Made by a program: the position numbers and the translations under genes
In this document: positions 1 through 64,000 of the stretch, piece by piece
Layout: the number at the start of each line of letters is the position of its first letter
Numbering within the stretch: the first letter of the stretch is position 1
From: an uncultured Eubacterium sp.
GTDB lineage: Bacteria; Bacillota; Clostridia; Lachnospirales; Lachnospiraceae
NCBI GenBank assembly: GCA_945946665.1
Contig: CAMEWO010000010.1
Location: forward strand, 1,781 to 65,780
Length of the DNA stretch: 64,000 bases
Direction: 5' to 3'
The notes under the pieces: generated by a model
What the model saw: the letters and a program-made list of their open reading frames with translations, nothing else
Told to the model about the DNA's origin: nothing
Database searches by the model: none

Positions 1-2388
1 GAAGCAACCGAGCAGGGTGAGTACGTTTCTACCATAAACTGCTTAAAGGAAATCGCTCTACAACAAATGATCCTAACCAAAAAGCAGTACGGCAAAGAGA
101 ACGGATATATTGCTTGGCACGGTTATCAGAGCTTTAAGCCGGATGAGGTTACGGCAAAAGAAGCACACGAAATCGGGTTGCAGACCGCAAGAGAAATGTG
201 GGGTGATCGGTATCAAATAATCGTTACTACCCACCTTGACAAAGACCATCTGCACAATCATTTCTGCTTCAATTCCGTGTCCTTTATTGATGGCGGCAAG
301 TATGTTTACTCGAAAAAAGAATGGTGGAGATTGATGCAAGTGTCTGACCGCATCTCTGCTGAACACGGCTTGTCGGTTATCAAGAACCCACACAAAGCAC
401 CCACAAGACAAGTATGGCTTGATGAGAAAAGCGGTAAATCTACCCGTTACAATGTATACCGTGAGGATGTGCGAGAAGCCATTGATTACAGCCGAAGTCC
501 AAAATATATCGAAGAATATTTGCAGAGAAAAGGATATATTACCGACTTCACGGGTAAGCATTGGAAGATACGATTGTCGCAGTACCAACACTTTACAAGG
601 CTTGATACCCTCGATGAGAGATGGACTCCCGAAAACCTAAAGTGGTCGATTGGCAGATACGCTTCTTTCGGTAGCAGACGGGCATATATCTCTTATCCCA
701 AAGATATGCCGCAGGACTTAAAGGATTGGTTTCAGCCATTCCACCATACAAGCCATATATACCGCTTGTCCCGTGATGACGAGCAGGAAGGCATTTCGGG
801 CAGTATTAAAAATCAGCAATCTATACTTGAGAAGTACGCTAAGGACAATGGCTTTAAGAACGCCCGTGTATTCGTGGATGACGGTTGGTCGGGAACGACT
901 TTCGCAAGACCTGCCTTCACCGAGATAATGGAACTTGCCGAAAAAGGAATGATTGGTACACTTATCGTAAAAGACCATTCCCGTCTTGGTCGTAACCGCT
1001 TGGTTGTCGGTCAGTTGTTGGAAGAAGGCTTTGATAGCTTGGGTGTAAGATATATTGCTATTATGGATAATATCGACACCGCAAAAGGTATCAGCGACCT
1101 TGTTCCAATGCAAGACCTATTCAACGAATGGCACGCTAAAAACACAAGCCAAAAAGTCCGCAACGTTTTCAAAAACAAAGGTATGTCGGGTGTACCGCTT
1201 ACAACAAATCCGCCTTTCGGGTATATGAAAAATCCCGATAACACAAAGGAATGGATTATAGACGAAGAAGCGGCAAAGACCGTCAGACAAATCTTCACCC
1301 TATGTGTTGAAGGACTTGGACCGACACAGATCGCAAAGCGGCTCAAAGCCGCAAAGATGCTGACACCTACGGAATATTGGATTAGCATCGGCAGAAATTG
1401 CAGTAAACCGCCCGCCGTTCCGTATAATTGGTGTTCGGCAACTGTGGCAGATATTCTTTCAAAGCAGGAATACTGCGGAGATACGGTCAACTTCCGAAGC
1501 ACGACAAAATCCTTTAAGAACAAAACGAAAATCGAAAGACCGCAGGAAGAATGGAAAATCTTCCCGAATACTCATCCGGCAATCATTGACCGAGAGGTGT
1601 TTGATTTGGTACAAGAGCTACGGCAACACCGCCGCAGACCTACCAAAAGCGGAATTGTCAGTTGGTTTTCGGGACTTCTCTACTGTGCAGATTGCGGAGA
1701 AAAATTGTATTACAGCGTAACAAACAACTACAAACGGGAGCAAGCGTATTTCTTTTGTTCTTCGTTCCGCAAAAACTCCGATGAATGTTCCGCCCACTAT
1801 ATTCGTGAAAAGGTGGTAATGGAAAATGTATTGGAAAGTATGCGGCGCATCTTACTGAACGTGCAAGCCTTTGAAAAGGAATTTGCCCGTAAACAGATGG
1901 AATGTTACAGTGAGGATAAGAAAAAAGAGCTTGCGGAGAAACGCCGAGAGCTTAGCAAGGCAAAGAAGCGTATCGCAGAGATTGACGGTTTGATACAGAA
2001 ACTCTACGAAGATAACGCTATCGGTAAAATATCCGATGAACGCTATGCCACCTTGTCAATGTCCTACGAGGAAGAACAGCGGGACTTAAAAGCTGCACTT
2101 CCTGATATGGAAACCTATCTCGAATCTGAAACGGACAAGACCGAGAGTTTACAGAGATTTATTGATAAGGTCAAGCGGATAACGGAACTCAAGGAACTGA
2201 CCGCCGAGTTAGTACACGAATTTATTGATAAAATCGTAGTACACGCTCCGAGATACCTTGACGGCAAAAGAGTTCAGCTCATAGATATTAACTACAACGG
2301 CGTTGGCATACTCCGAGAACTCACTCCTGAAGAAATGGAAGAATCGTTCCAAAAGCATATGGCGGAACGCAAAGCAAAAACGGCATAG
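1..2388 (+). CDS. In-frame fusion of MOBP-type relaxase (N-terminal, 5'-truncated by window) and TndX/TnpX-like large serine recombinase with DUF4368-like tail
   Basis: Frame is open from base 1. Relaxase motifs HGYQSF and THLDKDHLHNHFCFNS are followed at ~760 by YRLSRDDE...VDDGWSG (serine recombinase catalytic domain), a recombinase domain and a CADCG..C..C zinc ribbon. Confidence 0.85.
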   Translation, partial: EATEQGEYVSTINCLKEIALQQMILTKKQYGKENGYIAWHGYQSFKPDEVTAKEAHEIGLQTAREMWGDRYQIIVTTHLDKDHLHNHFCFNSVSFIDGGKYVYSKKEWWRLMQVSDRISAEHGLSVIKNPHKAPTRQVWLDEKSGKSTRYNVYREDVREAIDYSRSPKYIEEYLQRKGYITDFTGKHWKIRLSQYQHFTRLDTLDERWTPENLKWSIGRYASFGSRRAYISYPKDMPQDLKDWFQPFHHTSHIYRLSRDDEQEGISGSIKNQQSILEKYAKDNGFKNARVFVDDGWSGTTFARPAFTEIMELAEKGMIGTLIVKDHSRLGRNRLVVGQLLEEGFDSLGVRYIAIMDNIDTAKGISDLVPMQDLFNEWHAKNTSQKVRNVFKNKGMSGVPLTTNPPFGYMKNPDNTKEWIIDEEAAKTVRQIFTLCVEGLGPTQIAKRLKAAKMLTPTEYWISIGRNCSKPPAVPYNWCSATVADILSKQEYCGDTVNFRSTTKSFKNKTKIERPQEEWKIFPNTHPAIIDREVFDLVQELRQHRRRPTKSGIVSWFSGLLYCADCGEKLYYSVTNNYKREQAYFFCSSFRKNSDECSAHYIREKVVMENVLESMRRILLNVQAFEKEFARKQMECYSEDKKKELAEKRRELSKAKKRIAEIDGLIQKLYEDNAIGKISDERYATLSMSYEEEQRDLKAALPDMETYLESETDKTESLQRFIDKVKRITELKELTAELVHEFIDKIVVHAPRYLDGKRVQLIDINYNGVGILRELTPEEMEESFQKHMAERKAKTA

Positions 2389-2444
2389 CCAATGGCTACA
2401 CCGCTTAACGAAATCAATTATTCAGTTTAGATACAAGAGCCACC

Positions 2445-2490
2445 TTGGGGCACCTTCCTTACGGAGGGTGCCCCAACCGCTGTCCTTTTT
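2445..2490 (+). terminator. Intrinsic terminator-like hairpin after the recombinase
   Basis: ttggggcaccttcc-ttac-ggagggtgccccaa, 14-bp stem with one G.T, T-rich tail nearby. Confidence 0.6.
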
Positions 2491-2530
2491 CTTACTTATT
2501 TTGCGATAACCCACCTGTAGTTTCAGTTTG

Positions 2531-2970
2531 CAGCAACACCATTTTTTACACCAACACAGTGGTTTATGCCTAAACTGGTCCGATAGGGCAGGGTTTACTG
2601 GAATTCGGAGTTTGTCTGGGTGTCCGGCTGCTTATGGGGTTTAGAACTGCTAATTGGGTAAATACAATTGGAACTACGAAGAGAATCATCAGCGCTGTGG
2701 CATGTATGAATTACACTCGCTTATTTCAGCAATGGTTCAAAACTCAGCCCTACGGGCTTCAAACAGTTGCCCCATTGCTGGCGAAGTGTAATCCAACATA
2801 CCCCACCGCTTGTGATTTCTTCTAATGTTCCAATTGTATTTACCCAATTAGCAGTTCTAAACCCCATAAGCAGCCGGACACCCAGACAGACTCCGAATTC
2901 CAGTAAACCCTGCCCTATCGGACCAGTTTAGGCATATACTACTGTGTTGGTGTAAAAACTGGTGTTGCTG
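2531..2970. repeat. Giant palindromic element A (144-bp arms around a 152-bp core)
   Basis: 2531-2674 is the reverse complement of 2827-2970 with 4 mismatches; core 2675-2826. Confidence 0.95.
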
Positions 2971-3133
2971 AAAGTTATACCCTTAGTAAATTAGCATAAT
3001 ATTTTGAGAAAAATGGTTAGTGTTTCTGCTCTTTGCTGTCACTTTCGACAGATGATGTAGTGGCAGGCTGAGTCAGAACTTACTGGGGTGGGTGGGGTGT
3101 TCTTGCATTTTTGTTGTTTTGGAAGAGACAGTA

Positions 3134-3630
3134 GTAACTGGCTGAGCAGGATTTAACGGAAGTATGGCCGGTCTGCACCCTTATATAAAAAGTCACATTT
3201 AGAAGAAATCTTAGCGCTGCGGTGTGTATGGATTACACTTCGCCAGCAACTGTACGGATTATGGTAGTCCAGGCTGTACCCTTAAATAGAAAAAAGTCAC
3301 ATTTAGAAGAAATCTTAGTGCTGCGGTGTGTATGGATTACACTTCGCCAACAACTGACCGATTGTTTGAGTCCCGACAGGGGCGAGTTGAAGGGAAGTTG
3401 TTGAAATAAGCGAGTGTAATCCATATACATCGCAACACTTAGATTCTCTTCGTCGTGACTTTTTTCTATTTAAGGGTACAGCCTGGGCTGCCACAATCCG
3501 TGCAGTTGCTGAAATAAGCGAGTGTAAGACATATGCGTCGCAACGCTTAGATTCTCTTCGTCGTTCCAGGAAGGCAGCATATGTAGGTACACACAGGCCA
3601 TACTTCCGTTAATTCATGCCAGCTGGTTAC
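3134..3630. repeat. Giant nested palindromic element B (B-spacer-B-loop-A'-spacer'-A')
   Basis: B units 3187-3245 and 3291-3349; A' units 3403-3464 and 3511-3564; 45-bp spacers 3246-3290 and 3465-3509 complementary with 4 transitions; perfect 17-bp outer IR 3153-3169/3596-3612. Confidence 0.95.
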
Positions 3631-3691
3631 GGCAGGGATTGTCGAAATGACGTAAGGATGTAAGAACATGGGGCGGAAAGTGCGATTGTGC

Positions 3692-3719
3692 TTGACCTTA
3701 ACCTTGTTTTCGGTATAAA
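3692..3719 (+). promoter_or_regulatory. Possible sigma-A promoter for the GH13 operon
   Basis: TTGACC-16-TATAAA about 110 bp upstream of the start. Confidence 0.35.
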
Positions 3720-3825
3720 ATTATGGTGTATGAGGCTATACTGTATCATGAATGGTGCAGCAAAGGGTGGAAGTGAGAAATTGCGCAGACTGGCGTAGTT
3801 TTATCCCCCTAGAAATGAGGAATTT

Positions 3826-5937
3826 GTGAAAATAGTTAAATGGATCAATTCTCTTGATGCGAATGAAAAGAAACTTTTATATATGTGCAATACACGTCCT
3901 GTTTTAAAGCCAAGGGCGTTGTATTCTGATGGAACAGGAGATTACAGAATACCTGCGGAGTGTGAACCATGGGATACTGTAAGGCTCAGGCTCAGAACCG
4001 GAAAGTTTAATATTGATAAGGCATATTTGTATGTGGATAATGAAGAATATCCAATGGAGCGTGTTGAATCAGATACCTATTTTGATTACTATGAGGCATC
4101 TGTGGAGGTTGGAGAGGCACCTGTCTCATATTATTTTAAGGTAGTTGGTGCAAAGTCTGTTGTGTATTACTATAACCAGATTGGTGCGGCAAAGGAGCTT
4201 AACCCATATTATAATTTCCAGATTTATCCTGGACACAAGGTTCCAGAATGGATTAAAGGAGCAGTAATCTACCAGATATTTGTGGACAGATTCTGCGACG
4301 GAGATAAATCTAACAATGTGCTGGATGATGAGTATTCTTATATTGGTGAGCATGTTGTACAGGTGCAGGACTGGAACAAATATCCTGCTTCAATGGGTGT
4401 TAGAGAATTTTATGGCGGTGACCTTAAGGGAGTATGGGACCAGCTTGATTATCTGCAGAGTCTGGGCGTGGAGGTTATATATTTTAATCCCCTTTTTGTA
4501 TCTCCATCTAACCACAAATACGATATTCAGGACTATGACTATATTGACCCACACTTTGGAGTTATCGTTGATGATGAGGGTGAACTTCTGGGTGAGGGAG
4601 ATATGGATAATACCCATGCAACAAGATATATTAACAGGGTTACCAACAAGAAGAACCTGGAAGCAAGCAACGCATTTTTTGCAAAGCTTGTGGAGGAAAT
4701 CCACAGAAGAGGCATGAAGGTCATAATTGACGGAGTGTTTAACCACTGTGGTTCCTTTAACAAATGGATGGACAGAGAACATATATACAGCAACAGCAAT
4801 GAGCAGTATGAGGCTGGTGCATATGAAAAATATGAGAGTCCATACCACAGCTTCTTTAAGTTTTATGGAGACCAGTGGCCTGATAATGATTCATACGATG
4901 GATGGTGGGGACATGACACACTTCCTAAACTTAATTATGAGGAGTCAGATAAGCTGGAAGAATATATAATCAACATTGGAAAGAAATGGGTATCTCCTCC
5001 TTACAATGTAGATGGCTGGAGATTAGACGTGGCAGCAGACTTGGGATACAGCCAGGAATATAACCATGAATTCTGGAAGAAGTTCAGAATTGCTGTAAAG
5101 GAGGCAAATCCTGATGCGGTAATTCTTGCTGAGCATTATGGTGACTGTCACAGCTGGCTTAGCGGCGGCGAGTGGGATACTATAATGAATTATGATGCAT
5201 TTATGGAGCCTGTAACATGGTTCCTTACTGGAATGGAGAAACATTCTGATGAATACAGGCATGATATGCTGGGAAATGCAGGTAATTTCTTTGGTGCGAT
5301 GCATCACGGAATGTCAAGGATGGGCAGCCAGGCAGTATATACTTCTATGAATGAACTGTCAAATCATGACCATTCAAGATTCCTTACAAGAACTAACCAT
5401 ATTGTGGGACGTACAGCATCTGTGGGACCACTGCGGGCTTCGGAAAATGTTAATAAGGCCTGCTTTATGGAAGCAGTAGTGATGCAGATGACATGGCCTG
5501 GTGCACCTACAATATATTACGGTGATGAGGCTGGTGTATGTGGCTGGACAGATCCAGACAACAGGCGGACTTATCCGTGGGGACATGAGGATCAGGAACT
5601 GATAAGATTCCATCAGGATATAATAAAACTCCATAAGGAATGCAGTGTGCTGCAAAACGGCTCATACAAGGAACTGGTTTCAGAATATAATCTGCTGGCT
5701 TATGGCAGGTTTGACAGGAATGATATATTAGTTGTTGTTATTAATAATTCAGACGATGAAAGACGTGTATCCATACCAGTGTGGGAGTTAGGTATGCCTA
5801 CGGATACTGATATGGAACAGATATTTGTAACTTATGATGGGGGATACAGCACGCAGAGACTTTATTATTCTGTCAATGACGGATGGATTAGTCTTGGTAT
5901 GAGAAGACATTCCTCTCTTGTGCTTCGCAAAGCGTAG
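3826..5937 (+). CDS. GH13 neopullulanase/cyclomaltodextrinase-like alpha-glycosidase with N-terminal CBM-like domain
   Basis: GH13 regions DGVFNH, GWRLDVA, AEHYG, SNHD; YQIFVDRF and YYGDEAG. Confidence 0.9.
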   Translation: MKIVKWINSLDANEKKLLYMCNTRPVLKPRALYSDGTGDYRIPAECEPWDTVRLRLRTGKFNIDKAYLYVDNEEYPMERVESDTYFDYYEASVEVGEAPVSYYFKVVGAKSVVYYYNQIGAAKELNPYYNFQIYPGHKVPEWIKGAVIYQIFVDRFCDGDKSNNVLDDEYSYIGEHVVQVQDWNKYPASMGVREFYGGDLKGVWDQLDYLQSLGVEVIYFNPLFVSPSNHKYDIQDYDYIDPHFGVIVDDEGELLGEGDMDNTHATRYINRVTNKKNLEASNAFFAKLVEEIHRRGMKVIIDGVFNHCGSFNKWMDREHIYSNSNEQYEAGAYEKYESPYHSFFKFYGDQWPDNDSYDGWWGHDTLPKLNYEESDKLEEYIINIGKKWVSPPYNVDGWRLDVAADLGYSQEYNHEFWKKFRIAVKEANPDAVILAEHYGDCHSWLSGGEWDTIMNYDAFMEPVTWFLTGMEKHSDEYRHDMLGNAGNFFGAMHHGMSRMGSQAVYTSMNELSNHDHSRFLTRTNHIVGRTASVGPLRASENVNKACFMEAVVMQMTWPGAPTIYYGDEAGVCGWTDPDNRRTYPWGHEDQELIRFHQDIIKLHKECSVLQNGSYKELVSEYNLLAYGRFDRNDILVVVINNSDDERRVSIPVWELGMPTDTDMEQIFVTYDGGYSTQRLYYSVNDGWISLGMRRHSSLVLRKA

Positions 5938-5952
5938 AAAGGTGGTAAACAG

Positions 5953-6837
5953 ATGAGTAACGATAAGGAAACAAGACCAGAGATTAAGCTGAACCGTAAG
6001 ATGAGAATGTGGAATAAATACAGAATTTTCTGTATTATTGCAGCTGTAATTCTTGTGGTTGTTATAGTGGTAGTGGCAGCTGTTAAGGGAATTACAGGAG
6101 GTAAGAATAAGCAGGTTGCTGAGAATCCTACCCCAAGCCAGGGACAGAGCCAGACTTATGTGCCTGAGGCAACAACCACGGCAGGTGAAACAACAGGAGC
6201 AGAACAGACAACAAAGCAGGAGGAGACAACAACTACCCAGGCTGCACCATCTGGAAGTGGACTTAAGCTTAGTGGTTCTGCGGAAGCTGAGACATTTACA
6301 AATAAGGATTATTATTCAGATACAGTATTTATGGGAGATTCTGTTATATCAGGTATTGAGAGCTATGGATACCTTAATAATGTTGTGGGAAATGTGAATG
6401 CCACAAGTGGCAAGCTGGAATCTTACGTTAATGAGGCCATGAAATCTAACCCTTCGAAGGTATTTATTATGGTTGGACATAATGATGCCAACTATGGAAC
6501 AATAAAGGAAGAATCTCTTGCTTCTAATATTACTGATATTGTAGCAGCAATTCATAAGAAGAATAGTTCAACCAAGGTATATGTTTTATCAATTACACCA
6601 ATTACATCTGCATATGAGAATAAGTCATCTAATAATGTAAAGCAGTCTTATATTGATAAAGCCAACAGCCTTATTGAGGAGAATGCTTCATCAGGAAAGT
6701 ACACGTATGTAGATGTTGCATCTGCATATAAAGATACTAATGGCTATATGAAAACAGATTGTACAGGTAATGGTATTAACCTTAAGAATAGTTATTATCC
6801 ATTTCTTCTTAATGGCATTGCTGAAGTAGTAAAGTAG
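5953..6837 (+). CDS. Membrane-anchored SGNH/GDSL hydrolase-like protein
   Basis: N-terminal TM helix, T/Q-rich linker, FMGDSV and VGHND blocks. Confidence 0.7.
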   Translation: MSNDKETRPEIKLNRKMRMWNKYRIFCIIAAVILVVVIVVVAAVKGITGGKNKQVAENPTPSQGQSQTYVPEATTTAGETTGAEQTTKQEETTTTQAAPSGSGLKLSGSAEAETFTNKDYYSDTVFMGDSVISGIESYGYLNNVVGNVNATSGKLESYVNEAMKSNPSKVFIMVGHNDANYGTIKEESLASNITDIVAAIHKKNSSTKVYVLSITPITSAYENKSSNNVKQSYIDKANSLIEENASSGKYTYVDVASAYKDTNGYMKTDCTGNGINLKNSYYPFLLNGIAEVVK

Positions 6838-6855
6838 TTTAAGAATGGAGTGACA

Positions 6856-7566
6856 ATGAATTTTCACGTATTAACCCTTTTTCCAGACATGATTACACAG
6901 GGGCTTAACACCAGCATAACAGGAAGGGCTATTGAGAATGGTCTTGTTTCTATAGAGGCAGTTAATATCAGGGATTATTCAACTGATAAGCATCTTAAGG
7001 TGGATGATTATCCATATGGTGGCGGTGCAGGACTGGTTATGAGGGCTGACCCTATATGCAGGGCATATGATGCAGTTGCTTCCAGACTGGATAAGAAGCC
7101 AAGAGTGGTATATATGACTCCCGTAGGATATACATTTAACCAGAACATGGCAAGGGAGTTTGCCCAGGAAGAAGAACTGGTTATTCTCTGCGGACACTAT
7201 GAAGGAGTGGATGAGCGGGCGCTTGAGACAATTGTGACAGATTTCGTCTCTATAGGTGATTATGTGCTGACAGGTGGAGAACTGGCAGCCATGGTAGTTA
7301 TTGATGCGGTGTCACGGCTGGTTCCAGGGGTACTTCATAATGATGAGTCTGCTGTTACAGAGAGCTTTGAGAATGGTCTTCTGGAATATCCACAGTATAC
7401 ACGTCCTGAGGTTTACAATGGAATGGCAGTTCCGGAGGTTCTGCTTTCAGGACACCATGGCAACGTGGATAAATGGCGGTTGGAGCAATCCCTTCAGCGC
7501 ACTAAGAAGTACAGACCAGATCTGTATGAGGCATATATGGAGCGTACTAAGAAAGATAAAGCTTAG
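6856..7566 (+). CDS. trmD: tRNA (guanine37-N1)-methyltransferase
   Basis: VDDYPYGGGAG, LCGHYEGVDER, SIGDYVLTGGE, LEYPQYTRP. Confidence 0.97.
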   Translation: MNFHVLTLFPDMITQGLNTSITGRAIENGLVSIEAVNIRDYSTDKHLKVDDYPYGGGAGLVMRADPICRAYDAVASRLDKKPRVVYMTPVGYTFNQNMAREFAQEEELVILCGHYEGVDERALETIVTDFVSIGDYVLTGGELAAMVVIDAVSRLVPGVLHNDESAVTESFENGLLEYPQYTRPEVYNGMAVPEVLLSGHHGNVDKWRLEQSLQRTKKYRPDLYEAYMERTKKDKA

Positions 7567-7568
7567 AA

Positions 7569-8282
7569 ATGAGGATTAAAATGATTAATTCTTATGTAGC
7601 ATTAGATATTGAGACAACGGGGGTTAATCCTTCCCTTGATAAAATTATTGAAATTGGAATGGCTAAGGTTGTTGACGGAGTAGTGGTTGACAGCTTTAGC
7701 TCTCTTATTGACCCCAGAACTTCCATCAGTTCAAGGATTACAGAACTTACAGGGATTACTGATGAGGATGTGAAGGGAAAACCTGTTATTGACAGTGTTA
7801 TTGGTTATATTGTGGAATTCACGGAAGGGTTTCCTTTGCTGGGACATAACATTATATTTGACTACAGCTTTATAAAGAAGGCTGCTGTCAACAATAAAAT
7901 AGAATTCGAGAGGGATGGGATTGATACCCTGAAGATGTCACGTAGATTGCTTCCTGATATGCCGCACAAGGGACTGGAGTATCTCTGCGGACAGCTGGGA
8001 ATTAATCCGGGACATTCCCACAGGGCATATGATGATGCGCTTAGTGCCATGGAGTTGTATAACAGGCTGTATGATATTAATCCGGAGGATAGCGGGTTTA
8101 TGCAGCCTGTTAAACTTGTGTTTTCTGTTAAGAAGGATACACCTGTTACAGCAGCCCAGATAAGGTATCTGTATGCACTGCTGGCGAAACACAATCTGTC
8201 GGTTGATGAACCGGTTGAAAGTCTTACAAAAAGCAAGGCAAGCAGACTGATTGATCAGATTATTTCCCAGTACGGCAAGTGA
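7569..8282 (+). CDS. DEDDh 3'-5' exonuclease (DnaQ/PolC-epsilon-like)
   Basis: ALDIETTG, GHNIIFD, HRAYDDA. Confidence 0.9.
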   Translation: MRIKMINSYVALDIETTGVNPSLDKIIEIGMAKVVDGVVVDSFSSLIDPRTSISSRITELTGITDEDVKGKPVIDSVIGYIVEFTEGFPLLGHNIIFDYSFIKKAAVNNKIEFERDGIDTLKMSRRLLPDMPHKGLEYLCGQLGINPGHSHRAYDDALSAMELYNRLYDINPEDSGFMQPVKLVFSVKKDTPVTAAQIRYLYALLAKHNLSVDEPVESLTKSKASRLIDQIISQYGK

Positions 8283-8311
8283 GCCCCTCATGTCAGCAGC
8301 ACTTAGTAAAA

Positions 8312-8599
8312 CCTACGATAGGTATGCGTGGATTATGGCAGTTCGACTGTACCCTTAAGTAGAAAAAAGTCACGACGAAGAGAATCTAAGCGTTGCGACG
8401 CATATGAATTACACTCGCTTATTTCGCGACCGCTCTCCAACTCGCCCCTGTCGGGGCTCAAACAATCCGAGCAGTCGCTGGCGAAGTGTAATCCATACAC
8501 GCCGCAGCGCTAAGATTTCTTCTAAATGTGACTTTTTTCTACTTAAGGGTACAGTCAGAGCTGCCGTAATCCACGTATACCTATCTTATGTATCGTAGG
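8312..8599. repeat. Giant palindromic element C (arm-A-loop-B'-arm')
   Basis: 8317-8373 pairs with 8528-8585 (3 transitions, 1 indel); A unit 8364-8425, B' unit 8479-8537. Confidence 0.95.
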
Positions 8600-8879
8600 C
8601 TGTATGTGCGTCTGGCTGCTTACGGGACCTAGGGCTGCTGAACCGGTAAATGCAATTGGGACATTAGAAGAAATCACAAGCGGTGGGGTATGTTGGATTA
8701 CACTTCGCCAGCAATGGGGCAACTGTTTGAAGCCCGTAGGGCTGAGTTTTGAACCATTGCTGAAATAAGCGAGTGTAATTCATACATGCCACAGCGCTGA
8801 TGATTCTCTTCGTAGTTCCAATTGCATTTACCGGTTTAGTAGCCCTAGGTCCCATAAGCAGCCAGACACATATACAGCC
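8598..8879. repeat. Giant palindromic element D (65-bp arms; core is the exact reverse complement of the core of A)
   Basis: 8598-8662 vs 8815-8879, 6 transitions; core 8663-8814 equals the reverse complement of 2675-2826. Confidence 0.95.
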
Positions 8880-8943
8880 GGGCAGGCATATACGCAGGCT
8901 CTGCGAAGTGTTGCTGTTGCCACTGAGGCTGCATGGATGTTGG

Positions 8944-9552
8944 TCAGTTGTCAAGGCTTAAGAGAATGGAATCCAGTTTGGATATAATTGGTTTTTTGGT
9001 CAGGGAATCAAGAGATTCTGCCACACTTATCAGATTCTGGATTTTATCTTTATTGCCGTTAGAAGCATAGTATTCGGCTAGCATGGTATAATTCTGGGTT
9101 ATGTCGGTGCGGCAGCTGATGCCGAATTCAAGGTAGGCGGCAGCCTCATCTGTTAAACCTGCTTTATTTAATTCGGTAGCAAGGGGAATGATGGATTTTA
9201 ACATCTGGGTGCAGTTATCATCATATTCTGATAATGCATCAAGATTTGCAGCGCCGTAGGCTGTTTTCAGGTCGGTATTGCTTTTTCCTGTAAGATTAAG
9301 CATTTTTTTGCCTTTGAATGCGTAGAAATTATTAAGGGCTTTTATAACGGCATCATTACAGTCAGACATAGGAAGACTATCAGGGATTGTAATGTAGCTT
9401 AAGCCGGATATATCTTTCCTGCGGACGGTATTTGCCTCTCTTTCCCTTTTCCAGAAGTCTTTGTTCAGTTCTTCGTGCTTTTTTGAATTTTTCCTAAGAA
9501 AGAATTGAAAGATTGCAAGTAATATTATAAAATATGGCAATACGAGTTTCAT
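8944..9552 (-). CDS. Hypothetical protein with N-terminal membrane anchor and TPR-like helical tail
   Basis: 202-aa ORF, hydrophobic N-terminus, RBS-like aggag upstream. Confidence 0.7.
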   Translation of the reverse strand: MKLVLPYFIILLAIFQFFLRKNSKKHEELNKDFWKREREANTVRRKDISGLSYITIPDSLPMSDCNDAVIKALNNFYAFKGKKMLNLTGKSNTDLKTAYGAANLDALSEYDDNCTQMLKSIIPLATELNKAGLTDEAAAYLEFGISCRTDITQNYTMLAEYYASNGNKDKIQNLISVAESLDSLTKKPIISKLDSILLSLDN

Positions 9553-9839
9553 GAAAATCTCCTAAATTATTGTTATATTTGTTATATGTTATATTTGTTT
9601 TATATTATTTTTGGCTGCAGGGCAGCAGAAAGGCTTGTTTATGATTAATTTTAACAGCAAAAAGAATAAAAAGATACTTCTTTCACTGGTTATTGTACTG
9701 GTTCTGGCAATGATTGTTCCTATGGTAGTATCGGCAGTCAGTGCATTTATGTAATGTAATATACTCTAAAAATGGAAGTTATGCAAATATATATGGCTTT
9801 GCCAGAAATGGAATTAAGTCATGGGTAAACCATTAGGGA

Positions 9840-10832
9840 ATGAGGACTAGGATGAAGGTTGGTAAGATTTCTAATACGATTCTGAACAGGTCGGTTTTTA
9901 AGAATATTAACTGTAAAAATGTGTGTAAAGAGAGCAGACTTAAGGCCGGACTGGGTGCATCGGTTTTTAAGAAAGATGCATTTCAGGGTGGAAACAGAAT
10001 TGTTATGGTGACTGAGAGCGGGATAGAACCGGTAATCAGAGCATATAATGCGGTGTGGGCCAAGGGGGCGGTTCCTAAGGCTGTCCAGGTAAGCGTCATC
10101 TTACCGGAGAAGGCAAGAGAGATACGGCTAAAGGAGATTACTGCGGATATTTCAGCGGATTGCAGCAGACTGGGGATTGATTATGCAGGAGGACATACAC
10201 AGGTTAGTGAGAGTGTCCAGGCCCCGGTTATTACAGCTACATGTATCGGCGAACAGTTGGATGGAGAGATTAGTGCATTTACGGGGAAAGATGTGAAGCC
10301 GGGAGATGTGATAGCTGTTACCAAATGGATTGGAATTGGAGGAATCCAGAAGATTATTGAACTTTCTGTTGATAAAATCAGGGAGAGATACACACAGGCA
10401 GTTATTGACAGAGCTTATGGGAAAAGGGAATTCTTATCAATAAAGGATGAAGCAGAGCTGGTATCAAAGGCAGGAGTGTCTTATATGATGCCGTTGTCTA
10501 CTGGAGGAATATATGGGGGATTATGGAATCTTTCGGAGGTAACAGGCTTAGGAATTGATGTGGATTTTAATAAAATACCTGTGTGTCAGGAGATTATTGA
10601 AGTCTGTGAAATGTTCGATATCAATCCATATGAATTAGAATCTAGTGGATGTTTGTTAATGACATTCGGAAAAGAATATGATATAGTTAGAATACTAGAG
10701 GATAATGATATACCTGTGAACATTATAGGCTGCATGCAGGAGGGAAACGATAAGGTTATCTGTAATATGGATGAGATTCGTTTCCTGGATATGCCGAAAT
10801 GTGATGAGGTTTATAAGATAATTAATTCGTAG
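9840..10832 (+). CDS. AIR-synthase-related / HypE-like protein (PurM fold)
   Basis: GGHTQV, PGDVIAVTKWIG, GGIYGGLW; start may be 9852. Confidence 0.7.
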   Translation: MRTRMKVGKISNTILNRSVFKNINCKNVCKESRLKAGLGASVFKKDAFQGGNRIVMVTESGIEPVIRAYNAVWAKGAVPKAVQVSVILPEKAREIRLKEITADISADCSRLGIDYAGGHTQVSESVQAPVITATCIGEQLDGEISAFTGKDVKPGDVIAVTKWIGIGGIQKIIELSVDKIRERYTQAVIDRAYGKREFLSIKDEAELVSKAGVSYMMPLSTGGIYGGLWNLSEVTGLGIDVDFNKIPVCQEIIEVCEMFDINPYELESSGCLLMTFGKEYDIVRILEDNDIPVNIIGCMQEGNDKVICNMDEIRFLDMPKCDEVYKIINS

Positions 10833-10859
10833 CCAATGCGGGAAAATGAGGTTAATTTG

Positions 10860-11342
10860 ATGGAAGAGAAGATTTTACGCCTTATGGAGAAGAATAGCAG
10901 AATCAGCGTGAAGGATCTGGCGGTTATGCTGGGAATATCTGAGATTGATGCTGCTAATACAATAGCTGATCTTGAGAAGAAGAATGTTATATGTGGATAT
11001 AACACCATTATTGACTGGGATAAGACAAGTGAGGAGAAGGTTACAGCCCTTATTGAGGTAAAGGTTACACCTCAGAGAGGTCTGGGCTTTGACAGTATTG
11101 CGGAGAGATTATACCAGTATGAAGAGGTTACATCTGTTTACCTTATGTCAGGTGGCTTTGATTTTACAGTTATCGTGGAAGGAAAGAGCATGAAGGCGGT
11201 GGCCCAGTTTGTTTCTAATAAACTGGCACCATTGGAATCAGTACTTAGTACTTCTACACATTTTGTCCTTAAGAAATATAAGGATTATGGAACAGTGCTG
11301 GATGCCCCTGAGAAAGATGAAAGGATGTTAATAACACCATGA
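10860..11342 (+). CDS. Lrp/AsnC family transcriptional regulator
   Basis: N-terminal HTH (NSRISVKDLAVMLG), C-terminal YLMSGGFD. Confidence 0.9.
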   Translation: MEEKILRLMEKNSRISVKDLAVMLGISEIDAANTIADLEKKNVICGYNTIIDWDKTSEEKVTALIEVKVTPQRGLGFDSIAERLYQYEEVTSVYLMSGGFDFTVIVEGKSMKAVAQFVSNKLAPLESVLSTSTHFVLKKYKDYGTVLDAPEKDERMLITP

Positions 11343-12496
11343 GAAATGCCATTTCCAAGAAAATAGAAGGAATTCAGCCTTCAGGTATCAGAAAGTTCTT
11401 TGATGTGGTCAGCGAAATGCCGGATGCCATATCTTTAGGTGTTGGTGAGCCGGATTTTGACACTCCATACAGTGTAAGAGAAGAGGGAATATATGCTCTG
11501 GAAAAGGGAAGAACATTTTACACCTCCAACGCCGGATTAAAGGAACTCAGAGAAGAGATATCCAGATATCTTAAGAGAAAGTATTCTCTTGATTATGATG
11601 CTGATAACGAGATTATGGTTACTGTTGGTGGAAGTGAGGCTATTGATGTAGCTTTAAGATGTATGGTTGACCCGGGAGATGAGGTACTTATACCTACACC
11701 ATGCTATGTTTCATACCTTCCATGTTCAATTATGGCTGATGCAGTGCCTAAGGTTATTGAACTTAAGGCTGAGAATCAGTTTAAGCTTACCAGGCAGGAG
11801 CTGCTTGACAGTATTACTGATAAGACTAAGATTCTTATCCTGGCATTTCCTAATAACCCTACAGGTGCCATTATGACTAAGGAAGAGCTGGAGGAACTGG
11901 TTCCTGTAATTATCGAACATGATTTATTTGTTATATCTGATGAGATATACTCAGAACTCACATATGACAACAAGCATTGCTCTATTGCATCCCTGCCTGG
12001 AATGAAGGAGAGAACTGTTACAATTAACGGATTCTCCAAGGCATTTGCCATGACAGGATGGAGGCTTGGGTATGCCTGTGCTCCTAAGGAGATTATGAAG
12101 CAGATGATTAAGCTTCACCAGTTTGCAATTATGTGTGCTCCTACTAACAGCCAGTTTGCTGCTATTGAGGCGTTGAAAAACTGTGATGATGATGTCGACA
12201 GAATGGTGGAGGCTTATAACCAGAGAAGAAGGTTCCTGCTTAATTCCTTTAAGGAGATGGGGATTGACTGTTTTGAGCCCTTTGGCGCATTCTATGTGTT
12301 TCCATCTATTGCCAAGTTTGGTATGACATCGGAGGAGTTTGCCAACAGACTGCTTAGGGAGCAGAAGCTGGCAGTAGTTCCAGGTACTGCATTTGGTGAA
12401 TGTGGAGAAGGATTTGTAAGAATTTCTTATGCTTATTCTATTGAGAATCTTAAGCAGGGAATGGACAGAATCAGGAAATTTATAGAAAGCCTTTAA
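11339..12496 (+). CDS. Class I/II PLP-dependent aminotransferase
   Basis: SLGVGEPDF, PNNPTG, SDEIY, GFSKAFAMTGWRLG. Confidence 0.93.
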   Translation: MRNAISKKIEGIQPSGIRKFFDVVSEMPDAISLGVGEPDFDTPYSVREEGIYALEKGRTFYTSNAGLKELREEISRYLKRKYSLDYDADNEIMVTVGGSEAIDVALRCMVDPGDEVLIPTPCYVSYLPCSIMADAVPKVIELKAENQFKLTRQELLDSITDKTKILILAFPNNPTGAIMTKEELEELVPVIIEHDLFVISDEIYSELTYDNKHCSIASLPGMKERTVTINGFSKAFAMTGWRLGYACAPKEIMKQMIKLHQFAIMCAPTNSQFAAIEALKNCDDDVDRMVEAYNQRRRFLLNSFKEMGIDCFEPFGAFYVFPSIAKFGMTSEEFANRLLREQKLAVVPGTAFGECGEGFVRISYAYSIENLKQGMDRIRKFIESL

Positions 12497-12538
12497 GGTA
12501 AGTAATTAATTTAAATAACAGGTAGGAGGAAGGATAGA

Positions 12539-13006
12539 ATGTCTATTAATGTTGAATATATCAATCCATTTTTAATGGCAGCTACTAATATTATCAAGGA
12601 TATATGCCAGATTGATATGCAGGTTGGAAAGCCATACGTAAAACAGACAGCATTTGCGGATGATTCTGTTATCATTATGATTGGTATAACAGGAGAGATG
12701 AGAGGGTCAGTTATTATTGCGCTTACATATAATAAAGCTCTTGAGATTGCGTCTAAGATGATGATGGGTATGCCTGTAACTGAGCTGGATGAGATGGCTA
12801 CAAGCGCCATTAGTGAGCTGGGCAACATGATTATGGGTAATGCTGCAACAATTCTCTCTACAAAGGGTGTGGGAATTGATATTACACCACCAACACTTTG
12901 CAGGGGAAATCTTACAATTACCCAGTCATATACGAAGAATATCTGTATACCTCTCAGTGGAGATGATATTACAATTGAGCTGGATGTAGCAGTAAAGGAC
13001 GCCTAA
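12539..13006 (+). CDS. cheX: Chemotaxis phosphatase CheX
   Basis: YINPF, IGITG, SAISELGNMIMG, DITPP. Confidence 0.9.
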   Translation: MSINVEYINPFLMAATNIIKDICQIDMQVGKPYVKQTAFADDSVIIMIGITGEMRGSVIIALTYNKALEIASKMMMGMPVTELDEMATSAISELGNMIMGNAATILSTKGVGIDITPPTLCRGNLTITQSYTKNICIPLSGDDITIELDVAVKDA

Positions 13007-13008
13007 GC

Positions 13009-13506
13009 ATGATTAATATTGTATTGCATGAACCTGAGATGCCGGCAAATACTGGAAATATTGGAAGGACGTGTGTGGCAGCAGGCGTCAGGCTTCATCT
13101 GATTGGACCATTAGGCTTCAGCCTCAATGAGAAAATGCTTAAAAGAGCCGGACTGGATTATTGGGATAAGCTGGACGTGACAGTTTATGATGACTATAGT
13201 GATTTCCTAGCAAAGAATCCAGGGGCGAAGATATATATGGCAACAACAAAGGCTCATAAGATTTACACAGAGGTAAATTATGAGCCAGACTGTTACATTA
13301 TGTTTGGAAAGGAAAGTGCAGGAATTCCAGAAGAAATCCTTGTAGACAATGAGGATACCTGTATAAGAATTCCTATGATTGGGGATATCAGATCCCTTAA
13401 CCTTTCCAACTCTGTTGCTATTGTGTTATATGAAGCTCTCCGTCAGGGAGATTTTGCGTCTATGAATCTTGAGGGACATCTTCATCGGATGCACTGGAAG
13501 TCTTAG
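13009..13506 (+). CDS. trmL: tRNA (cytidine34-2'-O)-methyltransferase (SPOUT)
   Basis: PEMPANTGNIGRTC, KRAGLDYW, FGKESAG, RSLNLSN. Confidence 0.93.
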   Translation: MINIVLHEPEMPANTGNIGRTCVAAGVRLHLIGPLGFSLNEKMLKRAGLDYWDKLDVTVYDDYSDFLAKNPGAKIYMATTKAHKIYTEVNYEPDCYIMFGKESAGIPEEILVDNEDTCIRIPMIGDIRSLNLSNSVAIVLYEALRQGDFASMNLEGHLHRMHWKS

Positions 13507-14950
13507 ACAGCTGTAGCGTGAATGTGAATTCTGTACCAACTCCTACTGTACTTACAACGTCTATATTTTCGTTGTGGGCCAGTAGGATTTCTTTTACTAT
13601 GGCAAGACCAAGGCCTGAGCCTTTCTTGTCCTTACCTCTTGAAGTGTCGGACTTGTAGAATCTGTCAAATATTTTTCCAAGACTTTCCTTCTCAATTCCA
13701 CAGCCGTTATCTCTTATGGATATAATTGCCTTCTCACCCTTGACACGCACTGTAACAAATATGCAGGAATTTTCCGGACTGAACTTGATAGCGTTATCTA
13801 TAAGGTTATATATAATCTGTCCTATTTTGCTCTTATCCCCATATACATAAAGGCTTTCGCCAGGGAAGGTAAGCTGGAACTGTATTTTCCTCTTCTTGCA
13901 TCTTCCCTCAAATGTTTCGATAGTATGGCGCATCAGTGCATTTACATCAAAATCGGTACATTCCAGACGGATTGACTTAGGATCAAGCTCATTCAGGGTA
14001 AGAATGTTGCTGGTCAGCTTTGTAAGCCTGTCTGTCTCAAATAATACAATGTCGATGTATCTTCCCTGCTGGTCTGGTGGAATAGTACCATCTGCAATGG
14101 CCTCCAGATAACCCTTGATAGATGTAAGAGGGGAACGGAAGTCATGGGAGATATTAGACAGGAAATCCTGCTGGTGCTGGTCCATCTCGTTTAGCTTGGT
14201 CGCCATGTAATCAAGGGAAACAGCCAGGTTACCAATCTCGTCATCAAATGCCGGCTGGATGTGGTAAGCAAAATTACCCTTTCCATATTCAAGAATAGCA
14301 GCATTAATATCCTTAATTGGCTTGTGTACCTGAATGTAGTAAAGGATAATGAAAAGAACATTAAGGATTACTACGAACAGGAGAGTATAATAGTTAGTGT
14401 TAAAGGTTGCTATAAATCTGTATGAGATAACAGTTTCCGGCATGTGGACAGCCACATATCCCTTTAAGGTGTATGCATCAGTAATAGGTGCGAACACCGA
14501 AATGGTTTTCTCCTTAAATATGGTGTGGAAGTCACCGCTCTGGTAATACTTGGAACCTAAGTCGTTCATGTTGAAATCATTGATTTCATACAGAACCCCT
14601 TCTGTGTCTGACAGGGATATGAACTCTTCGTTCTGAAGAAATTCTGCATTTTCATTATAGCCTGTATCAAGGATTACACCACCATCAGTGTTGATAAACA
14701 TAATGCGTGTGTTGTTAAGAGAAGACACAGTTTCAAGCTCAGATTCTATGGTTCTTAAATTCTCATTACTGAAATATTCAGGTGCGTATTTGTAGGAAAT
14801 GTTAACCGCCTGACGGTACATGTCCTCTGTCTGTTCTTCATATACACTTTTGTAGTCGATTCTGTAGCTTACAAATGTAACTGCAAGAAATCCAAGCACT
14901 GCAATACAGATGTATATGAATATAAATTTGGAAAGCAGATTCATTTTCAT
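13460..14950 (-). CDS. HAMP-domain sensor histidine kinase
   Basis: Two TM segments, SHDFRSPLT H-box, NAIKF, DNGCG, GSGLGL. Confidence 0.92.
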   Translation of the reverse strand: MKMNLLSKFIFIYICIAVLGFLAVTFVSYRIDYKSVYEEQTEDMYRQAVNISYKYAPEYFSNENLRTIESELETVSSLNNTRIMFINTDGGVILDTGYNENAEFLQNEEFISLSDTEGVLYEINDFNMNDLGSKYYQSGDFHTIFKEKTISVFAPITDAYTLKGYVAVHMPETVISYRFIATFNTNYYTLLFVVILNVLFIILYYIQVHKPIKDINAAILEYGKGNFAYHIQPAFDDEIGNLAVSLDYMATKLNEMDQHQQDFLSNISHDFRSPLTSIKGYLEAIADGTIPPDQQGRYIDIVLFETDRLTKLTSNILTLNELDPKSIRLECTDFDVNALMRHTIETFEGRCKKRKIQFQLTFPGESLYVYGDKSKIGQIIYNLIDNAIKFSPENSCIFVTVRVKGEKAIISIRDNGCGIEKESLGKIFDRFYKSDTSRGKDKKGSGLGLAIVKEILLAHNENIDVVSTVGVGTEFTFTLQLSKTSSASDEDVPQDS

Positions 14951-14967
14951 GGCAGATACTTCTTTCT

Positions 14968-15672
14968 TTATTTAGTAACGAACTTATATCCGATTCCCCA
15001 TACGGTATCTAAGGCCCAGTGAGGACTTTCTTTGATTTTTTCACGGATTCTCTTAATGTGGACATCAACAGTTCTTGTGTCACCAATATATTCGTAGCCC
15101 CAGATGTTATCCAGAAGCTGCTCACGGGTAAATACCTGGTTAGGAGAGGAAGCTAAGAAGAATAAAAGTTCCAGTTCCTTTGGAGGCATATCAAGAGCTT
15201 TTCCGAAACAGATAACAGAGTAGTTTGCCATATTAATAACAAGGTCTGGAAGTTCAATAATCTGGGAAGATTTTTCCTCCTTAACTGGTGCAGGAGCAGC
15301 ACTCTGTGAACGCCTTAAAACTGCCTTTACTCTTGCTACCAGTTCCTTTGTTTCAAATGGCTTGATAAGATAATCATCAGCTCCCAGCTCCAGTCCTAAT
15401 ACCTTGTCAAAGGTTTCGCCCTTGGCAGACAGCATGATAATAGGCGTATTGTGGGATTTCCTAACCTCACGGCATACCTGGTAACCATCGATTCCCGGAA
15501 GCATCAGGTCAAGAAGTATCAGGTCAGGTTTAAACTGTTCCACCTCTGTCAGTGCATCTTCACCGTTATAGACCATCTTTGTCTCGTAACACTCTTTGGT
15601 AAGGTACAGAGATATTAAGTCTGCAATATTCTCATCATCATCAACAATCAGTATCTTTTGCTTTGAAACCAT
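14968..15672 (-). CDS. OmpR-family response regulator
   Basis: ILIVDDD, LLDLMLP, GADDYLIKPF, VWGIGYKF. Confidence 0.95.
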   Translation of the reverse strand: MVSKQKILIVDDDENIADLISLYLTKECYETKMVYNGEDALTEVEQFKPDLILLDLMLPGIDGYQVCREVRKSHNTPIIMLSAKGETFDKVLGLELGADDYLIKPFETKELVARVKAVLRRSQSAAPAPVKEEKSSQIIELPDLVINMANYSVICFGKALDMPPKELELLFFLASSPNQVFTREQLLDNIWGYEYIGDTRTVDVHIKRIREKIKESPHWALDTVWGIGYKFVTK

Positions 15673-15684
15673 AACTTTCCTCCA

Positions 15685-18051
15685 TTATTTGAATTCTACT
15701 ATTGTCACGCCTGCGTCGCCCTCTCCTGCTTCCCCCAGACGGAAATTCTTAATATATGGGATACCTTTAAGATAGGCGGTAATTCCCGCTCTTAAGGCAC
15801 CAGTTCCTTTGCCGTGGACTATTCGTACCTGGCTTAGTTTAGATATATATGCATCGTCAAGATATTTATCAAGTCTTGCAACAGCTTCATCAACTGTACA
15901 GCCTAAAAGATTAATCTCAGGGGAGATGGATGCTGACTTGGACATCTTGATTCTGCCCTGACCTGTTGATGATTTACCTGGCTTTGATTCCTCTGGCTCT
16001 TTATAGTCTGTGATGATTTCCAGATTATTAATCTTAGCTTTAGTGGTAAGACTTCCCACAGCAACAGTGACTTCTCCCTTGGTATTTGGCGTGCCAACAA
16101 CAGTTCCTGTAAGATTCATGCTTAAGATTCTTACATATATTCCCTCTTTAAATTCACTGATGTCGGAAGCCTTGTGAGCTTTAGGAGGAGCTGCCTTAAC
16201 TGCCAGCTTTTCCTGATTCTTGTTGAGCTTATCTCTAACAGCGGTTCTCTGTTTTTCCAGTTCTTTAACTGACAATCCATGTTTGTTCATGGTTTTAATA
16301 GTTTCGTCAGCGTATTCTTTTGCCTCCTTAAGAATCTCAGCAGCTTCCTGATTTGCTTTTTTAATAATCTTATCAGTTCTTTCGTCAAGTCTTTGCTGCT
16401 TTGCTTTAAGTTCAGCCTTAAGATCAGTTATTTCCTTCTTATATCTGGCAATCTCTTCCTGCTCCTTCTGGATAGTAGCCCTACTGGTTTCAAGGTCGCT
16501 GATGATATCCTCAAAATGAATGTCTTCAGCATCCATGCGCCTGGTAGCATCATCAATAAGATATTCAGGAAGTCCAAGACGCTTCGATATGGCAAAAGCA
16601 TTACTCTTGCCGGGAACACCTATAAGAAGCCTGTATGTTGGCTTTAATGATGCAACATCGAATTCACAGCAGGCATTCTCCACACCAGGTGTAGTGAGGG
16701 CGTATAGCTTAATCTCACTGTAGTGAGTGGTTGCCATGGTTGCGATACCTCTCTGGTGAAGGTCATTAAGGATAGATATGGCAAGCGCCGCACCCTCTGT
16801 AGGGTCAGTACCTGCACCAATCTCATCAAAGAGTATAAGACTGTCACTGGTGGCATTCTTAAGTATGTGGATTGTATTAGTCATATGGGAAGAGAAGGTA
16901 CTGAGGCTCTGCTCAATGCTCTGCTCATCTCCGATATCTGCAAAAATATTATTAAATATACCAATTTGTGAATGGTCAAGTGCTGGAATGTAAAGTCCTG
17001 CCTGAGCCATTAATGTAAGAAGTCCCACTGTTTTAAGGGAAACAGTCTTACCACCTGTATTAGGACCTGTGATAATAAGGAGATTAAAGTCTTTACCCAG
17101 GTTAATGTCGATTGGTACAACCTTTTCGGGGTCAATTAATGGATGGCGGCCCTGCTTGATATTGGTATAATGTTCTGTATTCATGACAGGGGCAGTACAG
17201 TGCCAGTTTCTGGCAAGCTGTGCTTTGGCAAATATAAAATCCAGCTTTACAAGAACCTTGTAATCTGTTGCTATCTGTTCTGTATATTCAGCTGCCTGTG
17301 CACTTAAATCTGCCAGGATAGCCTGAATCTCTGCCTCTTCCTTTAATTCCAGCTCACGGATATCGTTATTGAGTTTGACAACAGCAGCTGGCTCAATAAA
17401 TATAGTTGAACCGGTAGCAGACTGGTCATGAACCATTCCGGGAACCTGGGACTTATATTCTGCTTTAACAGGAAGGCAGTATCTTCCCTGTCTTGAGGTT
17501 ATGACATAATCCTGAAGACAGTTGCGCAGTGACTGGTTATTCAATATCTTATTAAGCTCTGTGTGTATCCTGTCGTTGGCAAGCCTTATATTCCTGCGGA
17601 TATCCTTCAGGTTGGCACTGGCGTCATCACTTATCTCATCCTCAGATATAATACACTTCTTTATCTGGGCATACAGAGAAGGAACAGGATCAAGAGAGTC
17701 ATACAGTGGTGTAAGGGAATCTTCAGTCTCTTCGTAATGTGTTTTATGAGCTTTGGCAGCAGACAGAACACCACTTATCTGCAATAATTCATGGGCGTTA
17801 AGACAGCTTCCAACTTCAAGACGCTTAACGCTTCCCATTACATCGGATACACCTGAAAATGAGGCACATCCTTTTGCATACAGCCTTGAAAGAGCATCTC
17901 CTGTTTCTGTAAGACACGCATTAATCTTATCTATGTCAGTCATAGGAACCAGTTTGGCTGCTTTGTTCTTGGCGTCTCTGCTCACTGCAAAGGACTGGAG
18001 CTTGTCGATTATTTTGTTGTATTCAAGTGTAGTAAGAGATTTGCGGTTCAT
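15685..18051 (-). CDS. mutS2: MutS2 (ATPase plus Smr domain)
   Basis: TGPNTGGKT, DIGDEQSIEQSLSTFSSHM, HGKGTG Smr; RBS-supported start at 18051. Confidence 0.95.
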   Translation of the reverse strand: MNRKSLTTLEYNKIIDKLQSFAVSRDAKNKAAKLVPMTDIDKINACLTETGDALSRLYAKGCASFSGVSDVMGSVKRLEVGSCLNAHELLQISGVLSAAKAHKTHYEETEDSLTPLYDSLDPVPSLYAQIKKCIISEDEISDDASANLKDIRRNIRLANDRIHTELNKILNNQSLRNCLQDYVITSRQGRYCLPVKAEYKSQVPGMVHDQSATGSTIFIEPAAVVKLNNDIRELELKEEAEIQAILADLSAQAAEYTEQIATDYKVLVKLDFIFAKAQLARNWHCTAPVMNTEHYTNIKQGRHPLIDPEKVVPIDINLGKDFNLLIITGPNTGGKTVSLKTVGLLTLMAQAGLYIPALDHSQIGIFNNIFADIGDEQSIEQSLSTFSSHMTNTIHILKNATSDSLILFDEIGAGTDPTEGAALAISILNDLHQRGIATMATTHYSEIKLYALTTPGVENACCEFDVASLKPTYRLLIGVPGKSNAFAISKRLGLPEYLIDDATRRMDAEDIHFEDIISDLETSRATIQKEQEEIARYKKEITDLKAELKAKQQRLDERTDKIIKKANQEAAEILKEAKEYADETIKTMNKHGLSVKELEKQRTAVRDKLNKNQEKLAVKAAPPKAHKASDISEFKEGIYVRILSMNLTGTVVGTPNTKGEVTVAVGSLTTKAKINNLEIITDYKEPEESKPGKSSTGQGRIKMSKSASISPEINLLGCTVDEAVARLDKYLDDAYISKLSQVRIVHGKGTGALRAGITAYLKGIPYIKNFRLGEAGEGDAGVTIVEFK

Positions 18052-18252
18052 ATCCAATCCTTTCCATATTACATACAAAAACTTAACTCTATTCTAAACT
18101 ATAAACTGTAAAAATTCCAGCAAATAATGATATTAGAACATAAAGTATTCATAATAATGGTGTATTATGATATACTAAACAGGTATTGAAAAAAATATGC
18201 TGTTTATTGTAAAATTATATTCAGATTTATTTGAAAAGGGAATACATATTAT

Positions 18253-19443
18253 ATGAATAACGATAATATTGAAAATGAAGGGGAATTTTCTCTCTACACT
18301 GAGACTATAGTGCAGAGCCCCCTTGAAAAATACAAAAAGCAGATAGCTATATTGAGAGGCGTGGCTGCAGGTGCTGTTCTGTGCTTTGTGATATTTGCTG
18401 TGGCAATGCTGGTTCAGAAGCTGACAAAAAAAGAGGAAGTGGAAAACTATATTCCAAGAACTCCATTGACTCTGGAAAAGGACGAATACAGCATATATGG
18501 CAGGTCACCTTCCATGGAAACTGAAGAACCGGACATATCCAGAATACAGTACTGGATTAATGCTATTATCTACAATGTATCCCGTTCTATTCTGTACATT
18601 GGTGAAGATACTGTTGGAGTAGTAATCGGGGAATCTGATGGTGATTATGTGATTCTCACAGAGAACCACAGAGACTGGGCCGATGAGAATTATTATATCA
18701 GTATCAGTGATGAGGTAACTATTCCAGCTACAGTAATCAGAAAGGATGCTGACAGTGGCATTGCCCTTCTTGCTGTTAAGAAATCAGCAGTGACAGAGGC
18801 TGGAAAGACACCAGATGTTGTTAAGGCCGGCAATTCATATGGTGTTAAGCAGAATGATATAGTTATTGCACTGGGAAGAGTTCAGAGTAATGCCAAGGGA
18901 TATGCGGCAGGGTATGTGAAGGAAAACAATACCCTGGAAAATGATGTGGATATATCTTATGATATTCTGGAAACCAATATCGAACTGAAAGAAGATGACT
19001 ATGCCCTTATATTTGGAGTTAATGCTAATCTTATTGGCATATCCCATGTCACAAAGGTGGGGGATGAGATAAGGAAGAATGTTATAGGAATTTCCAGTGT
19101 GAAGACTCTTATTGAGGAAATGTCTTCCGGAATACCTGCTGGAAGCATGGGCATTAAGTGTACTAACATTACGAAGGATATATCAGAACAGTTTAATTTC
19201 CCTGAGGGAATATATGTGACTGAGGTTGAGGTTGACTCTCCTGCATACAAGGCTGGTTTACAGGCAGGAGACATTATATATGAGTATAATGGAGGCGCAG
19301 TAGGCGCAGTACAGGATTTTAGTGATATGATTCTTATGAGTGAAAAGGGAGATTCTGTGACAATTAAGCTTAAGAGAACCGGACGCGGCGGGGAATACAG
19401 GGAACTGGAATACACGGTGAAGATGGGATTAAGGCTGGATTGA
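18253..19443 (+). CDS. HtrA-like trypsin-fold/PDZ membrane protein, apparently lacking catalytic Asp and Ser
   Basis: TM helix, ILTENH, SGIALL, C-terminal PDZ (SPAYKAGLQAGD); no GNSGG. Confidence 0.75.
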   Translation: MNNDNIENEGEFSLYTETIVQSPLEKYKKQIAILRGVAAGAVLCFVIFAVAMLVQKLTKKEEVENYIPRTPLTLEKDEYSIYGRSPSMETEEPDISRIQYWINAIIYNVSRSILYIGEDTVGVVIGESDGDYVILTENHRDWADENYYISISDEVTIPATVIRKDADSGIALLAVKKSAVTEAGKTPDVVKAGNSYGVKQNDIVIALGRVQSNAKGYAAGYVKENNTLENDVDISYDILETNIELKEDDYALIFGVNANLIGISHVTKVGDEIRKNVIGISSVKTLIEEMSSGIPAGSMGIKCTNITKDISEQFNFPEGIYVTEVEVDSPAYKAGLQAGDIIYEYNGGAVGAVQDFSDMILMSEKGDSVTIKLKRTGRGGEYRELEYTVKMGLRLD

Positions 19444-19473
19444 TACGGGATTAATTAAAGGAAGGTATTAAGG

Positions 19474-20415
19474 ATGCATTTTATAGAGAAGTTTAAGGAT
19501 GGAGACAGAATATCAGATATATACCTCTGTAAACAAAAGGGTATTGCAGTGGCAAAAACCGGAAAGGAATATGGCAATGTAATTCTGGCGGATAAGACGG
19601 GAACAGTAGATTCCAAGATATGGGATCTTAATTCTGGCGGGATAGGAGAATTCGAGCCGGGAGATTATGTGTATGTGTCTGGACAGGTTACAGTGTATAA
19701 CGGCAATATACAGCTGAAAATCGAGCGTGCCAGAGTTGCAGATGAGAATGAATATGTTATATCTGACTACATTCAGTGCTCAAGGTACAGTATAGATGAT
19801 ATGTACAGCGAGCTTCTTGGACTGGTGGATACTGTGAAGAATCCGTACATATCAAAGCTTCTTAAAGCATTTTTTGTGGAGGATAGTGAATTCATAGCTA
19901 AGTTCAAGGCTTCTGCAGCAGGGAAGTCAGTTCACCACAGCTTTATGGGAGGTCTGCTTGAACACAGCCTTTCTGTGACAAGGATGTGTGACAGTATGGC
20001 TAAGAATTACGATTATCTTAACAGGGATCTTCTTGTGGCATGTGCCATGCTTCATGACTGTGGAAAGGTTAGGGAATTATCTGCATTTCCTAAGAATGAT
20101 TACACAGACGAGGGGAATTTCCTTGGACATATTGTGATGGGCTATGAGATGGTTAATGAGAAGATGAAGGCGATTCCTGATTTTCCTGAACTTCTTAAGA
20201 GTGAAATCGGTCACTGTATTCTTGCACATCACAGGGAATTAGAGTACGGTTCGCCTAAGAAGCCTTCAATAGCGGAAGCTCTGGCTCTTGCATTTGCAGA
20301 TGACTGTGATGCCAAGATGGAGACTATGAAGGAGGCACTGGAAAGCAAGGAGTCAACTGACTGGCTGGGGTATAACAGGTGGATTGACGCCAATATTAAG
20401 AAGACTATTGTGTAG
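19474..20415 (+). CDS. yhaM: 3'-5' exoribonuclease YhaM family (OB plus HD)
   Basis: N-terminal OB fold, HHSFMGGLLEH, LHDCGK, GHIVMG. Confidence 0.88.
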   Translation: MHFIEKFKDGDRISDIYLCKQKGIAVAKTGKEYGNVILADKTGTVDSKIWDLNSGGIGEFEPGDYVYVSGQVTVYNGNIQLKIERARVADENEYVISDYIQCSRYSIDDMYSELLGLVDTVKNPYISKLLKAFFVEDSEFIAKFKASAAGKSVHHSFMGGLLEHSLSVTRMCDSMAKNYDYLNRDLLVACAMLHDCGKVRELSAFPKNDYTDEGNFLGHIVMGYEMVNEKMKAIPDFPELLKSEIGHCILAHHRELEYGSPKKPSIAEALALAFADDCDAKMETMKEALESKESTDWLGYNRWIDANIKKTIV

Positions 20416-20490
20416 GGGAAAAGGTGTCAGTAGAAAATATATGCCAGATTAACGCTGCTGTGGGCAGTGCATGATAGAAAAGAGGAAGAT

Positions 20491-22209
20491 ATGGCACTTG
20501 AGAAAAACGATATTGTTCGTCTTACAATCAGTGATATAGGAACAGATGGAGAGGGTATAGGTAAGGTTGACGGCTATACCCTCTTTGTTAAAGATGCGGT
20601 AATAGGAGATACAATTACCGCAAGGGTTATCAAGTTAAAGAAGAATTATGGATATGGAAGACTTATGGAGGTTATAGAGCCTTCAAAGGACAGGGTGGAG
20701 CCTGTATGCCCCGTCGCAAGGCAGTGTGGCGGTTGTCAGATTCAGCAGATGTCATATGATGCACAGCTGGATTTCAAGAGAAAGCTGGTTGAAGGTAATC
20801 TTAGAAGAATCGGTGGATTTTCAGATATTGATGTCCTTCCAGTTATAGGTATGGAGGAGCCTTACCATTACCGCAACAAGGCCCAGTATCCTGTGGGACG
20901 TGACAAGGATGGCAACGTGGTAATAGGCTTCTATGCAGGAAGAACCCATTGTATTATTGATAACCAGGACTGTGCAATAGGCGCCAGGGAGAATGTGAAG
21001 ATTCTTACAGCCATCCGTGATTATATTAATGAGAACAAAGTAAGCGTGTATGATGAAAACACAGGAAAAGGGGCGGTAAGGCATATTCTTATCCGCAAAG
21101 GTTTCCACACGGGACAGGTGATGGTGTGCATTGTGGTGAATGGAGAGTCACTGCCTCATGAGGACAAGCTGGTGGCAAAGCTTACAGGGTTGGAATTTTA
21201 CAATGAAACTGATGAAAAGACTAATTCTGTTGAAGGATTAGAAACAGCAGATTCTGTAAAGGGAAAAGCTGTGCCAAATATATCTTCTGTAATGATAAAT
21301 ATTAACAGGGAGAATACTAATGTAATTCTGGGAGACAGATGCAGGACACTGTGGGGAAAGGATTATATTGAGGATTCTATTAATGGAATTACATTTCAGA
21401 TATCACCACTGTCTTTTTATCAGGTAAATCCTGTGCAGACGGAAAAACTGTACGGAAAAGCCCTTGAATTTGCCGGGCTTACAGGTAATGAGGTGGTATG
21501 GGATATGTACTGCGGTATAGGTACTATTTCCCTTATTATGGCAACCAGGGCAAAGAAAGTGTATGGCGTGGAGATTGTTCCTGCTGCTATTGAGAATGCA
21601 AAGAACAATGCAAGAATTAACGGACTGGATAATGCGGAATTCTATGTTGGCAAATCGGAGGAGATTGCTCCTAAGCTTGCAGAGCAGGGAGCAGTTCCTG
21701 ATGTTATCGTGGTAGACCCTCCAAGAAAGGGCTGTGATGAGGCATTGCTTGATACCATAGTAAAGATGCAGCCTGAAAGGGTAGTGTATGTAAGCTGCGA
21801 TTCTGCAACTCTGGCAAGAGACCTTAAATACCTTGCAGCCAGGGGATATGAGGTGAAAACTGTGCAGCCAGTGGACCAGTTCTGCCATACGGTGCATGTG
21901 GAGAGTGTTGTTCTTTTGTCCCAACAAAAAGCGGATGATTATCTGGAAGTAGAGATCGACTTGGATGAGCTTGATGCTACTAGCGCAGAGACTAAGGCTA
22001 CATATGAAGAAATTAAGAAATATGTTGCAGAGCATAATGATGGGATGAAGGTATCTAACCTTTATATTGCGCAGGTGAAGAAGAAATGTGGAATTGAGCT
22101 AGGACAGAATTTTAATTTGCCTAAATCTGAGAATGCTAAGCAACCACAGTGTCCGAAAGAAAAAGAGGATGCTATTGTGGAGGCATTGAAGGCGTTTCAG
22201 ATGATATAA
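20491..22209 (+). CDS. rlmD: 23S rRNA (uracil1939-C5)-methyltransferase RlmD/RumA; about 100 C-terminal residues supplied by the integrated element
   Basis: TRAM domain, CGGCQ, YRNK, VDPPRKG, YVSCD, HVE; RBS-supported start at 20491. Confidence 0.95.
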   Translation: MALEKNDIVRLTISDIGTDGEGIGKVDGYTLFVKDAVIGDTITARVIKLKKNYGYGRLMEVIEPSKDRVEPVCPVARQCGGCQIQQMSYDAQLDFKRKLVEGNLRRIGGFSDIDVLPVIGMEEPYHYRNKAQYPVGRDKDGNVVIGFYAGRTHCIIDNQDCAIGARENVKILTAIRDYINENKVSVYDENTGKGAVRHILIRKGFHTGQVMVCIVVNGESLPHEDKLVAKLTGLEFYNETDEKTNSVEGLETADSVKGKAVPNISSVMININRENTNVILGDRCRTLWGKDYIEDSINGITFQISPLSFYQVNPVQTEKLYGKALEFAGLTGNEVVWDMYCGIGTISLIMATRAKKVYGVEIVPAAIENAKNNARINGLDNAEFYVGKSEEIAPKLAEQGAVPDVIVVDPPRKGCDEALLDTIVKMQPERVVYVSCDSATLARDLKYLAARGYEVKTVQPVDQFCHTVHVESVVLLSQQKADDYLEVEIDLDELDATSAETKATYEEIKKYVAEHNDGMKVSNLYIAQVKKKCGIELGQNFNLPKSENAKQPQCPKEKEDAIVEALKAFQMI

Positions 22210-22374
22210 TATCTATATGCACTTAGCCTTAAGTGCTTGTTTAATATACAACACCCCTGTAGATGCATGTCAAGGTTTTACACCTTTACATGGTTCTGCA
22301 AGGGTGTTATTTCTATTGTTAAATATGGAAAAATGAAAATAAAATAGAACATGGTATTGCTAAGCTAGTTTGGG

Positions 22375-22403
22375 TTGACAACATATAAATATAGTGCTAC
22401 CAT
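22375..22403 (+). promoter_or_regulatory. Sigma-A promoter for the ABC-F cargo
   Basis: TTGACA-17-TACCAT with extended -10 TG. Confidence 0.65.
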
Positions 22404-22604
22404 AGGCATAGATTTTAGAGAAAGAGCACATTTTATGTGTATGGTGAGGAAATGAATAATAGATAGTTTAATTTAGGTGAAACAAATAAGAAGTTGATGC
22501 TGCAGAGGCAGTCTTATTTGTGTACGCTTAATTTAGATTATCGCATAGTTCATTTTCTTTTTAATTTCGTGATATGAAATTTAATAAGGATAAATTTGTG
22601 TGTG

Positions 22605-22639
22605 AGTCTGTATTTGCGTATGCAAGTACAGACTTTTTT
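22605..22639 (+). terminator. Leader terminator (putative attenuator) upstream of ABC-F
   Basis: agtctgtatttgc-gtat-gcaagtacagact followed by T-tract, 27 nt before the ATG. Confidence 0.65.
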
Positions 22640-22666
22640 GCTTCTGTCAAAAAGGGAGTGAAGTAT

Positions 22667-24214
22667 ATGTTACAAATAAACGGACTGAATTTAACACATA
22701 AAAAAGACTTAAGGATAATATTGGACAAGTTTGACCTTGTATTAAACTATGGTGATAAAGCTGCAATCATAGGTGAAGAAGGAAATGGTAAATCAACACT
22801 TATGAAATGGATATATAATCCAGAAATTGTGGAAGATTATATTGAAGCAGAGGGGACGAGAATACTTGGAAATGAAAGACTTGGTTATCTGCCCCAGGAG
22901 CTTCAAGACAAGGATAAGGAAAAAAGTCTATATGAATTCTTTTCAGAAATGGACTGTTTTTGGAATCAGACGCCAAAGGATTTGGGAGAATATGCAAACA
23001 AATTTGGAGTGTCTGTAGACTTTTTCTATAGTGAACAAAAGCTTGTAACACTTTCTGGAGGGGAGAAGGTAAAGGCTCAGCTTATGAAATTACTAATGCA
23101 GGAACCAACTGTACTTTTAATGGATGAGCCCTCAAATGATATTGATATTGCCAGTCTTGAGCTTTTGGAAAAAATCATAAATGAGTGGCAATACATCGTA
23201 CTTTTTATATCACATGATGAGACATTAATTGAGAATACTGCAAATATGATTGTCCATATTGAGCAGATTCAGAGAAAAACAAAATGCAGGTATACTGTTG
23301 CAAAGATGGGATATAGAAAATATGTGGAAGAAAGACTCAATGCTTTTGAAAAACAGGAGCAGCAGGCTTTAAGCGACAAACGTGAAAAGCAAATCAGAGA
23401 TGAGAAGTATAGACGAGTTTTAGATAGTGTGCAGCATGCTTTAGAGGATTGCTCAAGGCAGTGTCCTTCAGTAGCAAAAAATCTAAAGGATAAGATGCAT
23501 ACGGTAAAGTCTATGGGGAAACGATTTGAAAAAGAAGATGAAAATATGACACAGATGCCAGAACAGGAGACTGCGATATTTTTTAAACTTGGAAGTGAAA
23601 CATCAAAAATCCCTGCAGGAAAAACAGTTGTAGAATACAGCCTGGACAAATTATATACACCAGATGAGGATAGGATATTATCAAAAGATATTGTTTTAAA
23701 TATCAAAGGCTCGGAAAAAATATGTATAGTTGGTATGAATGGTGCAGGGAAAACTACTCTTTTAAGAAAGATGGCACAAGACCTGTTAAACAGAACTGAT
23801 ATCAGAGCAGAATATATGCCGCAAAATTATGAAGATTTATTAGACTTAAATATGACACCAGTGGATTTTTTGGATAAAACAGGAGAAAAGGAAGAAAGAA
23901 CAAAAATCAGAACCTATCTTGGCTCATTAAAATACACGGCAGATGAGATGGATCATCCAATCAGAGAGTTGTCAGGAGGTCAAAAAGCGAAAGTTCTCTT
24001 GCTTAAAATGAGTATGTCTGAGGCAAATGTGTTGATATTAGATGAGCCCACTAGAAATTTTTCTCCTTTATCAGGGCCGGTTATTAGAAAAATGATACAG
24101 GAATTTCCCGGTGCTGTAATCAGTATTTCGCACGACAGAAAATATATAAAAGAGGTATGTGAAAAGATATACGAATTAACCGTTGATGGACTTAAACAAA
24201 GGGAGATGGAATAG
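22667..24214 (+). CDS. ABC-F family ATPase
   Basis: Two NBDs (GEEGNGKST, GMNGAGKTT; LSGGE/Q; DEP), no TM domain, long inter-ABC linker; RBS gggag before 22667. Confidence 0.88.
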   Translation: MLQINGLNLTHKKDLRIILDKFDLVLNYGDKAAIIGEEGNGKSTLMKWIYNPEIVEDYIEAEGTRILGNERLGYLPQELQDKDKEKSLYEFFSEMDCFWNQTPKDLGEYANKFGVSVDFFYSEQKLVTLSGGEKVKAQLMKLLMQEPTVLLMDEPSNDIDIASLELLEKIINEWQYIVLFISHDETLIENTANMIVHIEQIQRKTKCRYTVAKMGYRKYVEERLNAFEKQEQQALSDKREKQIRDEKYRRVLDSVQHALEDCSRQCPSVAKNLKDKMHTVKSMGKRFEKEDENMTQMPEQETAIFFKLGSETSKIPAGKTVVEYSLDKLYTPDEDRILSKDIVLNIKGSEKICIVGMNGAGKTTLLRKMAQDLLNRTDIRAEYMPQNYEDLLDLNMTPVDFLDKTGEKEERTKIRTYLGSLKYTADEMDHPIRELSGGQKAKVLLLKMSMSEANVLILDEPTRNFSPLSGPVIRKMIQEFPGAVISISHDRKYIKEVCEKIYELTVDGLKQREME

Positions 24215-24215
24215 G

Positions 24216-25058
24216 ATGATTGATTGGACAAATATAAAAAAGATAGATGCACATATACATTTAATGCCATCAGATGTTATTGAGGCAAATAAAGAGTATG
24301 GTGGTAACTTTATAGATTTTGGAGATGTGGAAGATTATCTCAAAATAATGGATAAATATAATATTGAGTCAGCATTTATAATGCCGTTCAATGATCCATA
24401 CATGTTATCTATGGATTTTAATGTATGTACCGTTCATAATAATTTGCTTGATATGTGTGGCAAAGCAAAAAATAGATTGTTTTGCTTTGCCGATATCGAT
24501 ATCAGAAATGATATAGAGAAGACAATTCAAATATTAGAAGATGCAGTGAGAAGGGAAGAGGTATTAGGCGTGAAAATACATGCAGCAAATACCAGTTATC
24601 CGATTGATGGCATATATTATGATGAGATTTTTAAATGGGCAAATAAAAATAATATTTTAGTTGAGATACATTCGTATCCAAGAACACACCTTATGGATGA
24701 TATGTGTTCTCCGACTAGAATAAAAAATATTATAAAAAAATATCCGAAGCTACGTATGTCAATTGCTCATATTGGAGGCTTCCAATATGAAGAGTTAACT
24801 GACCTTGGACTGTTTTTTAATATTTCTGCTATTTTGCCAGATTTGGTAGACAAGTACGGTATTGCTGGTACAAATAAAATCTTAAGAAGATTAGATGTAG
24901 AAAAATTAGTATTTGCTACTGATTATCCTGATAATCGTAAACTTGAACCTATCGAAATATATGACAAATATTTTGAAATTCTTAGTCAAATGGACTTTTC
25001 AGAGGAAGAAGCTGAGAAAATATGCAGGCTAAATGCATTAAAAATGATTAATAAATGA
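24216..25058 (+). CDS. Amidohydrolase_2 family metal-dependent hydrolase
   Basis: IDAHIH, GVKIH, VEIHS, AHIGG, FATDYP. Confidence 0.85.
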   Translation: MIDWTNIKKIDAHIHLMPSDVIEANKEYGGNFIDFGDVEDYLKIMDKYNIESAFIMPFNDPYMLSMDFNVCTVHNNLLDMCGKAKNRLFCFADIDIRNDIEKTIQILEDAVRREEVLGVKIHAANTSYPIDGIYYDEIFKWANKNNILVEIHSYPRTHLMDDMCSPTRIKNIIKKYPKLRMSIAHIGGFQYEELTDLGLFFNISAILPDLVDKYGIAGTNKILRRLDVEKLVFATDYPDNRKLEPIEIYDKYFEILSQMDFSEEEAEKICRLNALKMINK

Positions 25059-25079
25059 CATAAAACGTCTAGAAATATA

Positions 25080-25127
25080 GGTATCTTATTATGTGGAAAT
25101 CGCATAATCAGATGCCTTTTTTTATTT
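25080..25127 (+). terminator. Probable intrinsic terminator after the cargo operon
   Basis: aggtatct-tattatgtg...cgcataatc-agatgcct followed by T-tract. Confidence 0.5.
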
Positions 25128-25338
25128 TTCAGAATCTAAATGAGTTTACACCTTAGCTTGTGTTAAATCCATGTATAAGTCGTTCTAAGCTTGGGACTTT
25201 TTATCCCAAGGCACATCTATTAGCTTATGTTCCAGTGGCTCAGAAGCTTTCTAATTATTTTTGAATAATCGTGAATTTTTCATTTTTTAAGCTATTACCT
25301 GGATGCAAGAAAAAATAAATAAAAAGGAAGATTAAGAG

Positions 25339-25667
25339 TTTTTGTTCCCATATTCCCTATGTAAGGTTGAAAAAGTTTTGTAAAAAAGTGCAACGAAAGG
25401 AAATTTTCTTCCCATATGCATTTTGTAAAGGGTTAAGAAATTTTGCTTAGTATCTGTAATCACGAATTCTAGGCTCCAAGTACTTAATAGTAAAAACTTT
25501 ATAAATTTTTTGCTTGTATTTAGTAATCAGGATTTTTTCAACCCAAATGTAGTGTAGAAAGATAAAAATTTCTGCAATCAGATTTTTCATGTCCCAAGTA
25601 CTTTATGAAAGGAAAATTTGTAATCACCTTTTTTTGACCCTAAGTACTTTATGAAAGGAAAAATCTG
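25339..25667 (+). repeat. Degenerate tandem array of about 6 units (45-65 bp)
   Basis: Recurring [taatca]-T-tract-CCC-x-gtactt/atg(t/a)aagg-A-tract-tttg; two units share cc(c/t)aagtactttatgaaaggaaaa. Confidence 0.6.
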
Positions 25668-25906
25668 AAAAAACTGCAGATGCGTCTGTTCAATCGCCTA
25701 TGTGAATTATGTAAGTAGGGAGATTGGCTGATAGACCAGTATTGCAGTGAAAAACTTTTGTGCTGCGTGAAGGTATTAGGTGGATATGTTACCAAATACA
25801 GTTCAGATAGGCACAAAAGGAATTGCACTATAACTTGCTTCCCGGGAAAAGCAAGTTGTAGTGAGTGGATTTTTTGAGCCCGTCCAGGGTGCAACCTTGG
25901 TCCAGG

Positions 25907-26011
25907 TTTTGTCAACATCGTTGACAAAAAGAAGTGATGTGCACGTCACTTCGTACTGGGTACTATCTGGCGGAGGTAATGCCTGTTCCGTTCGCAGAGG
26001 TGTCTGCGAAC
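25907..26011. promoter_or_regulatory. Probable oriT/RSA region of the MobV relaxase
   Basis: Three hairpins immediately upstream of mobV: ttttgtcaac/gttgacaaaa, gaagtga/tcacttc, gttcgcaga/tctgcgaac. Confidence 0.55.
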
Positions 26012-26066
26012 CCATTGGTTGTGAAGCCAGATTAACAGAAAAATTTTACAGTGAAAGGAGTGCGCA

Positions 26067-27350
26067 ATGAAAGCGACAAGACACAATGGTCGAAGTGGAA
26101 AGCACGGCTCCTACAATCCTAAGCATAATGATAGGCAATTTGATATTTCACATAGTGAGCATATAGATGGAGAGTTGGCATTACAGAATGTGTATTGGGA
26201 TTGTTATGGAGGGAGACGTACTTCCGCTGAAACTCCAGAAAATGATGAGAGCTTTGAGGAAGTTGAGCTCAGATTTTATCACGATAATTATCAGGACTCT
26301 GTTAATGGACAGAATTATAGAAATGAATGCTATGGACATTCTGAGAGAAATCGTTCTGTGGAGGAAATCTATCGTAATAAGAAAACATGTCCTGAAGAAA
26401 GCATTTTGCAACTTGGCAATATTGATGGAAGTGTAAGTGCAGAAACACTAATGAATGTTGCAGAAACATTTTTTGAGCAATTTAACGAGCGGTTTGGAGA
26501 GCATGTCCATATTCTTGATTGGGCGCTACATGTGGACGAAAAAACACCGCATATCCATGAAAGACATGTATTCGATGCATTAAATGCACACGGAGAACTA
26601 GCACCACAACAGGATAAGGCACTTGAGGCACTTGGAATTGATCTTCCAGATCCAAATAAACCAAAGAGTAAATCCAATAATCGAAAGATGGTATTCGATG
26701 CAATTTGTAGAGATATGTTTTTATCCATTTGTGAGGAGTATGGGCTTTCTGTGGATCGAGAACCGACCTATGGTGGCAAGAAATATCTTGACAAGCAGGA
26801 TTTTATAATTCAAAATCAGCAGACTCGGCTGGCAAATATTGCAGATCAAGTGGCAGACAAAGAAAAAGATTTAGAAAAGGCGAATGTAGAGTTTGCTGCT
26901 ATAGATACGATTATGAATTCAATCGCATCATCCATCTATGACAGTACTTGTAGCGTTGTAGCTGAAGTGGTTACTAGGGATGTGCTGAAGAGGAGTATCG
27001 ACAGTGCAAAAGCTGCGAAGGATGAGGAAGAGCGTACAAGCTTTTATTCAAGTTATGAAAAACAAGCTATGGGAAGTTTGCTGAAAAGATTTATCAATCG
27101 AGTTGAGCAGACAATTGATGATGTTGTTTATAGGGTAAAATGCAAGTTTTCACAAGATGACAATAGGAGCAAGAATATACAACTTGTGCAACAAAAAATG
27201 TGGAGAAATTTGGACCGTCTAGCAGAGTCTGGACCTCATGATTATGAAATTTGCTATGGAAATGAATTGAATTATAGCGACATGGGAAAGGTCGGTTCCA
27301 AAACACAGGAGATAGCTCAACAGGTTGTTCGTAGAAGGAGGGGACGTTAA
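26067..27350 (+). CDS. MobV/Pre-family (TnpZ-like) relaxase
   Basis: N-terminal KHNDR, HVDEKTPHIH motif, coiled-coil tail. Confidence 0.85.
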   Translation: MKATRHNGRSGKHGSYNPKHNDRQFDISHSEHIDGELALQNVYWDCYGGRRTSAETPENDESFEEVELRFYHDNYQDSVNGQNYRNECYGHSERNRSVEEIYRNKKTCPEESILQLGNIDGSVSAETLMNVAETFFEQFNERFGEHVHILDWALHVDEKTPHIHERHVFDALNAHGELAPQQDKALEALGIDLPDPNKPKSKSNNRKMVFDAICRDMFLSICEEYGLSVDREPTYGGKKYLDKQDFIIQNQQTRLANIADQVADKEKDLEKANVEFAAIDTIMNSIASSIYDSTCSVVAEVVTRDVLKRSIDSAKAAKDEEERTSFYSSYEKQAMGSLLKRFINRVEQTIDDVVYRVKCKFSQDDNRSKNIQLVQQKMWRNLDRLAESGPHDYEICYGNELNYSDMGKVGSKTQEIAQQVVRRRRGR

Positions 27351-27839
27351 TTGTCATTTGAAAAGAGAATAAATTATATCAAAAAGAATACGAAGCTTCC
27401 TTCGTATGTTCCACTTCCTAGTAGCATGATTGGGACAGGCCTTAGCTCATCTGCAATGATTTTATATGCAGAACTGTTAAATAGAGCAAGCCTGTCACAG
27501 AAAAATGATATGACGGATGAATTTGGAAATGTATATGTTATCTATCCTATTGATCAACTAAGTAAGCGTCTAAATTTATCAGAAACACAGATAAAGCGTT
27601 TGATTAAGGAGCTTGTAAATGAAGGCCTCTTGAAGAAGAGAAGCGGAGGATTTAATAAACCAAATCACTTATTTGTTATTCTTCCAGGGGAGCAAAAAGG
27701 AACTACTGGGGAGACCACAAATGGCACTACTGTAGGTGCAAAAAAGGCACCACTGACAGTACATAAAGGGCCTACTAACTACTATAACAAAACACTTGAT
27801 GAAACTACTTATACATATGATGAAGGGGAGAGTTTTTAA
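27351..27839 (+). CDS. Replication initiator-like winged-helix protein (RepA_N/HTH type)
   Basis: AMILYAELLNRASLSQKN..TDEFGNVYVIYPI, HTH, KPN.LFV; TTG start. Confidence 0.7.
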   Translation: MSFEKRINYIKKNTKLPSYVPLPSSMIGTGLSSSAMILYAELLNRASLSQKNDMTDEFGNVYVIYPIDQLSKRLNLSETQIKRLIKELVNEGLLKKRSGGFNKPNHLFVILPGEQKGTTGETTNGTTVGAKKAPLTVHKGPTNYYNKTLDETTYTYDEGESF

Positions 27840-27841
27840 TT

Positions 27842-28642
27842 ATGGAAAAGAAAAATACTTATTTAGGAAATGATGGTTTGCTCCATTGCACTGTATGTAA
27901 TGAAGCTGTAGAAGTAAAATTTGATGTTCCTGTAATGGGAATCACAGGTCATGGCAGAATGTGTAAGTGCCAGAGAGAGTTGCAGAAGCAGATAGAGGAA
28001 CGACAGAGACAGCAGGAGGAACATATTAAAAGAGACCGTTGTTTTCCAAGTTGTATCCAGCATGAATGGACATTTGAAAATGATAATGGTCGTAATTCCA
28101 AGATGCAAGTTGCTAAGAAATATGTGGCTAACTGGAATGAAATGAAGAAAAATGGCTTAGGGCTTTTGCTTTGGGGCTCTGTAGGCATTGGTAAAAGCTA
28201 TATGGCAGCATGCGTGGCAAATGAATTGATTAAGCAAGGAGCCGACGTAAAGATGACCAACTTTGCAACCGTATTAAATGATTTATTCAATTGCGAGGAT
28301 AAGAATGAATATATTAGATCCTTATGCAGATATAGTCTTTTGATTTTAGATGATTTGGGAATTGAGCGTAATACGGAATATTCTTTGGAAAATCTATTTA
28401 ATGTGATTGATGCCAGATATGTGTCAGGAAAGGCGATGATTATTACAACCAATTTAAATTTAGAGGAATTGAAGAATCAGAAGCAGCTTAGCTTAAAGCG
28501 AATTTATGACCGAGTACTGGAGCGCTGTATTCCAGTATGTGTTTCAGAGAATGATTTTAGAAAAGATAATAGGGTGGAAGCAAAGGTCAAATTTGGAAAG
28601 ATAATTAATGGGGGCAAGATGGATGAAGAAAAATATGAATAG
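27842..28642 (+). CDS. DnaC/IstB-like ATPase (helicase loader)
   Basis: Cys-rich N-terminus, GSVGIGKS Walker A, LLILDDLG, IITTN. Confidence 0.88.
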   Translation: MEKKNTYLGNDGLLHCTVCNEAVEVKFDVPVMGITGHGRMCKCQRELQKQIEERQRQQEEHIKRDRCFPSCIQHEWTFENDNGRNSKMQVAKKYVANWNEMKKNGLGLLLWGSVGIGKSYMAACVANELIKQGADVKMTNFATVLNDLFNCEDKNEYIRSLCRYSLLILDDLGIERNTEYSLENLFNVIDARYVSGKAMIITTNLNLEELKNQKQLSLKRIYDRVLERCIPVCVSENDFRKDNRVEAKVKFGKIINGGKMDEEKYE

Positions 28643-28913
28643 AGCAATTAATGAAAAATACTTTAATGATCCAGTACAAAATGCAGCATTTATTTGTTGT
28701 ATTGATGTTCTTGCTGAGCTGGTGGAAAAGTATGGAGACAAGGTGTTAGATACTATTTCAGATGGTGTGAATTCTAGTAATGTTTGCGACTATATTTTTA
28801 TTGCAAATGGAATGTCTGTATTATGTGAGGCTGAGAAAATAACAAACGCAGATATTTTAAAAGCATATGTTCAGGTAGCTTACGCTAATGGACTAATTGC
28901 AAAAAGTGCGTAG
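28608..28913 (+). CDS. Small hypothetical protein of the element
   Basis: About 100-aa ORF coupled to the ATPase gene; exact start uncertain. Confidence 0.55.
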   Translation: MGARWMKKNMNRAINEKYFNDPVQNAAFICCIDVLAELVEKYGDKVLDTISDGVNSSNVCDYIFIANGMSVLCEAEKITNADILKAYVQVAYANGLIAKSA

Positions 28914-28928
28914 TGCCTAAAACACAAA

Positions 28929-28957
28929 TTGACACACTGTGGGTTTAATGCTATTAT
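28929..28957 (+). promoter_or_regulatory. Sigma-A promoter flanked by two GTG(A/C)C..G(A/G)CAC inverted motifs
   Basis: TTGACA-17-TATTAT with extended -10 TG. Confidence 0.65.
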
Positions 28958-28990
28958 TGTGACAAATATCAAAATGGCACAGATGTAAGT

Positions 28991-29293
28991 GTGGAGTTGG
29001 AGGCAACTATGATTAATACATTAAAAGAAGCGTTAGAGCGTATCAATGAGCTGGAAGCGGAAAATAAACAGTTACTATCAGAATTAGAGTATTACAGGAA
29101 TAGAAATTATGGAGGTAGAAAGAAACATAATGAAGCGTGGATGACTGCTTATAATGATTTTGTTGTGAAATATGAGGGTGGTATGACTATTATGGAGATT
29201 GTGGCTGAAAGCGATATTAGTAGAAGGACAGCATACCGATATAAAGCCTATTATGACAAGCTAAAAGATGCGGGAAAAAAATCTTCTATATGA
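28991..29293 (+). CDS. Coiled-coil plus resolvase-type HTH protein
   Basis: GMTIMEIVAESDISRRTAYRY HTH. Confidence 0.7.
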   Translation: MELEATMINTLKEALERINELEAENKQLLSELEYYRNRNYGGRKKHNEAWMTAYNDFVVKYEGGMTIMEIVAESDISRRTAYRYKAYYDKLKDAGKKSSI

Positions 29294-29296
29294 TAG

Positions 29297-29320
29297 TTTA
29301 AACCCGTCGAATTCGACGGG
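29297..29320. promoter_or_regulatory. Upstream copy of the KilA-N internal palindrome
   Basis: tttaaacccgtcgaattcgacggg is identical to 29582-29605. Confidence 0.8.
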
Positions 29321-29365
29321 GTAAGAAGTTAAGGTTATAAATTGTGACGTTAAAATTATTGGAGG

Positions 29366-30232
29366 ATGGAATGTATGGCAGAAAATATAAAAAAGGAAAT
29401 AATTCATGCAAATGGATTTGACATTCGTATTTTCACAACTGATTTTGAAAATGAATATTTATCACTTACCGATATAGCAAAATATAAAAGCAATGATCCT
29501 AATGATGTTATTAAGAATTGGATGAGAGGTCGAGAGACATTGGAGTTTCTTGGATTATGGGAAAAGTTACATAATTCTGATTTTAAACCCGTCGAATTCG
29601 ACGGGTTTAAAAGTGAAGCAGGACTTCATGCTTTTACTATGTCGCCTACTAAATGGATTGAGGGAGTAAATGCTATTGGTATAGTATCAAAAGCTGGAAG
29701 ATATGGTGGTACTTATGCACATTCGGATATTGCATTAGAGTTTGCTTCATGGGTATCGGCAGAGTTTAAGCTGTATATTATGAAAGACTACCAACGGTTA
29801 AAAAAGGATGAAAACAGTAGATTATCTTTAAATTGGAATCTTAATCGCGAGATTGCAAAGTTGAATTATAAAATACATACGGATGCAATAAAAGAAAATC
29901 TAATTCCGCCAGAGCTGACAATGGAGCAGATTTCATATAAGTATGCGAATGAAGCAGATTTGCTAAATGTTGCTTTGTTTGGCGAAACAGCAAAACAATG
30001 GCGCGAAAAGAATCCTGAGATTAAAGGCAATATTCGAGATGAAGCAAATTTGAATCAATTATTGGTTCTTGCAAATATGGAAAGCTATAATTCGATTTTG
30101 ATTGAACAAGGGAAATTGATGTCTGAACGTTTGGTGCTGCTAAGAAATCTGGCAGTGAAGCAGATGAGTACATTATCCTCCGCATGTTTGGAGGATATAA
30201 AGAGATTACCAGGAGGGGATAAAATTGACTAA
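29366..30232 (+). CDS. KilA-N domain DNA-binding protein
   Basis: YLSLTDIAK, IKNWMR, LGLWEKLHN, GRYGGTYAHSDIALEFASWVS. Confidence 0.9.
   Translation: MECMAENIKKEIIHANGFDIRIFTTDFENEYLSLTDIAKYKSNDPNDVIKNWMRGRETLEFLGLWEKLHNSDFKPVEFDGFKSEAGLHAFTMSPTKWIEGVNAIGIVSKAGRYGGTYAHSDIALEFASWVSAEFKLYIMKDYQRLKKDENSRLSLNWNLNREIAKLNYKIHTDAIKENLIPPELTMEQISYKYANEADLLNVALFGETAKQWREKNPEIKGNIRDEANLNQLLVLANMESYNSILIEQGKLMSERLVLLRNLAVKQMSTLSSACLEDIKRLPGGDKID
29581..29612. repeat. Perfect 32-bp palindrome inside the KilA-N CDS
   Basis: ttttaaacccgtcgaa|ttcgacgggtttaaaa, encodes FKPVEFDGFK. Confidence 0.95.
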
Positions 30233-31922
30233 AAAGCGAAAGTGTTACATATATACACGTGTATCAACGGCTATGCAGGTTGATGGATATAGTTTGGATG
30301 CACAAAAGGAAAAATTAAAAAAGTATGCAGCATATGAAGAAATGCAAATTGTTGGAGAGTATTCAGATGAAGGTCATTCAGGAAAGAATATAGCTGGAAG
30401 ACCAGAATTTGTAAGAATGTTAGAAGATATTGAGGATGGCAAGGACGAGGTTACTTTCGTCCTTGTTTTCAAATTATCGAGATTTGGACGTAATGCTGCA
30501 GATGTATTAAATTCTTTACAGCTAATGCAGGATTATGGAGTGAACCTTATTTGTGTTGAGGATGGGATTGACAGCTCAAAGGAATCTGGGAAGCTCATGA
30601 TTTCCATTCTTTCTGCTGTAGCGGAACTTGAACGTGAGAATATTCTTGTTCAAACAATGGAAGGACGTAAGCAGAAAGCTAGAGAAGGAAAATGGAATGG
30701 AGGTTTTGCTCCATATGGCTATAAGCTTGAAGATGGAGAACTTATTATAGCAGAGGATGAAGCAGAGACTATAAGAGTTATATTTGATAAATACATTCAT
30801 ACAAATCTAGGAGCTAATGGAATTGCAGAGTATTTGAATACGCATGGTTACAAAAAGAAAAAGCGTCAAAATAATACATTAGATGCATTCGCACCATCAT
30901 TTATAAAAGGCGTTCTTGATAATCCAATTTATATGGGGAAGATGCCTTATGGAAGACGCGCGACAGAGAAAATTCCAGGAACAAGAAATGAATTCCATGT
31001 AGTAAAGCAGGATGAATATTCGCTTTATGAAGGAGCTCATGATGCCATCATTTCAGAAGAAGATTTTGCGTTGGCAAAACAGAAGCGCGTTGATACTGGA
31101 GTTAGATTAAAAAAAACACATAGCCTGGATCACGAACATATTTTATCAGGAATTTTAAAATGCCCGGTGTGTGGTGGCGCAATGTATGCAAACGTGAATC
31201 GAAAGAAGAAAAAAGATGGCACGTATTATAGAGATTTTTTCTATTATGCTTGTAAGCATAGAATAAGAATTGATGGACACAGTTGCGATTATCATAAGCA
31301 GTGGGGGCAGGATAAAGTAAATGCTGCAGTAGAAGAAGTGATTAGAAAAATGGTTAATAATCCAAAATTTCAGACTGCACTTAAGCAAAAAATAGGTTCT
31401 AAAATAGATACATCTGAATTGGATAAGGAAAAAGTTGTCTTAAATAAGCAATTACAGCAGGCTATAGGTGCAAAGAACAAAATTGCTGAGCAGATGGACA
31501 GACTTGATATTACAGATAAACATTATGACCGAAAATATGAGGATATGCAGAATCGATTGGATAAGCAGTATGATGAGATTTCATCATTAGAGGAAAAGAT
31601 TGAATCAGTAAGTTTGCGAATTGATAACCTCCATAAAAACAAATTATCTGGGGAAGCAGTCTATCAAATATTGTTACAGTTTGATAAAATGTATTCAGAG
31701 TTTACAGATTTAGAAAAGAAACGATTTCTTAAATCATTTGTGAAGGATGTATTTGTCCATGAGCAGGAACTCCCGGATGGAAGATTTTTAAAGGGAATCA
31801 AATTCAGGTTCCCAATCTTTTATAATGGAGTTGAAACAGATCAACTTGATTTTGAAAGTTGTTGGGACAAAGAAACGAATGACGAGACGGTTTGTTTGCT
31901 ATCGCGTAAAGCCCAAGTTTAA
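30225..31922 (+). CDS. Large serine recombinase (integrase); last residues ETVCLLSRKAQV are rlmD-like
   Basis: YIYTRVST, YSDEGHSG, SRFGRN, CPVCGG zinc ribbon, coiled coil. Confidence 0.95.
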   Translation: MTKKRKCYIYTRVSTAMQVDGYSLDAQKEKLKKYAAYEEMQIVGEYSDEGHSGKNIAGRPEFVRMLEDIEDGKDEVTFVLVFKLSRFGRNAADVLNSLQLMQDYGVNLICVEDGIDSSKESGKLMISILSAVAELERENILVQTMEGRKQKAREGKWNGGFAPYGYKLEDGELIIAEDEAETIRVIFDKYIHTNLGANGIAEYLNTHGYKKKKRQNNTLDAFAPSFIKGVLDNPIYMGKMPYGRRATEKIPGTRNEFHVVKQDEYSLYEGAHDAIISEEDFALAKQKRVDTGVRLKKTHSLDHEHILSGILKCPVCGGAMYANVNRKKKKDGTYYRDFFYYACKHRIRIDGHSCDYHKQWGQDKVNAAVEEVIRKMVNNPKFQTALKQKIGSKIDTSELDKEKVVLNKQLQQAIGAKNKIAEQMDRLDITDKHYDRKYEDMQNRLDKQYDEISSLEEKIESVSLRIDNLHKNKLSGEAVYQILLQFDKMYSEFTDLEKKRFLKSFVKDVFVHEQELPDGRFLKGIKFRFPIFYNGVETDQLDFESCWDKETNDETVCLLSRKAQV

Positions 31923-31940
31923 GCGGGGCTCAGGGCTTTT

Positions 31941-32129
31941 TTGATAAATACAAGAGGTACGCAGGAACTGCATAGCAATAGTACAACATTTGGTGTAAAA
32001 GAAAATATGTATTGGATACCAATTAATGAATTGGACAATTACAAGGCATTTCCTACTTTCATGAAAGATTATTTATGCCGAGAGCATGTTGGAATTGAGC
32101 ATATTGTAACGGATGAAAGGACTAGGTGA
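31941..32129 (+). pseudogene. C-terminal remnant of a NUDIX-like hydrolase
   Basis: RGTQEL..MYWIPINEL..KAFPTFMKDYL..GIEHIVTDER resembles a NUDIX C-terminal half; no N-terminus or RBS. Confidence 0.45.
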
Positions 32130-33208
32130 TATTCTTGGATAAATATTGGAAATTAGAACTAAATGAATATATTCGCCAAGGCGAGCCAGATAAAATTGAA
32201 AAAAGTAATGCATGGAAAACCGCTATTGGTCTTCAGGATGTAGACGGACTTAAACCTTCTGCGTACTTGATTGAAACTGCGAAAAATCATATTGAGGGTA
32301 ATATTAGCATAACGGAAGCAGATAAGCGTATTCATAGCTATTATGAAGAACGAAAAGACAGAAATGAAATGGAAGAAGATACTAAGGAAGCAGATATAGT
32401 TTCTGTAAGAATTGTAAAATTACTCGGAGAGAAGACATTTCAGTTTTCACCGGTAGAATGGCAGAATATTCATCGTAGATTATTTGAAGGTCTGTTTAGT
32501 CATGCCGAAAAAATTCGTGATTACAATATCACGAAAAAAGAGTGGATACTTAAAGGTGATGCAGTAATGTATGCATCATTGAATAATATTCGTGCCACGC
32601 TTGACTATGATTTTTCACAGGAGAAGAACTTCTCCTACGAAGGATTGACCATAGATGAATCTGTTCGTCACATTGCAAAGTTCACTTCTGGAATATGGCA
32701 GATTCATCCCTTTGGAGAAGGAAATACCAGATCGACTGCGGTATTTATCATTAAGTACTTGAAGACCTTTGGATTTGCTGTAAGTAATGAAACTTTTGCA
32801 GAAAACTCATGGTATTTTAGAAATGCATTAGTAAGAGCTAATTATAATGATTTGCAAAATGGCGTGTATGCTACTACTGAGTTCTTGGAATTGTTTTTTG
32901 AAAATCTTTTGATGAATGCGGGGCATGAATTAAAAAATAGATATATGCATGTAGATTTTGACAAACAAAGTGCAAATCAAAGTGCAGATAGTAATGATTC
33001 AAAGTGCAAAATTTGCACTTTGGAGGAATTGGCTATTATTCAGGAGTTAAAAAGGAATCCTGCAATTACTCAAAGAGAATTAGCAAAAGCTAGTGGTAAA
33101 TCGGAGAGAACAGTAAAAACGAGAACCGTTGAAATGCAAGAAAAAGGTTTGATAATTCGTGAAAATGGCAAACGAAATGGCAAGTGGAAGCTGTTGGTTG
33201 AAATTTGA
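32126..33208 (+). CDS. Fic-domain protein with VbhA-like N-terminus and C-terminal HTH
   Basis: AIGLQDVDGL, HPFGEGNTRST Fic motif, NPAITQRELAKASG HTH. Confidence 0.88.
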   Translation: MIFLDKYWKLELNEYIRQGEPDKIEKSNAWKTAIGLQDVDGLKPSAYLIETAKNHIEGNISITEADKRIHSYYEERKDRNEMEEDTKEADIVSVRIVKLLGEKTFQFSPVEWQNIHRRLFEGLFSHAEKIRDYNITKKEWILKGDAVMYASLNNIRATLDYDFSQEKNFSYEGLTIDESVRHIAKFTSGIWQIHPFGEGNTRSTAVFIIKYLKTFGFAVSNETFAENSWYFRNALVRANYNDLQNGVYATTEFLELFFENLLMNAGHELKNRYMHVDFDKQSANQSADSNDSKCKICTLEELAIIQELKRNPAITQRELAKASGKSERTVKTRTVEMQEKGLIIRENGKRNGKWKLLVEI

Positions 33209-33248
33209 TATAGAACAAATAAACACCAGAGGAAAAGGAGAACATAAG

Positions 33249-34400
33249 ATGAATAAACGTTTAGAAAAAACCGGATATATTGCTTTTTTCTTAAGTGGAA
33301 TTTGCGCGATTTCCAGTGGTATTATTGTAAGTGTTTTGCAGCAAAAGTATGGTTTTTCTTATGGTATGACAGGAACCCTTTTATCCTTTATGAGCATTGG
33401 AAATATGGTGGCTTCCTTTCTTTCCGGAATTCTTCCAACAAGAATTGGAACGAAGAAAACGGTTGGTATTTTATGCAGTGGTTACTTCCTGGGATATATT
33501 TTAATGGCGTTTATAGGAATTAATGGAGCGTTAGTTGCGGGATTTCTCATGGTTGGTCTTGCTAAGGGCTGCGCTATTAATAATTGTACGGTGTTGGTGG
33601 GAAATAACAGTAAAGACCGTACGATTGGAATGAATTTGATGCATGCTGCTTATGCAATGGGGGCGATGGTTTGTCCTTTTTTGATTAGTGCCCTGATTAT
33701 TGGGGATGGAACATTTGCTATTATTGGAGTTGCTGTTATAGGATTACTTATGTGGCTTGTTTTCTTTTGTGCGAAACTTCCTGGGAAAAATGTACAGGAG
33801 GGAAAGTCAAGGGGAAAAGCAGATTTTAGCTTTATGAAAAATACAAAGTTCTGGTTATTGACGGCGTTAGTGTTTTGTCAGAATGCAGCAGAAACCGGTG
33901 TAACAGGATGGCTTGTAACCTATTACAAGAATCAGGGGATTCTTAGTGGTACGCTTAGTGCATACACAGTTACGATTATGTGGGGTGCTACGCTGCTTTG
34001 CCGTTTATTGATTGCCTTTGTATTTCCAATCAGGAATACCTTTAAGGCTTTGATGACGATGGGAATTGGTTGCAGTGCATTTTATGTTTTGTTAATCGTC
34101 AGCCATCAACCGGTGGCAGCAGTGCTTATGCTTTTCTGTTTTGCGTTTTCAATGGCCGGAGTGAATCCAGTGGCGGTTGCCGGAGTTGGTAAAATGATGA
34201 ATGCTACAAGCATGGGGGTATTACTTCCGATTGCCAGTATTGGTGCAATCCTTGCACCATGGATGATTGGTGTTGTGGCACAGTATCTTGGATTACAGGC
34301 AGGTATGATGGTTAATCTTATCCCTTGTATTGGAATTTTTGTACTGAGTTTTATATTACTTGGGCAGACAAAAAACAGCACAGGTGTATCACAGAAGTGA
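33249..34400 (+). CDS. MFS transporter
   Basis: About 12 hydrophobic helices; RBS-supported start at 33249. Confidence 0.85.
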   Translation: MNKRLEKTGYIAFFLSGICAISSGIIVSVLQQKYGFSYGMTGTLLSFMSIGNMVASFLSGILPTRIGTKKTVGILCSGYFLGYILMAFIGINGALVAGFLMVGLAKGCAINNCTVLVGNNSKDRTIGMNLMHAAYAMGAMVCPFLISALIIGDGTFAIIGVAVIGLLMWLVFFCAKLPGKNVQEGKSRGKADFSFMKNTKFWLLTALVFCQNAAETGVTGWLVTYYKNQGILSGTLSAYTVTIMWGATLLCRLLIAFVFPIRNTFKALMTMGIGCSAFYVLLIVSHQPVAAVLMLFCFAFSMAGVNPVAVAGVGKMMNATSMGVLLPIASIGAILAPWMIGVVAQYLGLQAGMMVNLIPCIGIFVLSFILLGQTKNSTGVSQK

Positions 34401-34432
34401 TATCAGGGTGATTTGAGAAAGAAGGTAATCAT

Positions 34433-35293
34433 ATGTGGTTTGGTTTTGCAGTAGGTTCTGCTTTCTTTGCAGGAATTACTTCAATTCTGGCAAAATGTGG
34501 AATTAAAAGAACAGATTCGGATGTAGCAACAGCAATCAGGACGATTGTTGTACTTATCTTTGCGTGGATTATGGTTGTGGTGACAGGAACGGGCAGTGCC
34601 ATTACCAGTATCAGTGCCAGAACAATGACATTTCTTATATTATCAGGAATTGCTACTGGTGCATCCTGGCTGTGCTATTTTAAGGCGTTGCAGCTTGGTG
34701 ATGTGAATAAGGTTGTTCCTATTGATAAATCCAGCACTGTTCTTACCATTCTTCTGGCATTTATTATTCTGGGAGAGAACATTTCTGTATGGAAACTGAT
34801 TGGTATTATTGGTATCGGAGCAGGTACCTTTCTGATGATTCAGAGGAAGGACAGTGCAGGAGAAAAAAAGACTGAAAAGGGATGGCTTATATATGCTGTT
34901 TTGTCTGCTGTATTTGCCAGTCTTACATCTATTCTGGGTAAAATAGGTATATCTGGGGTGGATTCCAATCTGGGAACAGCAATTAGAACTGTTGTGGTGC
35001 TTTTTATGGCATGGATTGTTGTGTTTGTGAAGGGAAAGCAGTGTGAAGTAAAGAAAGTCGAGAAGAAAGAACTGGTATTTATTGTTTTATCCGGAATTGC
35101 TACGGGAAGTTCATGGCTCTGTTATTACAGGGCTTTGCAGACAGGACCGGCAAGCGTGATTGTACCTATTGATAAACTGAGCATATTAATTTCCATCGCT
35201 TTTTCTTACGTGGTATTTAAAGAAAAACTTTCTAAGAAGGCATTTGCTGGATTAGTTCTAATTGTGGCAGGTACACTGGTAATGCTGTTATAA
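34433..35293 (+). CDS. EamA/DMT family transporter
   Basis: Duplicated EamA halves (SILAKCG/SILGKIG, WLCYF/Y.ALQ.G, VVPIDK). Confidence 0.9.
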   Translation: MWFGFAVGSAFFAGITSILAKCGIKRTDSDVATAIRTIVVLIFAWIMVVVTGTGSAITSISARTMTFLILSGIATGASWLCYFKALQLGDVNKVVPIDKSSTVLTILLAFIILGENISVWKLIGIIGIGAGTFLMIQRKDSAGEKKTEKGWLIYAVLSAVFASLTSILGKIGISGVDSNLGTAIRTVVVLFMAWIVVFVKGKQCEVKKVEKKELVFIVLSGIATGSSWLCYYRALQTGPASVIVPIDKLSILISIAFSYVVFKEKLSKKAFAGLVLIVAGTLVMLL

Positions 35294-35297
35294 GTGC

Positions 35298-35326
35298 GTG
35301 ACAAATCCGAAAATTTATTTTATAAT
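35298..35326 (+). promoter_or_regulatory. Sigma-A promoter for rubrerythrin
   Basis: GTGACA-17-TATAAT. Confidence 0.6.
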
Positions 35327-35395
35327 TATGGCATGTAGTAAGTATATATACTAAAGAGTGCAGCAAAAATTAATTCAGGAAAAGGAGATAACGTC

Positions 35396-35935
35396 ATGAA
35401 AACAAAATATGCAGGAACACAGACAGAGAAGAACCTTGAGGCAGCGTTTGCAGGAGAATCACAGGCAAGAAATAAGTATACGTATTTTGCGTCAGTAGCT
35501 AAGAAGGAAGGCTATGAGCAGATGTCAGCTCTTTTCTTAAAGACAGCAGATAACGAGAAAGAGCATGCAAAGATGTGGTTTAAGGAGCTTAACGGAATAG
35601 GAGATACACCTGCTAACCTTGCCGCTGCAGCTGATGGCGAGAATTATGAGTGGACAGATATGTATGAGGGATTTGCAAAGACCGCAGAAGAAGAAGGATT
35701 CCCAGAGCTGGCTGCAAAATTCAGGGCAGTAGGTGAAATCGAAAAGCACCACGAAGAGAGATATCGTGCACTTCTTAAGAATATTGAGACAGCACAGGTA
35801 TTTGAGAAGAGTGAAGTAAAGGTATGGGAGTGCCGCAACTGTGGTCACATTGTTGTCGGAACTAAGGCACCTGATGTATGCCCAGTATGTAACCATCCAC
35901 AGAGCTATTTTGAAGTTCACCAGGAAAACTACTAA
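35396..35935 (+). CDS. rbr: Rubrerythrin
   Basis: [31 protein letters not shown]. Confidence 0.95.
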
Positions 35936-35958
35936 TTATGTAATACTATTATAACTTT

Positions 35959-35998
35959 AAAGAGCTGTTGCACTGCCTTAGTGTAACAGTTCTTTTTT
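35959..35998 (+). terminator. Intrinsic terminator after rbr
   Basis: aagagctgttgcact-gcctt-agtgtaacagttctt followed by T-tract. Confidence 0.75.
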
Positions 35999-36005
35999 CA
36001 TCAAA

Positions 36006-36034
36006 ATGACAAATTCCACCATTCATGGTACAAT
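36006..36034 (+). promoter_or_regulatory. Sigma-A promoter for the two-component operon
   Basis: ATGACA-17-TACAAT with extended -10 TG. Confidence 0.55.
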
Positions 36035-36057
36035 GAATTTAGAAATGGGGGATTATT

Positions 36058-37650
36058 ATGGATTTATTAAAGCTCGTGATTGTTGATGATGAATCAATCC
36101 TGCTTCAGGGATTACTTGAGACTTATGACTGGAATGATATGGGGTTTGAGGTTGTAGGTTCTGCCATGAGTGGTGAGCAGGCAATACAGGTTATTGAAGA
36201 TAAGAGACCTGATGTGGTCCTTTCAGACATCAGGATGAAGAAAATAAGCGGTCTTCAGGTGATAGAGGAGATTCATAAGAAGGGAATCGACTGCATATTC
36301 ATTATGCTGACTGCCTATAAGGATTTTGAGTATGCAAGGGAAGCCTGTAATCTTGGCGCATATGCGTATCTTCTTAAACCAATTGATGATGATATGCTGA
36401 AAGAGACTATGACAGGTGCATATGAACAGCGGATGAAGCAGATACGTGAAAATCAGAAGTATGAAAGAATGGAAAATCTTCTTTCAGAGGAATCGGATAA
36501 TTATCTTCAGGTAATGATTCAGAAATACGTGGATGATGAAATATCAGAAAAGCGTATGACGGAGATTATGGAGTCATTGGGGATTACACCTGGGGAAAGA
36601 GACAGGTTTGTTACAGTATGTACTGATATCGACCTTGTATATAAGATTACTGATGACTTCGACCCAAGAAAATCCCGGGAGATACTTATGTCCGAAATTG
36701 ACAATATATTATTAAACCGTTTTCAATACTGGAAATTTGAAGATGAGGATGGAAGTATTATATTCCTTGTATTTTCTGATAACCATGATGCAGACAAAGA
36801 ACTGGGAAAGATAATGGATACTGTAAAGGACAATGTGAAATGGCCCCTTATATACGCAGTTTCCAGACCATTCAGGAGCATTAATGGCATTAAGAAAAGT
36901 TATGAAGAGGCAAAACAGGATTTTTCGGTTGCATGTACAAAGAATAACAGAATTTTCTCTATTCCAGGAATCTCAGACGATAATCCAATGAAAAATGAGA
37001 TGTCGGATGCCATAATGTCAGTTGTTAATATAGTAAGAAAGAATAATAAAGAAGATTTGAAAGAGGCATTTATATCATTTATCTATAAGCTTCCAAAGGA
37101 TGAAAACAGGCAGAGTGATTACATTCACAGACTTATGATATGTGCCTATGACATGCTGATTGAATCCTATGGAATGACGGAAGAACTTCAGGACAAATTT
37201 ACCAAATACTACAGGAATATGGCTAACCTGAGTCCATCCCGTGCGGTTGATGTGTGCTTTAAGATATTATCTGATGCAATTAATATCCGCAGTGATATGG
37301 CAGCACAGGGAGACAACAGATGCTTTGAGGAATATCTGTCAGAAGCTCTGGCATACATAGAGGAAAATCTTGATGATGAGACGTTGTCAATCGTGTCAGT
37401 TGCATCACATGTATATCTTAATCCCGTTTATTTCGGAAGGGTATTTAAGAGTAAGCTCAATATGACATTTAAACAATATCTGCTAAAACAGCGCATGGAG
37501 AAAGCCAAGAGGCTTCTTGAAACAGGAACGGTTAATGTAAGTTCTATATGTGAACAGGTAGGAATTAATAATCCATCGTATTTTACACATCTTTTTAAGC
37601 AGTATGCAGGAAAACTTCCAAGTGAATATAAGAAGGAATACGAGTCATGA
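36058..37650 (+). CDS. YesN-like response regulator (REC plus AraC)
   Basis: VIVDDE, SDIRM, YLLKP; C-terminal LNPVYFGRVFK and NPSYFTHLFK. Confidence 0.92.
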   Translation: MDLLKLVIVDDESILLQGLLETYDWNDMGFEVVGSAMSGEQAIQVIEDKRPDVVLSDIRMKKISGLQVIEEIHKKGIDCIFIMLTAYKDFEYAREACNLGAYAYLLKPIDDDMLKETMTGAYEQRMKQIRENQKYERMENLLSEESDNYLQVMIQKYVDDEISEKRMTEIMESLGITPGERDRFVTVCTDIDLVYKITDDFDPRKSREILMSEIDNILLNRFQYWKFEDEDGSIIFLVFSDNHDADKELGKIMDTVKDNVKWPLIYAVSRPFRSINGIKKSYEEAKQDFSVACTKNNRIFSIPGISDDNPMKNEMSDAIMSVVNIVRKNNKEDLKEAFISFIYKLPKDENRQSDYIHRLMICAYDMLIESYGMTEELQDKFTKYYRNMANLSPSRAVDVCFKILSDAINIRSDMAAQGDNRCFEEYLSEALAYIEENLDDETLSIVSVASHVYLNPVYFGRVFKSKLNMTFKQYLLKQRMEKAKRLLETGTVNVSSICEQVGINNPSYFTHLFKQYAGKLPSEYKKEYES

Positions 37651-39440
37651 CAGGTAAGAAAAAGATATGGGGAATCCAGAAGAAAATATTAACATATACA
37701 GCATTACTGCTTCTGCTGGCACTTTTTCTGTCCTGCGTGGGAGTGGCGGGATATTCACAGCGTAAGCTGGAAGCTGTCACTACTGATAAATATAATTTTC
37801 TCTGTGAGAAATCAGGGCTTTCCCTGCAGGCTTTATATGAAAGAACAGATAAAGTCACGGAGAACTGTATTAAATATGAGGATGTCCAGAAAAGTCTAGG
37901 GGCTGACCATATGAATGGAGCACAAAAAAGTGCATTGAGTAAGTATTTTTCATATATAGACCTGAATAACGTGTCAGAATACTGTTACGTAGATAATAAG
38001 AAAAATCTGTATACCAAGCCATATTGTAAGATTTCTTATCACGATTTCAGGAAAAGCGGAATTGAAGATTTTCTTGGTGATGATTATGCTGTGACCAAAT
38101 GGTTCTTTACCGAAGACACTTTATTTGGAACTGGGGAGATGTCGTTATTTGTTGGCAGGTATGTTCACAATATGGATTTTGCCCATGAGCCCGGAGTACT
38201 AATACTTAAGATGGATGAGGATTTCTTTGCTGGACTGACTGGTGACGAGCTGGTGCAGTCTGGGGATGTGACAATGGGAATTGTTAACTCAGAGGGCAAG
38301 ATATGTTTTACAAATAGCAACAGAGAGGTGAATTTATCAGATTACAACATGAATATACTGGCTGATTTCTCAGAGTATGAAGGTACAGGCATGATAGCAA
38401 GAGGTCTTAGAGTGAAGGGTGGTATGCTTTCGGCTTTCAGGCATCAGGACAGTGGTATGACGCTGTTTGTGTATGTGCCTGTGAAGGTGCTACACGCTGG
38501 AACGGGAAAGATTCTATTAGTAATTATTGGAATCTATCTTGTGGTATTTGCTGCGGCAGTTCTTTTAAGTCTGTACGCTTCTGACAGGATAGCCAAGCCA
38601 ATTAAGACTTTAAGCAGGGCAATGTCTGAATTTAATGGTGAAGATTATACCAGAATCCAGGAGTTGAATACCAATACAGAGCTGGATGGAATCGGACGTT
38701 CATACAATAAAATGCTTGGCAATATTGAACAGCTTGTCCAGGAGGTTAAGGACAACCAGAAGGAGCTTAGAACTGTGGAAGTTAATATGCTTATAAGCCA
38801 GATTAATCCACATTTTCTGTATAATACACTGGATACAATATATATGCTGGCACGCATTAATAAGGATGAGACGACAATGCGGATGATACAGGCACTTTCA
38901 CGGTACCTGCGTCTGTCATTAAGCAAAGGAGAAGACATTGTTACAGTTGAGGATGAAATTGAAAATGTAAAGAATTACATGGAAATACAGCAGATAAGGA
39001 ATGAGAATCTGTTTTCATATGACATAGCCTGTGAGGTGGATGCCAAGAATGAACGGGTGCTTAAGCTTATCCTGCAGCCTCTTGTTGAAAATGCAATAAA
39101 ATATGGCTTCTGTGATATATACGAAGGAGGCATTATCCGCATTACAGTAACTAAAGAGGATAATATGCTGGTATTAACAGTGTTCAACAACGGTGAGCCT
39201 ATTAATGAGGAAAGCTGTAACAGGATTAACAGCCTGGCTGGTTTACCGTTGAATCAGATGAAGGAGACGTTCCAGAATAATAAGAACGGATATGGCATTG
39301 TAAATATAATTACCAGACTGAGATTAATGTATGATGATAAAATAGTATTTCAGGTAAAATCAGAGCAGGATGGAACCATGTTCACAGTGAAGGTTCCTGA
39401 AAGGCCTGATGAACAGCAGGACAAGCCGAAGAATTCTTAA
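37647..39440 (+). CDS. YesM/LytS-like sensor histidine kinase
   Basis: Two TM segments, HAMP, SQINPHFLYNTL, LQPLVENAIKYG. Confidence 0.92.
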   Translation: MTGKKKIWGIQKKILTYTALLLLLALFLSCVGVAGYSQRKLEAVTTDKYNFLCEKSGLSLQALYERTDKVTENCIKYEDVQKSLGADHMNGAQKSALSKYFSYIDLNNVSEYCYVDNKKNLYTKPYCKISYHDFRKSGIEDFLGDDYAVTKWFFTEDTLFGTGEMSLFVGRYVHNMDFAHEPGVLILKMDEDFFAGLTGDELVQSGDVTMGIVNSEGKICFTNSNREVNLSDYNMNILADFSEYEGTGMIARGLRVKGGMLSAFRHQDSGMTLFVYVPVKVLHAGTGKILLVIIGIYLVVFAAAVLLSLYASDRIAKPIKTLSRAMSEFNGEDYTRIQELNTNTELDGIGRSYNKMLGNIEQLVQEVKDNQKELRTVEVNMLISQINPHFLYNTLDTIYMLARINKDETTMRMIQALSRYLRLSLSKGEDIVTVEDEIENVKNYMEIQQIRNENLFSYDIACEVDAKNERVLKLILQPLVENAIKYGFCDIYEGGIIRITVTKEDNMLVLTVFNNGEPINEESCNRINSLAGLPLNQMKETFQNNKNGYGIVNIITRLRLMYDDKIVFQVKSEQDGTMFTVKVPERPDEQQDKPKNS

Positions 39441-39477
39441 AGGACGTGTGGGTCGGCAACAAGCCAAAGGAGCAGGT

Positions 39478-40761
39478 ATGAAAAAAGTATTAGTAAAGAT
39501 GACGGCAATGTGTATGATAGCCGTAATCCTGTCCGTAACAGGATGCCAGGGAGAGAGTGCTGTCAACGTTTCGGAAGAAAAATCAGCAGTTGAGATTCCT
39601 ATGATTCTTACAGTTAATCCTTCTAGTGGTAAGAAGAATGAACAGGCACTTGTAGATGCATTTAATGAGGAGTACAAGGGAAAGTATTATCTTAATGCAG
39701 AATGGATTATGGAGACAGAGGAAGAATACAGACAGAATCTGAAAAGACAGAATGTTACAGATAAGCTTCCGGCAGTAATAACGGATTTGCGCATGCTTCC
39801 ATCATTTTACCAGTTGATGATAAAGGATGGAAGAATTGAGGATTTGTCTCCTTATATCGAAAATGACAGTGAATGGAAAGATATGATAGAACCGGTAGTG
39901 CTGAAGGCCTGCACAGAATCTGATGGAAGTATATATCTTGCACCTCTAAGCACTGCGGCATTTTCCTGCTCTGGTATATTCTGGAACGAGAGTCTGTTTG
40001 AGCAGGCAGGAATCAGGGAGTTTCCAAAGACATGGGATGAATTCTTTGTGTGCTGCAGTAAGCTCAGGCAAAAAGGCATTACGCCTATAGGACTACATAC
40101 AGAAGGAACAGGGTGGGCTGCAATGCTTGTGGCTACAGCTGAGATGGCAGATACGCAGGAAGGAGCGGAATTCATGGAACAGGAATATCCGTCCAGCTAC
40201 AATAATGACAGCGTGTATCACATGGCAGAGACTCTTCAGAGACTGTTCCGGTATACATCTGATGATGCTGTTAATTCAGACTTTGATGTTGCATACAATA
40301 ATTTTATATCAGGTAAGACTGCAATGCTTGCCAACGGATACTGGATGATAGACCAGATACCGAAAGATTTAGTTGGTTCAATCCGGTTTTCTCCATTTCC
40401 GGGAAATAAGCTTATATCCTCTCCTGAGACCTTTGGATGGGCAATTGTATCAGGATGTAGTGAAGAGGTTAAAGAGGGAGCGGTAGAGTTCCTTAAGTTC
40501 AGGACAAGAATGAACATGGAGCAGCGTGAGGAACTGTTCTCTAAGGAAAGTTCAGACATGTCACAGATGTTAAAGGATTATATCAATGCATATAGGAACA
40601 ATCCACAGATTGTTCCTAACTATCAGGTTAAGTGGAATTCAGTTCTTCAGGAAAAAGTGCTGGGAGAGGCATTATCTTCCCTTGCACTGAATAAGATTAC
40701 CACTGCAGAATTCGTGGAGATGATGAACAAGAGTGTTGAAGAGTATATGAGAGAGCAATAA
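39478..40761 (+). CDS. Extracellular solute-binding lipoprotein (family 1)
   Basis: Lipobox VTGC, SBP_bac_1-like blocks; RBS-supported start at 39478. Confidence 0.85.
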   Translation: MKKVLVKMTAMCMIAVILSVTGCQGESAVNVSEEKSAVEIPMILTVNPSSGKKNEQALVDAFNEEYKGKYYLNAEWIMETEEEYRQNLKRQNVTDKLPAVITDLRMLPSFYQLMIKDGRIEDLSPYIENDSEWKDMIEPVVLKACTESDGSIYLAPLSTAAFSCSGIFWNESLFEQAGIREFPKTWDEFFVCCSKLRQKGITPIGLHTEGTGWAAMLVATAEMADTQEGAEFMEQEYPSSYNNDSVYHMAETLQRLFRYTSDDAVNSDFDVAYNNFISGKTAMLANGYWMIDQIPKDLVGSIRFSPFPGNKLISSPETFGWAIVSGCSEEVKEGAVEFLKFRTRMNMEQREELFSKESSDMSQMLKDYINAYRNNPQIVPNYQVKWNSVLQEKVLGEALSSLALNKITTAEFVEMMNKSVEEYMREQ

Positions 40762-40892
40762 ATATTGTTTTTTATACCAAGTATGATTTTTGATAGTTGA
40801 GGTTTTTAATTTGCTAATAGATTTTTAAATTATTTGTTATGATTAACTCACATAAAGAACGTAAGCGTTCTAGAAAAAGGAGAGTTGATATT

Positions 40893-42233
40893 ATGAAGAG
40901 TTTAAAGAGATTACTGGCTGTTGGGCTGGCTACAGTCATGACAGCAGGAATGCTGACAGGATGTGGCGGCAGCGGAAGCCAGACATCAGGAACAGATGGG
41001 GGACAGACACCAACGGGCGGAAAGACTGGTTCTGTTTACTATCTTAACTTCAAACCAGAACAGGATAAGCAGTGGCAGGAACTGGCAGCTGCATACAAGG
41101 CTGAGACAGGAGTAGAGGTAACTGTTGTAACAGCAGCTTCTGGTGAGTATGAGACAACACTTATGAGTGAGATGGGTAAGAGCAGTGCTCCTACACTTTT
41201 CCAGGTAAATGGACCTGTTGGTCTTGCAAACTGGAAGGATTACTGCTATGACCTTACAGGTACACAGGTTTATGGAGAACTTACAAGCCAGGATTATGCA
41301 CTTAAGGACGGAAACAAGGTTGCAGGTATTGCATATGTTATTGAGTCTTACGGAATCATAACTAACAAGAAGCTTCTTGAGAAGGCCGGATACAAGGTTG
41401 AGGATATTAAGTCATTCAAGGATCTTAAGAAGGTTGCTGAAGATATTACAGCCCGTAAAGACCAGCTTGGATTCGCAGCATTTACATCAGCAGGTATGGA
41501 TGGTTCATCTGACTGGAGATTTAAGACACATTTAGCAAACCTCCCTATTTATTTTGAGTACCAGGCAGATAAGATCGGAACCACTGATAAGATTAAGGGT
41601 ACATACCTTGATAACTACCGTGCTATCTGGGATCTGTACATCAACAACAGCACATGCAAGCCTGACAGCCTTGCTGCCAAGACAGGTGATGATTCACGTA
41701 ATGAGTTCCTTGCAAATGAAGCAGTATTCTTCCAGAATGGTTCTTGGGAGTATGGCAACCTTGTAGGAAACGGTAAATTTACAGATTCTGACCTTGCAAT
41801 GATTCCTATCTACATTGGTGTTGGTGACGAGGCTAAACAGGGCCTTTGTACAGGTACAGAGAACTACTGGTGTGTAAATAAGAATGCAGACCCTAATGAT
41901 ATTAAGGCAACTCTTGATTTCATGTACTGGTGTGTAACTTCTGACAAGGGAACAAAAGCAATGGGAACTGATATGGGATTCGTTATTCCATTCAAGAAAG
42001 CAGTTGCTTCTAACAACCTTTTTGTAAAGCAGGATGCTGAGATGACAGCAGCAGGAAAGAAGCCAGTTTCTTGGAACTTCCCAACAATGCCATCTGAAGA
42101 GTGGAAGAATGGTGTTGGCCAGGCATTGACAGCATACGCTGCAAGTCCTTCAGACAGCAGCTGGGATGCAGTTAAGAAGGCATTCGTAGATGGATGGGCA
42201 TCAGAGTATAAGCTTACTAATTCACAGAAATAA
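40893..42233 (+). CDS. Sugar ABC transporter substrate-binding lipoprotein (MsmE-like)
   Basis: Lipobox LTGC, YYLNFKPE, FFQNGSW; strong codon bias. Confidence 0.92.
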   Translation: MKSLKRLLAVGLATVMTAGMLTGCGGSGSQTSGTDGGQTPTGGKTGSVYYLNFKPEQDKQWQELAAAYKAETGVEVTVVTAASGEYETTLMSEMGKSSAPTLFQVNGPVGLANWKDYCYDLTGTQVYGELTSQDYALKDGNKVAGIAYVIESYGIITNKKLLEKAGYKVEDIKSFKDLKKVAEDITARKDQLGFAAFTSAGMDGSSDWRFKTHLANLPIYFEYQADKIGTTDKIKGTYLDNYRAIWDLYINNSTCKPDSLAAKTGDDSRNEFLANEAVFFQNGSWEYGNLVGNGKFTDSDLAMIPIYIGVGDEAKQGLCTGTENYWCVNKNADPNDIKATLDFMYWCVTSDKGTKAMGTDMGFVIPFKKAVASNNLFVKQDAEMTAAGKKPVSWNFPTMPSEEWKNGVGQALTAYAASPSDSSWDAVKKAFVDGWASEYKLTNSQK

Positions 42234-42246
42234 GTTTTTACAGGGC

Positions 42247-42279
42247 GGGCAGGCATGCTGCCTGCCCTGATTTTTTTTA
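42247..42279 (+). terminator. Hairpin between SBP and permease (partial terminator or mRNA stabiliser)
   Basis: gggcaggca-tgc-tgcctgccc followed by T-tract. Confidence 0.65.
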
Positions 42280-42289
42280 GGAGGCTGTT

Positions 42290-43141
42290 ATGCAAAAGAC
42301 TTTAAGACGTTATTGGACGATTTTTTTAATTCCTACTCTTGCAGCCTTCATAATTGGATTTATTATTCCATTTATTGAAGGAATATATCTTTCATTTTGC
42401 AGGTTTACAACAGTTGACAATGCTAAATGGGTAGGACTTGACAATTATAAAGCTATATTAAGCGATGAAACATTCCTTTCTTCTTTTAAATTCACAGTAA
42501 TGTTTGCAGTTGTTGCTATCGTGCTTATTAATGTGGTTGCATTTGCACTGGCCCTGGTTCTTACTAAGGAGATGAAGGGAACTAACATATTCCGTACAGT
42601 ATTCTTCATGCCTAATCTGATTGGTGGTATTGTACTGGGATATATCTGGCAGATTCTTTTAAACTGTATTCTTTCTCTGGCAGGAAAACCACTTCTTGCA
42701 CTTAATTCAACAGCAGGTTACTGGGGACTTATTATTCTTACATGCTGGCAGCAGATAGGATACATGATGATAATATACATTGCAGGTCTTCAGGGTGTGC
42801 CCCTTGATGTTATTGAGGCTGCCAAGATTGATGGAGCCAGCAAATGGCAGACACTTATTCATGTTAAACTGCCAATGGTTATGCCAAGCATAACAATCTG
42901 TACATTCCTTACTCTGACTAATGCATTTAAGCTGTTTGACCAGAACCTTGCCCTGACAGGTGGTAATCCTAACCATACTACTGAGATGCTGGCACTTAAC
43001 ATTTATAATACATTCTATGCAAGATCCGGACCTATGTTTAAGGGATATGGTCAGGCAAAGGCAGTTGTGTTCTGTATACTTGTAGTTGCAATATCACTGA
43101 TACAGTTAAGAGCATCACGTAAGAAGGAGGTACAGCAGTAA
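42290..43141 (+). CDS. Carbohydrate ABC permease
   Basis: EAA motif EAAKIDGAS, TM helices. Confidence 0.93.
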   Translation: MQKTLRRYWTIFLIPTLAAFIIGFIIPFIEGIYLSFCRFTTVDNAKWVGLDNYKAILSDETFLSSFKFTVMFAVVAIVLINVVAFALALVLTKEMKGTNIFRTVFFMPNLIGGIVLGYIWQILLNCILSLAGKPLLALNSTAGYWGLIILTCWQQIGYMMIIYIAGLQGVPLDVIEAAKIDGASKWQTLIHVKLPMVMPSITICTFLTLTNAFKLFDQNLALTGGNPNHTTEMLALNIYNTFYARSGPMFKGYGQAKAVVFCILVVAISLIQLRASRKKEVQQ

Positions 43142-43983
43142 TGAGAACGAAAAAGAGTATAAAAAATGCAATATATACAATTTTACTTATTGTTGCATCC
43201 GTCGGATGGGTGTATCCTGTTATTATGATCTTCCTTAATTCCTTAAAACAGGAAACTGCAATCAGTACAGATTCGGCATTTAAGCTTCCAACAGCAGAGA
43301 CATTTGCAGGAGTTGAGAATTACATTAATGCTGTTACATCAAAGGGATTCCTTACAAGCCTTGGATACAGCGTGCTTATCACAATAACCTCAGTGGCTGC
43401 CATAATATTCTGCTGTTCTATGTGTGCATGGTTTATTACAAGGTCTAAGGGAAGATTTTCAAAGATGGTATATTATCTGTGTGCTCTTTCTATGGTAGTG
43501 CCTTTCCAGATGGTAATGTTCACACTGTCACAGACTGCAGATAAGCTCCATCTTAATACGCCTTATACTATCTGGATAATCTATCTTGGATTTGGTTCGG
43601 GACTGGCAGTATTTATGTTCTGCGGATTCGTTAAATCAATTCCTTTAGAAATCGAGGAGGCAGCATTAATTGACGGATGTAATCCACTCCAGACATTTTT
43701 CCATGTAGTAGTTCCTATGTTGAAGCCTACTATGATTTCAGTCGGCGTCCTTGAAGCTATGTGGGTATGGAATGATTATCTTCTTCCAACACTGGTACTT
43801 GATATTAAAAAATATAAGACCATACCAATGCTTATCCAGTACTTCAGGGGAAGCTACGGAAAAGTTGAGATGGGACCTATGATGGCAAGTATTATGATGA
43901 CAATTATCCCAATTATTATTGTATATATTTGCGGACAGAAGTATATTATTAAAGGTGTTGCTGACGGTGCTGTAAAGGGCTGA
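43141..43983 (+). CDS. Carbohydrate ABC permease
   Basis: EEAALIDGC, WVWNDYLLP. Confidence 0.93.
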   Translation: MRTKKSIKNAIYTILLIVASVGWVYPVIMIFLNSLKQETAISTDSAFKLPTAETFAGVENYINAVTSKGFLTSLGYSVLITITSVAAIIFCCSMCAWFITRSKGRFSKMVYYLCALSMVVPFQMVMFTLSQTADKLHLNTPYTIWIIYLGFGSGLAVFMFCGFVKSIPLEIEEAALIDGCNPLQTFFHVVVPMLKPTMISVGVLEAMWVWNDYLLPTLVLDIKKYKTIPMLIQYFRGSYGKVEMGPMMASIMMTIIPIIIVYICGQKYIIKGVADGAVKG

Positions 43984-44008
43984 TTATTTTTACTGAAAGG
44001 GAAATAAT

Positions 44009-45505
44009 ATGAGACAAAGTGGAATACTTTTACCAATATCGGCTTTGCCATCTGAATATGGAATAGGCTGTTTTTCAAAAGAAGCTTATGAGTTCGTTGA
44101 TATTCTTAACCAATGCGGACAGTCCCTGTGGCAGATACTGCCACTTGGGCCTACCGGATTCGGGGATTCTCCTTATCAGTCTTTTTCTTCTTTTGCAGGA
44201 AATCCTTATTATATTGACCTTGAAAAGCTTATCAAAGATGGCTTATTAACAAAGGATGAGTGTGATAAGGCTGATTTTGGTGATGGTAAGATAATTGACT
44301 ATGAGAAGCTGTATAACAGCAGATTTATCTTATTACGTGCCGCCTATGAGCGGGCAAAGAAGTCAGGAGTAATGGAATCTCCTGAGTATTCACATTTTTT
44401 GAATGATAATGGATACTGGCTCAATGATTACAGTTTATTCATGGCTGTAAAGAATGAAAACGGTGGAAAATGCTGGACAGAATGGGATTCAGATATCCGC
44501 TTAAGGAAGCCGGAGGCTGTAGTAGAATACCGTAACAGGCTTAAGGACGATATTGAGTTCCAGTGCTATATGCAGTACCTGTTTTATTGCCAGTGGAAGG
44601 AATTAAAGGAATATGCTAATATTAAGGGGATTAAGATAGTAGGAGATATTCCGATATATGTGGCAATGGACAGTTCTGATGCCTGGGCAGCCCCAAAACA
44701 GTTCCAACTGGATGAGGAAAATATGCCTATAGAGGTTGCAGGGTGTCCTCCTGACGGGTTCTCAGCAGATGGACAGCTGTGGGGTAATCCACTGTATGAC
44801 TGGGAGTATCATAAGAAGACAGATTTCCAGTGGTGGACCAGGAGAATGGAGCAGTGCATGGATCTGTATGATATGATAAGGATTGATCATTTCAGGGGAT
44901 TTGACGAGTACTATGCAATTCCATATGGTGAGAAAACCGCAGTAAATGGCAGATGGAAAAAGGGTCCTGGATTAGACCTTTTTGAAGCTATTAAGGAAAA
45001 ACTGGGTGAACTGCCTATTATCGCGGAAGATCTGGGCTTTGTCACAGACAGTGTAAGGAAGCTGTTAAAGGATTGTGGTTTCCCTGGAATGAAGGTTCTC
45101 CAGTTTGCATTTGACTCAAGGGAGGAAAGTGATTATCTTCCTCACAACTATGAGAGAAACTGTGTTGTATATACCGGAACACACGATAACAACACATTGC
45201 TTGGCTGGTATGAAGAATTGGATGAATCGGACAGGAAAATGTCACAGGAGTATCTGAATAATAACTGGACTCCTGGTAATGAGATTCATTGGGATTTCAT
45301 TGGCCTTGCAATGAGAAGTGTTGCAGATATATGCGTTATTCCGGCTCAGGATTATCTTGGAATTGGAGCAGAGGGAAGAATTAACACACCATCCACTCTG
45401 GGTGGAAACTGGGTATACCGCATTAAGCTGGATGCCTTTGACAACAGCCTCATAAGCAGAATCAGGAGACTTACACAGATATGTGGAAGACTATCCGGAA
45501 AGTAA
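44009..45505 (+). CDS. malQ: 4-alpha-glucanotransferase (GH77)
   Basis: WQILPLGP, GDIPIYV, RIDHFRG, IAEDLG, YTGTHDN. Confidence 0.95.
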   Translation: MRQSGILLPISALPSEYGIGCFSKEAYEFVDILNQCGQSLWQILPLGPTGFGDSPYQSFSSFAGNPYYIDLEKLIKDGLLTKDECDKADFGDGKIIDYEKLYNSRFILLRAAYERAKKSGVMESPEYSHFLNDNGYWLNDYSLFMAVKNENGGKCWTEWDSDIRLRKPEAVVEYRNRLKDDIEFQCYMQYLFYCQWKELKEYANIKGIKIVGDIPIYVAMDSSDAWAAPKQFQLDEENMPIEVAGCPPDGFSADGQLWGNPLYDWEYHKKTDFQWWTRRMEQCMDLYDMIRIDHFRGFDEYYAIPYGEKTAVNGRWKKGPGLDLFEAIKEKLGELPIIAEDLGFVTDSVRKLLKDCGFPGMKVLQFAFDSREESDYLPHNYERNCVVYTGTHDNNTLLGWYEELDESDRKMSQEYLNNNWTPGNEIHWDFIGLAMRSVADICVIPAQDYLGIGAEGRINTPSTLGGNWVYRIKLDAFDNSLISRIRRLTQICGRLSGK

Positions 45506-45521
45506 AAGGGAGTAGGATTTT

Positions 45522-47774
45522 ATGGATTTAAAGAGTAGAATTGAACAGCGTTTAGGAACAACAATTGACAGAGCAGATGACAGAGCATTATATTATGCAC
45601 TTCTTGGACTTGTTAAGGAAATGTGCCATGAAAAGGAAACTGTGAAGGGTTCCAGAAAATTATATTACATTTCTGCTGAATTCCTTATTGGAAAGCTTTT
45701 ATCTAATAATCTTATAAACCTTGGAATCTATGATGAGGTTAAGAGTATATTAAGCCAGAATGGAAAATCTATTGAAGCTGTGGAGGAGATTGAACCAGAA
45801 CCTTCATTGGGTAATGGAGGCCTTGGAAGACTTGCAGCCTGCTTTATTGATTCTATGGCAACACTTGGCCTTAATGGAGAAGGTGTAGGACTTAATTATC
45901 ACTATGGTCTGTTTAAGCAGTGTTTCAGGGATAATAAGCAGAGGGAAGAGAAGAACCCATGGATTGAGAAGGAAAGCTGGCTTACTAATACAGGAGTCCA
46001 TTTTAATGTGCAGTTTAAGGATTTTTCAGTGCAGTCTACTTTATATGACATTGATGTTCCTGGCTATGAAAATGGCGTGAATAAGCTTCATTTGTTCGAT
46101 GTTGATACATTAGATGAATCTCTTGTGGGTGATGGCATTGATTTTGACAAGAGAAACATCCAGAAGAACCTGACACTGTTCCTTTATCCTGATGACAGCG
46201 ATAAGGCAGGACAGCTCCTTAGAATATACCAGCAGTATTTCATGGTCAGCAATGCTGCAAGGCTGATTCTTAAGGAAATGGATGACAAGGGATATGATAT
46301 CCGTACTCTTTCAGAGCATGTGGTTATCCAGATTAATGATACTCACCCTTCAATGGTAATTCCAGAGATGATCCGACTGATGATGGAGAGAGGCGTTGGT
46401 TTTGATGAAGCAGCAGATATTGTATCAAGGACATGTGCCTATACAAATCACACAATTCTTGCCGAAGCCCTGGAAAAGTGGCCTGTTTCTTATCTTGAGG
46501 AGGTTGTTCCACATCTGCTTCCAATAATCAGAAGGCTGGATGAGAAGGTGAGAGGCAGGTATAATGATGAACGCCTTGCAATCATTGACAGTCAGAACCG
46601 TGTTCATATGGCACATATGGATATTCATTACGGATTTTCTGTAAATGGTGTTGCAGCACTTCACACAGATATATTAAAGCAGTCTGAGCTTAAGCAGTTC
46701 TATGACATATATCCTTGGAAATTTAATAATAAGACTAACGGTATTACATTCAGACGCTGGCTTATGCACTGTAATCCTGAACTTTCCGGTTATATCACAG
46801 AGCTGATTGGTGATGAGTGGAAAAAGGACGCATCAAAATTAACAGAATTACTGAAATATAAGGACGATGAGAATGTATTGAAGCGTCTCATTGAGATAAA
46901 ATCAGCAAGAAAAGCAGAGCTTAGTGATTATCTTAAGAGAACACAGGGAATAACTATATCTGCAGATTCAATATATGATATCCAGATAAAGAGACTTCAT
47001 GAATATAAGCGTCAGCAGATGAATGCCCTGTATGTAATATACAAATACAAAGAGATTAAGGCAGGAAGACTGCCTAAAACTCCGATTACAATGATATTTG
47101 GCGCTAAGGCAGCTCCTGCATACACAATTGCAAAGGATATTATTCATCTTATCCTCTGTCTGCAGCAGCTTATTAATAACGACCCACAGGTAAGTCCTTA
47201 TCTGAAGGTTATTATGGCTGAAAATTACAACGTTACACTGGCAGAACAGCTTATACCTGCCTGTGATATATCTGAGCAGATATCACTGGCATCCAAGGAA
47301 GCCAGCGGAACAGGTAATATGAAGTTCATGCTGAATGGAGCAGTTACACTGGGAACCATGGATGGAGCCAATGTGGAGATTCATGACCTTGTTGGAGATG
47401 ACAACATATACATTTTTGGTAAATCAAGTAATGAAGTTATCAATCTGTATAATACCAGAGGATATCATCCAACAGACTATTATGATAAGGATGAGACAAT
47501 AACTGAGCTTGTTGATTTCATTATCAGTAAGGATATGATAAGAATCGGAGATCCTGAGAATCTCTGCCGTCTGTATAAGGAAATGATTAATAAAGACTGG
47601 TTTATGACTCTTCTTGATGTGAAGGAATATATTGCTGTGAAGGAGCGCATGCTTAATGATTATGAAGACCATATGGCATGGGCATCTAAAATGCTTGTGA
47701 ATACAGCAAAGGCAGGATTCTTCTCATCAGACAGAACTATAGACGAGTATAACAGGGATATCTGGAAATTGTAG
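45522..47774 (+). CDS. glgP: Maltodextrin/glycogen phosphorylase (GT35)
   Basis: [39 protein letters not shown]. Confidence 0.95.
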
Positions 47775-47851
47775 TCTGGTTTATTAATTTACTAATGCGG
47801 AACAGTAAATATTGCTGCATAACAGCTGTAATAAAAGCTGTATAAATGTTT

Positions 47852-47894
47852 GGGGCGGTGTACCATGATTAGTACACCGCCCCGGCTTTTTTTT
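47852..47894 (+). terminator. Intrinsic terminator of the maltodextrin operon
   Basis: ggggcggtgtac-catgatta-gtacaccgcccc followed by T-tract. Confidence 0.8.
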
Positions 47895-48090
47895 TAGAAT
47901 CTCTTTATCTTTTTTGTTGTGTTCTTTTCAAATTCTGTCTCACGGACTTTAAGACTGTAGACCTTCTTGTATGAAGGGACGTTCTTATTGTACTCATCTA
48001 TTATTTTCTGAAGTTCGCTCTGTAAATCTTTTATCTTTTTCTTTTTAGCATATTCGTAGTCTGGGAATATCTGCCGGAACACTGGATTAC
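47894..48090 (-). pseudogene. C-terminal remnant of a long-chain acyl-CoA synthetase (AMP-binding)
   Basis: IFPDYEY...IIDEYNKNVPSYKKV..VRETEFEKNTTKKIKR matches a FadD-type C-terminus; catalytic body absent. Confidence 0.55.
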
Positions 48091-48174
48091 CTGTCTCTGA
48101 TAGTATAGGCAGTAGTATTGAAAAACATATATTACAGGTGTATAATATATACACAGTAATCTTTCAGGAAAGGG

Positions 48175-48708
48175 GTGGAGTGCATGACGATAGGTGGTTT
48201 AACAGGTGGCTATGGAAGTTTCGGTTACATGAACACTGCCATGAATACAGGCACCACGGGGAGCACTGCTTCCGCTTCTGGTACCCAGGATGTCAGTAAA
48301 GCCTCTTCTAATCCTGATGAGGTTAAGAAGCCGGGAAGGCGTTCTTCTCCTGCAGAGTGTGAAACATGTAAGAGCCGGAAGTATCAGGATGGTTCTGATG
48401 AGAGTAACGTTTCTTTTAAGGCAGCAGCCCATGTATCTCCAGAATCAGCAGGGGCTGCAGTAAGAGCCCATGAAGGACAGCATGTATCCAATGCATATAA
48501 GAAGGCTGCACAGAAGAATGGAGAGGTTGTTAACGCATCTGTATCAATACATACTGCTGTATGTCCGGAGTGTGGACGTACTTATGTATCCGGTGGAACA
48601 ACTAATACAACTATTAAGTACAGCAATGAAAGCAATCCATATACCCAGAATAAGAAGGCTCTTGATGCCATGATGCTTACAGGAGCTAATGTGGATTATG
48701 CAAGCTGA
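48175..48708 (+). CDS. Hypothetical protein, SprA-related-like (HExxH plus two CxxC)
   Basis: CETC, VRAHEGQH, CPECG; S/T/G-rich N-terminus. Confidence 0.6.
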   Translation: MECMTIGGLTGGYGSFGYMNTAMNTGTTGSTASASGTQDVSKASSNPDEVKKPGRRSSPAECETCKSRKYQDGSDESNVSFKAAAHVSPESAGAAVRAHEGQHVSNAYKKAAQKNGEVVNASVSIHTAVCPECGRTYVSGGTTNTTIKYSNESNPYTQNKKALDAMMLTGANVDYAS

Positions 48709-48741
48709 TATACATTTTTAATAATAACAGGAGGCTTAGAT

Positions 48742-49194
48742 ATGTTAGAGACAGGAACTAAAGCACCAGATTTTGAACTTCCTGATCAGAATGGACAGAT
48801 GCACAGACTGTCTGATTACAGGGGAAAGAAAGTTATATTATATTTTTATCCTAAGGATAATACTCCAGGATGTACTAAGCAGGCATGCGGATTCTCAGAG
48901 AGGCTGCCTTTGTTTCTTGAAAAAGGTGCGGTTGTACTTGGGGTAAGCAAAGATTCAGTGGAATCACATAAGCGTTTTGAGGAGAAGCAGAATCTTGCAT
49001 TTACCATACTTTCTGATCCTGAACGAAAAGTAATTGAGGCTTATGATGTGTGGAAAGAGAAGAAAAACTATGGAAAAGTATCTATGGGTGTAGTACGTAC
49101 CACATATCTTATTGATGAGAACGGCATTATAATCAAGGCTAATGATAAGGTCAAAGCAGCAGATGACCCTGAAAATATGCTGAAACAGTTATAG
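48742..49194 (+). CDS. bcp: Thioredoxin-dependent peroxiredoxin Bcp
   Basis: YFYPKDNTPGCTKQAC. Confidence 0.95.
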   Translation: MLETGTKAPDFELPDQNGQMHRLSDYRGKKVILYFYPKDNTPGCTKQACGFSERLPLFLEKGAVVLGVSKDSVESHKRFEEKQNLAFTILSDPERKVIEAYDVWKEKKNYGKVSMGVVRTTYLIDENGIIIKANDKVKAADDPENMLKQL

Positions 49195-49216
49195 TTTTCT
49201 GGTATAGTAATAATGT

Positions 49217-49255
49217 GACCTCCATCTGACAAAAAAGTTAGATGGAGGTCTTTTT
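49217..49255. terminator. Terminator between convergent bcp and MATE
   Basis: gacctccatct...agatggaggtc followed by T-tract. Confidence 0.75.
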
Positions 49256-50582
49256 ATGCGTAGTGATATCTCTTCCTGTACTTAATCAGGCAGGTAACGG
49301 TTACCAGAAGAGTAAGGGCTTCAGCTACAACCACTGCACTCCATATACCATTCAGTCCATAGACAGCGGGAAGAATAAGCACAGCGCCAATCTGGAATAC
49401 AAGTGTTCTAAGGAAAGATATAACAGCTGAGATTACTCCGTTATTAAGTGCTGTAAAGAAAGATGAACCGAATATATCAAATCCGTTGATAAGGAAAACT
49501 AAAGCATATATTCTGAATCCCTGCCGTGTTAAATTAAGAAGAGCTTCATCATAGCCTACAAACATTTTTGAGAGAGGGGCGTTGAGAAGCTGGGCTAAGG
49601 TGGCAAGGCATATACCCCATATTGCTACAAGGGTGAGACTTTTCTTAAACATGTTTTTTAACTCGTTATGGTTGCCAGCTCCATAGTTGTAGCTGATAAT
49701 TGGAGCACTTCCCATAGAGTATCCAATGTAAATTGCCACAAATATGAAGTTGACATACATAATAAAGCCATAAGCCGCAACGCCGTTCTCACCGGCGAAT
49801 CTCATGAGCTGCAGATTGTACAGTGAGTTTACTATTGAACTGGAAATATTAGTCATAAGCTCTGATGAACCATTGATACATGTATAGTAAAGGGTTCTTC
49901 CATAGAATCTGGTCTTTCCGAGTTTAAGCAGGCTGGAATTCTTTCTTCCAAAATACAGTAAAGGTGCAAATCCCCCCAGCATCTCTCCACACACAGTGGC
50001 AATTGCTGCACCGGTCAATCCAAATCCAAGGATTGCAACTAACACAATATCCAGTATAATATTAGTAAATCCTGATAACAGAATGAAGCAAAGGCCAACC
50101 TTTGGCTTTTCGGCAGTGACAAAGAAGCTCTGGAATACATTTTGCAGCATGAAAGCAGGAAGAGAGATAAAGTTAATTCTGGCATACAGTATTGAGTTGG
50201 ACAGGAGTTCACCCTGGGCACCTAAAGCTTTTGCAATGTGAGGAACCAGAAGAGAACCTGCAATGGAAAGAATTATGCCGAGAATGATGGTAGCGTATAC
50301 CAGCATGGAAAAATATTCATTGGCTTTTTCCTTCTTTCCCTCACCAAATGTTTTTGCAACAATGGCGCTGCCTCCTGTACCAATCATGAATCCAAAGGAT
50401 GCCAGTCCCATTACAATTGGCAGGATAAGATTAATTGAAGCCAAGGCAGTTTTGCCTGCAAAATTAGACACAAAGAACCCGTCCACAATGTTATAAATTG
50501 ACGTAAAAATCATCATAACAATTGATGGAATGACAAACCGAAGCAGCTTTTTATAAGTAAAATGTTCTGATAACTGAATCAT
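49254..50582 (-). CDS. MATE family efflux transporter
   Basis: IYNIVDGFFVSNFAG, 12 TM pattern. Confidence 0.92.
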   Translation of the reverse strand: MIQLSEHFTYKKLLRFVIPSIVMMIFTSIYNIVDGFFVSNFAGKTALASINLILPIVMGLASFGFMIGTGGSAIVAKTFGEGKKEKANEYFSMLVYATIILGIILSIAGSLLVPHIAKALGAQGELLSNSILYARINFISLPAFMLQNVFQSFFVTAEKPKVGLCFILLSGFTNIILDIVLVAILGFGLTGAAIATVCGEMLGGFAPLLYFGRKNSSLLKLGKTRFYGRTLYYTCINGSSELMTNISSSIVNSLYNLQLMRFAGENGVAAYGFIMYVNFIFVAIYIGYSMGSAPIISYNYGAGNHNELKNMFKKSLTLVAIWGICLATLAQLLNAPLSKMFVGYDEALLNLTRQGFRIYALVFLINGFDIFGSSFFTALNNGVISAVISFLRTLVFQIGAVLILPAVYGLNGIWSAVVVAEALTLLVTVTCLIKYRKRYHYA

Positions 50583-50768
50583 TGTTAATCTCCTAATTAA
50601 AAAATGTTGTGATTCTTAATTAGTATTGACGAAAAAAATTAATAAATCACATTCTAAGCATATGAATATTAAGCATAATACTATATAGAATAAAAGTCAA
50701 TATGAAATATATTGTGATTATCAAGGAATATACCATTATTGAAAGTTTACATGTAAAATGGAGGATAT

Positions 50769-51449
50769 ATGGAAATTAAACCTATTGCAGTAATACATAC
50801 AGATTTTCCAGAAAAGTTTGGAATACCAAGACAGAGTGGACTGGTACCATCATTAATGGGAAGGGTGGAATTCTATCCTGAATACAGGACTAAAGATGCA
50901 GTCAGAGGCATTGAAGGTTATTCTCACTTATGGATTCTGTGGCAGTTTTCCAAATCACTTCGTGAAAACTGGAGCGCAACAGTAGCTCCGCCAAGACTGG
51001 GTGGAAGACAAAAAATGGGCGTGTTTGCCACAAGGTCTCCTTTCAGACCTAACCACATAGGATTGTCCTGTGTGAAACTGGAAAGTGTACAGTATGATGA
51101 AATTAATGGTCCTGTGCTGTATGTTTCAGGAATTGACATGCTTGATGGTACTCCTGTATATGATATTAAACCATATATTCCATATGCTGATTCAAGACCA
51201 GATGCGACGGGAGGATTTTCAGATGATGTAAAGGAAAACAATCTTTCGGTGTGTATTCCTGATGAACTTAAAATGAAAATTCGGGAACAGGATTATGAAA
51301 CCATCAAAACACTTCTGTCCCAAGACCCCAGAACAGCATATATCCACGATAAAAGCCGGGTGTGGGGCATGTCATATAAGGACTACAACATAAAATTTAT
51401 AGTTGATGGCGACCTGCTTAAAGTACTGGAAATCACACAGATACCATAA
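50769..51449 (+). CDS. trmO: tRNA m6t6A37 methyltransferase TrmO (TsaA)
   Basis: KFGIPRQ, GVFATRSPFRPN, DMLDGTPVYDIKPY. Confidence 0.9.
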   Translation: MEIKPIAVIHTDFPEKFGIPRQSGLVPSLMGRVEFYPEYRTKDAVRGIEGYSHLWILWQFSKSLRENWSATVAPPRLGGRQKMGVFATRSPFRPNHIGLSCVKLESVQYDEINGPVLYVSGIDMLDGTPVYDIKPYIPYADSRPDATGGFSDDVKENNLSVCIPDELKMKIREQDYETIKTLLSQDPRTAYIHDKSRVWGMSYKDYNIKFIVDGDLLKVLEITQIP

Positions 51450-51487
51450 TAGAAATGTGATGTTAATCTTCTTCTATGGGATTAAGC

Positions 51488-52159
51488 TTAGTCCTTTGGC
51501 GTAAACATTTTATTATCGATAGGGATGAAAATATGCTGGAAAATTACAGAATATGCCTCATTTCCACGACCATTTTTAAGAGCATCATAGTAGGCTTCAT
51601 GGTCTGATAAAGTCTGTTCAATTCCATATGGCGTTGACAGAATTGTGTGTGCAGTAACGCTTATCATATACATAAGCCTCTGATAAAGACGTTTGATTTC
51701 GTTGTTTTCAGAGTAATATACTATCAGATTGTGGAACATATTATCATATGTGATGTATTTCTTGAGGACTGTGTGGTCAGAATTATATTTAACAGCACAG
51801 TCTTTCATGTGGGATAGAGCATCTTCAAGGCTGCTAAGAAAATCGTTAAATTTAGGCGTACCTGTCTGGGATGTAATTATAGTGGTGCAGAAGCACTCAA
51901 TAGCACATCTTATCTGGATATTTTCATACATATCCTTCTCTGAAAGCTGTGTAATCTGGAAACCCTTGCTGGGAATAATTGTGATATATCCATCCTGGCT
52001 CAGGCACTGGAGAGCTTCTCTCATTGGGGTTCTTGAAATGCCTACTTCGGAAGAAAACTTTGTCTCAGAGTATAAATCATCTGGGTTAAGTTCACCAGAC
52101 AGAATCTTTTCTTTAATGAAGTCATATGCCTGCTGCTGTAATGCACTTTTGGTTCTCAT
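51488..52159 (-). CDS. GntR family regulator (FCD)
   Basis: GISRTPMREALQCL HTH. Confidence 0.88.
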   Translation of the reverse strand: MRTKSALQQQAYDFIKEKILSGELNPDDLYSETKFSSEVGISRTPMREALQCLSQDGYITIIPSKGFQITQLSEKDMYENIQIRCAIECFCTTIITSQTGTPKFNDFLSSLEDALSHMKDCAVKYNSDHTVLKKYITYDNMFHNLIVYYSENNEIKRLYQRLMYMISVTAHTILSTPYGIEQTLSDHEAYYDALKNGRGNEAYSVIFQHIFIPIDNKMFTPKD

Positions 52160-52406
52160 AGGTAATTATACACCTTTCTAAAACGAATATAACTAACGTA
52201 TACAAATTGTAGGTTATAAACATAATCCGAAATTACGATATCATGGATTAAAATTATTACAATATATCATAAGTGTCAAGTTTTAATTGAAACTTTTTAT
52301 GTGTTGAACTATTTGTTCTTTGTGTTTGGAGTGCTTTGTGGTATACTGATTACATGAAAGATGAGTGGTCATAGAATTTAACACAATGACAAGTGAGGTA
52401 AGTAAT

Positions 52407-52598
52407 ATGTCTGATAATGGTGGACAGGCTAGCTGCGAGTACTGCAATAATCTGGTGTATGATGAGGAGATGGAGGAGTACGTGTGTGATGTGGATATGG
52501 ACGAAGACGATTATGCCAGACTTCTTGGTTCTTCATACAGAAATTGTCCGTATTACCAGAGTAATGATGAATATAAGGTGGTAAGACATCAGATGTAG
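52407..52598 (+). CDS. Small Cys-rich acidic protein (DUF6472-like)
   Basis: CEYC..C..MDEDD..CPYY..DEYKVVRHQM. Confidence 0.7.
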   Translation: MSDNGGQASCEYCNNLVYDEEMEEYVCDVDMDEDDYARLLGSSYRNCPYYQSNDEYKVVRHQM

Positions 52599-52617
52599 CA
52601 GGGAAAAGGAGGGATAT

Positions 52618-53691
52618 ATGGATAAAAAATCTATATTAATGATAGACGACGTTAAGCTTAATCTGGCAACTGCCAGAGATGTTCTGCAGAATGAGTATAT
52701 TCTGTATGAAGCATCATCTGCCCAGGAGGGATTTGATATTCTTAATAAGCACATTCCTGATTTGATTCTTATGGATCTTGTAATGCCAGAGATGGATGGC
52801 TATGAGATGATAGAGATATTAAAAAGTACAAGGCGTTTTATGGGAATTCCGGTTATTATTCTTACTGCCCATACTGATTCAGAAAATGAGGTAAAAGCAC
52901 TGGAACTTGGAGCAGCAGATTTCATTACCAAGCCTTTCGTTCCAGCAGTTATGAAGAGAAGAATAGAAACCCAGATAGAACTCTCGTCTTACCAGCATTC
53001 CCTGGAAAAACTGGTTCAGGAGAAGGTAGAAGAGGTTGAGAAGCTTCAGGATGCATTATCAGTTGGATTTGCAGAACTTGTGGAGTCAAGGGATGGAATA
53101 ACTGGTGGACATGTAAAGAATACGGGACTGTATTTTGATGTGTTTATCAGGGCTCTTAAGGGAGAAGCTAAATACAGGGATGAGATTACAGATGAGTATA
53201 TAAAGAATGCAGTGCGTTCAGCACCACTTCATGATATTGGCAAGGTGGGAATAGATGATGTAACACTTAGCAAGCTGGGAAGGCTGGGAGATGACAGGGA
53301 TCAATATATTGAGAAGCATTGTACCCTGGGTGGACAGACATTCCACAGACTCCGGAAGGTGTTCCCTGAAAGTGAATTCCTAAAGATTGCCGAGAATATG
53401 ACCCTTTATCATCATGAAAGATGGGATGGAACCGGAGGACCATTTGGTCTGAAGGGTGAAGAAATTCCACTGTGTGCAAGGGTTATGACTATTGTTGATA
53501 CTTATGATGTACTTACTTCAGAAAGACCTTACAAGCCTCCATACAGCCATGAAAAGTCAATGGCAATAATTGTGGAGGGGAAGGGTACTATGTATGATCC
53601 TGATCTTGTGGACGAATTTGTTAAGCACAGCGAACTTATAAGAGACTGTCTCAAGAAAAAGGAAGAACTTCTTAAGCAGAAAAGCAGATAA
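52618..53691 (+). CDS. REC plus HD-GYP-like phosphodiesterase (RpfG-like)
   Basis: LMDLVMP, HDIGK, HHERWDGTGGP, RPYK. Confidence 0.88.
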   Translation: MDKKSILMIDDVKLNLATARDVLQNEYILYEASSAQEGFDILNKHIPDLILMDLVMPEMDGYEMIEILKSTRRFMGIPVIILTAHTDSENEVKALELGAADFITKPFVPAVMKRRIETQIELSSYQHSLEKLVQEKVEEVEKLQDALSVGFAELVESRDGITGGHVKNTGLYFDVFIRALKGEAKYRDEITDEYIKNAVRSAPLHDIGKVGIDDVTLSKLGRLGDDRDQYIEKHCTLGGQTFHRLRKVFPESEFLKIAENMTLYHHERWDGTGGPFGLKGEEIPLCARVMTIVDTYDVLTSERPYKPPYSHEKSMAIIVEGKGTMYDPDLVDEFVKHSELIRDCLKKKEELLKQKSR

Positions 53692-53755
53692 TATTTTGCT
53701 GACAGTCATCAGATATAATGAATAATAATTAATCAATAATGAGGAGCATTTTATA

Positions 53756-54235
53756 ATGGATAAAATAGCAAGTTTTACAGTGAACCATCTTTTACTTTTA
53801 CCTGGAGTATATGTTTCCAGGAAGGATAAGATTGGACAGGAGGTCATTACTACATTTGATTTAAGATTTACAAGACCTAACCTGGAAGCCCCTATGGACA
53901 ACCCTGGAATTCACAGTATAGAACATCTTGTTGCCACATTTTTAAGAAATCATCCTGTATGGAAGGATAAGACAATATATTTTGGACCAATGGGCTGCAG
54001 AACCGGGTTCTATGTAATATTTGCCGGAGACCTTAAGTCAGAGGATATTATTGATGTATTACGGGAAGCTGCGGACTTTGTACTTGGTTACGAAGGGGAG
54101 ATACCGGGATATTCACCAAGGGACTGCGGAAATTATCTTGATAATAACCTGACACTGGCTAAGATTTACATGAAAAAGTTTAAGGAAGAGGTATTGGATA
54201 ATCCTGTTCCTGAAAGGCTTAATTACCCAGAGTAA
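53756..54235 (+). CDS. luxS: S-ribosylhomocysteine lyase
   Basis: SFTVNH, HSIEH, GPMGCRTGFY, CGNY. Confidence 0.95.
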   Translation: MDKIASFTVNHLLLLPGVYVSRKDKIGQEVITTFDLRFTRPNLEAPMDNPGIHSIEHLVATFLRNHPVWKDKTIYFGPMGCRTGFYVIFAGDLKSEDIIDVLREAADFVLGYEGEIPGYSPRDCGNYLDNNLTLAKIYMKKFKEEVLDNPVPERLNYPE

Positions 54236-54380
54236 ATATTGGGCGTAAGTGAATATGCATTATTTATCAGGGTTAATCCTCCTTGCATAAGTAATACAGT
54301 TGTGATATGATTTACGGGATATTTGAGGTATTATGACGTTTTGTCATTTGAGAATTATAATATATGAAGGAGAATGAATC

Positions 54381-56147
54381 ATGGTAGATTTTAAGGCGGA
54401 TGAGAACCTTAGCGTTCTCAACCATTCCTGTGCACATCTTATGGCTCAGGCTGTAAAACATCTTTATCCTAATGCAAAGTTCTGGGTAGGACCTGTTGTA
54501 TCCGAAGGGTTTTATTATGATATTGACCTGGGAGATGAGGTAATTAACCAGGATGATATTGCAGCCATCGAGAAAGAGATGAAAAAGGTTGCCAAGGAAG
54601 GCAAGAAGATTATAAGAAGAGAGGTTTCCAAGGCTGAGGCATTGGAGATGTTCAAGGGTGATGAATATAAGCTGGATCTTATATCTAACCTTGAGGATGG
54701 CAATATTACTGTATATGACCAGGGGGACTTCACAGACCTCTGTCGTGGACCTCACGTAGATAATGTTAAGCTTTGCAGACATTTTAAGTTAATTAAGCAT
54801 TCTGGTGTATACTGGAAGGGCGATGCCAATAACCGTGTACTTCAGAGAATTTATGGAGTATGTTTCCCAACAGCAGAGGAGTTGGAGGATCACCTTAAGC
54901 TTCTTGAGGAGGCGAAGGAACGTGACCATAGAAAGATTGGCAAAGATATGCAGCTTTTCATGGTTGATGATCTTATTGGACGAGGACTTCCAATGTTTCT
55001 GCCAAAGGGATATACAATATGGCAGGAGCTGGAGAACTACATTAAGGAGAAGGAGAGAAAGCTTGGCTATCTCCATGTTATGACTCCTTGTGTTGGTACA
55101 GTTAACCTTTATAAGACTTCAGGCCATTGGGATCATTATAAGGAGAATATGTTCCCAGCCATGGAGGTTGAGGGTGAATCATTTGTATTAAGACCAATGA
55201 ACTGCCCACACCACATGATGATATATGCTAACAGAATGCATTCATATAAGGATCTTCCTATAAGAATAGGTGAGATTGCCCATGACTTCAGATTTGAAGC
55301 AAGTGGTACTCTTAAGGGAATTGAGAGAGGACGTCATTTCTGTCAGAATGATGCCCATCTGTTCGTAACTCCTGAGCAGATTGAGGATGAGTTCTCTAAG
55401 GTTGTAGACCTTATATTCCAGACATATAAAGATTTTAATATTACAGATTACCGCTGTGTTCTTTCTCTTAGAGATCCGGCAGATACAACCAAGTATCATC
55501 AGGACGATGAGATGTGGAACAAAGCTGAAGATGCCTTAAGAAAGGTTCTTAATGACCTTGGAATCGAGTATACAGAGGAAATTGGCGAGGCTGCATTCTA
55601 CGGACCTAAGCTTGATGTTAATGTTAAACCTGCTGTTGGTAATGAGTATACACTTTCGACATGCCAGCTTGATTTCTGTCTGCCAGCAAAGTTTAATCTT
55701 ACTTACATTGACAAGGATGGAGAGAAGAAGACACCTGTAGTTCTTCACAGGGCAATTCTTGGTTCTCTTGACAGATTTATGGCGTATATCTTAGAGGAGA
55801 CTAAGGGTAACCTGCCATTATGGCTTGCACCTGTACAGGCAAGGGTTCTTCCTGTTAAGAATGATGATGTGGAATTGTCTGCATATGCTAAGGAAGTATA
55901 TGATATCCTTAATGACAATAACATAAGGGTTGAACTTGACGACCGTTCTGAGAAGCTGGGATACCGTATGCGTGAAGGACAGATTCAGAAAGTTCCATAT
56001 CTTCTGGTTCTTGGTAATAATGAGAAGAATGACAGAACAGTTTCTTTCAGACTGCATGGACAGCAGGAGACTACAACGGTTGGACTTGATGAGTTTGTTG
56101 GAAAGCTTAAGAGGGAAATTGAAACAAAAGGTCATGACGAAAACTAA
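54381..56147 (+). CDS. thrS: Threonine--tRNA ligase, short form without TGS domain
   Basis: HSCAH, DLCRGPH, RDHRKIG, RPMNCP, FYGPK, HRAILGS. Confidence 0.97.
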   Translation: MVDFKADENLSVLNHSCAHLMAQAVKHLYPNAKFWVGPVVSEGFYYDIDLGDEVINQDDIAAIEKEMKKVAKEGKKIIRREVSKAEALEMFKGDEYKLDLISNLEDGNITVYDQGDFTDLCRGPHVDNVKLCRHFKLIKHSGVYWKGDANNRVLQRIYGVCFPTAEELEDHLKLLEEAKERDHRKIGKDMQLFMVDDLIGRGLPMFLPKGYTIWQELENYIKEKERKLGYLHVMTPCVGTVNLYKTSGHWDHYKENMFPAMEVEGESFVLRPMNCPHHMMIYANRMHSYKDLPIRIGEIAHDFRFEASGTLKGIERGRHFCQNDAHLFVTPEQIEDEFSKVVDLIFQTYKDFNITDYRCVLSLRDPADTTKYHQDDEMWNKAEDALRKVLNDLGIEYTEEIGEAAFYGPKLDVNVKPAVGNEYTLSTCQLDFCLPAKFNLTYIDKDGEKKTPVVLHRAILGSLDRFMAYILEETKGNLPLWLAPVQARVLPVKNDDVELSAYAKEVYDILNDNNIRVELDDRSEKLGYRMREGQIQKVPYLLVLGNNEKNDRTVSFRLHGQQETTTVGLDEFVGKLKREIETKGHDEN

Positions 56148-56724
56148 ATTATAAAGCAAGTGCAGTGGTTGTTGGTGGAAAACTGACAACCACTGATTTT
56201 TTTGACTAAAGGACGCATGGTACCTGCATACTTAAATTGAAAAAGTCACTACGAAGAGAATCTAAGTGTTGCGACATATATGAATTACACTCGCTTATTT
56301 CAGCAACTGTTTTCACTATGGCGATTTGGGCCACACACTTGAATAAAAAAAGTCACTACGAAGAGAATCTAAGTGTTGCGACATATATGAATTACACTCG
56401 CTTATTTCAACAACTGCCCGACAACTCGCCCCTGTTCGGGGCTCAGACATTCGTGCAGTTGTTGGCGAAGTGTAATCCATACACGCCGCAACACTAAGAT
56501 TTCTTCTAATGTGACTTTTTTTATTCAAGTGTGTGGCCCAAATCACCATAGTGAAGGCAGTTGTTGGCGAAGTGTAATCCATACACGCCGCAGCGCTAAG
56601 ATTTCTTCTAATGTGACTTTTTCAATTTAAGTGTGCAGGTACTATGCTGTTTATTCTGGAAAAATTAGTGGTTGTCAGTTTTTCTCAGTAGCCCTTATTT
56701 GGTTTATAATTTAGTTTTCTTCAT
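56134..56724. repeat. Giant nested palindromic element E (A-spacer-A-loop-B'-spacer'-B'), arms extending into the thrS 3' end
   Basis: A units 56240-56301 and 56347-56408; B' units 56463-56520 and 56565-56622; outer IRs 56215-56249/56613-56647, 56177-56201/56660-56684, 56134-56155/56703-56724. Confidence 0.95.
56163..56203 (+). terminator. thrS intrinsic terminator
   Basis: cagtggttgttggt-ggaaa-actgacaaccactg followed by a and T7. Confidence 0.75.
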
Positions 56725-56736
56725 TGGAAGGCAAAT

Positions 56737-56769
56737 AAAAAGCTGGCAGAGGGGGACTCTGCCAGCTTT
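56737..56769 (-). terminator. glnA terminator
   Basis: aaaaagctggcagag-gggga-ctctgccagcttt. Confidence 0.8.
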
Positions 56770-56814
56770 ATTAAAATGGAAGACAAATTCATATATATGA
56801 ATTTGGGTTTGTAA

Positions 56815-58926
56815 TTAAACCTCGAATAAGAGATCACCGTATGATGGGAATGGCCAGAATTCTTTGTCCACAATCATCTCAAGCTTATCAGCAGGAGCTC
56901 TTAAGGCATCCATAGTTGTCTTTACTGAATCTCTGTAAGCCTTAGCCTGTGCAGCTGCATCTGTAATCTGTGCGGCTTCGTCTGTAACTTTGATAAGAGT
57001 GGTTAATTGTGTCTTCATTTCCTTTAAGTAAGAAGATACTTCTGCAAGTAAATCGCTCTGGACAGAAGCATCAGCACCAGCCTCTTTAACAGCTGAAACT
57101 GAACCTGCAAGCTCTGTTGTGTAAGAGATTACAGCAGGGATAATCTGCTTGCTGGCTATATCAATCATAGACTTAGCCTCGATGTTGATAGCCTTTGAAT
57201 ATGCCTCGTACTGAATCTCAACTCTTGACTCAAGCTCTGCCTTAGTAAATACACCGAAGTCTTCAAATAACTTAACTGCCTTGTCTGTAACAAGAGCTGG
57301 GATTGCGTCAACCATTGATGTGATGTTAGGAAGACCACGTTTAGCAGCTTCTTCAACCCACTCATCTGAATAACCGTTACCATTGAAGATAATTCTCTTA
57401 TGCTCTGTGAAGAGCTTCTTGATTAAATCGTGTACAGCCATATCGAAGTTGTCAGCCTTCTCAAGTTCATCAGCGATTTCCTTGAAGCTTTCTGCAACAA
57501 TTGTATTAAGAACAACATTTGCTGGAGCAACTGAATCTGAAGAACCAAGCATACGGAACTCAAACTTGTTTCCTGTGAAAGCAAATGGAGATGTTCTGTT
57601 TCTATCTGTAGCATCCTTATTAAGATCAGGAAGAGTAGAAGCACCAGTCTTTAATTTACCTTTCTGGATTGAGCTTGTTGCATCACCCTTGTCAATAAGC
57701 TGTTCAATAACGTCCTCAAGCTGCTCACCAACGAACATTGATACGATTGCTGGAGGTGCCTCGTTAGCACCTAATCTGTGGTCGTTACCAACATTAGATG
57801 CAGACTCACGAAGAAGGTCAGCATGCTTATCAACAGCTTTCATGATTGCACCAAGTACAAGTAAGAACTGGATGTTCTCATGAGGTGTCTTACCTGGATC
57901 AAGAAGGTTGATACCATCATCTGTTATAATTGACCAGTTGTTGTGCTTACCAGAACCGTTAACTCCTGCAAATGGCTTCTCATGGAGAAGGCATACAAGA
58001 CCATGGCGATAAGCAGTCTTTTTTAATACTTCCATCATAAGCTGGTTGTTATCTGTAGCTGTGTTGCACTGTGCATAGATTGGAGCAAGCTCATGCTGTG
58101 CAGGAGCAACCTCGTTATGCTGTGTCTTGGCAGATACACCCATTTTCCATAATTCTTCGTTAACATCCTTCATGAATGCAGAAATTCTTTCTGGAATTGC
58201 ACCGAAGTAGTGGTCATCAAGTTCCTGACCCTTAGGAGGCATAGCACCGAAAAGTGTACGTCCTGTAAAGATAAGGTCTTTTCTCTGTAAATATTTTTCT
58301 CTGTCTACAATGAAGTACTCCTGCTCAGCACCAACTGATGGAGTAACCTTCTTTGAAGTTGTGTTACCAAAGAGTTTTAAGATTCTTAATGCCTGTGTGT
58401 TAATTGCGTCCATTGAACGAAGAAGAGGAGTCTTCTGGTCAAGAGCTTCGCCTGTATATGAGCAGAAAGCAGTTGGAATGCAGAGAGTAGCACCGGCAGC
58501 ATCCTCACGAACGAAAGCTGGAGATGTGCAATCCCATGCTGTATATCCTCTTGCCTCAAATGTTGCTCTTAATCCACCTGATGGGAATGATGAAGCATCT
58601 GGCTCGCCCTTGATAAGCTCTTTTCCGGAGAACTCCATAAGAACCTTTCCGTTTTCCTTAGGAGCAGAGATAAATGAATCATGCTTCTCAGCAGTTGTTC
58701 CTGTAAGTGGCTGGAACCAGTGTGTATAGTGTGTAGCACCCTTCTCAATAGCCCAGTCCTTCATTGCGTTGGCAATTACGTCGGCATCAGCCAGTTCAAG
58801 TTCCTTCTCACCAGACATAACAGCCTTGAGATTCTTGTAAACGTTCTTTGGCAGACGTTCTTTCATTACTGTGTCATTAAACACGTTCTCGCCGAAAATG
58901 TCGGCAACATTGAATAATTCACCCAT
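56815..58926 (-). CDS. glnA: Glutamine synthetase type III
   Basis: [53 protein letters not shown]. Confidence 0.96.
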
Positions 58927-58977
58927 GTCTTTGTCTTCCTTCCTTTTGTGTGAAATAATTTTTAAACACTAAAAACT

Positions 58978-59056
58978 AAAAAAGGCATTCCTATTCACAC
59001 GAATGTATAAATGGGAACGCCGTTGTTCTAAGTGTTAAATTAGCGACATCACTGTC
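58978..59056 (-). promoter_or_regulatory. ANTAR-type dual-hairpin antitermination element overlapping a leader terminator
   Basis: Minus strand: gac-AGTGAT-gtc, 16-nt linker, gaac-AACGGC-gttc (hexaloops with A1/G4); the second hairpin overlaps terminator ggcgttcccatt..aataggaatgcc plus U6. Confidence 0.8.
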
Positions 59057-59176
59057 TTTAAATAAAATAACTCAAAAACAGATAATATGCAAGAGGTTTT
59101 TTAAAAAATATTTATTTTTTTAATTTACAGCCTGTCAAAGCTTAAAAAATATACTTAAGACAGGCCTGTAAGTTAA

Positions 59177-60073
59177 TTATTCACTGGTTGAATTTAAAAC
59201 ACCTTCACCTACATACATACCCTGGACGATAATTCTGCGGTCACCTGTTGCGGTACAAGTGGACAGTGTAACAATCTGTGTTGCATTAGATACGTCAACA
59301 CCTGTGTCATACATAGACAAATCCTTCATCTCTGCCGCATACTCCCGTAAAGATGCAACATTAGGGAAGTTAAATGTGTAGGTAGAACTGATAGGTTCAT
59401 CTATATGCACTGAAAATATCTTGTACTGAATAATTCTGTTGCCTGTGTAAAGGTAGAACACATCATTGCCCTCAGTATTATAGTAGTTCTGGTTCTGATA
59501 ATACTTAAGAGGAGCAAACATACCGTCATTTTTCATGTGGTGGCCATAGAGAATAACATTGGTGCTTGAAATTCCGTCTTTAATCCGATAGTCCTCGAAT
59601 ACGCATCCTGAGCTGTTATTGGTTCCGTCAAATGAATGGTTAAGGTAATAATCATTATCTGAACCCTGAACCAGAGGCAGCCTTGTGTTAGAAGCTGGGA
59701 GATAGAAATATCCTATGGCATCAGAATTGATGGAAAGCAGCTTCTCGTGGTCGTAGTCAAAGGCTTCAACCTGAATATCAACAGAATTATCCGGGTCTTC
59801 AGTGATGATTGAAGCGGTATGTCCTGAGTTGTTCAAAACTTCATTGGACACATTTGAATAAATCTTATCGCTTTCATAGTATTTGTAGAAAATCATAAAA
59901 ATCTGAGAACCAGCAAACACAAAAATGCAGGCAGCCACAATCATAATGGCTATTCTTATGTAAAGATTCTTTTTTTCCTCAGGCGTTCTTACAGAACGTT
60001 GGGCAGCTCCAACAGCCATGGAACCGCCAGAGGCAAGTCCCATTCTGTAGGATTTAGTATTAAGTGTTTTCAT
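59177..60073 (-). CDS. srtB: Class B sortase
   Basis: TM anchor, YYLNHSF, LYGHHMK, TLSTC, RIIVQG. Confidence 0.88.
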   Translation of the reverse strand: MKTLNTKSYRMGLASGGSMAVGAAQRSVRTPEEKKNLYIRIAIMIVAACIFVFAGSQIFMIFYKYYESDKIYSNVSNEVLNNSGHTASIITEDPDNSVDIQVEAFDYDHEKLLSINSDAIGYFYLPASNTRLPLVQGSDNDYYLNHSFDGTNNSSGCVFEDYRIKDGISSTNVILYGHHMKNDGMFAPLKYYQNQNYYNTEGNDVFYLYTGNRIIQYKIFSVHIDEPISSTYTFNFPNVASLREYAAEMKDLSMYDTGVDVSNATQIVTLSTCTATGDRRIIVQGMYVGEGVLNSTSE

Positions 60074-60111
60074 GAAAATAAATACTCCAAATTATTAAAA
60101 TAATACATATT

Positions 60112-60975
60112 TCAGGCTTTATCAGCTGAACCAAAGAGAGTAATCTTCTCACGGACAGTTTCTTTGATTGCTTCAGCACCAGGAGCCAGAAGCTTTCTTG
60201 GATCAAAGCCTTTACCCTCAAGATCTTTTCCTGCCTCAATGTATTTTCTTGTGGCAGCAGCAAATGAAAGCTGGCACTCTGTGTTAACATTAATCTTAGC
60301 AACGCCAAGGCTGATGGCCTTCTTAATCATATCTTCTGGGATACCTGTACCACCATGAAGAACTAATGGCATGTCTCCAACCTTTTCCTTAACAGCTTCA
60401 AGAGTTTCAAAGCTCAGGCCCTTCCAGTTTGCTGGATACTTTCCGTGAATATTGCCGATTCCGGCAGCAAGCATTGTGACACCTAAATCAGCAATTGCTT
60501 TGCACTCGTTAGGATCTGCACATTCACCCATACCTACGACACCATCTTCTTCGCCACCGATAGAGCCAACCTCGGCTTCAAGCGACATACCCTTTTCTCT
60601 GGTAACAGCAACTAATTCCTTTGTCTTAGCAATATTCTCATCAATTGGGTAGTGAGAACCATCAAACATTATTGAAGAGAAACCTGCTTCAATACATTTG
60701 TAGCAGCCTTCATAAGTACCATGGTCAAGATGTAAAGCTACAGGAACTGTAATGTTCTGCTCCTCAATTAAAGCTTTAACCATGGCAGATACTACCTTAA
60801 ATCCGCCCATATACTTACCGGCACCCTCAGAAACACCGAGGATTACTGGCGAATTCATCTCCTGGGCTGTAAGAAGGATGGACTTAGTCCACTCAAGGTT
60901 GTTGATATTAAACTGGCCAACAGCGTATCCGTTTGCACGAGCCTTTGTCAGCATGTCTTTTACAGTAACTAACAT
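60112..60975 (-). CDS. fba: Class II fructose-1,6-bisphosphate aldolase
   Basis: FNINNLEW, HLDHG, MFDGSH, GNIHG, VLHGGTG. Confidence 0.96.
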   Translation of the reverse strand: MLVTVKDMLTKARANGYAVGQFNINNLEWTKSILLTAQEMNSPVILGVSEGAGKYMGGFKVVSAMVKALIEEQNITVPVALHLDHGTYEGCYKCIEAGFSSIMFDGSHYPIDENIAKTKELVAVTREKGMSLEAEVGSIGGEEDGVVGMGECADPNECKAIADLGVTMLAAGIGNIHGKYPANWKGLSFETLEAVKEKVGDMPLVLHGGTGIPEDMIKKAISLGVAKINVNTECQLSFAAATRKYIEAGKDLEGKGFDPRKLLAPGAEAIKETVREKITLFGSADKA

Positions 60976-61150
60976 ATTAATACCTCCGTTTCAAAACATA
61001 TAGGATATTATACTCTAGATTGAGTAAAATGGAAAGCAATATTTTGCTGTTGTATAAAGATGGCAAAAAGGATATAATCTGATATGTTAATGAAGAGAAA
61101 ATGCTTACTGCAGCTGGTTATACTAATATAAATGTAAGGCAGCAGTACAG

Positions 61151-61516
61151 ATGTATTTCAGAACAGAGGTGTTTATGAATTATTTAAGAAGCATAGCAGA
61201 GCTTGTTGGTGGCGAGGCAGGCAGACTTTTACAGATGATAAGCCTTGAAATTGATTTCTATGATGCGGAGGCTCATGCAGGAACTTCTTTTAAGCCATTT
61301 ATTGGTTTTATGATGTTTTTTGCGGGATTTGTTATCATATTCATTGGAATTGTCAAGATAAATGATGCAAAAAAGCAGTGGAATCTATTCTATGACCAGA
61401 GAGACAGGAAAGATTTCTCTGACCCCAAGTATGAGAAGGAGAAAAGAACAGGAAAGATACTGGTGGCTGCCGGTGTGATTCTGATTCTTCTGTCATTTAT
61501 CCTGCTGCCTCTGTAG
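61151..61516 (+). CDS. Hypothetical membrane protein (2 TM)
   Basis: Two hydrophobic segments; start uncertain. Confidence 0.55.
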   Translation: MYFRTEVFMNYLRSIAELVGGEAGRLLQMISLEIDFYDAEAHAGTSFKPFIGFMMFFAGFVIIFIGIVKINDAKKQWNLFYDQRDRKDFSDPKYEKEKRTGKILVAAGVILILLSFILLPL

Positions 61517-61598
61517 TAAAGGATCAGAAGACAGAAATCCTTCCGGCTTTCATGTGTGAATTTTTCATATGCGTATTACAGCCATTAAATGAAAACAG

Positions 61599-61646
61599 GA
61601 TATAAGAAAGCCCCGCTTACTTATGTAAGCGGGGCTTTCTTATATC
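61599..61646. terminator. Strong bidirectional terminator-like hairpin
   Basis: Perfect 22-bp stem gatataagaaagccccgcttac-ttat-gtaagcggggctttcttatatc between convergent genes. Confidence 0.8.
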
Positions 61647-61906
61647 GATGAATCATTACTCACGAATAATGATTCTGTTATTTAGTTGTAGGTTTGTAAA
61701 AAATACTTTAATTTAAAAAGAAAAATTAAAATGAGAAAATGTAAAAAATACAACTTGTTGAAATTTAAAATGAGAATTCTTAATTTCTTAAGTTGTTTTT
61801 AGTATATGGGTAAATAATTAAAAAATGGTGTTTTTGCTGTTAATATTGGGTAAACTATTTGTTAATAATTTGTGAATGGCGAAAACAGCATAAACACAGG
61901 GCTTTT

Positions 61907-62440
61907 CTACATATCTCCCAGCTTTTCAGGTTCGTCATATTCAACCCCGAAGGTTTCAACAGTGACTTTTGACATAACCTGTGGTTTCATTGGTTTGTCA
62001 TTCCAGTCTGTGCCGGTTGTGGCGATTTTATCAAGAACATCTTCTCCCTCGATAAGTTTGCCAAATGCAGCGTAATCTCCGTCAAGATGTGGAGCCTTGC
62101 TGTGCATGATAAAGAACTGGGAACCTGCTGAATCTGGAATCCTTGTACGTGCCATTGAAAGCACTCCCTTTGTATGGAGAAGCTCATTCTTGAAGCCATT
62201 GCTTGAAAACTCGCCCTTGATGCAGTATCCAGGACCGCCCATTCCTGTTCCCTCAGGGTCACCGCCCTGAATCATAAAACCAGGAATAATTCTGTGGAAG
62301 CCTACACCATCATAGAATCCCTTCTTAATGAGGCTGATAAAGTTATTGACTGTGTTAGGGGCGATTTCTGGGTAAAGCTCAGCTTTCATGACATCCCCGT
62401 TTTCCATTTCGATTGTTATAATTGGATTTTGGTTTGACAT
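61907..62440 (-). CDS. ppiB: Cyclophilin-type peptidyl-prolyl isomerase
   Basis: FHRIIPGFMIQGGDP, SMAR, SAGSQFFI, HLDGDYAAFG. Confidence 0.93.
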   Translation of the reverse strand: MSNQNPIITIEMENGDVMKAELYPEIAPNTVNNFISLIKKGFYDGVGFHRIIPGFMIQGGDPEGTGMGGPGYCIKGEFSSNGFKNELLHTKGVLSMARTRIPDSAGSQFFIMHSKAPHLDGDYAAFGKLIEGEDVLDKIATTGTDWNDKPMKPQVMSKVTVETFGVEYDEPEKLGDM

Positions 62441-62609
62441 ATGTTCTAATTCCTTTCCTTATTTGCCATAATTTGTGTTATTATGTTCATAAATCAGAAT
62501 TCATTTCCTGCAGGCTGGAACGATTTCTGACTTTGGACCCTTATATCATGTCATTGTAAAGACAGGATGTGTAAAAGTCAAATTAATAATTGGGAGTTAA
62601 TATTTTAAA

Positions 62610-63470
62610 ATGTTGAAGTATATATGTGTGGTCAATGGTGAGAAGTACAACGGATATGAGGATTTCTGCCACAGGGCAGGAAAGTGTGGAATCAGGGTAG
62701 TAAAAGTGGCAGAAGCTGATAACTGGATTGATGCAGTACTTACTGGTGAAAATACGGAAGATAAAGAACTGGCTGGGAAAACTATGAATGATATAAAAAA
62801 TGACAGCCTTTTGATAACAGATACAGATATGGACGAGCTACATGACATGATTGTGGGACTGGGGGAACATTATTCCGGAAATGCTCCTTTTGTTGTGGCA
62901 GATTTTGACATTTCCATGAATTATGTCCAGCTTATATATGACAGATACCATAATAAGCCACACACAATAGCGGTTACTGACAGGCTGGTAATAAGGGAGA
63001 TGACAGTGGAAGACCTGCCGGAAATGTATCAGCTGTATGACAGTCTTTCCCACTGTCCATATGTGGAACCACTGTATGAATATGACAGGGAACTGGAATT
63101 TACAGAAAATTATATCAGGAATATGTATGGATTTTTTCAGTATGGATTGTGGCTTGTATATGAGAGAAATACAGGAAAGCTTATAGGAAGGGCGGGGCTT
63201 GAACACAGAGAGATAGATGGCAGGACAAGGCAGGAGCTGGGATATATTATTCACAGGGAATTCCAGGGGAAAGGATATGGATATGAAGCCTGCAGGGCTG
63301 TTTTAGAATATGCAGAACAGGAACTGGGGCTTAGTGAAATATTTGTGTGTACGGATATTAATAATAATCCATCCAGGAATCTGGCATTAAAGCTTGGTTT
63401 TGAAAGCTATGCCACAGACGTGGATGGATTTGACATATATCATATTTATCTGAAACTACCACAGAAATGA
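62610..63470 (+). CDS. RimJ/RimL-like GNAT acetyltransferase with an extra N-terminal domain
   Basis: TDRLVIRE, ELGYII, FQGKGYGYEA, LALKLGF. Confidence 0.85.
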   Translation: MLKYICVVNGEKYNGYEDFCHRAGKCGIRVVKVAEADNWIDAVLTGENTEDKELAGKTMNDIKNDSLLITDTDMDELHDMIVGLGEHYSGNAPFVVADFDISMNYVQLIYDRYHNKPHTIAVTDRLVIREMTVEDLPEMYQLYDSLSHCPYVEPLYEYDRELEFTENYIRNMYGFFQYGLWLVYERNTGKLIGRAGLEHREIDGRTRQELGYIIHREFQGKGYGYEACRAVLEYAEQELGLSEIFVCTDINNNPSRNLALKLGFESYATDVDGFDIYHIYLKLPQK

Positions 63471-63497
63471 AAATATGGCAGATGATATGGGGCATAC

Positions 63498-64000
63498 CTA
63501 CAGACCAAACGCGTATTTTATAAATGCAACTGCATTGTCATGGTTAGTAGCGGTAACAACCACCCCGTAGCATGGGTCGCTCATGGTAAGGTCGGTATCT
63601 TTCTTAAGAGGAGTATTTAAAAGGCTTACCGCAACAGGAATACTGGTGCCATCCTTCATGGTATAGTACACAATATTGTCCTCACCGATTTTATTCAGCT
63701 CCTCTTCTGTAAGAATCTCCCGCAAATCACAGAGGAAAGGTTCTGCATCTGTTGAGAAAAATGTTATATAATCCCTGTTGGCAAGATAACCATCCACGTC
63801 TCCTACAGAGGCTTTGGTTATCATCTTGGTTCTGGCAACTGCCGCTTCATTATCCATTGGCTGGACAATCAGAGAGTTATTGTAGTCAATCTCCACCTGA
63901 TGACGTTTTCCGTCAATTCCAAGATAACTGGTAAAACCAGTGGAAATGGCATCAGTACGGTCAAAATACCCTGAAATCTTTCCATCTGCAACATAGATGC
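63498..64000 (-). CDS. C-terminal part of a hypothetical (possibly solute-binding lipoprotein-like) protein, 5'-truncated by window
   Basis: Frame stays open from 63896 to the window end (IYVADGKISGYFDRTDAIS...). Confidence 0.6.
   Translation of the reverse strand, partial: IYVADGKISGYFDRTDAISTGFTSYLGIDGKRHQVEIDYNNSLIVQPMDNEAAVARTKMITKASVGDVDGYLANRDYITFFSTDAEPFLCDLREILTEEELNKIGEDNIVYYTMKDGTSIPVAVSLLNTPLKKDTDLTMSDPCYGVVVTATNHDNAVAFIKYAFGL

Follow-up and report, generated by a model that had tools for sequence, protein, structure and literature searches.

A family of giant intergenic palindromes with a conserved asymmetric centre in a Lachnospiraceae genome

Introduction

The ssoA-type origins of rolling-circle plasmids are imperfect, orientation-specific hairpins of 150-300 nt, in which conserved unpaired motifs are set in variable stems and which are read as folded single-stranded DNA. 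Bacterial chromosomes carry several classes of hairpin-forming repeats. The REPIN/REP/BIME elements, which are associated with RAYT transposases, consist of two REP hairpins of 20-40 bp in a unit of ~100 nt (PMC3116915, PMC3337134, PMC3733652). The ERIC/IRU, Correia, BOX and RUP-type elements, to the extent that the cited accounts describe them, measure 100-170 bp and have conserved ends and target duplications (PMC3184786, PMC2229807). Quasipalindromes are also subject to template switching, which renders them more perfect (PMC7202029) and lengthens the identity between their arms in highly transcribed DNA, the link to transcription coming from yeast (PMC3820800). Here we analyzed five large hairpins in a 64-kb window of DNA from an uncultured Eubacterium sp. 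(Lachnospiraceae), which an initial annotation had likened to REPIN/BIME elements. We found that they belong to a large family whose centre is conserved and whose arms are peculiar to each locus.

Results

The initial annotation had described five loci that fold back on themselves, each carrying inverted A and B units, and all five proved to be palindromes with these units. Hairpin A (2528-2973, + strand) contained one module with the A unit first, a core at ~2665-2836 and an apex motif at 2731-2755. This self-palindrome had arms (2528-2674 and 2827-2973) that were 97% complementary and a variant core with a GGAAC-type junction, and our covariance model matched it on the + strand (C10:4445-4616). 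Hairpin B (3134-3630, - strand) was likewise a self-palindrome but with two nested modules, having B units at 3187-3252 and 3291-3356 and A' units at 3396-3456 and 3504-3564, all in - polarity; the covariance model match was on the - strand (C10:5071-5244). Hairpin C (8311-8599, + strand), with a single module (A unit 8364-8425, apex motif 8439-8464 and B' unit 8464-8537), began 30 nt past the stop of an exonuclease gene (7569-8282), and the spacer that holds it was only ~30 bp long in three hairpin-free relatives. Hairpin D (8598-8879, - strand), also with one module (core 8663-8814), lay 65 nt past the stop of a minus-strand gene (8944-9552). Its core was the exact reverse complement of that of hairpin A, while its arms were ~25% diverged yet self-complementary; alignment of hairpin A with the reverse complement of D gave ~165 identical columns flanked on either side by paired multi-base substitutions in the two arms. 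The genes between the pairs A-B and C-D (3811-8280, + strand), encoding by Pfam a GH13 amylase, a GDSL lipase, TrmD and a DEDDh exonuclease, are native and lie outside the element: the same four were syntenic in the hairpin-free genomes G005, G018 and G020 at 75-76% nucleotide identity.

Hairpin E (56134-56724, + strand) contained two nested modules in + polarity, with A units at 56240-56308 and 56347-56415, the apex motif at 56423-56449 and B' units at 56449-56515 and 56550-56620. The locus formed a single 591-nt fold with a dG of -335 kcal/mol (z = -30.8), and none of 100 shuffled sequences was equally stable. A simple scan for terminators beside the locus picked up none but the native ones of thrS and glutamine synthetase. 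Its left flank (56134-56215, + strand) is native and comprises the last 14 nt of thrS with the stop codon, followed by the thrS terminator (56163-56195); thrS ends at 56147 and its C-terminus resembles that of the relatives. The opposite flank (56647-56724, - strand) repeated the thrS end and the 3' half of the terminator in inverted orientation, with patchy divergence; the left flank is the template of this copy. A small minus-strand gene occupied the site of this captured flank in the relatives.

A genome-wide search with the units identified 99 A/B units at 33 intergenic loci in ~41 hairpins, so that the dispersed family extends well beyond the five copies first noted. The hairpins were 214-623 bp long, held one or two modules each (nested at some loci) and together made up ~0.6% of the 2.45-Mb genome, in which the covariance model detected 42 full modules. 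All unit and spacer motifs were confined to the hairpin loci, with none elsewhere in the genome. No gene in the genome was flanked by the units, an arrangement that the initial annotation had raised, and the viral contigs searched gave no match to the element.

Every hairpin had the same asymmetric and conserved core layout, in which an A unit of ~62 nt is followed by an apical mini-hairpin and a B' unit. The A unit bears a CGCTTAT bulge; after this unit come a helix and a GC mini-hairpin enclosed by an internal loop (AACTC/TCARACA), and then the B' unit. When we aligned 53 modules, 23 positions were non-Watson-Crick in at least 80% of the copies and an extra 5-nt bulge was present on the A arm, which bore out the claim that the same mismatches and bulges recur. 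The heritable core amounted to ~160 bp, or ~250 bp including the conserved spacer, and the modules began with an A-tract mirroring the GTGAC and T5-7 with which they ended. Complementarity between the arms was 72% in the core, 92% at 20-40 nt outside it, 89% at 40-60 nt and 87% at 60-90 nt, and it fell to 79% beyond 130 nt. The flanking arms had been called almost perfectly paired, which was true near the core but not farther out, the arms of hairpin E being only 77% complementary overall. Similarity between loci peaked in the ~157-nt cores (96-100% identity), and the outer arms were unique to each locus. The near-perfect arms, which differ from locus to locus and derive in part from the flank, do not belong to a mobile unit. 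Covariation was strong, with compensatory changes in 31 of 59 pairs of the family; among them were transversions that exchange the two bases of a pair (GC to CG, AU to UA).

The hairpins of this genome (G000) started between -46 and +65 nt from a stop codon. The A unit was gene-proximal in all five single hairpins between co-directional genes and in all seven clean pairs in convergent spacers, adjacent hairpins always being oriented (+)(-). Hairpin B, with the + strand GH13 gene to its right, was the sole clear exception. Polarity in the sister species was the same at co-directional and paired sites, and the core was reversed at four convergent single sites. For an inverton, both orientations would be expected within one population, together with a dedicated invertase; the reversals recorded here are between species. 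The strict order, with the A unit nearest the upstream gene, suggests that an effect on the transcript is involved. The elements might be structured RNAs, either of mRNA 3' ends or free-standing, in which the bulge and apex bind a protein, the long variable stem serves as a terminator, insulator or stabilizer, and the peculiarities of the DNA are side effects of the palindrome. We consider this the strongest of the alternatives, though a doubtful one. The module resembles a two-way terminator in its succession of A-tract, stem and T-tract, and in G201 one copy was preceded by a stop codon and followed by a canonical terminator. On the other hand, for 33 of 38 hairpins the antisense transcript folded better than the sense one. 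The thrS terminator lies upstream of the core at locus E. The 42 modules of this one genome stand beside unrelated housekeeping genes, which also speaks against such an RNA, and the copies in other genera had no uniform orientation to genes (8 sense, 5 antisense and 2 divergent). A search of Rfam 15 with the window and 12 cross-genus loci gave no match at the gathering score and only chance matches below it, in line with the initial annotation, which had not recognized a named family.

The full family was present in only two of the 51 species of the genus, which are sister species, and absent from the other 49. The strict core pattern was found in one other genome among 185,579 species. The apex motif (AACTC, GC mini-hairpin and TCARACA) occurred in 17 of 300 other genera of the bacterial family and was absent from 283, so the element is not unique to the genome in which it was noticed. 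This patchiness implies that it is dispensable, which again speaks against a structured RNA. In the other genera the motif always tipped a long hairpin; G085 had giant near-perfect arms as well, and G201 had 10 copies of the motif. Across genera the unpaired motifs were invariant and the stems covaried, with a covariation score of 0.418 against 0.150 in shuffles, none of 500 of which reached 0.418. The annotation's expectation of covariation was borne out; this pattern is expected of a functional RNA also.

We then compared the arms between loci and species. Inverted copies of gene ends were present in the arms at C10:69945, C11:43450 and C37:14701 in addition to the thrS copy at locus E, and the arms mirrored up to ~80 nt of the flank. 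Orthologous hairpins of the sister species differed by 17-28 both-sided changes each, in flanking DNA that was 92-96% identical, and a four-way alignment on C11 showed species-specific changes common to both arms. Overall, the arms diverged ~5 times faster than the flanks. Paired arm changes and arm identity running into the flank, the two hallmarks of quasipalindrome template switching, were thus both present. Deletion stubs were found at C9:34033 (with a 5-nt direct repeat, TCTAA), C20:18101 and C1:387085, and the C20 deletion distinguished conspecific strains. In one case a module had been swapped: where G000 has a 36-nt apex, a strain whose flanks are 98-99.7% identical has an inner element of 279 nt.

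The comparison of orthologous sites confirmed that site polymorphism exists; the 'empty' sites, however, were deletion stubs, and no pre-insertion site was seen. Most sites were common to the sister species and older than their split, and recent transposition is therefore unsupported; since true empty sites were also lacking, mobility is deduced from the patchy, multi-copy distribution only. The hairpins might instead be ordinary terminal-inverted-repeat MITEs, derived from a DDE insertion sequence, whose copies came to lie in terminator regions by chance. Short, non-coding, multi-copy, intergenic hairpins that are nested at some loci would fit such an origin, but the conserved centre and locus-specific ends are the reverse of what a MITE shows. 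Moreover, the flanks adjoining the core were inverted rather than direct duplications in all inspected copies, none of which was a fresh insertion; neither a parent element nor units beyond the hairpins were found, and the arms contain ends of host genes. We therefore regard a MITE as unlikely.

The REPIN/BIME analogy of the initial annotation, in which a REP-associated tyrosine transposase (Y1 HUH) would do the copying, failed its key test. In its favour are the extragenic, multi-copy hairpins with two homologous inverted units, and the small GC apex hairpin with fixed single-stranded bases on either side, which resembles an HUH-type site. A search for Y1_Tnp (PF01797) gave no match in G000 (99.95% complete) or G019, in G005, G018 and G020, or in four of the five other motif-bearing genomes (G201, G230, G274 and G347), IS200-like copies being present only in G194 among the motif-bearing genomes examined. 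Since the units are also 62 nt rather than 20-40 nt long and flank no gene, and the hairpins are 5-10 times longer than REPINs, this origin is largely refuted and very improbable. TnpB and reverse transcriptase were absent from both carrier species, and a Y2 HUH search gave no match but was uninformative, since the control genomes gave none either. IS110 was present as a single copy in G000 and absent from G201, with its 10 motif copies. These searches yielded no mobilizing enzyme. Integron attC sites, which end the cassettes of an array beside an integrase, fit neither the placement nor the layout seen here: the copies are scattered, following syntenic housekeeping genes, and it is the apex, not the base, that is conserved. 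Palindromic chimeras are an artefact of some library methods, but an assembly or amplification artefact is refuted here by independent assemblies: a second metagenome-assembled genome and contigs of two other samples carry the family at orthologous sites, and the apex recurs in 17 further genera.

Discussion

We propose that the elements are copies of a non-autonomous, centre-conserved and self-extending palindromic DNA repeat that is so far undescribed. According to this proposal, the family arrived, or multiplied suddenly, in the ancestor shared by the two sister species, and related elements with the same centre survive in few copies elsewhere in the bacterial family. We judge the evidence for this explanation as a whole to be evenly poised. 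Recognition as a folded single strand, possibly by a trans-acting factor, would be the most natural reading of a centre whose asymmetry is conserved in the sequence. The arms would not be carried by the element but would be built and kept complementary in place: a nascent strand on which both halves of the centre have been copied could snap back on itself and take its own first arm as template in place of the true one, thereby rewriting the second arm to fit the first. A switch that overran the end of the palindrome would copy the flank, inverted, onto the opposite side, and because of this the hairpin would grow outward until a gene is met. The centre would keep its mismatches because it nucleates the fold and is itself copied from the true template. 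Recombination between the arms could flip the core, slippage across the hairpin could leave deletions with terminator-like stubs, and conversion between dispersed copies, with the conserved units as homology, could swap apices and inner modules and so produce the nested forms.

The anatomy, copy number, distribution, flank copies, paired arm changes, flips, deletions, module swap and covariation are direct observations. We infer template switching as the cause of the arm changes, and likewise the single-strand recognition of the centre and how new sites were first colonized. Template switching alone does not explain the ~5-fold faster divergence of the arms or the strict A-first polarity. A further, more tentative possibility is that the asymmetric centre (the CGCUUAU bulge and the AACUC / GC mini-hairpin / UCARACA apex) is the handle of an undescribed single-strand-acting system in this bacterial family, whether an enzyme of mobilization or a factor that binds RNA. 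In that case the elements would form a new class of repeat, with nothing but the centre as its own and arms drawn from adjoining host DNA. As palindromes that extend themselves, they could overwrite gene ends and work as two-way terminators that move.

If our reading holds, the family offers a natural many-copy system in which to watch palindrome-driven template switching across species and strains. Work on this process has so far mostly used single engineered sites; in the present family the process would remodel gene ends and terminators. The hairpin-tip motif, conserved in scattered genera of a major gut family and present in no RNA or repeat catalogue, could serve as bait for a reader protein. 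There are practical consequences as well, since the hairpins break short-read assemblies, the sister-species genome being fragmented at them, and could be misannotated as regulatory RNAs or terminators.

Several known systems share features with the family. The selfish palindromic repeats of Volvox organelles (PMC2670323) are proliferating hairpins with no enzyme described in that report, and the arms of nematomorph mitochondrial palindromes (PMC6649704) extend into coding sequence; these are eukaryotic organelles with unrelated sequences and, as far as those accounts go, no conserved asymmetric centre or gene-linked polarity. The ssoA hairpins are alike in having few conserved unpaired motifs within variable stems, but an sso is present once per plasmid and here there are 40 chromosomal copies, and no RS-B or CS-6 motif was seen by eye in the element. 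Palindromes that seed inverted duplications around themselves, as reported for palindrome-centred inverted duplication (PMC3315005), resemble the outgrowth proposed here, and quasipalindrome template switching, in which the nascent strand copies itself, is known as a mutational process at single reporter sites but not as the way in which a natural repeat family of 40 copies regularly evolves. The ERIC, Correia, BOX and RUP-type elements, in the published descriptions cited above, are likewise imperfect intergenic palindromes near gene ends, with modularity in BOX and orientation-dependent RNA folds owing to G-U versus A-C pairs; in contrast, the present hairpins have variable ends, reach 623 bp and have arms rebuilt in place. 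The REPIN/REP/BIME elements, as those reports portray them, are also extragenic, multi-copy and vertically persistent, with two related inverted units that form a hairpin, a presumed reading as a folded single strand and clustering in pairs. Unlike REPINs, the family described here has modular and nested hairpins without RAYT or Y1, and it combines a conserved centre with locus-specific, gene-capturing arms and a polarity that follows the upstream gene.

Five loci and genome census

We recovered all five loci of the initial annotation as self-palindromes, A (2528-2973), B (3134-3630), C (8311-8599), D (8598-8879) and E (56134-56724), at essentially the coordinates it had proposed, and the A and B units were present as it had described them. 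Locus E folded as a single 591-nt hairpin with a dG of -335 kcal/mol (z = -30.8). The assembly to which the window belongs (C10:1781-65780) comprises 2.45 Mb in 48 contigs (G000). A BLAST search with the units as the query identified 33 loci with 99 units in this genome, while self-comparison yielded ~41 hairpins of 214-623 bp that total ~14.9 kb, or 0.6% of the assembly. A covariance model trained on 17 modules (one module being a set of A unit, apex and B' unit) found 42 full modules. Its scores were 150-200 bits on the sense strand versus 55-85 bits on the antisense strand, so the polarity of a hairpin, (+) when the A unit comes first, was unambiguous. Two hairpins were adjacent at 10 loci.

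Anatomy and covariation

Each module runs from an A-tract with GTCAC (or a GGAAC-type junction) through the A unit, a helix, the apex and the B' unit to GTGAC and a T-tract. When 53 modules were aligned, 23 aligned positions were non-Watson-Crick in at least 80% of the copies, and an additional 5-nt bulge was located on the A arm, inside CGCTTATTTC. Conservation between loci was highest in the ~157-nt cores (96-100% identity); a spacer of 20-45 nt was common to the members of one subfamily and the arms beyond the core were locus-specific in sequence. In two-module hairpins the unit and a 45-nt spacer were repeated with a period of 104-108 nt. Arm-to-arm complementarity was 72% in the core, rose to 92% in the first bin outside it, was 89% and then 87% in the two bins after that, and was down to 79% more than 130 nt out. 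Hairpins A and D of the window had a ~165-nt core that was 100% identical, with arms ~25% diverged that carried paired substitutions.

Within the family, 93% of the cells were paired as compared to 39-48% when the partners were slid. Both-sided changes occurred in 31 of the 59 pairs, GC to CG and AU to UA swaps among them. Across genera the helix under the apex was wholly different while pairing was retained. The cross-genus covariation score, calculated on the central 95 nt because whole hairpins aligned too poorly in MAFFT to give a consensus fold, was 0.418 relative to 0.150 ± 0.024 for shuffles (0 of 500 as high) and at most 0.211 with the partners slid.

Position and polarity

The hairpins started mostly between -46 and +65 nt relative to a stop codon, with the A unit toward that gene. 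Of the single hairpins flanked by co-directional genes, 5 of 5 followed this polarity rule, and 7 of 7 clean pairs within convergent spacers were arranged (+)(-), which gives both genes a sense-oriented hairpin of their own. Convergent spacers with one hairpin were uninformative since either polarity suits one of the two genes. Locus B was the sole clear exception to the rule; gene calls on contigs other than that of the window were crude, longest-ORF calls. The antisense RNA fold was more stable than the sense fold in 33 of 38 hairpins, by a mean of ~11 kcal/mol, because most of the conserved mismatches are A-C in sense and G-U in antisense. A consensus scan found no promoter in the core.

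Host DNA in the arms

The left arm of locus E contained the final 14 nt of thrS and the thrS terminator, while the right arm contained an inverted, patchily diverged copy of this stretch. Three relatives had a small minus-strand gene at the place of the right arm. We noted in a comparison of window positions 56148-56814 with two hairpin-free relatives (L014 from G018 and L015 from G020) that this gene has ~100 codons, with thrS on one side and the type III glutamine synthetase gene on the other; G000 lacks it and has hairpin E in the gap. At C10:69945, the final 16 nt and stop codon of the upstream gene were repeated inverted on the far side, and this inverted copy was closer to the 3' UTR of the sister species than the left arm in G000 is. 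The palindromes at C11:43450 and C37:14701 extended into the final 26-46 nt of the flanking coding sequence.

Change between sister species and strains

The sister species (G019; 77% complete, with contigs that break at hairpins) had flanking DNA 92-98% identical to G000, and most sites of the family were occupied in both species, indicating that the expansion predates the species split. Divergence was much greater in orthologous hairpins than in the DNA flanking them (78% versus 92.5% identity in one example), and in each hairpin 17-28 pairs were altered on both sides. Arm evolution was ~5-fold faster than that of the flanks. In a four-way alignment of the C11 hairpin, the outer zone, in which the arms overlap coding ends, had arm-specific differences that both species retained, the middle arms had ~15 species-specific changes per 40 nt that were common to both arms, and the core was flipped in polarity. 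Such core flips between species affected 4 sites where one hairpin lies between convergent genes; the co-directional and paired sites examined had none.

Three sites were full in G019 and short in G000. We rejected these as true empty sites since each was an internal deletion with a shorter hairpin remaining: between 5-nt direct repeats at C9:34033, at a GCG microhomology at C20:18101, and with a terminator-like stub at C1:387085. The C20 deletion varied at the strain level among metagenome contigs 97-99.6% identical to G000. At C32:265-564, another strain had a complete 279-nt inner element and G000 a 36-nt apical mini-hairpin; this module swap is a replacement, for which conversion from another copy is the best explanation. 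One strain contig (L089, 93-96% identical) jumped from the hairpin at C5:50469-50804 directly to C5:62308, so only one of the two strains has the ~11.5 kb beside the hairpin (C5:50804-62308); the arm subfamily of this hairpin differed as well. Outside the hairpin family, 203 bp of G000 (C26:25472-25674) were absent from strain contig L093.

Distribution

By BLAST, covariance model and pattern, the full family was found in 2 of the 51 species of the genus. The strict core pattern identified one other genome among 185,579 species, namely G019, an uncultured Eubacterium sp. MAG. Full-length covariance-model matches of 40-73 bits occurred in four other genera of the bacterial family, with a common apex (AACTC / GC mini-hairpin / TCARACA), 22-25 nt upstream of which lay a CGCTTAT-like bulge. 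The apex pattern matched in 17 of the 300 other genera sampled, with 1-10 copies, and the reversed-pattern control gave almost none. All 15 apexes inspected in the sample of cross-genus copies topped long hairpins (178 to at least 300 nt, z -3 to -35). These copies adjoined unrelated housekeeping genes, and their orientation to genes was mixed. Rfam had no family matching the hairpins or the cross-genus copies.

In G085, a genome of 5.7 Mb from another genus, the arms of two copies (L104 and L113) were at least 296 nt long, locus-specific and near-perfect (z -32 and -35), so arm growth is not peculiar to the lineage of the window. In a different genus, sequence L114 (G307) carried two members of the wider hairpin family at 1424-1603 (+) and 1828-2001 (-), paired between convergent genes as in G000.

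Candidate mobilisers and cargo

Phage carriage was rejected, as the core pattern matched none and the apex pattern one of 2.9 million viral contigs. A retro-element copying mRNA 3' ends was likewise dismissed since RVT_1 had no matches in five genomes, G000 and G019 included. Y1 HUH enzymes were absent from G000, G019 and four of the five other motif-bearing genomes. The search for Y2 (IS91) enzymes gave no match and says little, because the control genomes were also without a match. TnpB was absent from G000, G019 and G274 (another motif-bearing genome), and IS110 had one copy in G000 and none in G201 (also motif-bearing); neither tracks the motif and both were rejected as mobilisers. The single IS110-family transposase gene (C1:331648-332124, 428-aa open frame) had no hairpin or apex motif nearby.

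A 336-aa ORF has four copies in G000 (C23:2790-3800, C15:8079-9092, C2:91445-92458 and C46:1217-2260; 84-88% identity) and no match in Pfam or NCBIfam. By eye it resembled Rpn/PD-(D/E)XK putative nucleases. We rejected it as the enzyme because it occurs in 22 of 31 genus genomes, and is thus not tied to the hairpins, yet is missing from G019.

The four genes between pairs A-B and C-D (GH13 amylase, GDSL lipase, TrmD and DEDDh exonuclease; 3811..8280) were rejected as composite-element cargo since three hairpin-free relatives have this block in synteny. The spacer where C and D sit is ~30 bp in hairpin-free relatives. The window sequence upstream of 3811 was without a counterpart in the three relatives. 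There, one 773-aa ORF (67-2388, + strand) contains a MobA/VirD2-type relaxase nuclease domain and, after it, the domains of a large serine recombinase (resolvase, recombinase, zinc-ribbon and DUF4368); it ends 140 nt ahead of hairpin A.

SbcD and SbcC were unrecognisable in 5 of 5 genus genomes (G000, G019 and the hairpin-free G005, G018 and G020), with best matches of 18-29 bits, far below the cut-offs, while XseA (ExoVII) was present in all five. Loss of SbcCD or ExoVII as a lineage-specific cause was rejected since the pattern was the same in the hairpin-free genomes. The genus may be without the nuclease by which E. coli destroys long palindromes, and the absence of SbcCD may be permissive for hairpins, but it extends beyond the carrier lineage.

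Proposed self-copying and its main rival

The observations fit a repeat whose asymmetric centre is inherited and whose arms are made and kept paired by self-copying of the strand. The main rival is a role at the transcript level, which the polarity keeps alive together with the conservation of unpaired motifs and the covariation of stems. Under self-copying, snap-back would be nucleated by the already copied centre. This would account for the mismatches kept in the centre next to the most perfect stretches of the arms, the complementarity falling outward, the mirrored flanks and growth halting at genes. Ectopic conversion via the conserved units would be the source of identical cores inside diverged arms, of switched apexes and of modules gained or lost. 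Neither process would account for the first colonisation of new sites, the ~5-fold faster evolution of the arms or, in this lineage, the orientation toward the upstream gene. The proposed self-copying corresponds to template switching at quasipalindromes, a known process (PMC7202029); it extends the identity of the arms, and transcription promotes it in yeast (PMC3820800).

Follow-up and report, generated by a model that had tools for sequence, protein, structure and literature searches.

Identical cores within diverged, self-complementary arms in a family of long palindromes of an uncultured Eubacterium sp.

The 64,000-nucleotide stretch of an uncultured Eubacterium sp. genome analyzed here (the window) contains two long palindromes, A and D (Table 1), which are inverted relative to each other at a distance of 6 kb and possess identical cores, whereas their homologous arms have diverged by 25%. 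A and D are probably diverged paralogues, the cores of which have recently been homogenized by ectopic gene conversion. They belong to a family which, in this genome, comprises 41 full copies, as well as split halves, of a polar hairpin of ~150 nt.

The initial annotation described the core of A as the exact reverse complement of that of D, and direct comparison bears this out; the identity in fact continues for 10 nt beyond one end and for 2 nt beyond the other, spanning 164 bp (2665-2828 versus 8661-8824). Among the 820 possible core pairs this is the sole pair at 100%, the runner-up reaching 98.1% and the median being 83%. The inner arms had been reported to differ at 16 of 65 positions, with each arm pairing with its own partner; our recount gives 15-18 of 65, and the same inner 65 nt contain one mismatch within A and six within D, all of them transitions. 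A four-way alignment of these 65 nt reveals ~12 positions at which both A arms differ identically from both D arms, and seven to eight differences confined to a single arm; none is specific to one arm side. The entire alignable arm contains 19 concerted sites, of which 13 are transitions and six transversions. An inverted-repeat search of the window recovered the A and D repeats independently (I1, I2, I6), and element A (2520-2980), folded as single-stranded DNA, yields -207 kcal/mol with a z-score of -33.

Table 1. Coordinates of the palindromic elements and of the intervening genes in the window
Feature	Position	Strand	Description
Element A, 5' arm	2528..2674	+	Locus-specific "U-type" arm, inner end ...AATTGGAAC; 97% complementary to 2827-2973
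Element A, core	2675..2826	+	Polar hairpin of ~150 nt; family member by nhmmer and covariance model
Element A, 3' arm	2827..2973	+	Inverted-repeat search, folding
Element B, nested "double"	3146..3619	-	Inner core 3303-3453
Element B, outer core halves	~3199-3259 and ~3490-3561		Part of nested double
Element B, S-type arms	3244-3300 and 3455-3511		Part of nested double
Four-gene block between A,B and C,D	3826..8282	+	Pfam: alpha-amylase family, GDSL hydrolase, TrmD, DEDDh exonuclease; context, not element
Element C, S-type single copy	8317..8585	+	Core 8375-8525; sits within D left arm
Element D, left-hand arm in the window	8598..8662	-	Outer continuation 8296-8320, split off by element C
Element D, core	8663..8814	-	Identical to A core
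Element D, right-hand arm in the window	8815..8925	-	Uninterrupted; homologous to A arm out to common CAGCAACAC terminus
Fifth locus, nested double	56251..56611	+	Inner core 56358-56509

Each core in the family forms the tip of a palindrome of 214-623 bp, the arms of which are ~92% matched and the outer arms of which are mostly unique to the locus: those of about 20 copies have no match elsewhere in the genome, and conservation falls with distance from the core. Matches to the 5' arm of A are likewise limited to its partner arm and part of D. In the core model 96% of cells are paired, and 20 of the 48 pairs have changed on both sides; the stems vary with covariation, and the loops and bulges are invariant, which points the same way as the earlier proposal that the core is under sequence selection. 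The core of A displays the conserved TTATTT bulge and the apical AACTC-hairpin-TCARAC module. In the S-type arms an A-run and a T-run flank the hairpin. Nested doubles of ~395 bp occur six times in the genome with 85-93% identity, and the nested copy invariably occupies the apex and keeps the same orientation. A search of the window against Rfam 15 gave no match at the gathering threshold and only two chance-level matches at E<1, the tRNA/tmRNA search was negative, and no open reading frame was found in any version of the element. The family is one of non-coding, rod-like palindromic repeats which combine a conserved polar core with long arms of little or no conserved sequence.

The family is present in two of 51 genomes of the genus, namely this one and a sister species (a pig-gut "Eubacterium sp." MAG); nothing was found in the phage and plasmid collections searched. 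The neighbors of the elements are ordinary housekeeping genes. Thirty-seven of the 41 cores follow a co-oriented gene, the palindrome beginning a median of 33 nt past the stop codon, and copies adjoining the 3'-end of a gene lie in the sense orientation in all 25 informative cases. Relatives at 75% identity possess the same four-gene block as the window without the hairpins, and the downstream spacer is ~80 bp there versus 660 bp here. In the sister species the B locus carries a simple, un-nested core and element C is missing from the left arm of D; locus A is missing from that assembly, in which the contig ends inside D.

That changes are copied from one arm to the other, as first proposed from A and D, is upheld by seven orthologous loci of the sister species, which contain 84 concerted sites versus 27 arm-specific and 81 single-arm sites. 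Within the species, comparison of C1:351422 with L087 reveals five clustered arm mismatches lost at once, which amounts to a conversion tract of 35 nt or more. Across the family the arm mismatches comprise 81 G.U, 61 A.C, and 79 transversions; this absence of an RNA-type wobble bias favors copying at the DNA level over selection on RNA pairing. In the nested elements C3:91208 and C16:14818 the right half of the outer core has turned into a perfect inverted copy of its left counterpart, and the usual asymmetry of the family has been lost. Mismatches are resolved toward one arm, in tracts and without strand bias, as expected of quasipalindrome template switching or inverted-repeat gene conversion. 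One locus departs from this picture: between species the inner arms of C6:18012 differ by ~50% and the outer arms are conserved, a pattern not easily explained by homology-driven conversion.

Exchange between the cores of different loci, the other part of the original proposal, is corroborated at four of nine orthologous loci, where the core is 90-95% identical to a paralogue versus 78-87% to its orthologue. Cores which are 95-98% identical are also found on different contigs within unrelated arms. The strain polymorphisms at C32:339 and C2:136835 show single and double states of the same locus, where the flanks are 99-100% identical and the core tip has been swapped for a nested unit; the tract end points differ from each other, and both fall inside the conserved core. 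Apparent flips of the core at C11 and C37 may reflect assembly ambiguity in the MAG.

Growth of a palindrome into ancestral sequence is clear at one locus only. Within the left arm of C37:14838 the final ~27 nt of the neighboring gene recur in inverted form, and the C-terminus encoded by that gene is conserved in relatives without the element; at C6 the last residues of the gene are not conserved in relatives. Several other origins for the arms were considered and rejected. Captured DNA is not indicated, as the arms have no copies elsewhere in the genome, nor in phages or plasmids; their similarity to cores does not exceed that of shuffled controls, save for one true outer core, and they are thus not decayed older cores; and descent from an ancestral 3' UTR finds no significant similarity to the downstream sequence of relatives at C37, though this comparison has little power, these relatives being just 75% identical. 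Insertion into terminator loops fits one locus and is not a general rule, as most elements are without a following T-run. Deletion remnants are flanked by direct repeats of 4-5 nt, and the three sites which are "empty" here and filled in the sister species, considered as pristine insertion sites, all proved to be deletion derivatives.

No mobilizing enzyme was recognized. Searches of this 99.95% complete genome for Y1/RAYT (PF01797, with matches in the control genomes), TnpB (PF07282), and reverse transcriptase (PF00078) returned no match, and no autonomous relative was seen, either as a multicopy IS or as core halves spaced widely around an open reading frame. A 337-residue open reading frame present in four copies was discarded as a candidate mobilizer, having no Pfam domains and not lying near any element. 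Integron attC sites were dismissed since the inner arm ends, judged by eye, do not fit the R-box consensus. The conserved terminal inverted repeats which are common to all copies of a MITE were absent, as was the IS200/IS605 combination of TnpA or TnpB with subterminal hairpins of ~20 nt. Inspection of the ends of the palindromes showed no direct repeats; these ends, however, are fuzzy, and each of the polymorphic "empty" sites is a deletion derivative. A consensus scan of elements A-D found no canonical intrinsic terminator (a short GC-rich stem with a loop of 3-8 nt and an immediate T-run).

The identity of the A and D cores could in principle be an artefact of short-read assembly, either bubble popping or the collapse of near-identical repeats, since the 164-bp tract approximates one short-read length and every public contig ends inside the core. 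This we regard as very improbable. Both copies are found on one contig, and the distinct arm-core junctions are reproduced independently (X1, X6; L083): contigs of an isolate-like run and of an independent pig-gut metagenome match the arms and junctions with no differences, although they end inside the repeated core, and the metagenome contig L083 covers B through C at 99.6% identity. Among the positions listed for two DNA runs the core has no variant letters, in other family members the differences survived assembly, and a few hidden differences would still leave the contrast with arms diverged by 25%. A biologically more substantial alternative is that the elements are structured RNAs of the 3' UTR (stabilizers, terminators, or processing sites), in which compensatory mutation keeps the pairing and purifying selection keeps the core identical. 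Their position behind stop codons, the sense-only orientation, and the invariant loops and bulges amid covarying stems are all in keeping with this, as are the A-run and T-run around the hairpin, with which S-type arms may have some terminator-like activity. One metatranscriptome contig reaches element C from the exonuclease gene, and a second includes the left arm of A, but these are contigs, for which DNA carry-over could be responsible. We nevertheless consider an RNA function quite unlikely as the explanation: per-base-pair selection would be negligible in a stem of 100-150 bp, yet the arms remain matched; the mismatches lack a wobble bias, and clusters of them have been cleared in a single tract. 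Neither the Rfam search nor the terminator scan lends it support, and presence in so few genomes of the genus implies that this is not a conserved regulatory RNA. Purifying selection, moreover, cannot yield 0 differences in 152 positions when other pairs of paralogues differ at variable stem positions.

A further, unlikely explanation takes the ~150-nt core, alone or together with short inner arms, for a conventional non-autonomous transposon which was recently inserted, through a trans-acting transposase, into the tips of two older, related hairpins, A and D, nesting being the result of a target preference for the apex. The dispersal of near-identical cores, nesting at the apex in one orientation only, the conserved unpaired motifs, which suggest recognition by a protein, and the restriction to two species, as expected of a recent burst, would all follow. 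Several findings speak against it: the genome lacks the transposase and reverse transcriptase genes sought as well as a multicopy IS, its single IS110-family gene is unlinked to any copy, and no version of the element has coding capacity. The outer termini are not conserved, target-site duplications were not seen (with the caveat of fuzzy ends), the end points of the two nesting polymorphisms differ, and a search for unoccupied, arm-only S-type hairpins, which would represent pre-existing targets, found none.

Homogenization by conversion, our preferred reading of A and D, would be one of three DNA-level processes acting on the family, and the comparative data bear the mark of each. Within an element one arm repeatedly templates the other, as these data show; the candidate routes, the enzymology of which we infer, are intramolecular template switching at the hairpin as the DNA is replicated or repaired, or else recombination of one inverted arm with the other. 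Arms thereby drift at approximately the neutral rate yet stay complementary, and templating which overran the end of the palindrome could extend it into flanking DNA, as in the one clear case. Between elements, the conserved cores provide the homology for ectopic gene conversion, which either overwrites the core or exchanges the tip for a nested arm-core-arm unit and leaves the diverged outer arms untouched, as seen at other loci; a recent event of this type, we infer, made the cores of A and D identical. Slippage across the hairpin removes cores and gives rise to arm-only remnants, as observed. The invariance of the bulge and loops is an indication that the core is read by some factor acting in trans. 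Conversion alone does not account for invariant loops with variable stems, for occupation of at least 25 unrelated loci, or for the strict orientation, all of which imply a further factor. Tentatively, the hairpins could be selfish DNA requiring no transposase of their own, the tip spreading among existing copies by homology-driven conversion and self-nesting, the arms being made and lengthened in place by hairpin-templated synthesis from neighboring DNA, and new loci being seeded at the 3'-ends of genes through a step that is strand-specific or coupled to transcription; such seeding would account for the sense-only rule.

By comparison, REPINs are doublets of REP sequences which form hairpins and are mobilized by RAYT transposases (PMC3116915). 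Like the present family they are non-coding, extragenic, found in tens of copies per genome, largely inherited vertically, and arranged in higher-order clusters, and they retain the hairpin although some of the sequence is variable, both sides having changed (PMC3116915). Their architecture is the reverse of that described here: a REPIN measures ~100 nt and has its conserved REP sequences at the hairpin base, the variable spacer forming the tip, whereas our elements, at 214-623 bp, have a conserved tip and a variable base, are nested and strictly oriented to the upstream gene, and occur without a RAYT/Y1 gene. The MITE-like intergenic palindromes of bacteria (ERIC/IRU, Correia/NEMIS, RUP, BOX, and bcr1) resemble the family as small, non-autonomous repeats with long hairpins, often co-transcribed with their neighbors, the longer variants of which carry internal insertions (PMC2229807). 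The family shares no sequence similarity with them and differs in lacking conserved terminal inverted repeats, in showing no target duplications at its fuzzy ends, in its locus-specific arms, in recursive nesting within its own apex, and in its confinement to two species. Correction of quasipalindromes by template switching is an established mechanism in E. coli, where one arm likewise templates the other and mismatches become perfect pairs, sometimes several together, as documented in short reporter constructs (tens of bp) in the laboratory (PMC7202029, PMC6357072). Here arm templating would act as a long-term evolutionary force on natural arms of 60-240 bp, possibly lengthening the palindrome too.

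Palindromic repeats between bacterial genes are usually attributed to a dedicated transposase or to selection on RNA folding. In the present family a third force has left a natural record of unusual clarity, namely copying from arm to arm within a DNA hairpin and from tip to tip across loci, and its events can be dated because the sister species and several strains hold the same loci in different states. A conserved tip on arms which run free, recursive nesting, and strict sense orientation right after stop codons, with no recognizable mobilizing enzyme, are not combined in known families. Identification of a trans-acting factor or of the seeding step could uncover a new means by which non-coding DNA spreads, and the family could serve as a model for the survival of long palindromes in bacterial chromosomes.

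The initial annotation had singled out elements A and D for identical cores inside arms that had diverged and yet stayed self-complementary. The core of D (8663-8814) is indeed the exact reverse complement of that of A (2675-2826), and the identity reaches 164 bp; its exactness rests on the assembly, since the available read contigs end within the core. Across the inner 65 nt the arms of A and D, which were also recovered by repeat finding, differ at 15-18 positions, and the mismatches between an element's own arms (one in A, six in D) are all transitions. Four-way alignment of this stretch reveals that approximately 12 of approximately 20 variable positions change alike on both arms and that no position distinguishes one arm side from the other. 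The two elements are paralogous along their entire length, up to a shared CAGCAACAC terminus, and theirs is the sole 100% pair among 820 core pairs. As single-stranded DNA, element A is predicted to fold into one rod (-207 kcal/mol; z-score -33). The core-arm pattern is real, and chance is left far behind.

The 152-bp core recurs across the 2.45-Mb genome, where searches with nhmmer and with a covariance model reveal 41 full copies as well as split halves. The copies are polar, scoring approximately 150 bits on one strand versus 50 bits on the opposite one, and their alignment describes a long hairpin bearing invariant unpaired motifs. Variation in the stems is compensatory, with 96% of cells paired and both sides changed in 20 of 48 pairs; none of the shuffled or slid controls came near this stem-pairing score. 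The core has no match in Rfam.

Nearly all cores form the tip of a far longer palindrome (214-623 bp). About half of the copies have in common an "S" arm of approximately 57 nt adjoining the core; the others, including A and D, share just some 10 nt (…AATTGGAAC) beside it, past which their arms match nothing elsewhere in the genome. These unique arms resemble neither the core halves nor, in a comparison at C37, the 3′ UTRs of relatives that are themselves just 75% identical. In six "doubles" of approximately 395 bp, an S-arm/core/S-arm unit stands, in the same orientation, in place of the apical module of the outer core. Element C sits within the left arm of D; the left arm of D in the sister species, a pig-gut "Eubacterium sp." MAG that is the second carrier of the family, is without C.

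Hairpin elements, invariant core motifs and a multicopy ORF (C-numbers, contig:position in this genome)
Feature	Location	Description
Element A	window 2528-2973	hairpin element
Element B	window 3146-3619	one of the six doubles
Element C	window 8317-8585	hairpin element
Element D	window ~8296-8925	hairpin element
Fifth family member	window 56251-56611	nested double, 3′ of a 588-aa gene
TTATTT		core motif, 6-nt bulge, unpaired
GGCGAAG side		core motif, unpaired
AACTC-hairpin-TCARAC		core motif, apical module, unpaired
Both core ends		core motif, unpaired
337-aa ORF, four copies	C2:91502-92620; C23:2832-3959; C15:8109-9221; C46:1057-2227	own genome

The proposal that changes are copied from one arm to the other was borne out at seven loci that the sister species also carries. 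Here 84 sites are concerted, the two arms in one species departing jointly from the two in the other, versus 27 arm-specific and 81 single-arm sites. Arms diverge by 13-33% between species, where the flanking genes are 92-98% identical, and match at approximately 92% within each genome. Between strains of one species they are almost unchanged. At C1:351422, however, a cluster of five arm mismatches in this genome has been corrected as a whole to the partner-arm sequence in one metagenome strain, a single conversion tract spanning 35 nt or more. Selection for RNA pairing would predict a wobble-rich spectrum, which the arm mismatches on the sense strand (81 G.U, 61 A.C and 79 transversions) do not fit; concerted arm evolution takes place at the DNA level. 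In two nested copies the right half of the outer core now mirrors the left half perfectly as its inverted copy, the usual bulge asymmetry being gone. Mutation by template switching is well established at imperfect inverted repeats (PMC7202029, PMC6357072), and recombination between the inverted arms would be an alternative route with the same effect. The inner arms of C6 are approximately 50% different between species, which is beyond what conversion alone accounts for, and its outer arms are conserved. A sister-species sequence (L066), compared with C19:42831, has a left arm approximately 30% unlike its own right arm, the latter matching both arms of C19:42831; the left arm could have been replaced without copying across yet, or there could be an assembly problem.

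Core homogenization, which the annotation had offered beside strict sequence selection, is found at four of nine orthologous loci, where the sister core is 78-87% identical to the same-locus core and 90-95% to a paralogue; at C11 and C37 the core is apparently flipped between the species, which may be assembly ambiguity. In two metagenome strains a nested double replaces the single copy of this genome, within arms and outer core halves that are 99-100% identical. The end points of the replaced segment differ between the two cases, all lying inside the conserved core, as predicted by homology-dependent conversion and not by a site-specific enzyme. Cores 95-98% identical also occur on different contigs in arms unrelated past approximately 30 nt. 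Cores thus move between loci independently of arms, of which A and D represent the extreme case, and the evolutionary dynamics of the family support the initial reading.

Palindromes both grow and decay. At C37:14838 the last approximately 27 nt of the neighboring gene lie within the palindrome and recur, inverted, beyond the element; the C-terminus is conserved in relatives without the element, and local DNA was therefore the template of the far arm. Copying between arms may thus extend a palindrome until it reaches constrained sequence. C6 may be a second case of growth. Three sites filled in the sister species are deletion derivatives here, between direct repeats of 4-5 nt, and retain arm-only hairpins. 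Element-free relatives (L103-L105) possess an unusually long terminator-like hairpin (approximately 55 nt) some 15 nt past the stop codon of the C37:15098-16381 orthologue, the same place as the element in the carrier species.

The covariance model located the family in just one other of 50 genus genomes, and scanning a single genome of each bacterial and archaeal species for exact patterns gave "uncultured Eubacterium sp." CALZFR01 as the sole other carrier. Sixteen metagenome contigs carry the family, whereas searches of viral contigs, phages and plasmids gave no match; the public runs containing the region are pig-gut samples. Relatives at 75% identity have the four genes of this locus as a block too (amylase family, GDSL hydrolase, TrmD, DEDDh exonuclease), the downstream spacer of which is approximately 80 bp versus 660 bp here, occupied by C and D. 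Sister-species contig C41 (L075), compared with window 8880-9600, loses synteny at D, and the sister gene matching 8944-9552 is followed by other genes, not D.

The genes flanking elements are ordinary housekeeping genes. Among sizeable ORFs, a co-oriented one is nearest on the 5′ side in 37 of 41 cores, and the palindrome starts a median of 33 nt past its stop codon. The copy adjoining a gene 3′-end is in sense orientation in all 25 informative cases (single copies between tandem genes, gene-proximal members of pairs, both members between convergent genes, and three additional sister-species sites); adjacent pairs are all (+,-) (10/10).

Window 1-2388 is a single open frame encoding a relaxase nuclease domain, then a complete large serine recombinase (Resolvase, Recombinase, zinc ribbon, DUF4368). 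Left of 2429, approximately 40 nt past its stop (2388), contigs of two DNA runs have different sequence, as does one RNA contig left of 2475, which suggests that some cells or strains lack the serine-recombinase element or have excised it; the right boundary of this element is approximately 100 nt ahead of A. An 11.5-kb stretch (C5:50805-62307) right after hairpin C5:50561 is absent from metagenome contig L081; this island is strain-specific.

No Y1/RAYT, TnpB or reverse transcriptase gene and no multicopy IS was found in the genome, and its one IS110-family gene is unlinked to elements. The multicopy 337-aa ORF (86-93% DNA identity) has no Pfam domain and no hairpin element nearby. The nearest concept is the REPIN, which depends on a RAYT gene, absent here, and has a conserved base and variable tip, the reverse of this architecture (PMC3116915). 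By comparison classical MITEs possess conserved termini and an autonomous partner, neither of which is found, and target duplications; the three empty sites compared are all deletion derivatives, none of them a pristine insertion site. The invariant core loops imply a trans-acting reader, for which the gene searches gave no candidate. An RNA-level role is possible, given the strict sense orientation and the metatranscriptome contigs, two in number, that enter A and C. We place the family among the bacterial intergenic palindromic repeats (reviewed in PMC2229807), as a new variant.

Follow-up and report, generated by a model that had tools for sequence, protein, structure and literature searches.

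The stretch of DNA analyzed here (the window) comprises 64,000 nucleotides from an uncultured Eubacterium sp. of the Lachnospiraceae. Its own genome, G000, amounts to 2.45 Mb in 48 contigs, with a G+C content of 38% and a completeness of 99.95%. At positions 3134–3630 of the window (C10:4914-5410 in G000), upstream of an alpha-amylase gene, lies locus B, a long hairpin on the + strand that is a two-tier member of a repeat family. The amylase, GDSL lipase, trmD and exonuclease genes that adjoin it keep their order across the genus, including in relatives without the family, which shows that the hairpins mark no mobile cassette. Coordinates are window positions except where a contig is named, and G019 denotes the metagenome-assembled genome (MAG) of a sister species.

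Anchored arm-to-arm alignment resolves locus B into the order S0-B1-S1-B2-apex-A'2-S1'-A'1-S0', all read on the + strand. The outer left stem S0 (3146–3186) is S1-like, ends inward in an S-type terminus (an A-run, then GTCAC), and is 80% complementary to the outer right stem S0' (3579–3619); this extra stem lies beyond the span covered by an earlier, sequence-only reading of the same DNA. The two left core arms of B type, B1 (3187–3252) and B2 (3291–3356), are 97% identical at a spacing of 104 nt and have a rare GGTG variant in common. Between them, the connector S1 (3253–3290), an inverted repeat homologous to the S modules of other loci, runs on into an A-run and GTCAC at 3291–3300. The apex module (3357–3395) is of type 1, with a conserved internal loop, a CCC/GGG mini-hairpin and a variable tip, as defined by an apex comparison over 41 loci and a consensus fold. 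On the right side follow the inner core arm A'2 (3396–3456), of A' type and with a conserved 7-nt bulge GAAATAA, the connector S1' (3457–3503), which is the complement of S1 and holds no remnant of any apex right half, and the outer core arm A'1 (3504–3564), 90% identical to A'2 at a spacing of 108 nt. From the fold and the sequence, an unpaired linker (3565–3578) that starts with the GGAAC-type end TCC joins A'1 to S0'.

The two connectors lie within a 57-nt inverted repeat (3244–3300 and 3455–3511) that is 93% complementary, and the four mismatches between S1 and S1' are all transitions, read on the + strand as three G-T pairs and one A-C pair. The region 3120–3640 folds as a single hairpin of ~500 nt at –290 kcal/mol on the + strand and –261 kcal/mol on the – strand, a difference of 29 kcal/mol, in comparison with –144 ± 6 kcal/mol for shuffled sequences (z = –23.7). 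B1 pairs poorly with A'1 in this fold. The sequence-only reading had described one element nested in the apical stem of another, with a left-hand period of 104 and complementary S1 arms differing by four transitions, and every repeat was recovered where it had placed it. Its comparison of the segment 3253–3502 with the stand-alone locus C was also borne out, at 87% identity. Its statement that removal of this segment leaves a simple element was not: B1 would abut A'1 without a loop, whereas one-tier members all have an apex module of 52–57 nt.

Locus B occurs in runs that are pig-gut metagenomes. The nested allele is matched at 99.6% by a metagenome contig of another sample from 3292 onward, and two independent pig-gut runs yielded contigs over 3193–3298, 3289–3451 and 3457–3559 with zero differences. 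These matches from other samples rule out an assembly artefact. Across four runs, we saw no reads that skip 3253–3502; a single reported read joint from 2896 to 3274 matches the junction between loci C and D, and thus belongs to another locus.

The family has 41 loci in G000, each a long hairpin of 220–630 nt built around a conserved asymmetric core of ~150 nt, which consists of a B arm of ~55 nt, an apex of 52–57 nt and an A' arm of ~61 nt. The arms are not plain complements of each other, since they are set apart in 47 of 50 units by several G-T positions and by a 1-versus-7 internal loop (C facing GAAATAA). The apexes fall into a few types; in each, a conserved internal loop surrounds a short CCCC/GGGG stem whose tip is variable. 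The terminus of a core is either GGAAC or of S type, and the latter extends outward as a conserved module of 45–49 nt. The S spacer is a module of the family itself and not sequence derived from a target. Beyond the core, each locus has outer arms of 60–190 nt whose sole match in the genome is their own inverted partner, at 80–99% identity. All B units have their A' partner inside their own hairpin, and no B...A' pair is split around a gene. As many as 34 of the 42 G000 loci with ungapped inverted-repeat arms of at least 30 nt are family loci, and two more are family footprints, which ties palindrome growth to the family rather than to a genome-wide habit. As the copies are not independent of one another, counts over the family overstate their statistical support.

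The window itself contains four further members. Locus A (2531–2970, – strand) is a one-tier member of subfamily 2 with 145-nt outer arms and forms a (–)(+) pair with locus B. Locus C (8317–8585, – strand) stands alone, has a single tier flanked by S modules and is built like the inner part of locus B; the element is absent from the corresponding site in G019. Locus D (8598–8879, + strand) is a one-tier member of subfamily 2 whose core is identical to that of locus A, and locus E (56134–56724, – strand) is the second two-tier member of the window.

Among 51 genomes of the genus, we found the family only in G000 and in G019, whose genes share ~95% identity with their G000 counterparts. The core was also sought by exact pattern in one genome for each of 185,579 species, a scan that may leave out records of G000 itself; it returned a single MAG labelled uncultured Eubacterium sp., presumably G019 to judge by the contig numbers of its loci, which match. 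Plasmid and phage collections gave no match. The whole window gave no Rfam matches at the gathering threshold; at E ≤ 1, the sole match was a microRNA-precursor family with 27 bits against a gathering score of 129, which we attribute to chance. The family is young, non-coding and limited to two sister species.

By crude long-ORF gene calls, the A' side of approximately 35 of the 41 loci faces a gene that is transcribed toward the element and whose 3' end is no more than ~65 nt away; the A' side often overlaps this end. All 10 adjacent element pairs are arranged (–)(+), because where two genes converge, each is accompanied by an element of its own. Locus B, upstream of a gene, is exceptional in this respect. 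The outer arms do not behave as terminator stems, with a T-run after 0 of 37 hairpins, and a promoter scan gave only weak matches, which face inward and have mirror images within the palindrome.

The outer arms overlap gene ends at several loci, and locus E illustrates how they arise. There, the segment 56134–56201, which comprises the final thrS codons and the 3' half of the gene's terminator, recurs inverted at 56660–56724. The thrS end must be the original and the far-side arm the copy. The palindromes thus lengthen outward by inverted duplication of flanking DNA, giving locus-unique arms that decay neutrally. Over 33 loci, the outer-arm mismatches comprise 80 G-T, 102 A-C and 116 transversions, with neither a strand bias nor an excess of wobble pairs, and complementarity ranges from 99% down to 80%, as fits a start as a perfect palindrome followed by decay. 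Arms that decay neutrally and sometimes copy the end of a neighboring gene are DNA palindromes, not RNA helices.

The cores are under a different constraint. In 38 aligned inner cores, the strand that runs from B to A' has 1841 Watson-Crick, 136 G-U, 5 A-C and 24 other pairs. Four positions inherited within the family account for ~99 of the G-U pairs, and the bias also holds at the remaining positions. This excess of G-U on one strand indicates that the core is constrained as a one-strand hairpin, in single-stranded DNA or RNA. The G-U strand is antisense to the transcript of the adjacent gene. Metatranscriptome contigs cover the core, with a core/unique depth ratio of ~22 in the RNA run versus 40–57 in DNA runs; as the ratio is no higher than in DNA, the metatranscriptome is uninformative on expression.

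We cataloged nesting over the family loci of G000. Seven loci are intact two-tier nests (C1:212827, C3:90966, C7:8696, C10:4914, which is locus B, C10:57914, which is locus E, C16:9296 and C26:14402), and two more are two-tier with converted outer units (C16:14229 and C16:14660). Two others are lopsided, and each retains a stub of the lost arm: at C2:140380 the right outer arm is cut short, and at C26:14900 the left outer arm is down to ~14 nt, in G019 as well. Stubs of outer units alone occur on C22 (16–17 nt, both sides) and at C5:50469 (~32 nt, seen on the left arm), and third-tier stubs are present at C1:212827, C3:90966 and C26:14900. None of the cataloged loci is a pure one-arm expansion; nine nests are symmetric and two lopsided. 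The sequence-only reading had proposed this count as a check on its contention that both arms expand together, and symmetric expansion prevails.

All inner units are S-flanked, and the tiers are co-oriented in 7 of 7 nests with intact B and A' outer arms. Host and insert can be of different kinds. At C2:140469, an S-flanked subfamily-1 unit sits inside a subfamily-2 unit, and at C7:8696, such a unit sits inside a GGAAC-ended unit with unique arms. At the junctions of locus B, S1 follows directly on the CAACTG that ends B1, and the CAGTTG of A'1 follows directly on S1'. The target duplication that the same reading had suggested looking for is missing: the nest junctions show neither a direct repeat nor a remnant of an apex right half, from which it follows that the old apex was replaced and that the borders of the new segment lie in sequence common to host and insert. 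By eye, the outer 20–24 nt of S may resemble the left half of a type-1 apex (~14 of 24 positions); S' is complementary to S and does not represent the right half of an apex.

Kinship between tiers is variable. Units of different loci are 86% identical on average, while the tiers of locus B are 93% identical, the inner unit ranking 5th of 46 among relatives of the outer one. The inner unit is the nearest relative of the outer unit in three nests and ranks 1st to 5th of 46 in five of seven; in two nests, the tiers are unrelated (ranks 18th and 40th of 46). At locus B, the near-identical B arms, 90% identical A' arms and S modules only ~75% alike (S0 against S1) look like the outcome of later conversion between direct repeats, not of a clean duplication. 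Homology across whole two-tier loci was also considered as proof of a two-tier master copy, and is uninformative, as every tier is homologous to every other.

The sister lineage supplies simpler alleles at the same sites. The G019 MAG is 77% complete and its contigs are interrupted at the elements, so its single-tier alleles are read from contig ends at the apex. At locus B, the orthologue of A'1, recognized by the shared unusual variant ATGCGTCGC, is joined straight to a complete type-2 apex, both at the end of G019 contig C137 and in an independent metagenome contig (L064). A'1 is the only part of locus B with a clear sister orthologue: S0' has no homologue at its position, where the sister lineage has an unrelated right outer stem, and the amylase leader is conserved in both. 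The left half of this allele was not found in the 77%-complete MAG. At C16:9296, a type-2 apex is where two contig ends of G019 meet; together they read S0-B-apex-A', between flanks that in G000 enclose two tiers and a type-1 apex. The apex type of these single-tier alleles differs from that of G000, which means that a simple loss of the G000 inner unit would not produce them. At C3:90966, G019 has two contig paths, an arms-only hairpin and a simple GGAAC-ended element in opposite orientation, and G000 has a two-tier S-type nest within the same outermost arms. For the nests C1:212827 and C7:8696, the G019 contigs stop short of the elements.

Three sites that are filled in G019 were candidates for virgin empty sites in G000 (C20:18101, C9:34033 and C1:387082). 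They are deletions between direct repeats of 3–5 nt (GCG, TCTAA, CGCC); G000 keeps the long arms at all of them and core fragments at two.

A simpler allele at the site, which the sequence-only reading had suggested seeking, thus exists as a single tier in the sister lineage. Since no outgroup carries the family, gain in G000 is the more parsimonious, rather than a proven, direction. On this polarity, the inner copy of locus B was probably acquired at the tip of an older copy after the split from the single-tier sister lineage. The proposal that new copies go to the apex of old ones stands in part. It fits the single-tier sister alleles at locus B and C16:9296, the nests of mixed kind and the symmetric gain. 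Insertion into the old apex does not fit, as the apex was replaced and not split, there is no target-site duplication, and the flanks of the insert are inverted complements. The other origin considered in that reading, one arm templated on the other, is not supported: it would erase the B-versus-A' asymmetry, which seven nests keep and which is lost, wholly or in part, in only three older loci.

Orthologous alleles differ in their tiers, and the old apex has disappeared. To explain both, we favor, at a probability of about 50%, the reading that an S-flanked copy replaced the resident apex through homology-guided copying among members of the family, in a host that lacks SbcCD. Breakage or stalled replication at the tip of an extruded hairpin would start repair, with a different family member or the sister chromosome as the template. 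Homology would come from the two core arms (B and A'), from the CAACTG/CAGTTG end of the stem and from the beginning of S, which is apex-like. A complete S-B-apex-A'-S' copy of ~250 bp would thereby take the place of the resident apex in the same orientation, both arms gaining one unit in a single event, and intrastrand template switching would then perfect the pairing. Such copying would account for the missing target duplication, the borders in shared sequence, the common orientation that homology forces on the tiers, the variable lengths of the stubs and the lack of a transposase gene. Against it, it explains neither the first nest nor the arrival of the family at 41 unrelated sites, and neither an intermediate nor the event has been observed. 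The orientation fixed relative to genes and the one-strand constraint on the core suggest a strand-specific machinery or function outside the model, and the frequent close kinship of inner and outer units fits local duplication too.

The host background was assessed by searches for genes of palindrome processing and of mobility. SbcC and SbcD (profiles SbcD_C and SbcC_Walker_B) were undetected in the 99.95%-complete G000, and SbcC was undetected in G019 and in the three nearest relatives (G005, G018 and G020); among 50 other genomes of the genus, 37 have SbcC. Relatives without the family also lack SbcCD, whose absence is hence permissive at most. In Escherichia coli without SbcCD and RecA, palindrome-centered inverted duplications form (PMC3315005), and template switching makes and perfects hairpin stems (PMC8794818). 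By analogy, the same processes may act on the G000 family. A six-frame search of G000 for the Y1/RAYT transposase (PF01797) gave no match, with 6 of 14 control genomes positive, and neither TnpB nor a reverse transcriptase was found in G000. A single IS110 copy lies far from all elements.

The chief rival is true transposition. A trans-acting enzyme, perhaps a structure-specific or single-strand DNA transposase or recombinase, possibly from an element since lost, would excise or copy S-flanked units and put them into the tips of DNA hairpins, resident apexes included, in a fixed orientation. We take this rival seriously but consider it less likely than homology-guided copying. Dispersal over 41 unrelated sites and the S flanks of every inner unit are as such an enzyme would leave them, and the asymmetric bulges and apex motif persist in 47 of 50 units despite arm-to-arm conversion. 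The one-strand pairing of the core (136 G-U versus 5 A-C) is expected from recognition of a single-stranded hairpin, and the orientation fixed relative to neighboring genes also fits. At C3:90966, moreover, the tip of the same outer hairpin holds different, oppositely oriented members in G000 and G019. However, the nests show no target-site duplication and retain no halves of the old apex, and the ends of the copied unit vary, with outer stubs of 0, 5, 16 or 32 nt. The genome offers no Y1/RAYT, TnpB or reverse transcriptase, its IS110 copy is not near the elements, and no plasmid or phage relative was found.

Local symmetric duplication, in which S+B and A'+S' were each doubled in place by self-nesting or by CAACTG-guided paired slippage, with no part played by a second family member, appears unlikely to us. 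The 97% identity of B1 and B2 with their common rare variant would suit it, as would inner units among the top 5 of 46 relatives of the outer unit in five of seven nests and locus-specific variants common to S0 and S1 at C1:212827 and C16:9296. Yet A'1 and A'2 are only 90% identical and S0 and S1 ~75%, which makes the likeness of B1 and B2 look like later conversion, and the nests C2:140469, C7:8696 and C3:90966 join unrelated units (ranks 18th and 40th of 46). Slippage would also have to occur twice, independently and with identical boundaries, at each of nine loci, and the different apex type of the sister single-tier alleles means that more than duplication separates the alleles.

Finally, we deem it very improbable that the hairpins are a structured RNA or a 3'-end RNA module of the neighboring gene with the extra tiers as functional helix extensions: the nearly exclusive G-U among non-Watson-Crick core pairs, the better fold of the + strand (by 29 kcal/mol), the abutment on gene 3' ends in fixed orientation and the family words in metatranscriptome contigs would agree with it, but the G-U strand is antisense to the adjacent transcript, the outer arms lack a G-U bias and have as many transversions as either class of transition, Rfam has no match, the family occurs in two species only with tiers and arms that differ between orthologous sites, and the RNA-run depth ratio (~22) does not rise above that of the DNA runs (40–57).

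Homology-guided copying, the reading we prefer, could be part of a wider scheme that we put forward with considerable reserve, in which the family multiplies and grows without any transposase: after SbcCD loss, hairpin tips would be points of breakage or stalling, their repair from other family members would replace the apex and add inner tiers, and fold-back copying would capture flanks. If this is true, the palindromes are self-propagating and self-enlarging, driven by host replication and repair only. Long palindromes are regarded as poorly tolerated in bacteria, and their growth has mostly been studied on engineered constructs in nuclease mutants. The G000 lineage is an apparent natural case, with 41 palindromes of 220–630 bp that capture neighboring DNA including gene ends, some of them two tiers deep with alleles that differ between sister species. 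How hairpin repeats spread without a detectable transposase gene, whether SbcCD loss admits them and how they reshape gene 3' ends all become testable in a real genome.

Palindrome-centered inverted duplication and template switching are a process, not a family; they copy flanking DNA as reverse complement around a palindrome, even and lengthen its arms and are favored without SbcCD (PMC3315005, PMC8794818, PMC13100816). This process is matched by the arms unique to each locus, by the thrS end copied in inverted form and by three loci whose arms have been homogenized; these three are C16:14660, C16:14229 and C3:90966, whose outer units have lost their B/A' asymmetry, whole or in part, through arm-to-arm conversion. 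In contrast to the G000 family, where repeated events on a natural set of 41 members and 60–190 nt per arm are needed, descriptions of the process concern engineered palindromes or switches a few bases long, and alone it gives no same-sense doubling of B and A' units. Integron attC sites are imperfect palindromes at gene 3' ends in fixed orientation, of which one strand is recognized as a hairpin through its unpaired bases. The G000 elements are likewise palindromic and in fixed orientation at gene 3' ends, but they are spread over at least 20 contigs beside housekeeping genes such as thrS, which argues against a cassette array.

Bacterial MITEs (Correia, RUP, bcr1, ERIC) are, like the G000 elements, small, non-autonomous, built on inverted repeats and able to land in one another. 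Nested MITEs are known, and ERIC and BOX have longer forms made by extra internal modules. The G000 family differs from MITEs in having no direct target duplications, fixed termini or parent IS with the same ends, and in an insert that replaces rather than splits the host apex and always takes its orientation. Flanks are inverted complements at every locus, as at the nest junctions. The REPIN and REP-BIME repeats mobilized by RAYT (PMC3116915, PMC3337134) come close in other ways, being non-coding extragenic hairpin repeats in tens of copies, mostly between convergent genes, vertically inherited in a narrow lineage and of modular mosaic build. Unlike their carriers, G000 has no RAYT or Y1 transposase gene. 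Its units are 150–250 nt and its hairpins 220–630 nt long, versus ~35–100 nt for a REP or REPIN, with asymmetric arm units of 55–65 nt versus REPs of 20–40 nt, outer arms of locus-unique captured flank, and nesting that affects the two arms symmetrically. The literature searched yielded no symmetric, same-sense nest that replaces the apex in palindromes this large. Lacking the RAYT, the target duplication and the parent element that define REP/REPIN and MITE repeats, the family nevertheless works as they do.

Family elements and their arms-only counterparts share outer arms at several matched sites in the window's own genome (G000) and in the sister species that also carries the palindromes (G019). 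Comparison of position C3:90966-91599 in G000 with L097 and L098 in G019 shows the same outermost arms enclosing three alleles: the arms only, a simple GGAAC-ended element, and an S-type nest of two core units oriented opposite to the GGAAC-ended element. The two contig paths of the G019 assembly at this site suggest a mixture of strains. At three further G000 sites, C20:18040-18165, C9:33970-34100 and C1:387020-387150, G019 has a full element (L057, L053 and L056) while G000 has none, retaining only the long outer arms, with a core fragment of 16–25 nt still present at two of the three. Each of these emptied sites arose when the DNA lying between two short direct repeats was deleted (GCG, TCTAA, CGCC), and arms-only hairpins were left behind. 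A few other long hairpins in G000 also lack the family core (C7:11366-11511, with 66-bp arms and a 14-nt loop, C1:318283-318455 and C19:639-767), and may be additional arms-only remnants.

Several of the five family elements inside the window provide further examples of change in cores and arms. The core of locus A (2531-2970; core 2675-2826) is identical to that of locus D (8598-8879; core 8663-8814), which lies inverted 6 kb away. Their outer arms share about 78% identity over only ∼65 nt, with the remainder not shared, yet at each locus the arms maintain complementarity to their own partners. This combination of identical cores and differing arms suggests either a recent core conversion or a concerted change of both arms. 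Locus C (8317-8585) is located within the left arm of hairpin D in G000, but is not present in G019 at the site matching window 8283-8600 (L041, at the end of contig C137), where the left arm of hairpin D begins right after the exonuclease gene stop codon. At locus E (56134-56724), the final codons of thrS and the 3′ half of its terminator occur as an inverted duplicate on the opposite side of the element (56134-56201 versus 56660-56724). The inverted copy carries GAA, the reading found in the thrS of relatives, in place of GAC in the present gene.

At about 35 of the 41 G000 elements, a gene running toward the element has its 3′ end no more than ∼65 nt from the A′ side, which often overlaps that end. 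The strand that carries the G-U pairs is antisense to that gene. All 10 adjacent pairs are arranged (−)(+), each at convergent genes with one element apiece. In the window, the gene order alpha-amylase, GDSL lipase, trmD, DEDDh exonuclease (3826-8282), downstream of locus B (3134-3630), is conserved in many hairpin-free genomes of the genus. The exonuclease gene is separated from the next convergent gene by ∼660 nt in G000, in contrast to ∼10 nt in G005, G018 and G020, its three closest relatives. A single 773-residue reading frame in the window (67-2388) encodes both a MobA/VirD2 relaxase domain and a large serine recombinase, the latter with Resolvase, Recombinase, zinc ribbon and DUF4368 domains.

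Neither subunit of the hairpin-cutting nuclease SbcCD was detectable across the whole G000 genome, and SbcC was also undetected in G019 and the three closest relatives, while it was found in 37 of the 50 other genus genomes. Loss of this nuclease may be what allows palindromes of 220–630 bp to persist.

Follow-up and report, generated by a model that had tools for sequence, protein, structure and literature searches.

When a mobile element inserts into the coding end of a host gene, and the gene of its own integrase runs across the opposite border, which protein ends are exchanged, and does the exchange matter to either protein? This question is raised by a locus in a 64,000-nucleotide stretch of DNA (hereafter the window), the host of which is a gut Clostridia-class MAG with pig gut metagenomes as its source. 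Insertion into rlmD (rumA) is among the commonest routes for resistance elements in Firmicutes, including vanG, erm(B), mef/tet(O), and ABC-F genes. The original prediction for this locus was that integration swaps the C-termini of RlmD and of a serine integrase, both in frame, and that the exchanged domain could act as a switch of direction or between the integrated and excised states and may alter 23S methylation.

Borders of the element and exchange of gene ends

The element has a length of 9,983 bp and lies near the 3′ end of rlmD, between two GAGA cores that each begin a GAG codon, followed by AGT on the 21901 side and by ACG on the 31884 side (Table 1). The rlmD reading frame (20467–22209, 580 aa, start codon predicted) reaches the left core in frame (21901 − 20467 = 1434 = 478 × 3), as does the integrase reading frame (30225–31922, 565 aa) at 31884 (1659 = 553 × 3), in agreement with the prediction that the core opens a codon in both genes. 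At the left end, a segment of 101 codons without a start codon is joined in frame to the 5′ part of rlmD, and the protein reads ...HTVHVE/SVVLLSQQKADD...FQMI (the slash marks the crossover), its last 101 residues being element-encoded. At the right end, the integrase gene has no stop of its own, crosses the border and uses host rlmD codons and the host stop, giving ...WDKETNDE/TVCLLSRKAQV, of which the last 11 residues are displaced rlmD codons; the expected gain of about 100 residues by RlmD and of an rlmD-like end by the integrase is thereby borne out. A second integrase (P0013), only 42% identical, also crosses this core without a change of frame.

Both partners were assigned by profile searches. 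The host part of rlmD matched NCBIfam TIGR00479 (rumA) with 475.7 bits, the profile ending at residue 479, while the RlmD profile PRK13168 aligned as far as residue 486, i.e., into the strand supplied by the element, the first codons of which share 19 identical nt with the native rlmD 3′ end in another locus (L007). The integrase carries Resolvase (PF00239, 1e−39), Recombinase (PF07508, 2e−19), and zinc-ribbon (PF13408, 6e−12) domains.

The empty site is present in one metagenome run (X16), where a contig links 21900 to 31884 and omits 9983 bp, with four letters (GAGA) at the joint that can be assigned to either flank. In same-genus relatives with an intact rlmD, the gene ends HVE/TVVLLSQLK, HVE/TVCLLSKKP and similar, stopping 9 residues past the crossover codon, compared to 11 codons in the displaced end found here; the insertion is located at the GA of a GAG codon 11 codons ahead of the rlmD stop, as counted on this displaced end. 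Domains, borders and native ends agree with an rlmD-integrated serine-recombinase element with a GA crossover, and the empty-site joint together with the relatives' native ends upholds the predicted in-frame swap of both 3′ ends. An assembly chimera was ruled out, as the left junction is spanned by single contigs from independent runs (records 1 and 25) and a second host context carries the element at 99.91% identity over 9990 bp.

The attP site was rebuilt from the left side of attR and the right side of attL, and forms one open frame with dyad matches at 18 of 26 positions centered on the first GA. It is an imperfect palindrome with 13-bp arms located 12 nt to each side of the central GA: the P′ arm repeat TTTGTCCCAACAA (21915–21927) lies inside the first element codons (LLSQQ), and the P arm repeat TTGTTGGGACAAA (31859–31871) codes for CWDKE, so that the palindrome encodes an integrase motif on one side and a tail motif on the other. 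The symmetry of attP places the crossover dinucleotide at the first GA (21901–21902), within the codon GAG. Since attP is situated inside one continuous reading frame of integrase and tail, recombination with rlmD swaps the 3′ ends reciprocally and in frame, and by construction the excised form would encode the integrase followed by the 101-aa tail.

Table 1 Features at the rlmD insertion and within the element (window coordinates)
Feature	Position	Strand	Evidence
rlmD host part, TRAM and U5-methyltransferase domains, up to the crossover codon	20467..21900	+	PF01938, PF05958
attL core GAGA	21901..21904	+	21900 to 31884 joint, 4 ambiguous letters; attP symmetry
First 8 element codons (SVVLLSQQ), replacing the last RlmD beta-strand	21904..21927	+	PRK13168 alignment
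Acidic linker, tail residues 9–30, length varies in alignment	21928..21993	+	pLDDT, dN/dS
Predicted three-helix globular domain, tail residues 31–101, and stop; without start codon	21994..22209	+	AF2 model, phrog_27283
Terminator-like hairpin, 10 nt past the tail stop	22219..22236	+	consensus scan only
ABC-F ATPase, ribosomal-protection-like, cargo	22574..24214	+	Pfam ABC_tran (two)
Amidohydrolase, cargo	24183..25058	+	PF04909
Putative relaxase, 427 aa, weak	26067..27350	+	PF01076 Mob_Pre, E 6e−5, 23.3 bits, cut-off 25.5
RepA_N replication initiator and IstB/DnaC-like ATPase	27351..28642	+	PF06970, PF01695
HTH_7 protein (100 aa) and KilA-N protein (288 aa)	28991..30232	+	KilA-N gene overlaps integrase start
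Large serine recombinase, element part of 554 aa, no own stop	30225..31886	+	PF00239, PF07508, PF13408
attR core GAGA	31884..31887	+	frames, empty-site joint, attP symmetry
Displaced native rlmD 3′ end (TVCLLSRKAQV) and stop, now the integrase C-terminus	31887..31922	+	matches relatives' native ends

Taken as a whole, the locus is very probably an rlmD-inserted element with a palindromic attP inside an integrase-tail frame, swapping 3′ ends in frame. The element was inserted at its GAG target codon by its large serine recombinase, and the integrase-tail frame consists, in order, of the integrase core, CWDKE..E, LLSQQ, the acidic linker and a 70-residue domain. In the integrated state the element restores the last beta-strand of RlmD and adds the linker and the domain, and the integrase borrows its final 11 codons and its stop from the host; after excision to a circle, the tail would be joined to the element's own integrase. 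As the tail has no start codon, translational capture is the only way to make it, its partner being rlmD if the element is the first at the site, and the integrase of the upstream element in tandem arrays.

Besides the integrase, the element, only 10 kb long, encodes a relaxase candidate with a weak match (Mob_Pre, below the cut-off), and no type IV secretion system genes were found among its ORFs by Pfam searches; by its gene content we regard it as a putative integrative mobilizable element (IME). The ABC-F gene scored 345.9 bits against the resistance model NF000355 (cut-off 380), and its scores against the Vga, Msr, Sal, and Lsa models were far under their cut-offs.

Precedents for the arrangement

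TnpX of Tn4451 is also a large serine recombinase that crosses over at a GA dinucleotide, as found here, but its elements show little target specificity and are not known to trade coding ends with a host gene. Double in-frame fusions were described by Srinivasan 2014 for vanG elements/ICE-r that occupy rumA in streptococci, Enterococcus faecalis, and Roseburia intestinalis (PMC4120198). These elements likewise target the GA of a GAG codon located 11 codons before the end of rumA, have a serine recombinase gene that spans the right end without a stop, carry a start-less left end of 101–115 codons joined in frame to rumA, and form tandem insertions at one site (PMC4120198); the ICE-r tail is compared with the present one by its published description. 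Theirs is a 45-kb conjugative element, whereas the element described here is putatively mobilizable, 10 kb in size, and carries an ABC-F gene. Elements in rumA with only short replacement ends also exist (PMC4120198).

Streptococcal ICEs and IMEs at rumA carry single serine integrases of the family Ser_4 (e.g., IME_SpnAP200_rumA), as reported by Ambroset 2016 (PMC4701971), Coluzzi 2017 (PMC5357655), and Guedon 2017 (PMC5704250). As in our element, the integrase gene contains attR, rumA and this gene swap their 3′ parts, and the excised integrase is of another length; these IMEs also have a replisome organizer with DnaC-type maintenance genes, and tandem accretion is common. By this description the present element is a candidate member of Ser_4; its host, a gut Clostridia-class MAG, is different. 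[quoted passage not shown] In that phage, 112 residues of IntP give way to 13 upon integration, and the protein made by the prophage has lower activity (quoted in PMC4701971). In SSV-type archaeal integrases, attP is also inside the integrase gene (PMC7253208). Both share with our integrase a C-terminus altered by integration, but they are tyrosine recombinases, and the SSV gene is split into two inactive parts, whereas here the catalytic and DNA-binding domains stay whole and the displaced domain passes to the target gene.

The arrangement and the idea of a state switch were therefore already published in 2014 and 2016, and the present element is one more example. New here are the measurement of selection on the tail, its abundance, the motifs coded by the palindrome, the free-standing homologues (phrog_27283), and the contexts of integrase-tail fusions in assemblies.

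The tail and its homologues

At least 596 stretches from species-representative genomes contain the tail, and its family comprises at least 2211 clusters at 50% identity, with homologues of 85–122 residues. Among 80 species-representative loci it was joined to RlmD in 55 and to an integrase in 6, the other 19 having only a short upstream frame. On the integrase side, the W-D/E..E motif ahead of the crossover was kept in 118 of 120 homologue clusters (by pattern match); what follows it was a short rlmD end in 58, the tail domain in 30, another end of ca. 30 aa in 19, and other sequences in the rest.

In 68 distinct tails the tail frame contained no stops, compared to 523 and 652 in the other two frames (about 8–10 each per tail), and dN/dS was 0.12 overall, 0.10 in the domain and 0.23 in the linker, which exceeds every other segment. 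Purifying selection thus acts on the tail, and the in-frame fusion is not due to chance. dS was 0.41 in the first 8 element codons, as opposed to about 1.2 elsewhere in the tail.

Tail residues 1–29 are predicted to be disordered (pLDDT < 50), and the 70-residue domain is modeled as three helices (AF2 model ma4ed6e35ed20, pLDDT 85.8). Searches of the tail against Pfam and NCBIfam matched no family, a sequence profile search of the PDB gave no match below E 0.06, and Foldseek of two tail models against the PDB gave nothing significant; structure searches of the AFDB clusters and the ESM Atlas retrieved members of the tail family and nothing else. Compared to LacI-type HTH headpieces, VIA-align gave Z scores of 4.1–5.0 over 45 residues, under the tool's stated noise, and Foldseek gave E above 1. 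A DNA-binding (HTH-like) role of the domain, suggested by the models, is a lead only.

The domain aligned with phrog_27283 (E 5e−4) over profile positions 2–64 of 69, i.e., homology extends over the whole domain, and free-standing 69-aa proteins on other mobile elements start with M-ATY exactly where the tail domain starts, sharing with it the motifs ATY..I..Y, IA..K, G, N, PCP, and F.MI. Such homologues also occur in genomes and contexts unrelated to rlmD (E. coli included) and away from serine integrases, in heterogeneous contexts. One of them precedes a MazF/PemK-AlbA_2 gene, placed as an antitoxin would be; this neighborhood was not repeated at four other places (three distinct contexts), and we do not propose an antitoxin role.

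The integrase-tail fusions that we inspected are either in a tandem array or in an unsettled context. One (L001) is a clear tandem array of two elements (A/B) that includes the same element at 99.91% identity; three (L018–L020) have no resolvable downstream element, and three others (L004, L107, and L108) are short linear fragments. A further fusion (L021) has a symmetric attP-like site and no rlmD within 10 kb upstream, which counts against the explanation given above. None of the fusions found in assemblies is a demonstrated circle. The predicted attP junction (36-mer) had 0 exact matches in viral_contigs and metagenome_contigs, and no go-back joint was found in Logan contigs of four runs, which, as assembled contigs, are uninformative on rare circles. 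Four virome contigs with the tail (MT836158, MT835749, MT839491, and MT837304) were considered as circles and rejected, being linear, without a terminal repeat, and having no integrase N-terminus at the far end.

Possible roles of the tail

The tail domain is very common and under strong selection. We tentatively favor, with somewhat less than even confidence, a reading in which the globular domain works autonomously as an accessory module of mobile elements, held by a flexible tether and possibly binding DNA, with an activity that would be independent of its partner; the fusion would mainly keep the domain expressed in every state while repairing rlmD.

That the presence or absence of the tail alters the activity or direction of the integrase appears rather unlikely. 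If the tail did tune integrase direction, this would help to understand how stable such elements are and to engineer serine integrases. We give similarly low credence to a switch in which the excised form (with the 101-aa tail) and the integrated form (with 11 rlmD residues) differ in activity or direction in the manner of Mx8 IntP. The position of attP inside the integrase-tail frame, the conservation of this frame between integrases 42% identical and across the family, the purifying selection on the tail, the Mx8 precedent (quoted in PMC4701971), and a weak resemblance of the domain to HTH-like folds are consistent with it. However, the integrase has its Resolvase, Recombinase, and zinc-ribbon domains in full even without the tail, the tail's linker varies and is predicted to be disordered, the domain is found free-standing away from serine integrases, and elements with short replacement ends use the same rumA site (PMC4120198). 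Moreover, 30 of the 120 integrase clusters bear a tail and the one resolved case lies inside an integrated tandem array; the tail is therefore not a unique mark of the excised state. Its most specific version we consider unlikely: a widespread mobile-element domain (three helices, possibly DNA-binding) whose partner would report the state (RlmD when integrated, the own integrase when excised), with isoforms that behave differently, which would amount to a serine-recombinase equivalent of the Mx8 IntP switch that needs no separate directionality factor.

The independent-module reading also compares with one in which the tail serves RlmD, repairing the target gene and providing a domain that would change the activity, localization or stability of RlmD and hence 23S rRNA methylation. 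The first 7–8 tail residues do restore the terminal strand, most species-representative tails (55 of 80) are joined to RlmD, and a terminator-like hairpin lies 3′ of the tail stop, but about 9 residues suffice for repair, judging from native ends and short-ended elements, tails are intact also when joined to integrases or short frames, and homologues stand free in contexts unrelated to rlmD, E. coli among them; we consider this quite improbable.

Finally, the fusions could be a by-product of the att-site constraint, with some 90 inert extra residues arising from non-functional read-through, and the constraint at the DNA level visible in the first 8 codons and the palindrome that accounts for both CWDKE and LLSQQ fit this, but it is hardly credible and largely refuted by the selection data (a domain dN/dS of 0.10 far from the att site, where dS is about 1.2), as well as being at odds with the lack of in-frame stops against about 8–10 in each other frame, a family of at least 2211 clusters at 50% identity, and a fold predicted with confidence.

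Exchange of 3' ends at the GAGA cores

In both the rlmD and the integrase reading frames, a GAG codon opens on the first base of GAGA (21901 and 31884, respectively), which bears out the original prediction that the core lies in frame in the two genes and that their 3' ends were exchanged. Beyond this codon, RlmD continues for 101 residues (SVVLLSQQKADD...KAFQMI, hereafter the tail), and the integrase for TVCLLSRKAQV, followed by a stop. The first protein was identified as RlmD/RumA (Pfam, NCBIfam), and the second as a large serine recombinase whose three usual domains are all present (Pfam). The TIGR00479 profile stops at RlmD residue 479 (the core's E), while a second RlmD profile extends the alignment to residue 486; the last strand of the RlmD fold is therefore supplied by the element, as SVVLLSQ.

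Reading frames and predicted attP arms (window positions)
Feature	Sequence	Positions	Length	Distance from attP centre
rlmD frame		20467..22209	580 aa	
Integrase frame		30225..31922	565 aa	
attP left arm	TTGTTGGGACAAA	31859-31871		12 nt
attP right arm	TTTGTCCCAACAA	21915-21927		12 nt

Native rlmD genes of same-genus relatives have their stop 9 residues past the core codon (e.g., HVE-TVVLLSQLK-stop, HVE-TVCLLSKKP-stop), and three further relatives carry other long-tail versions. In the metagenome run X16, one contig links 21900 straight to 31884, with 9983 bp absent and the four letters fitting both sides; this joint is an empty site and therefore places the element ends at the GAGA cores. Contigs of independent runs span the left junction, and the same element was found in rlmD of another host, behind a different element (99.91% identity over 9990 bp); together with the empty site, these show that the structure is real and mobile. 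Just past attR, a 62-aa ORF is followed by a 360-aa ORF (32126-33208), outside the element according to the attB joint.

The attP site, rebuilt from the left part of attR and the right part of attL, has 18/26 dyad matches when centred on the first GA. Its left arm translates as CWDKE (integrase), which explains the near-universal W-D/E...E ending of integrase homologues, and its right arm as LLSQQ (tail), which explains the [TS]V.LLS start of tails. Over tail codons 1-8, synonymous divergence is lower (dS 0.41 vs. ~1.2 elsewhere) because the attP arm is coded there.

How the swap comes about is clear, and it is nothing unusual for rlmD/rumA-targeting serine-recombinase elements. In vanG elements and ICE-r (streptococci, E. 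faecalis, Roseburia intestinalis), the 11th codon counted from the 3' end of rumA holds the GA target, the serine recombinase genes cross the right end without a stop, the left ends hold 101-115 codons without a start in frame with rumA, and tandem insertions were described; the double in-frame fusion was judged intriguing, its significance not being known then (Srinivasan et al. 2014, PMC4120198). Integration in rumA was later described as a reciprocal swap of 3' parts with the integrase gene, and, by reference to Mx8, in which the prophage form of the integrase has lower activity, the two integrase forms were argued to probably differ in function (Ambroset et al. 2016, PMC4701971). Both the swap, which we confirm, and the switch hypothesis were thus already in the literature.

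The tail and its fusion partners

At 90% identity, no fewer than 8000 clusters share the tail; at 50% identity, 2211 match it with E <= 0.001, and at least 596 stretches of species-representative genomes match it. Conservation of its frame was checked as well: dN/dS is 0.12 over 68 distinct sequences, the globular part being lower (0.10) and the acidic linker higher (0.23), and the remaining two frames are rich in stops, hence the tail is a translated protein segment under selection. It has no start codon. In 80 species-representative loci, its partner was RlmD (55/80), a serine integrase (6/80), or a short frame alone (19/80), the last often ending in ...DIH.....HVE. One RlmD-tail protein (P0002, 638 aa) repeats part of the tail domain (YQEIKDYVLKEFGLKVSSLYISQVKRKCGIEVGENYNLPKSENARV) in about two and a half copies, either by internal duplication or as an assembly artefact.

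Integrase homologues (120 clusters) ended in the short rlmD type (58/120), the tail domain (30/120), a third type of ~30 residues (19/120), or otherwise, mostly truncated tails (11/120); two of the 120 matched no pattern. The third type, ~30-35 residues after the crossover (NRKPD..V.L..DM.DYYRIKD in P0125, P0158, P0184, and others), is either a long RlmD end native to some hosts or a further type of left end.

Among the integrase-tail fusions with a readable context, L001 is a clear tandem array in which element A is followed by the window's element. In L018-L020 the integrase of the window's element is fused to another tail variant, and the contigs stop a few kb downstream; L004, L107, and L108 are short linear fragments in which no signs of circularity were found. 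A 656-aa fusion (P0137; L021:11620-11700, contig k141_40561) carries an attP-like palindrome with perfect, symmetric spacing (TGGGACAA-13-GA-13-TTGTCCCA). The 5' part of rlmD is absent within 10 kb upstream of it and the neighbours are apparently chromosomal genes; the locus could be an array that decayed following a rearrangement, or else an unsplit form.

A recurrent right end, ...(C)FRER...DIH.....HVE, abuts a tail at L003:6145-6246, L005:6057-6137, L038, L068, L091, and L098. No integrase reads through it, and it probably marks the right boundary of a further element class at the same site, possibly a non-autonomous one. In a Streptococcus suis phage record (YS387), a 4.8-kb erm(B)-vat-lnu(D) block terminates in the same end.

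Possible roles of the tail

Predicted alone, tail residues 1-29 are disordered; with a deeper alignment, residues 30-101 were modelled confidently as three helices and a long loop (pLDDT 85.8, pTM 0.73). No significant match of the domain to solved structures was found. The best likeness, seen repeatedly, was with DNA-binding headpieces of the LacI family (VIA-align Z 4.1-5.0, rmsd 2.1-2.4, 45 residues), which is only a lead, as these scores lie below the tool's noise level.

The domain also has a match in phrog_27283, whose members are phage proteins of 69 residues with no assigned function. Free-standing homologues of 69-72 residues start (M-ATY) precisely at the tail-domain start, have conserved positions in common with it, and are carried by mobile elements and islands in Firmicutes and E. 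coli, so that the domain can evidently work without fusion to RlmD or integrase. One 69-aa homologue (L130:7844-9009, - strand) precedes the gene of a 298-aa MazF/PemK + AlbA_2 fusion protein by 56 bp, placed as an antitoxin would be, with TPR genes and a GmrSD-like gene close by. For other homologues, the genes nearby encode tyrosine integrases, resolvases, DarT, HicB, or restriction-like proteins, and a small ORF often precedes the homologue.

Most likely, the element would repair rlmD, and translational capture would keep an autonomous accessory domain expressed. The alternative raised by the original prediction, a putative state switch in which the presence of the tail alters the integrase, is plausible, but the free-standing homologues, the variable and flexible linker, the integrase-fused tails inside an integrated tandem array (L001), and the use of the same site by short-ended elements weaken it slightly, and we regard an effect of the tail on the integrase as rather unlikely.

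Gene content of the element

Besides the integrase, the element encodes an ABC-F ATPase, an amidohydrolase, a protein of 427 aa that matches Mob_Pre weakly, RepA_N, an IstB/DnaC-like ATPase, and proteins of the HTH_7 and KilA-N types. By annotation, this gene set would fit an integrative mobilizable element, with the weak Mob_Pre match as the putative relaxase. The ABC-F ATPase is ribosomal-protection-like, with an NCBIfam score of 345.9, below the cut-off of 380, and its gene overlaps the start of the amidohydrolase gene (both within 22574-25058). A hairpin with a 14-bp stem and a T-run (22604-22635) lies within the 5' end of the listed ABC-F ORF, so the gene may in fact begin downstream of the listed start.
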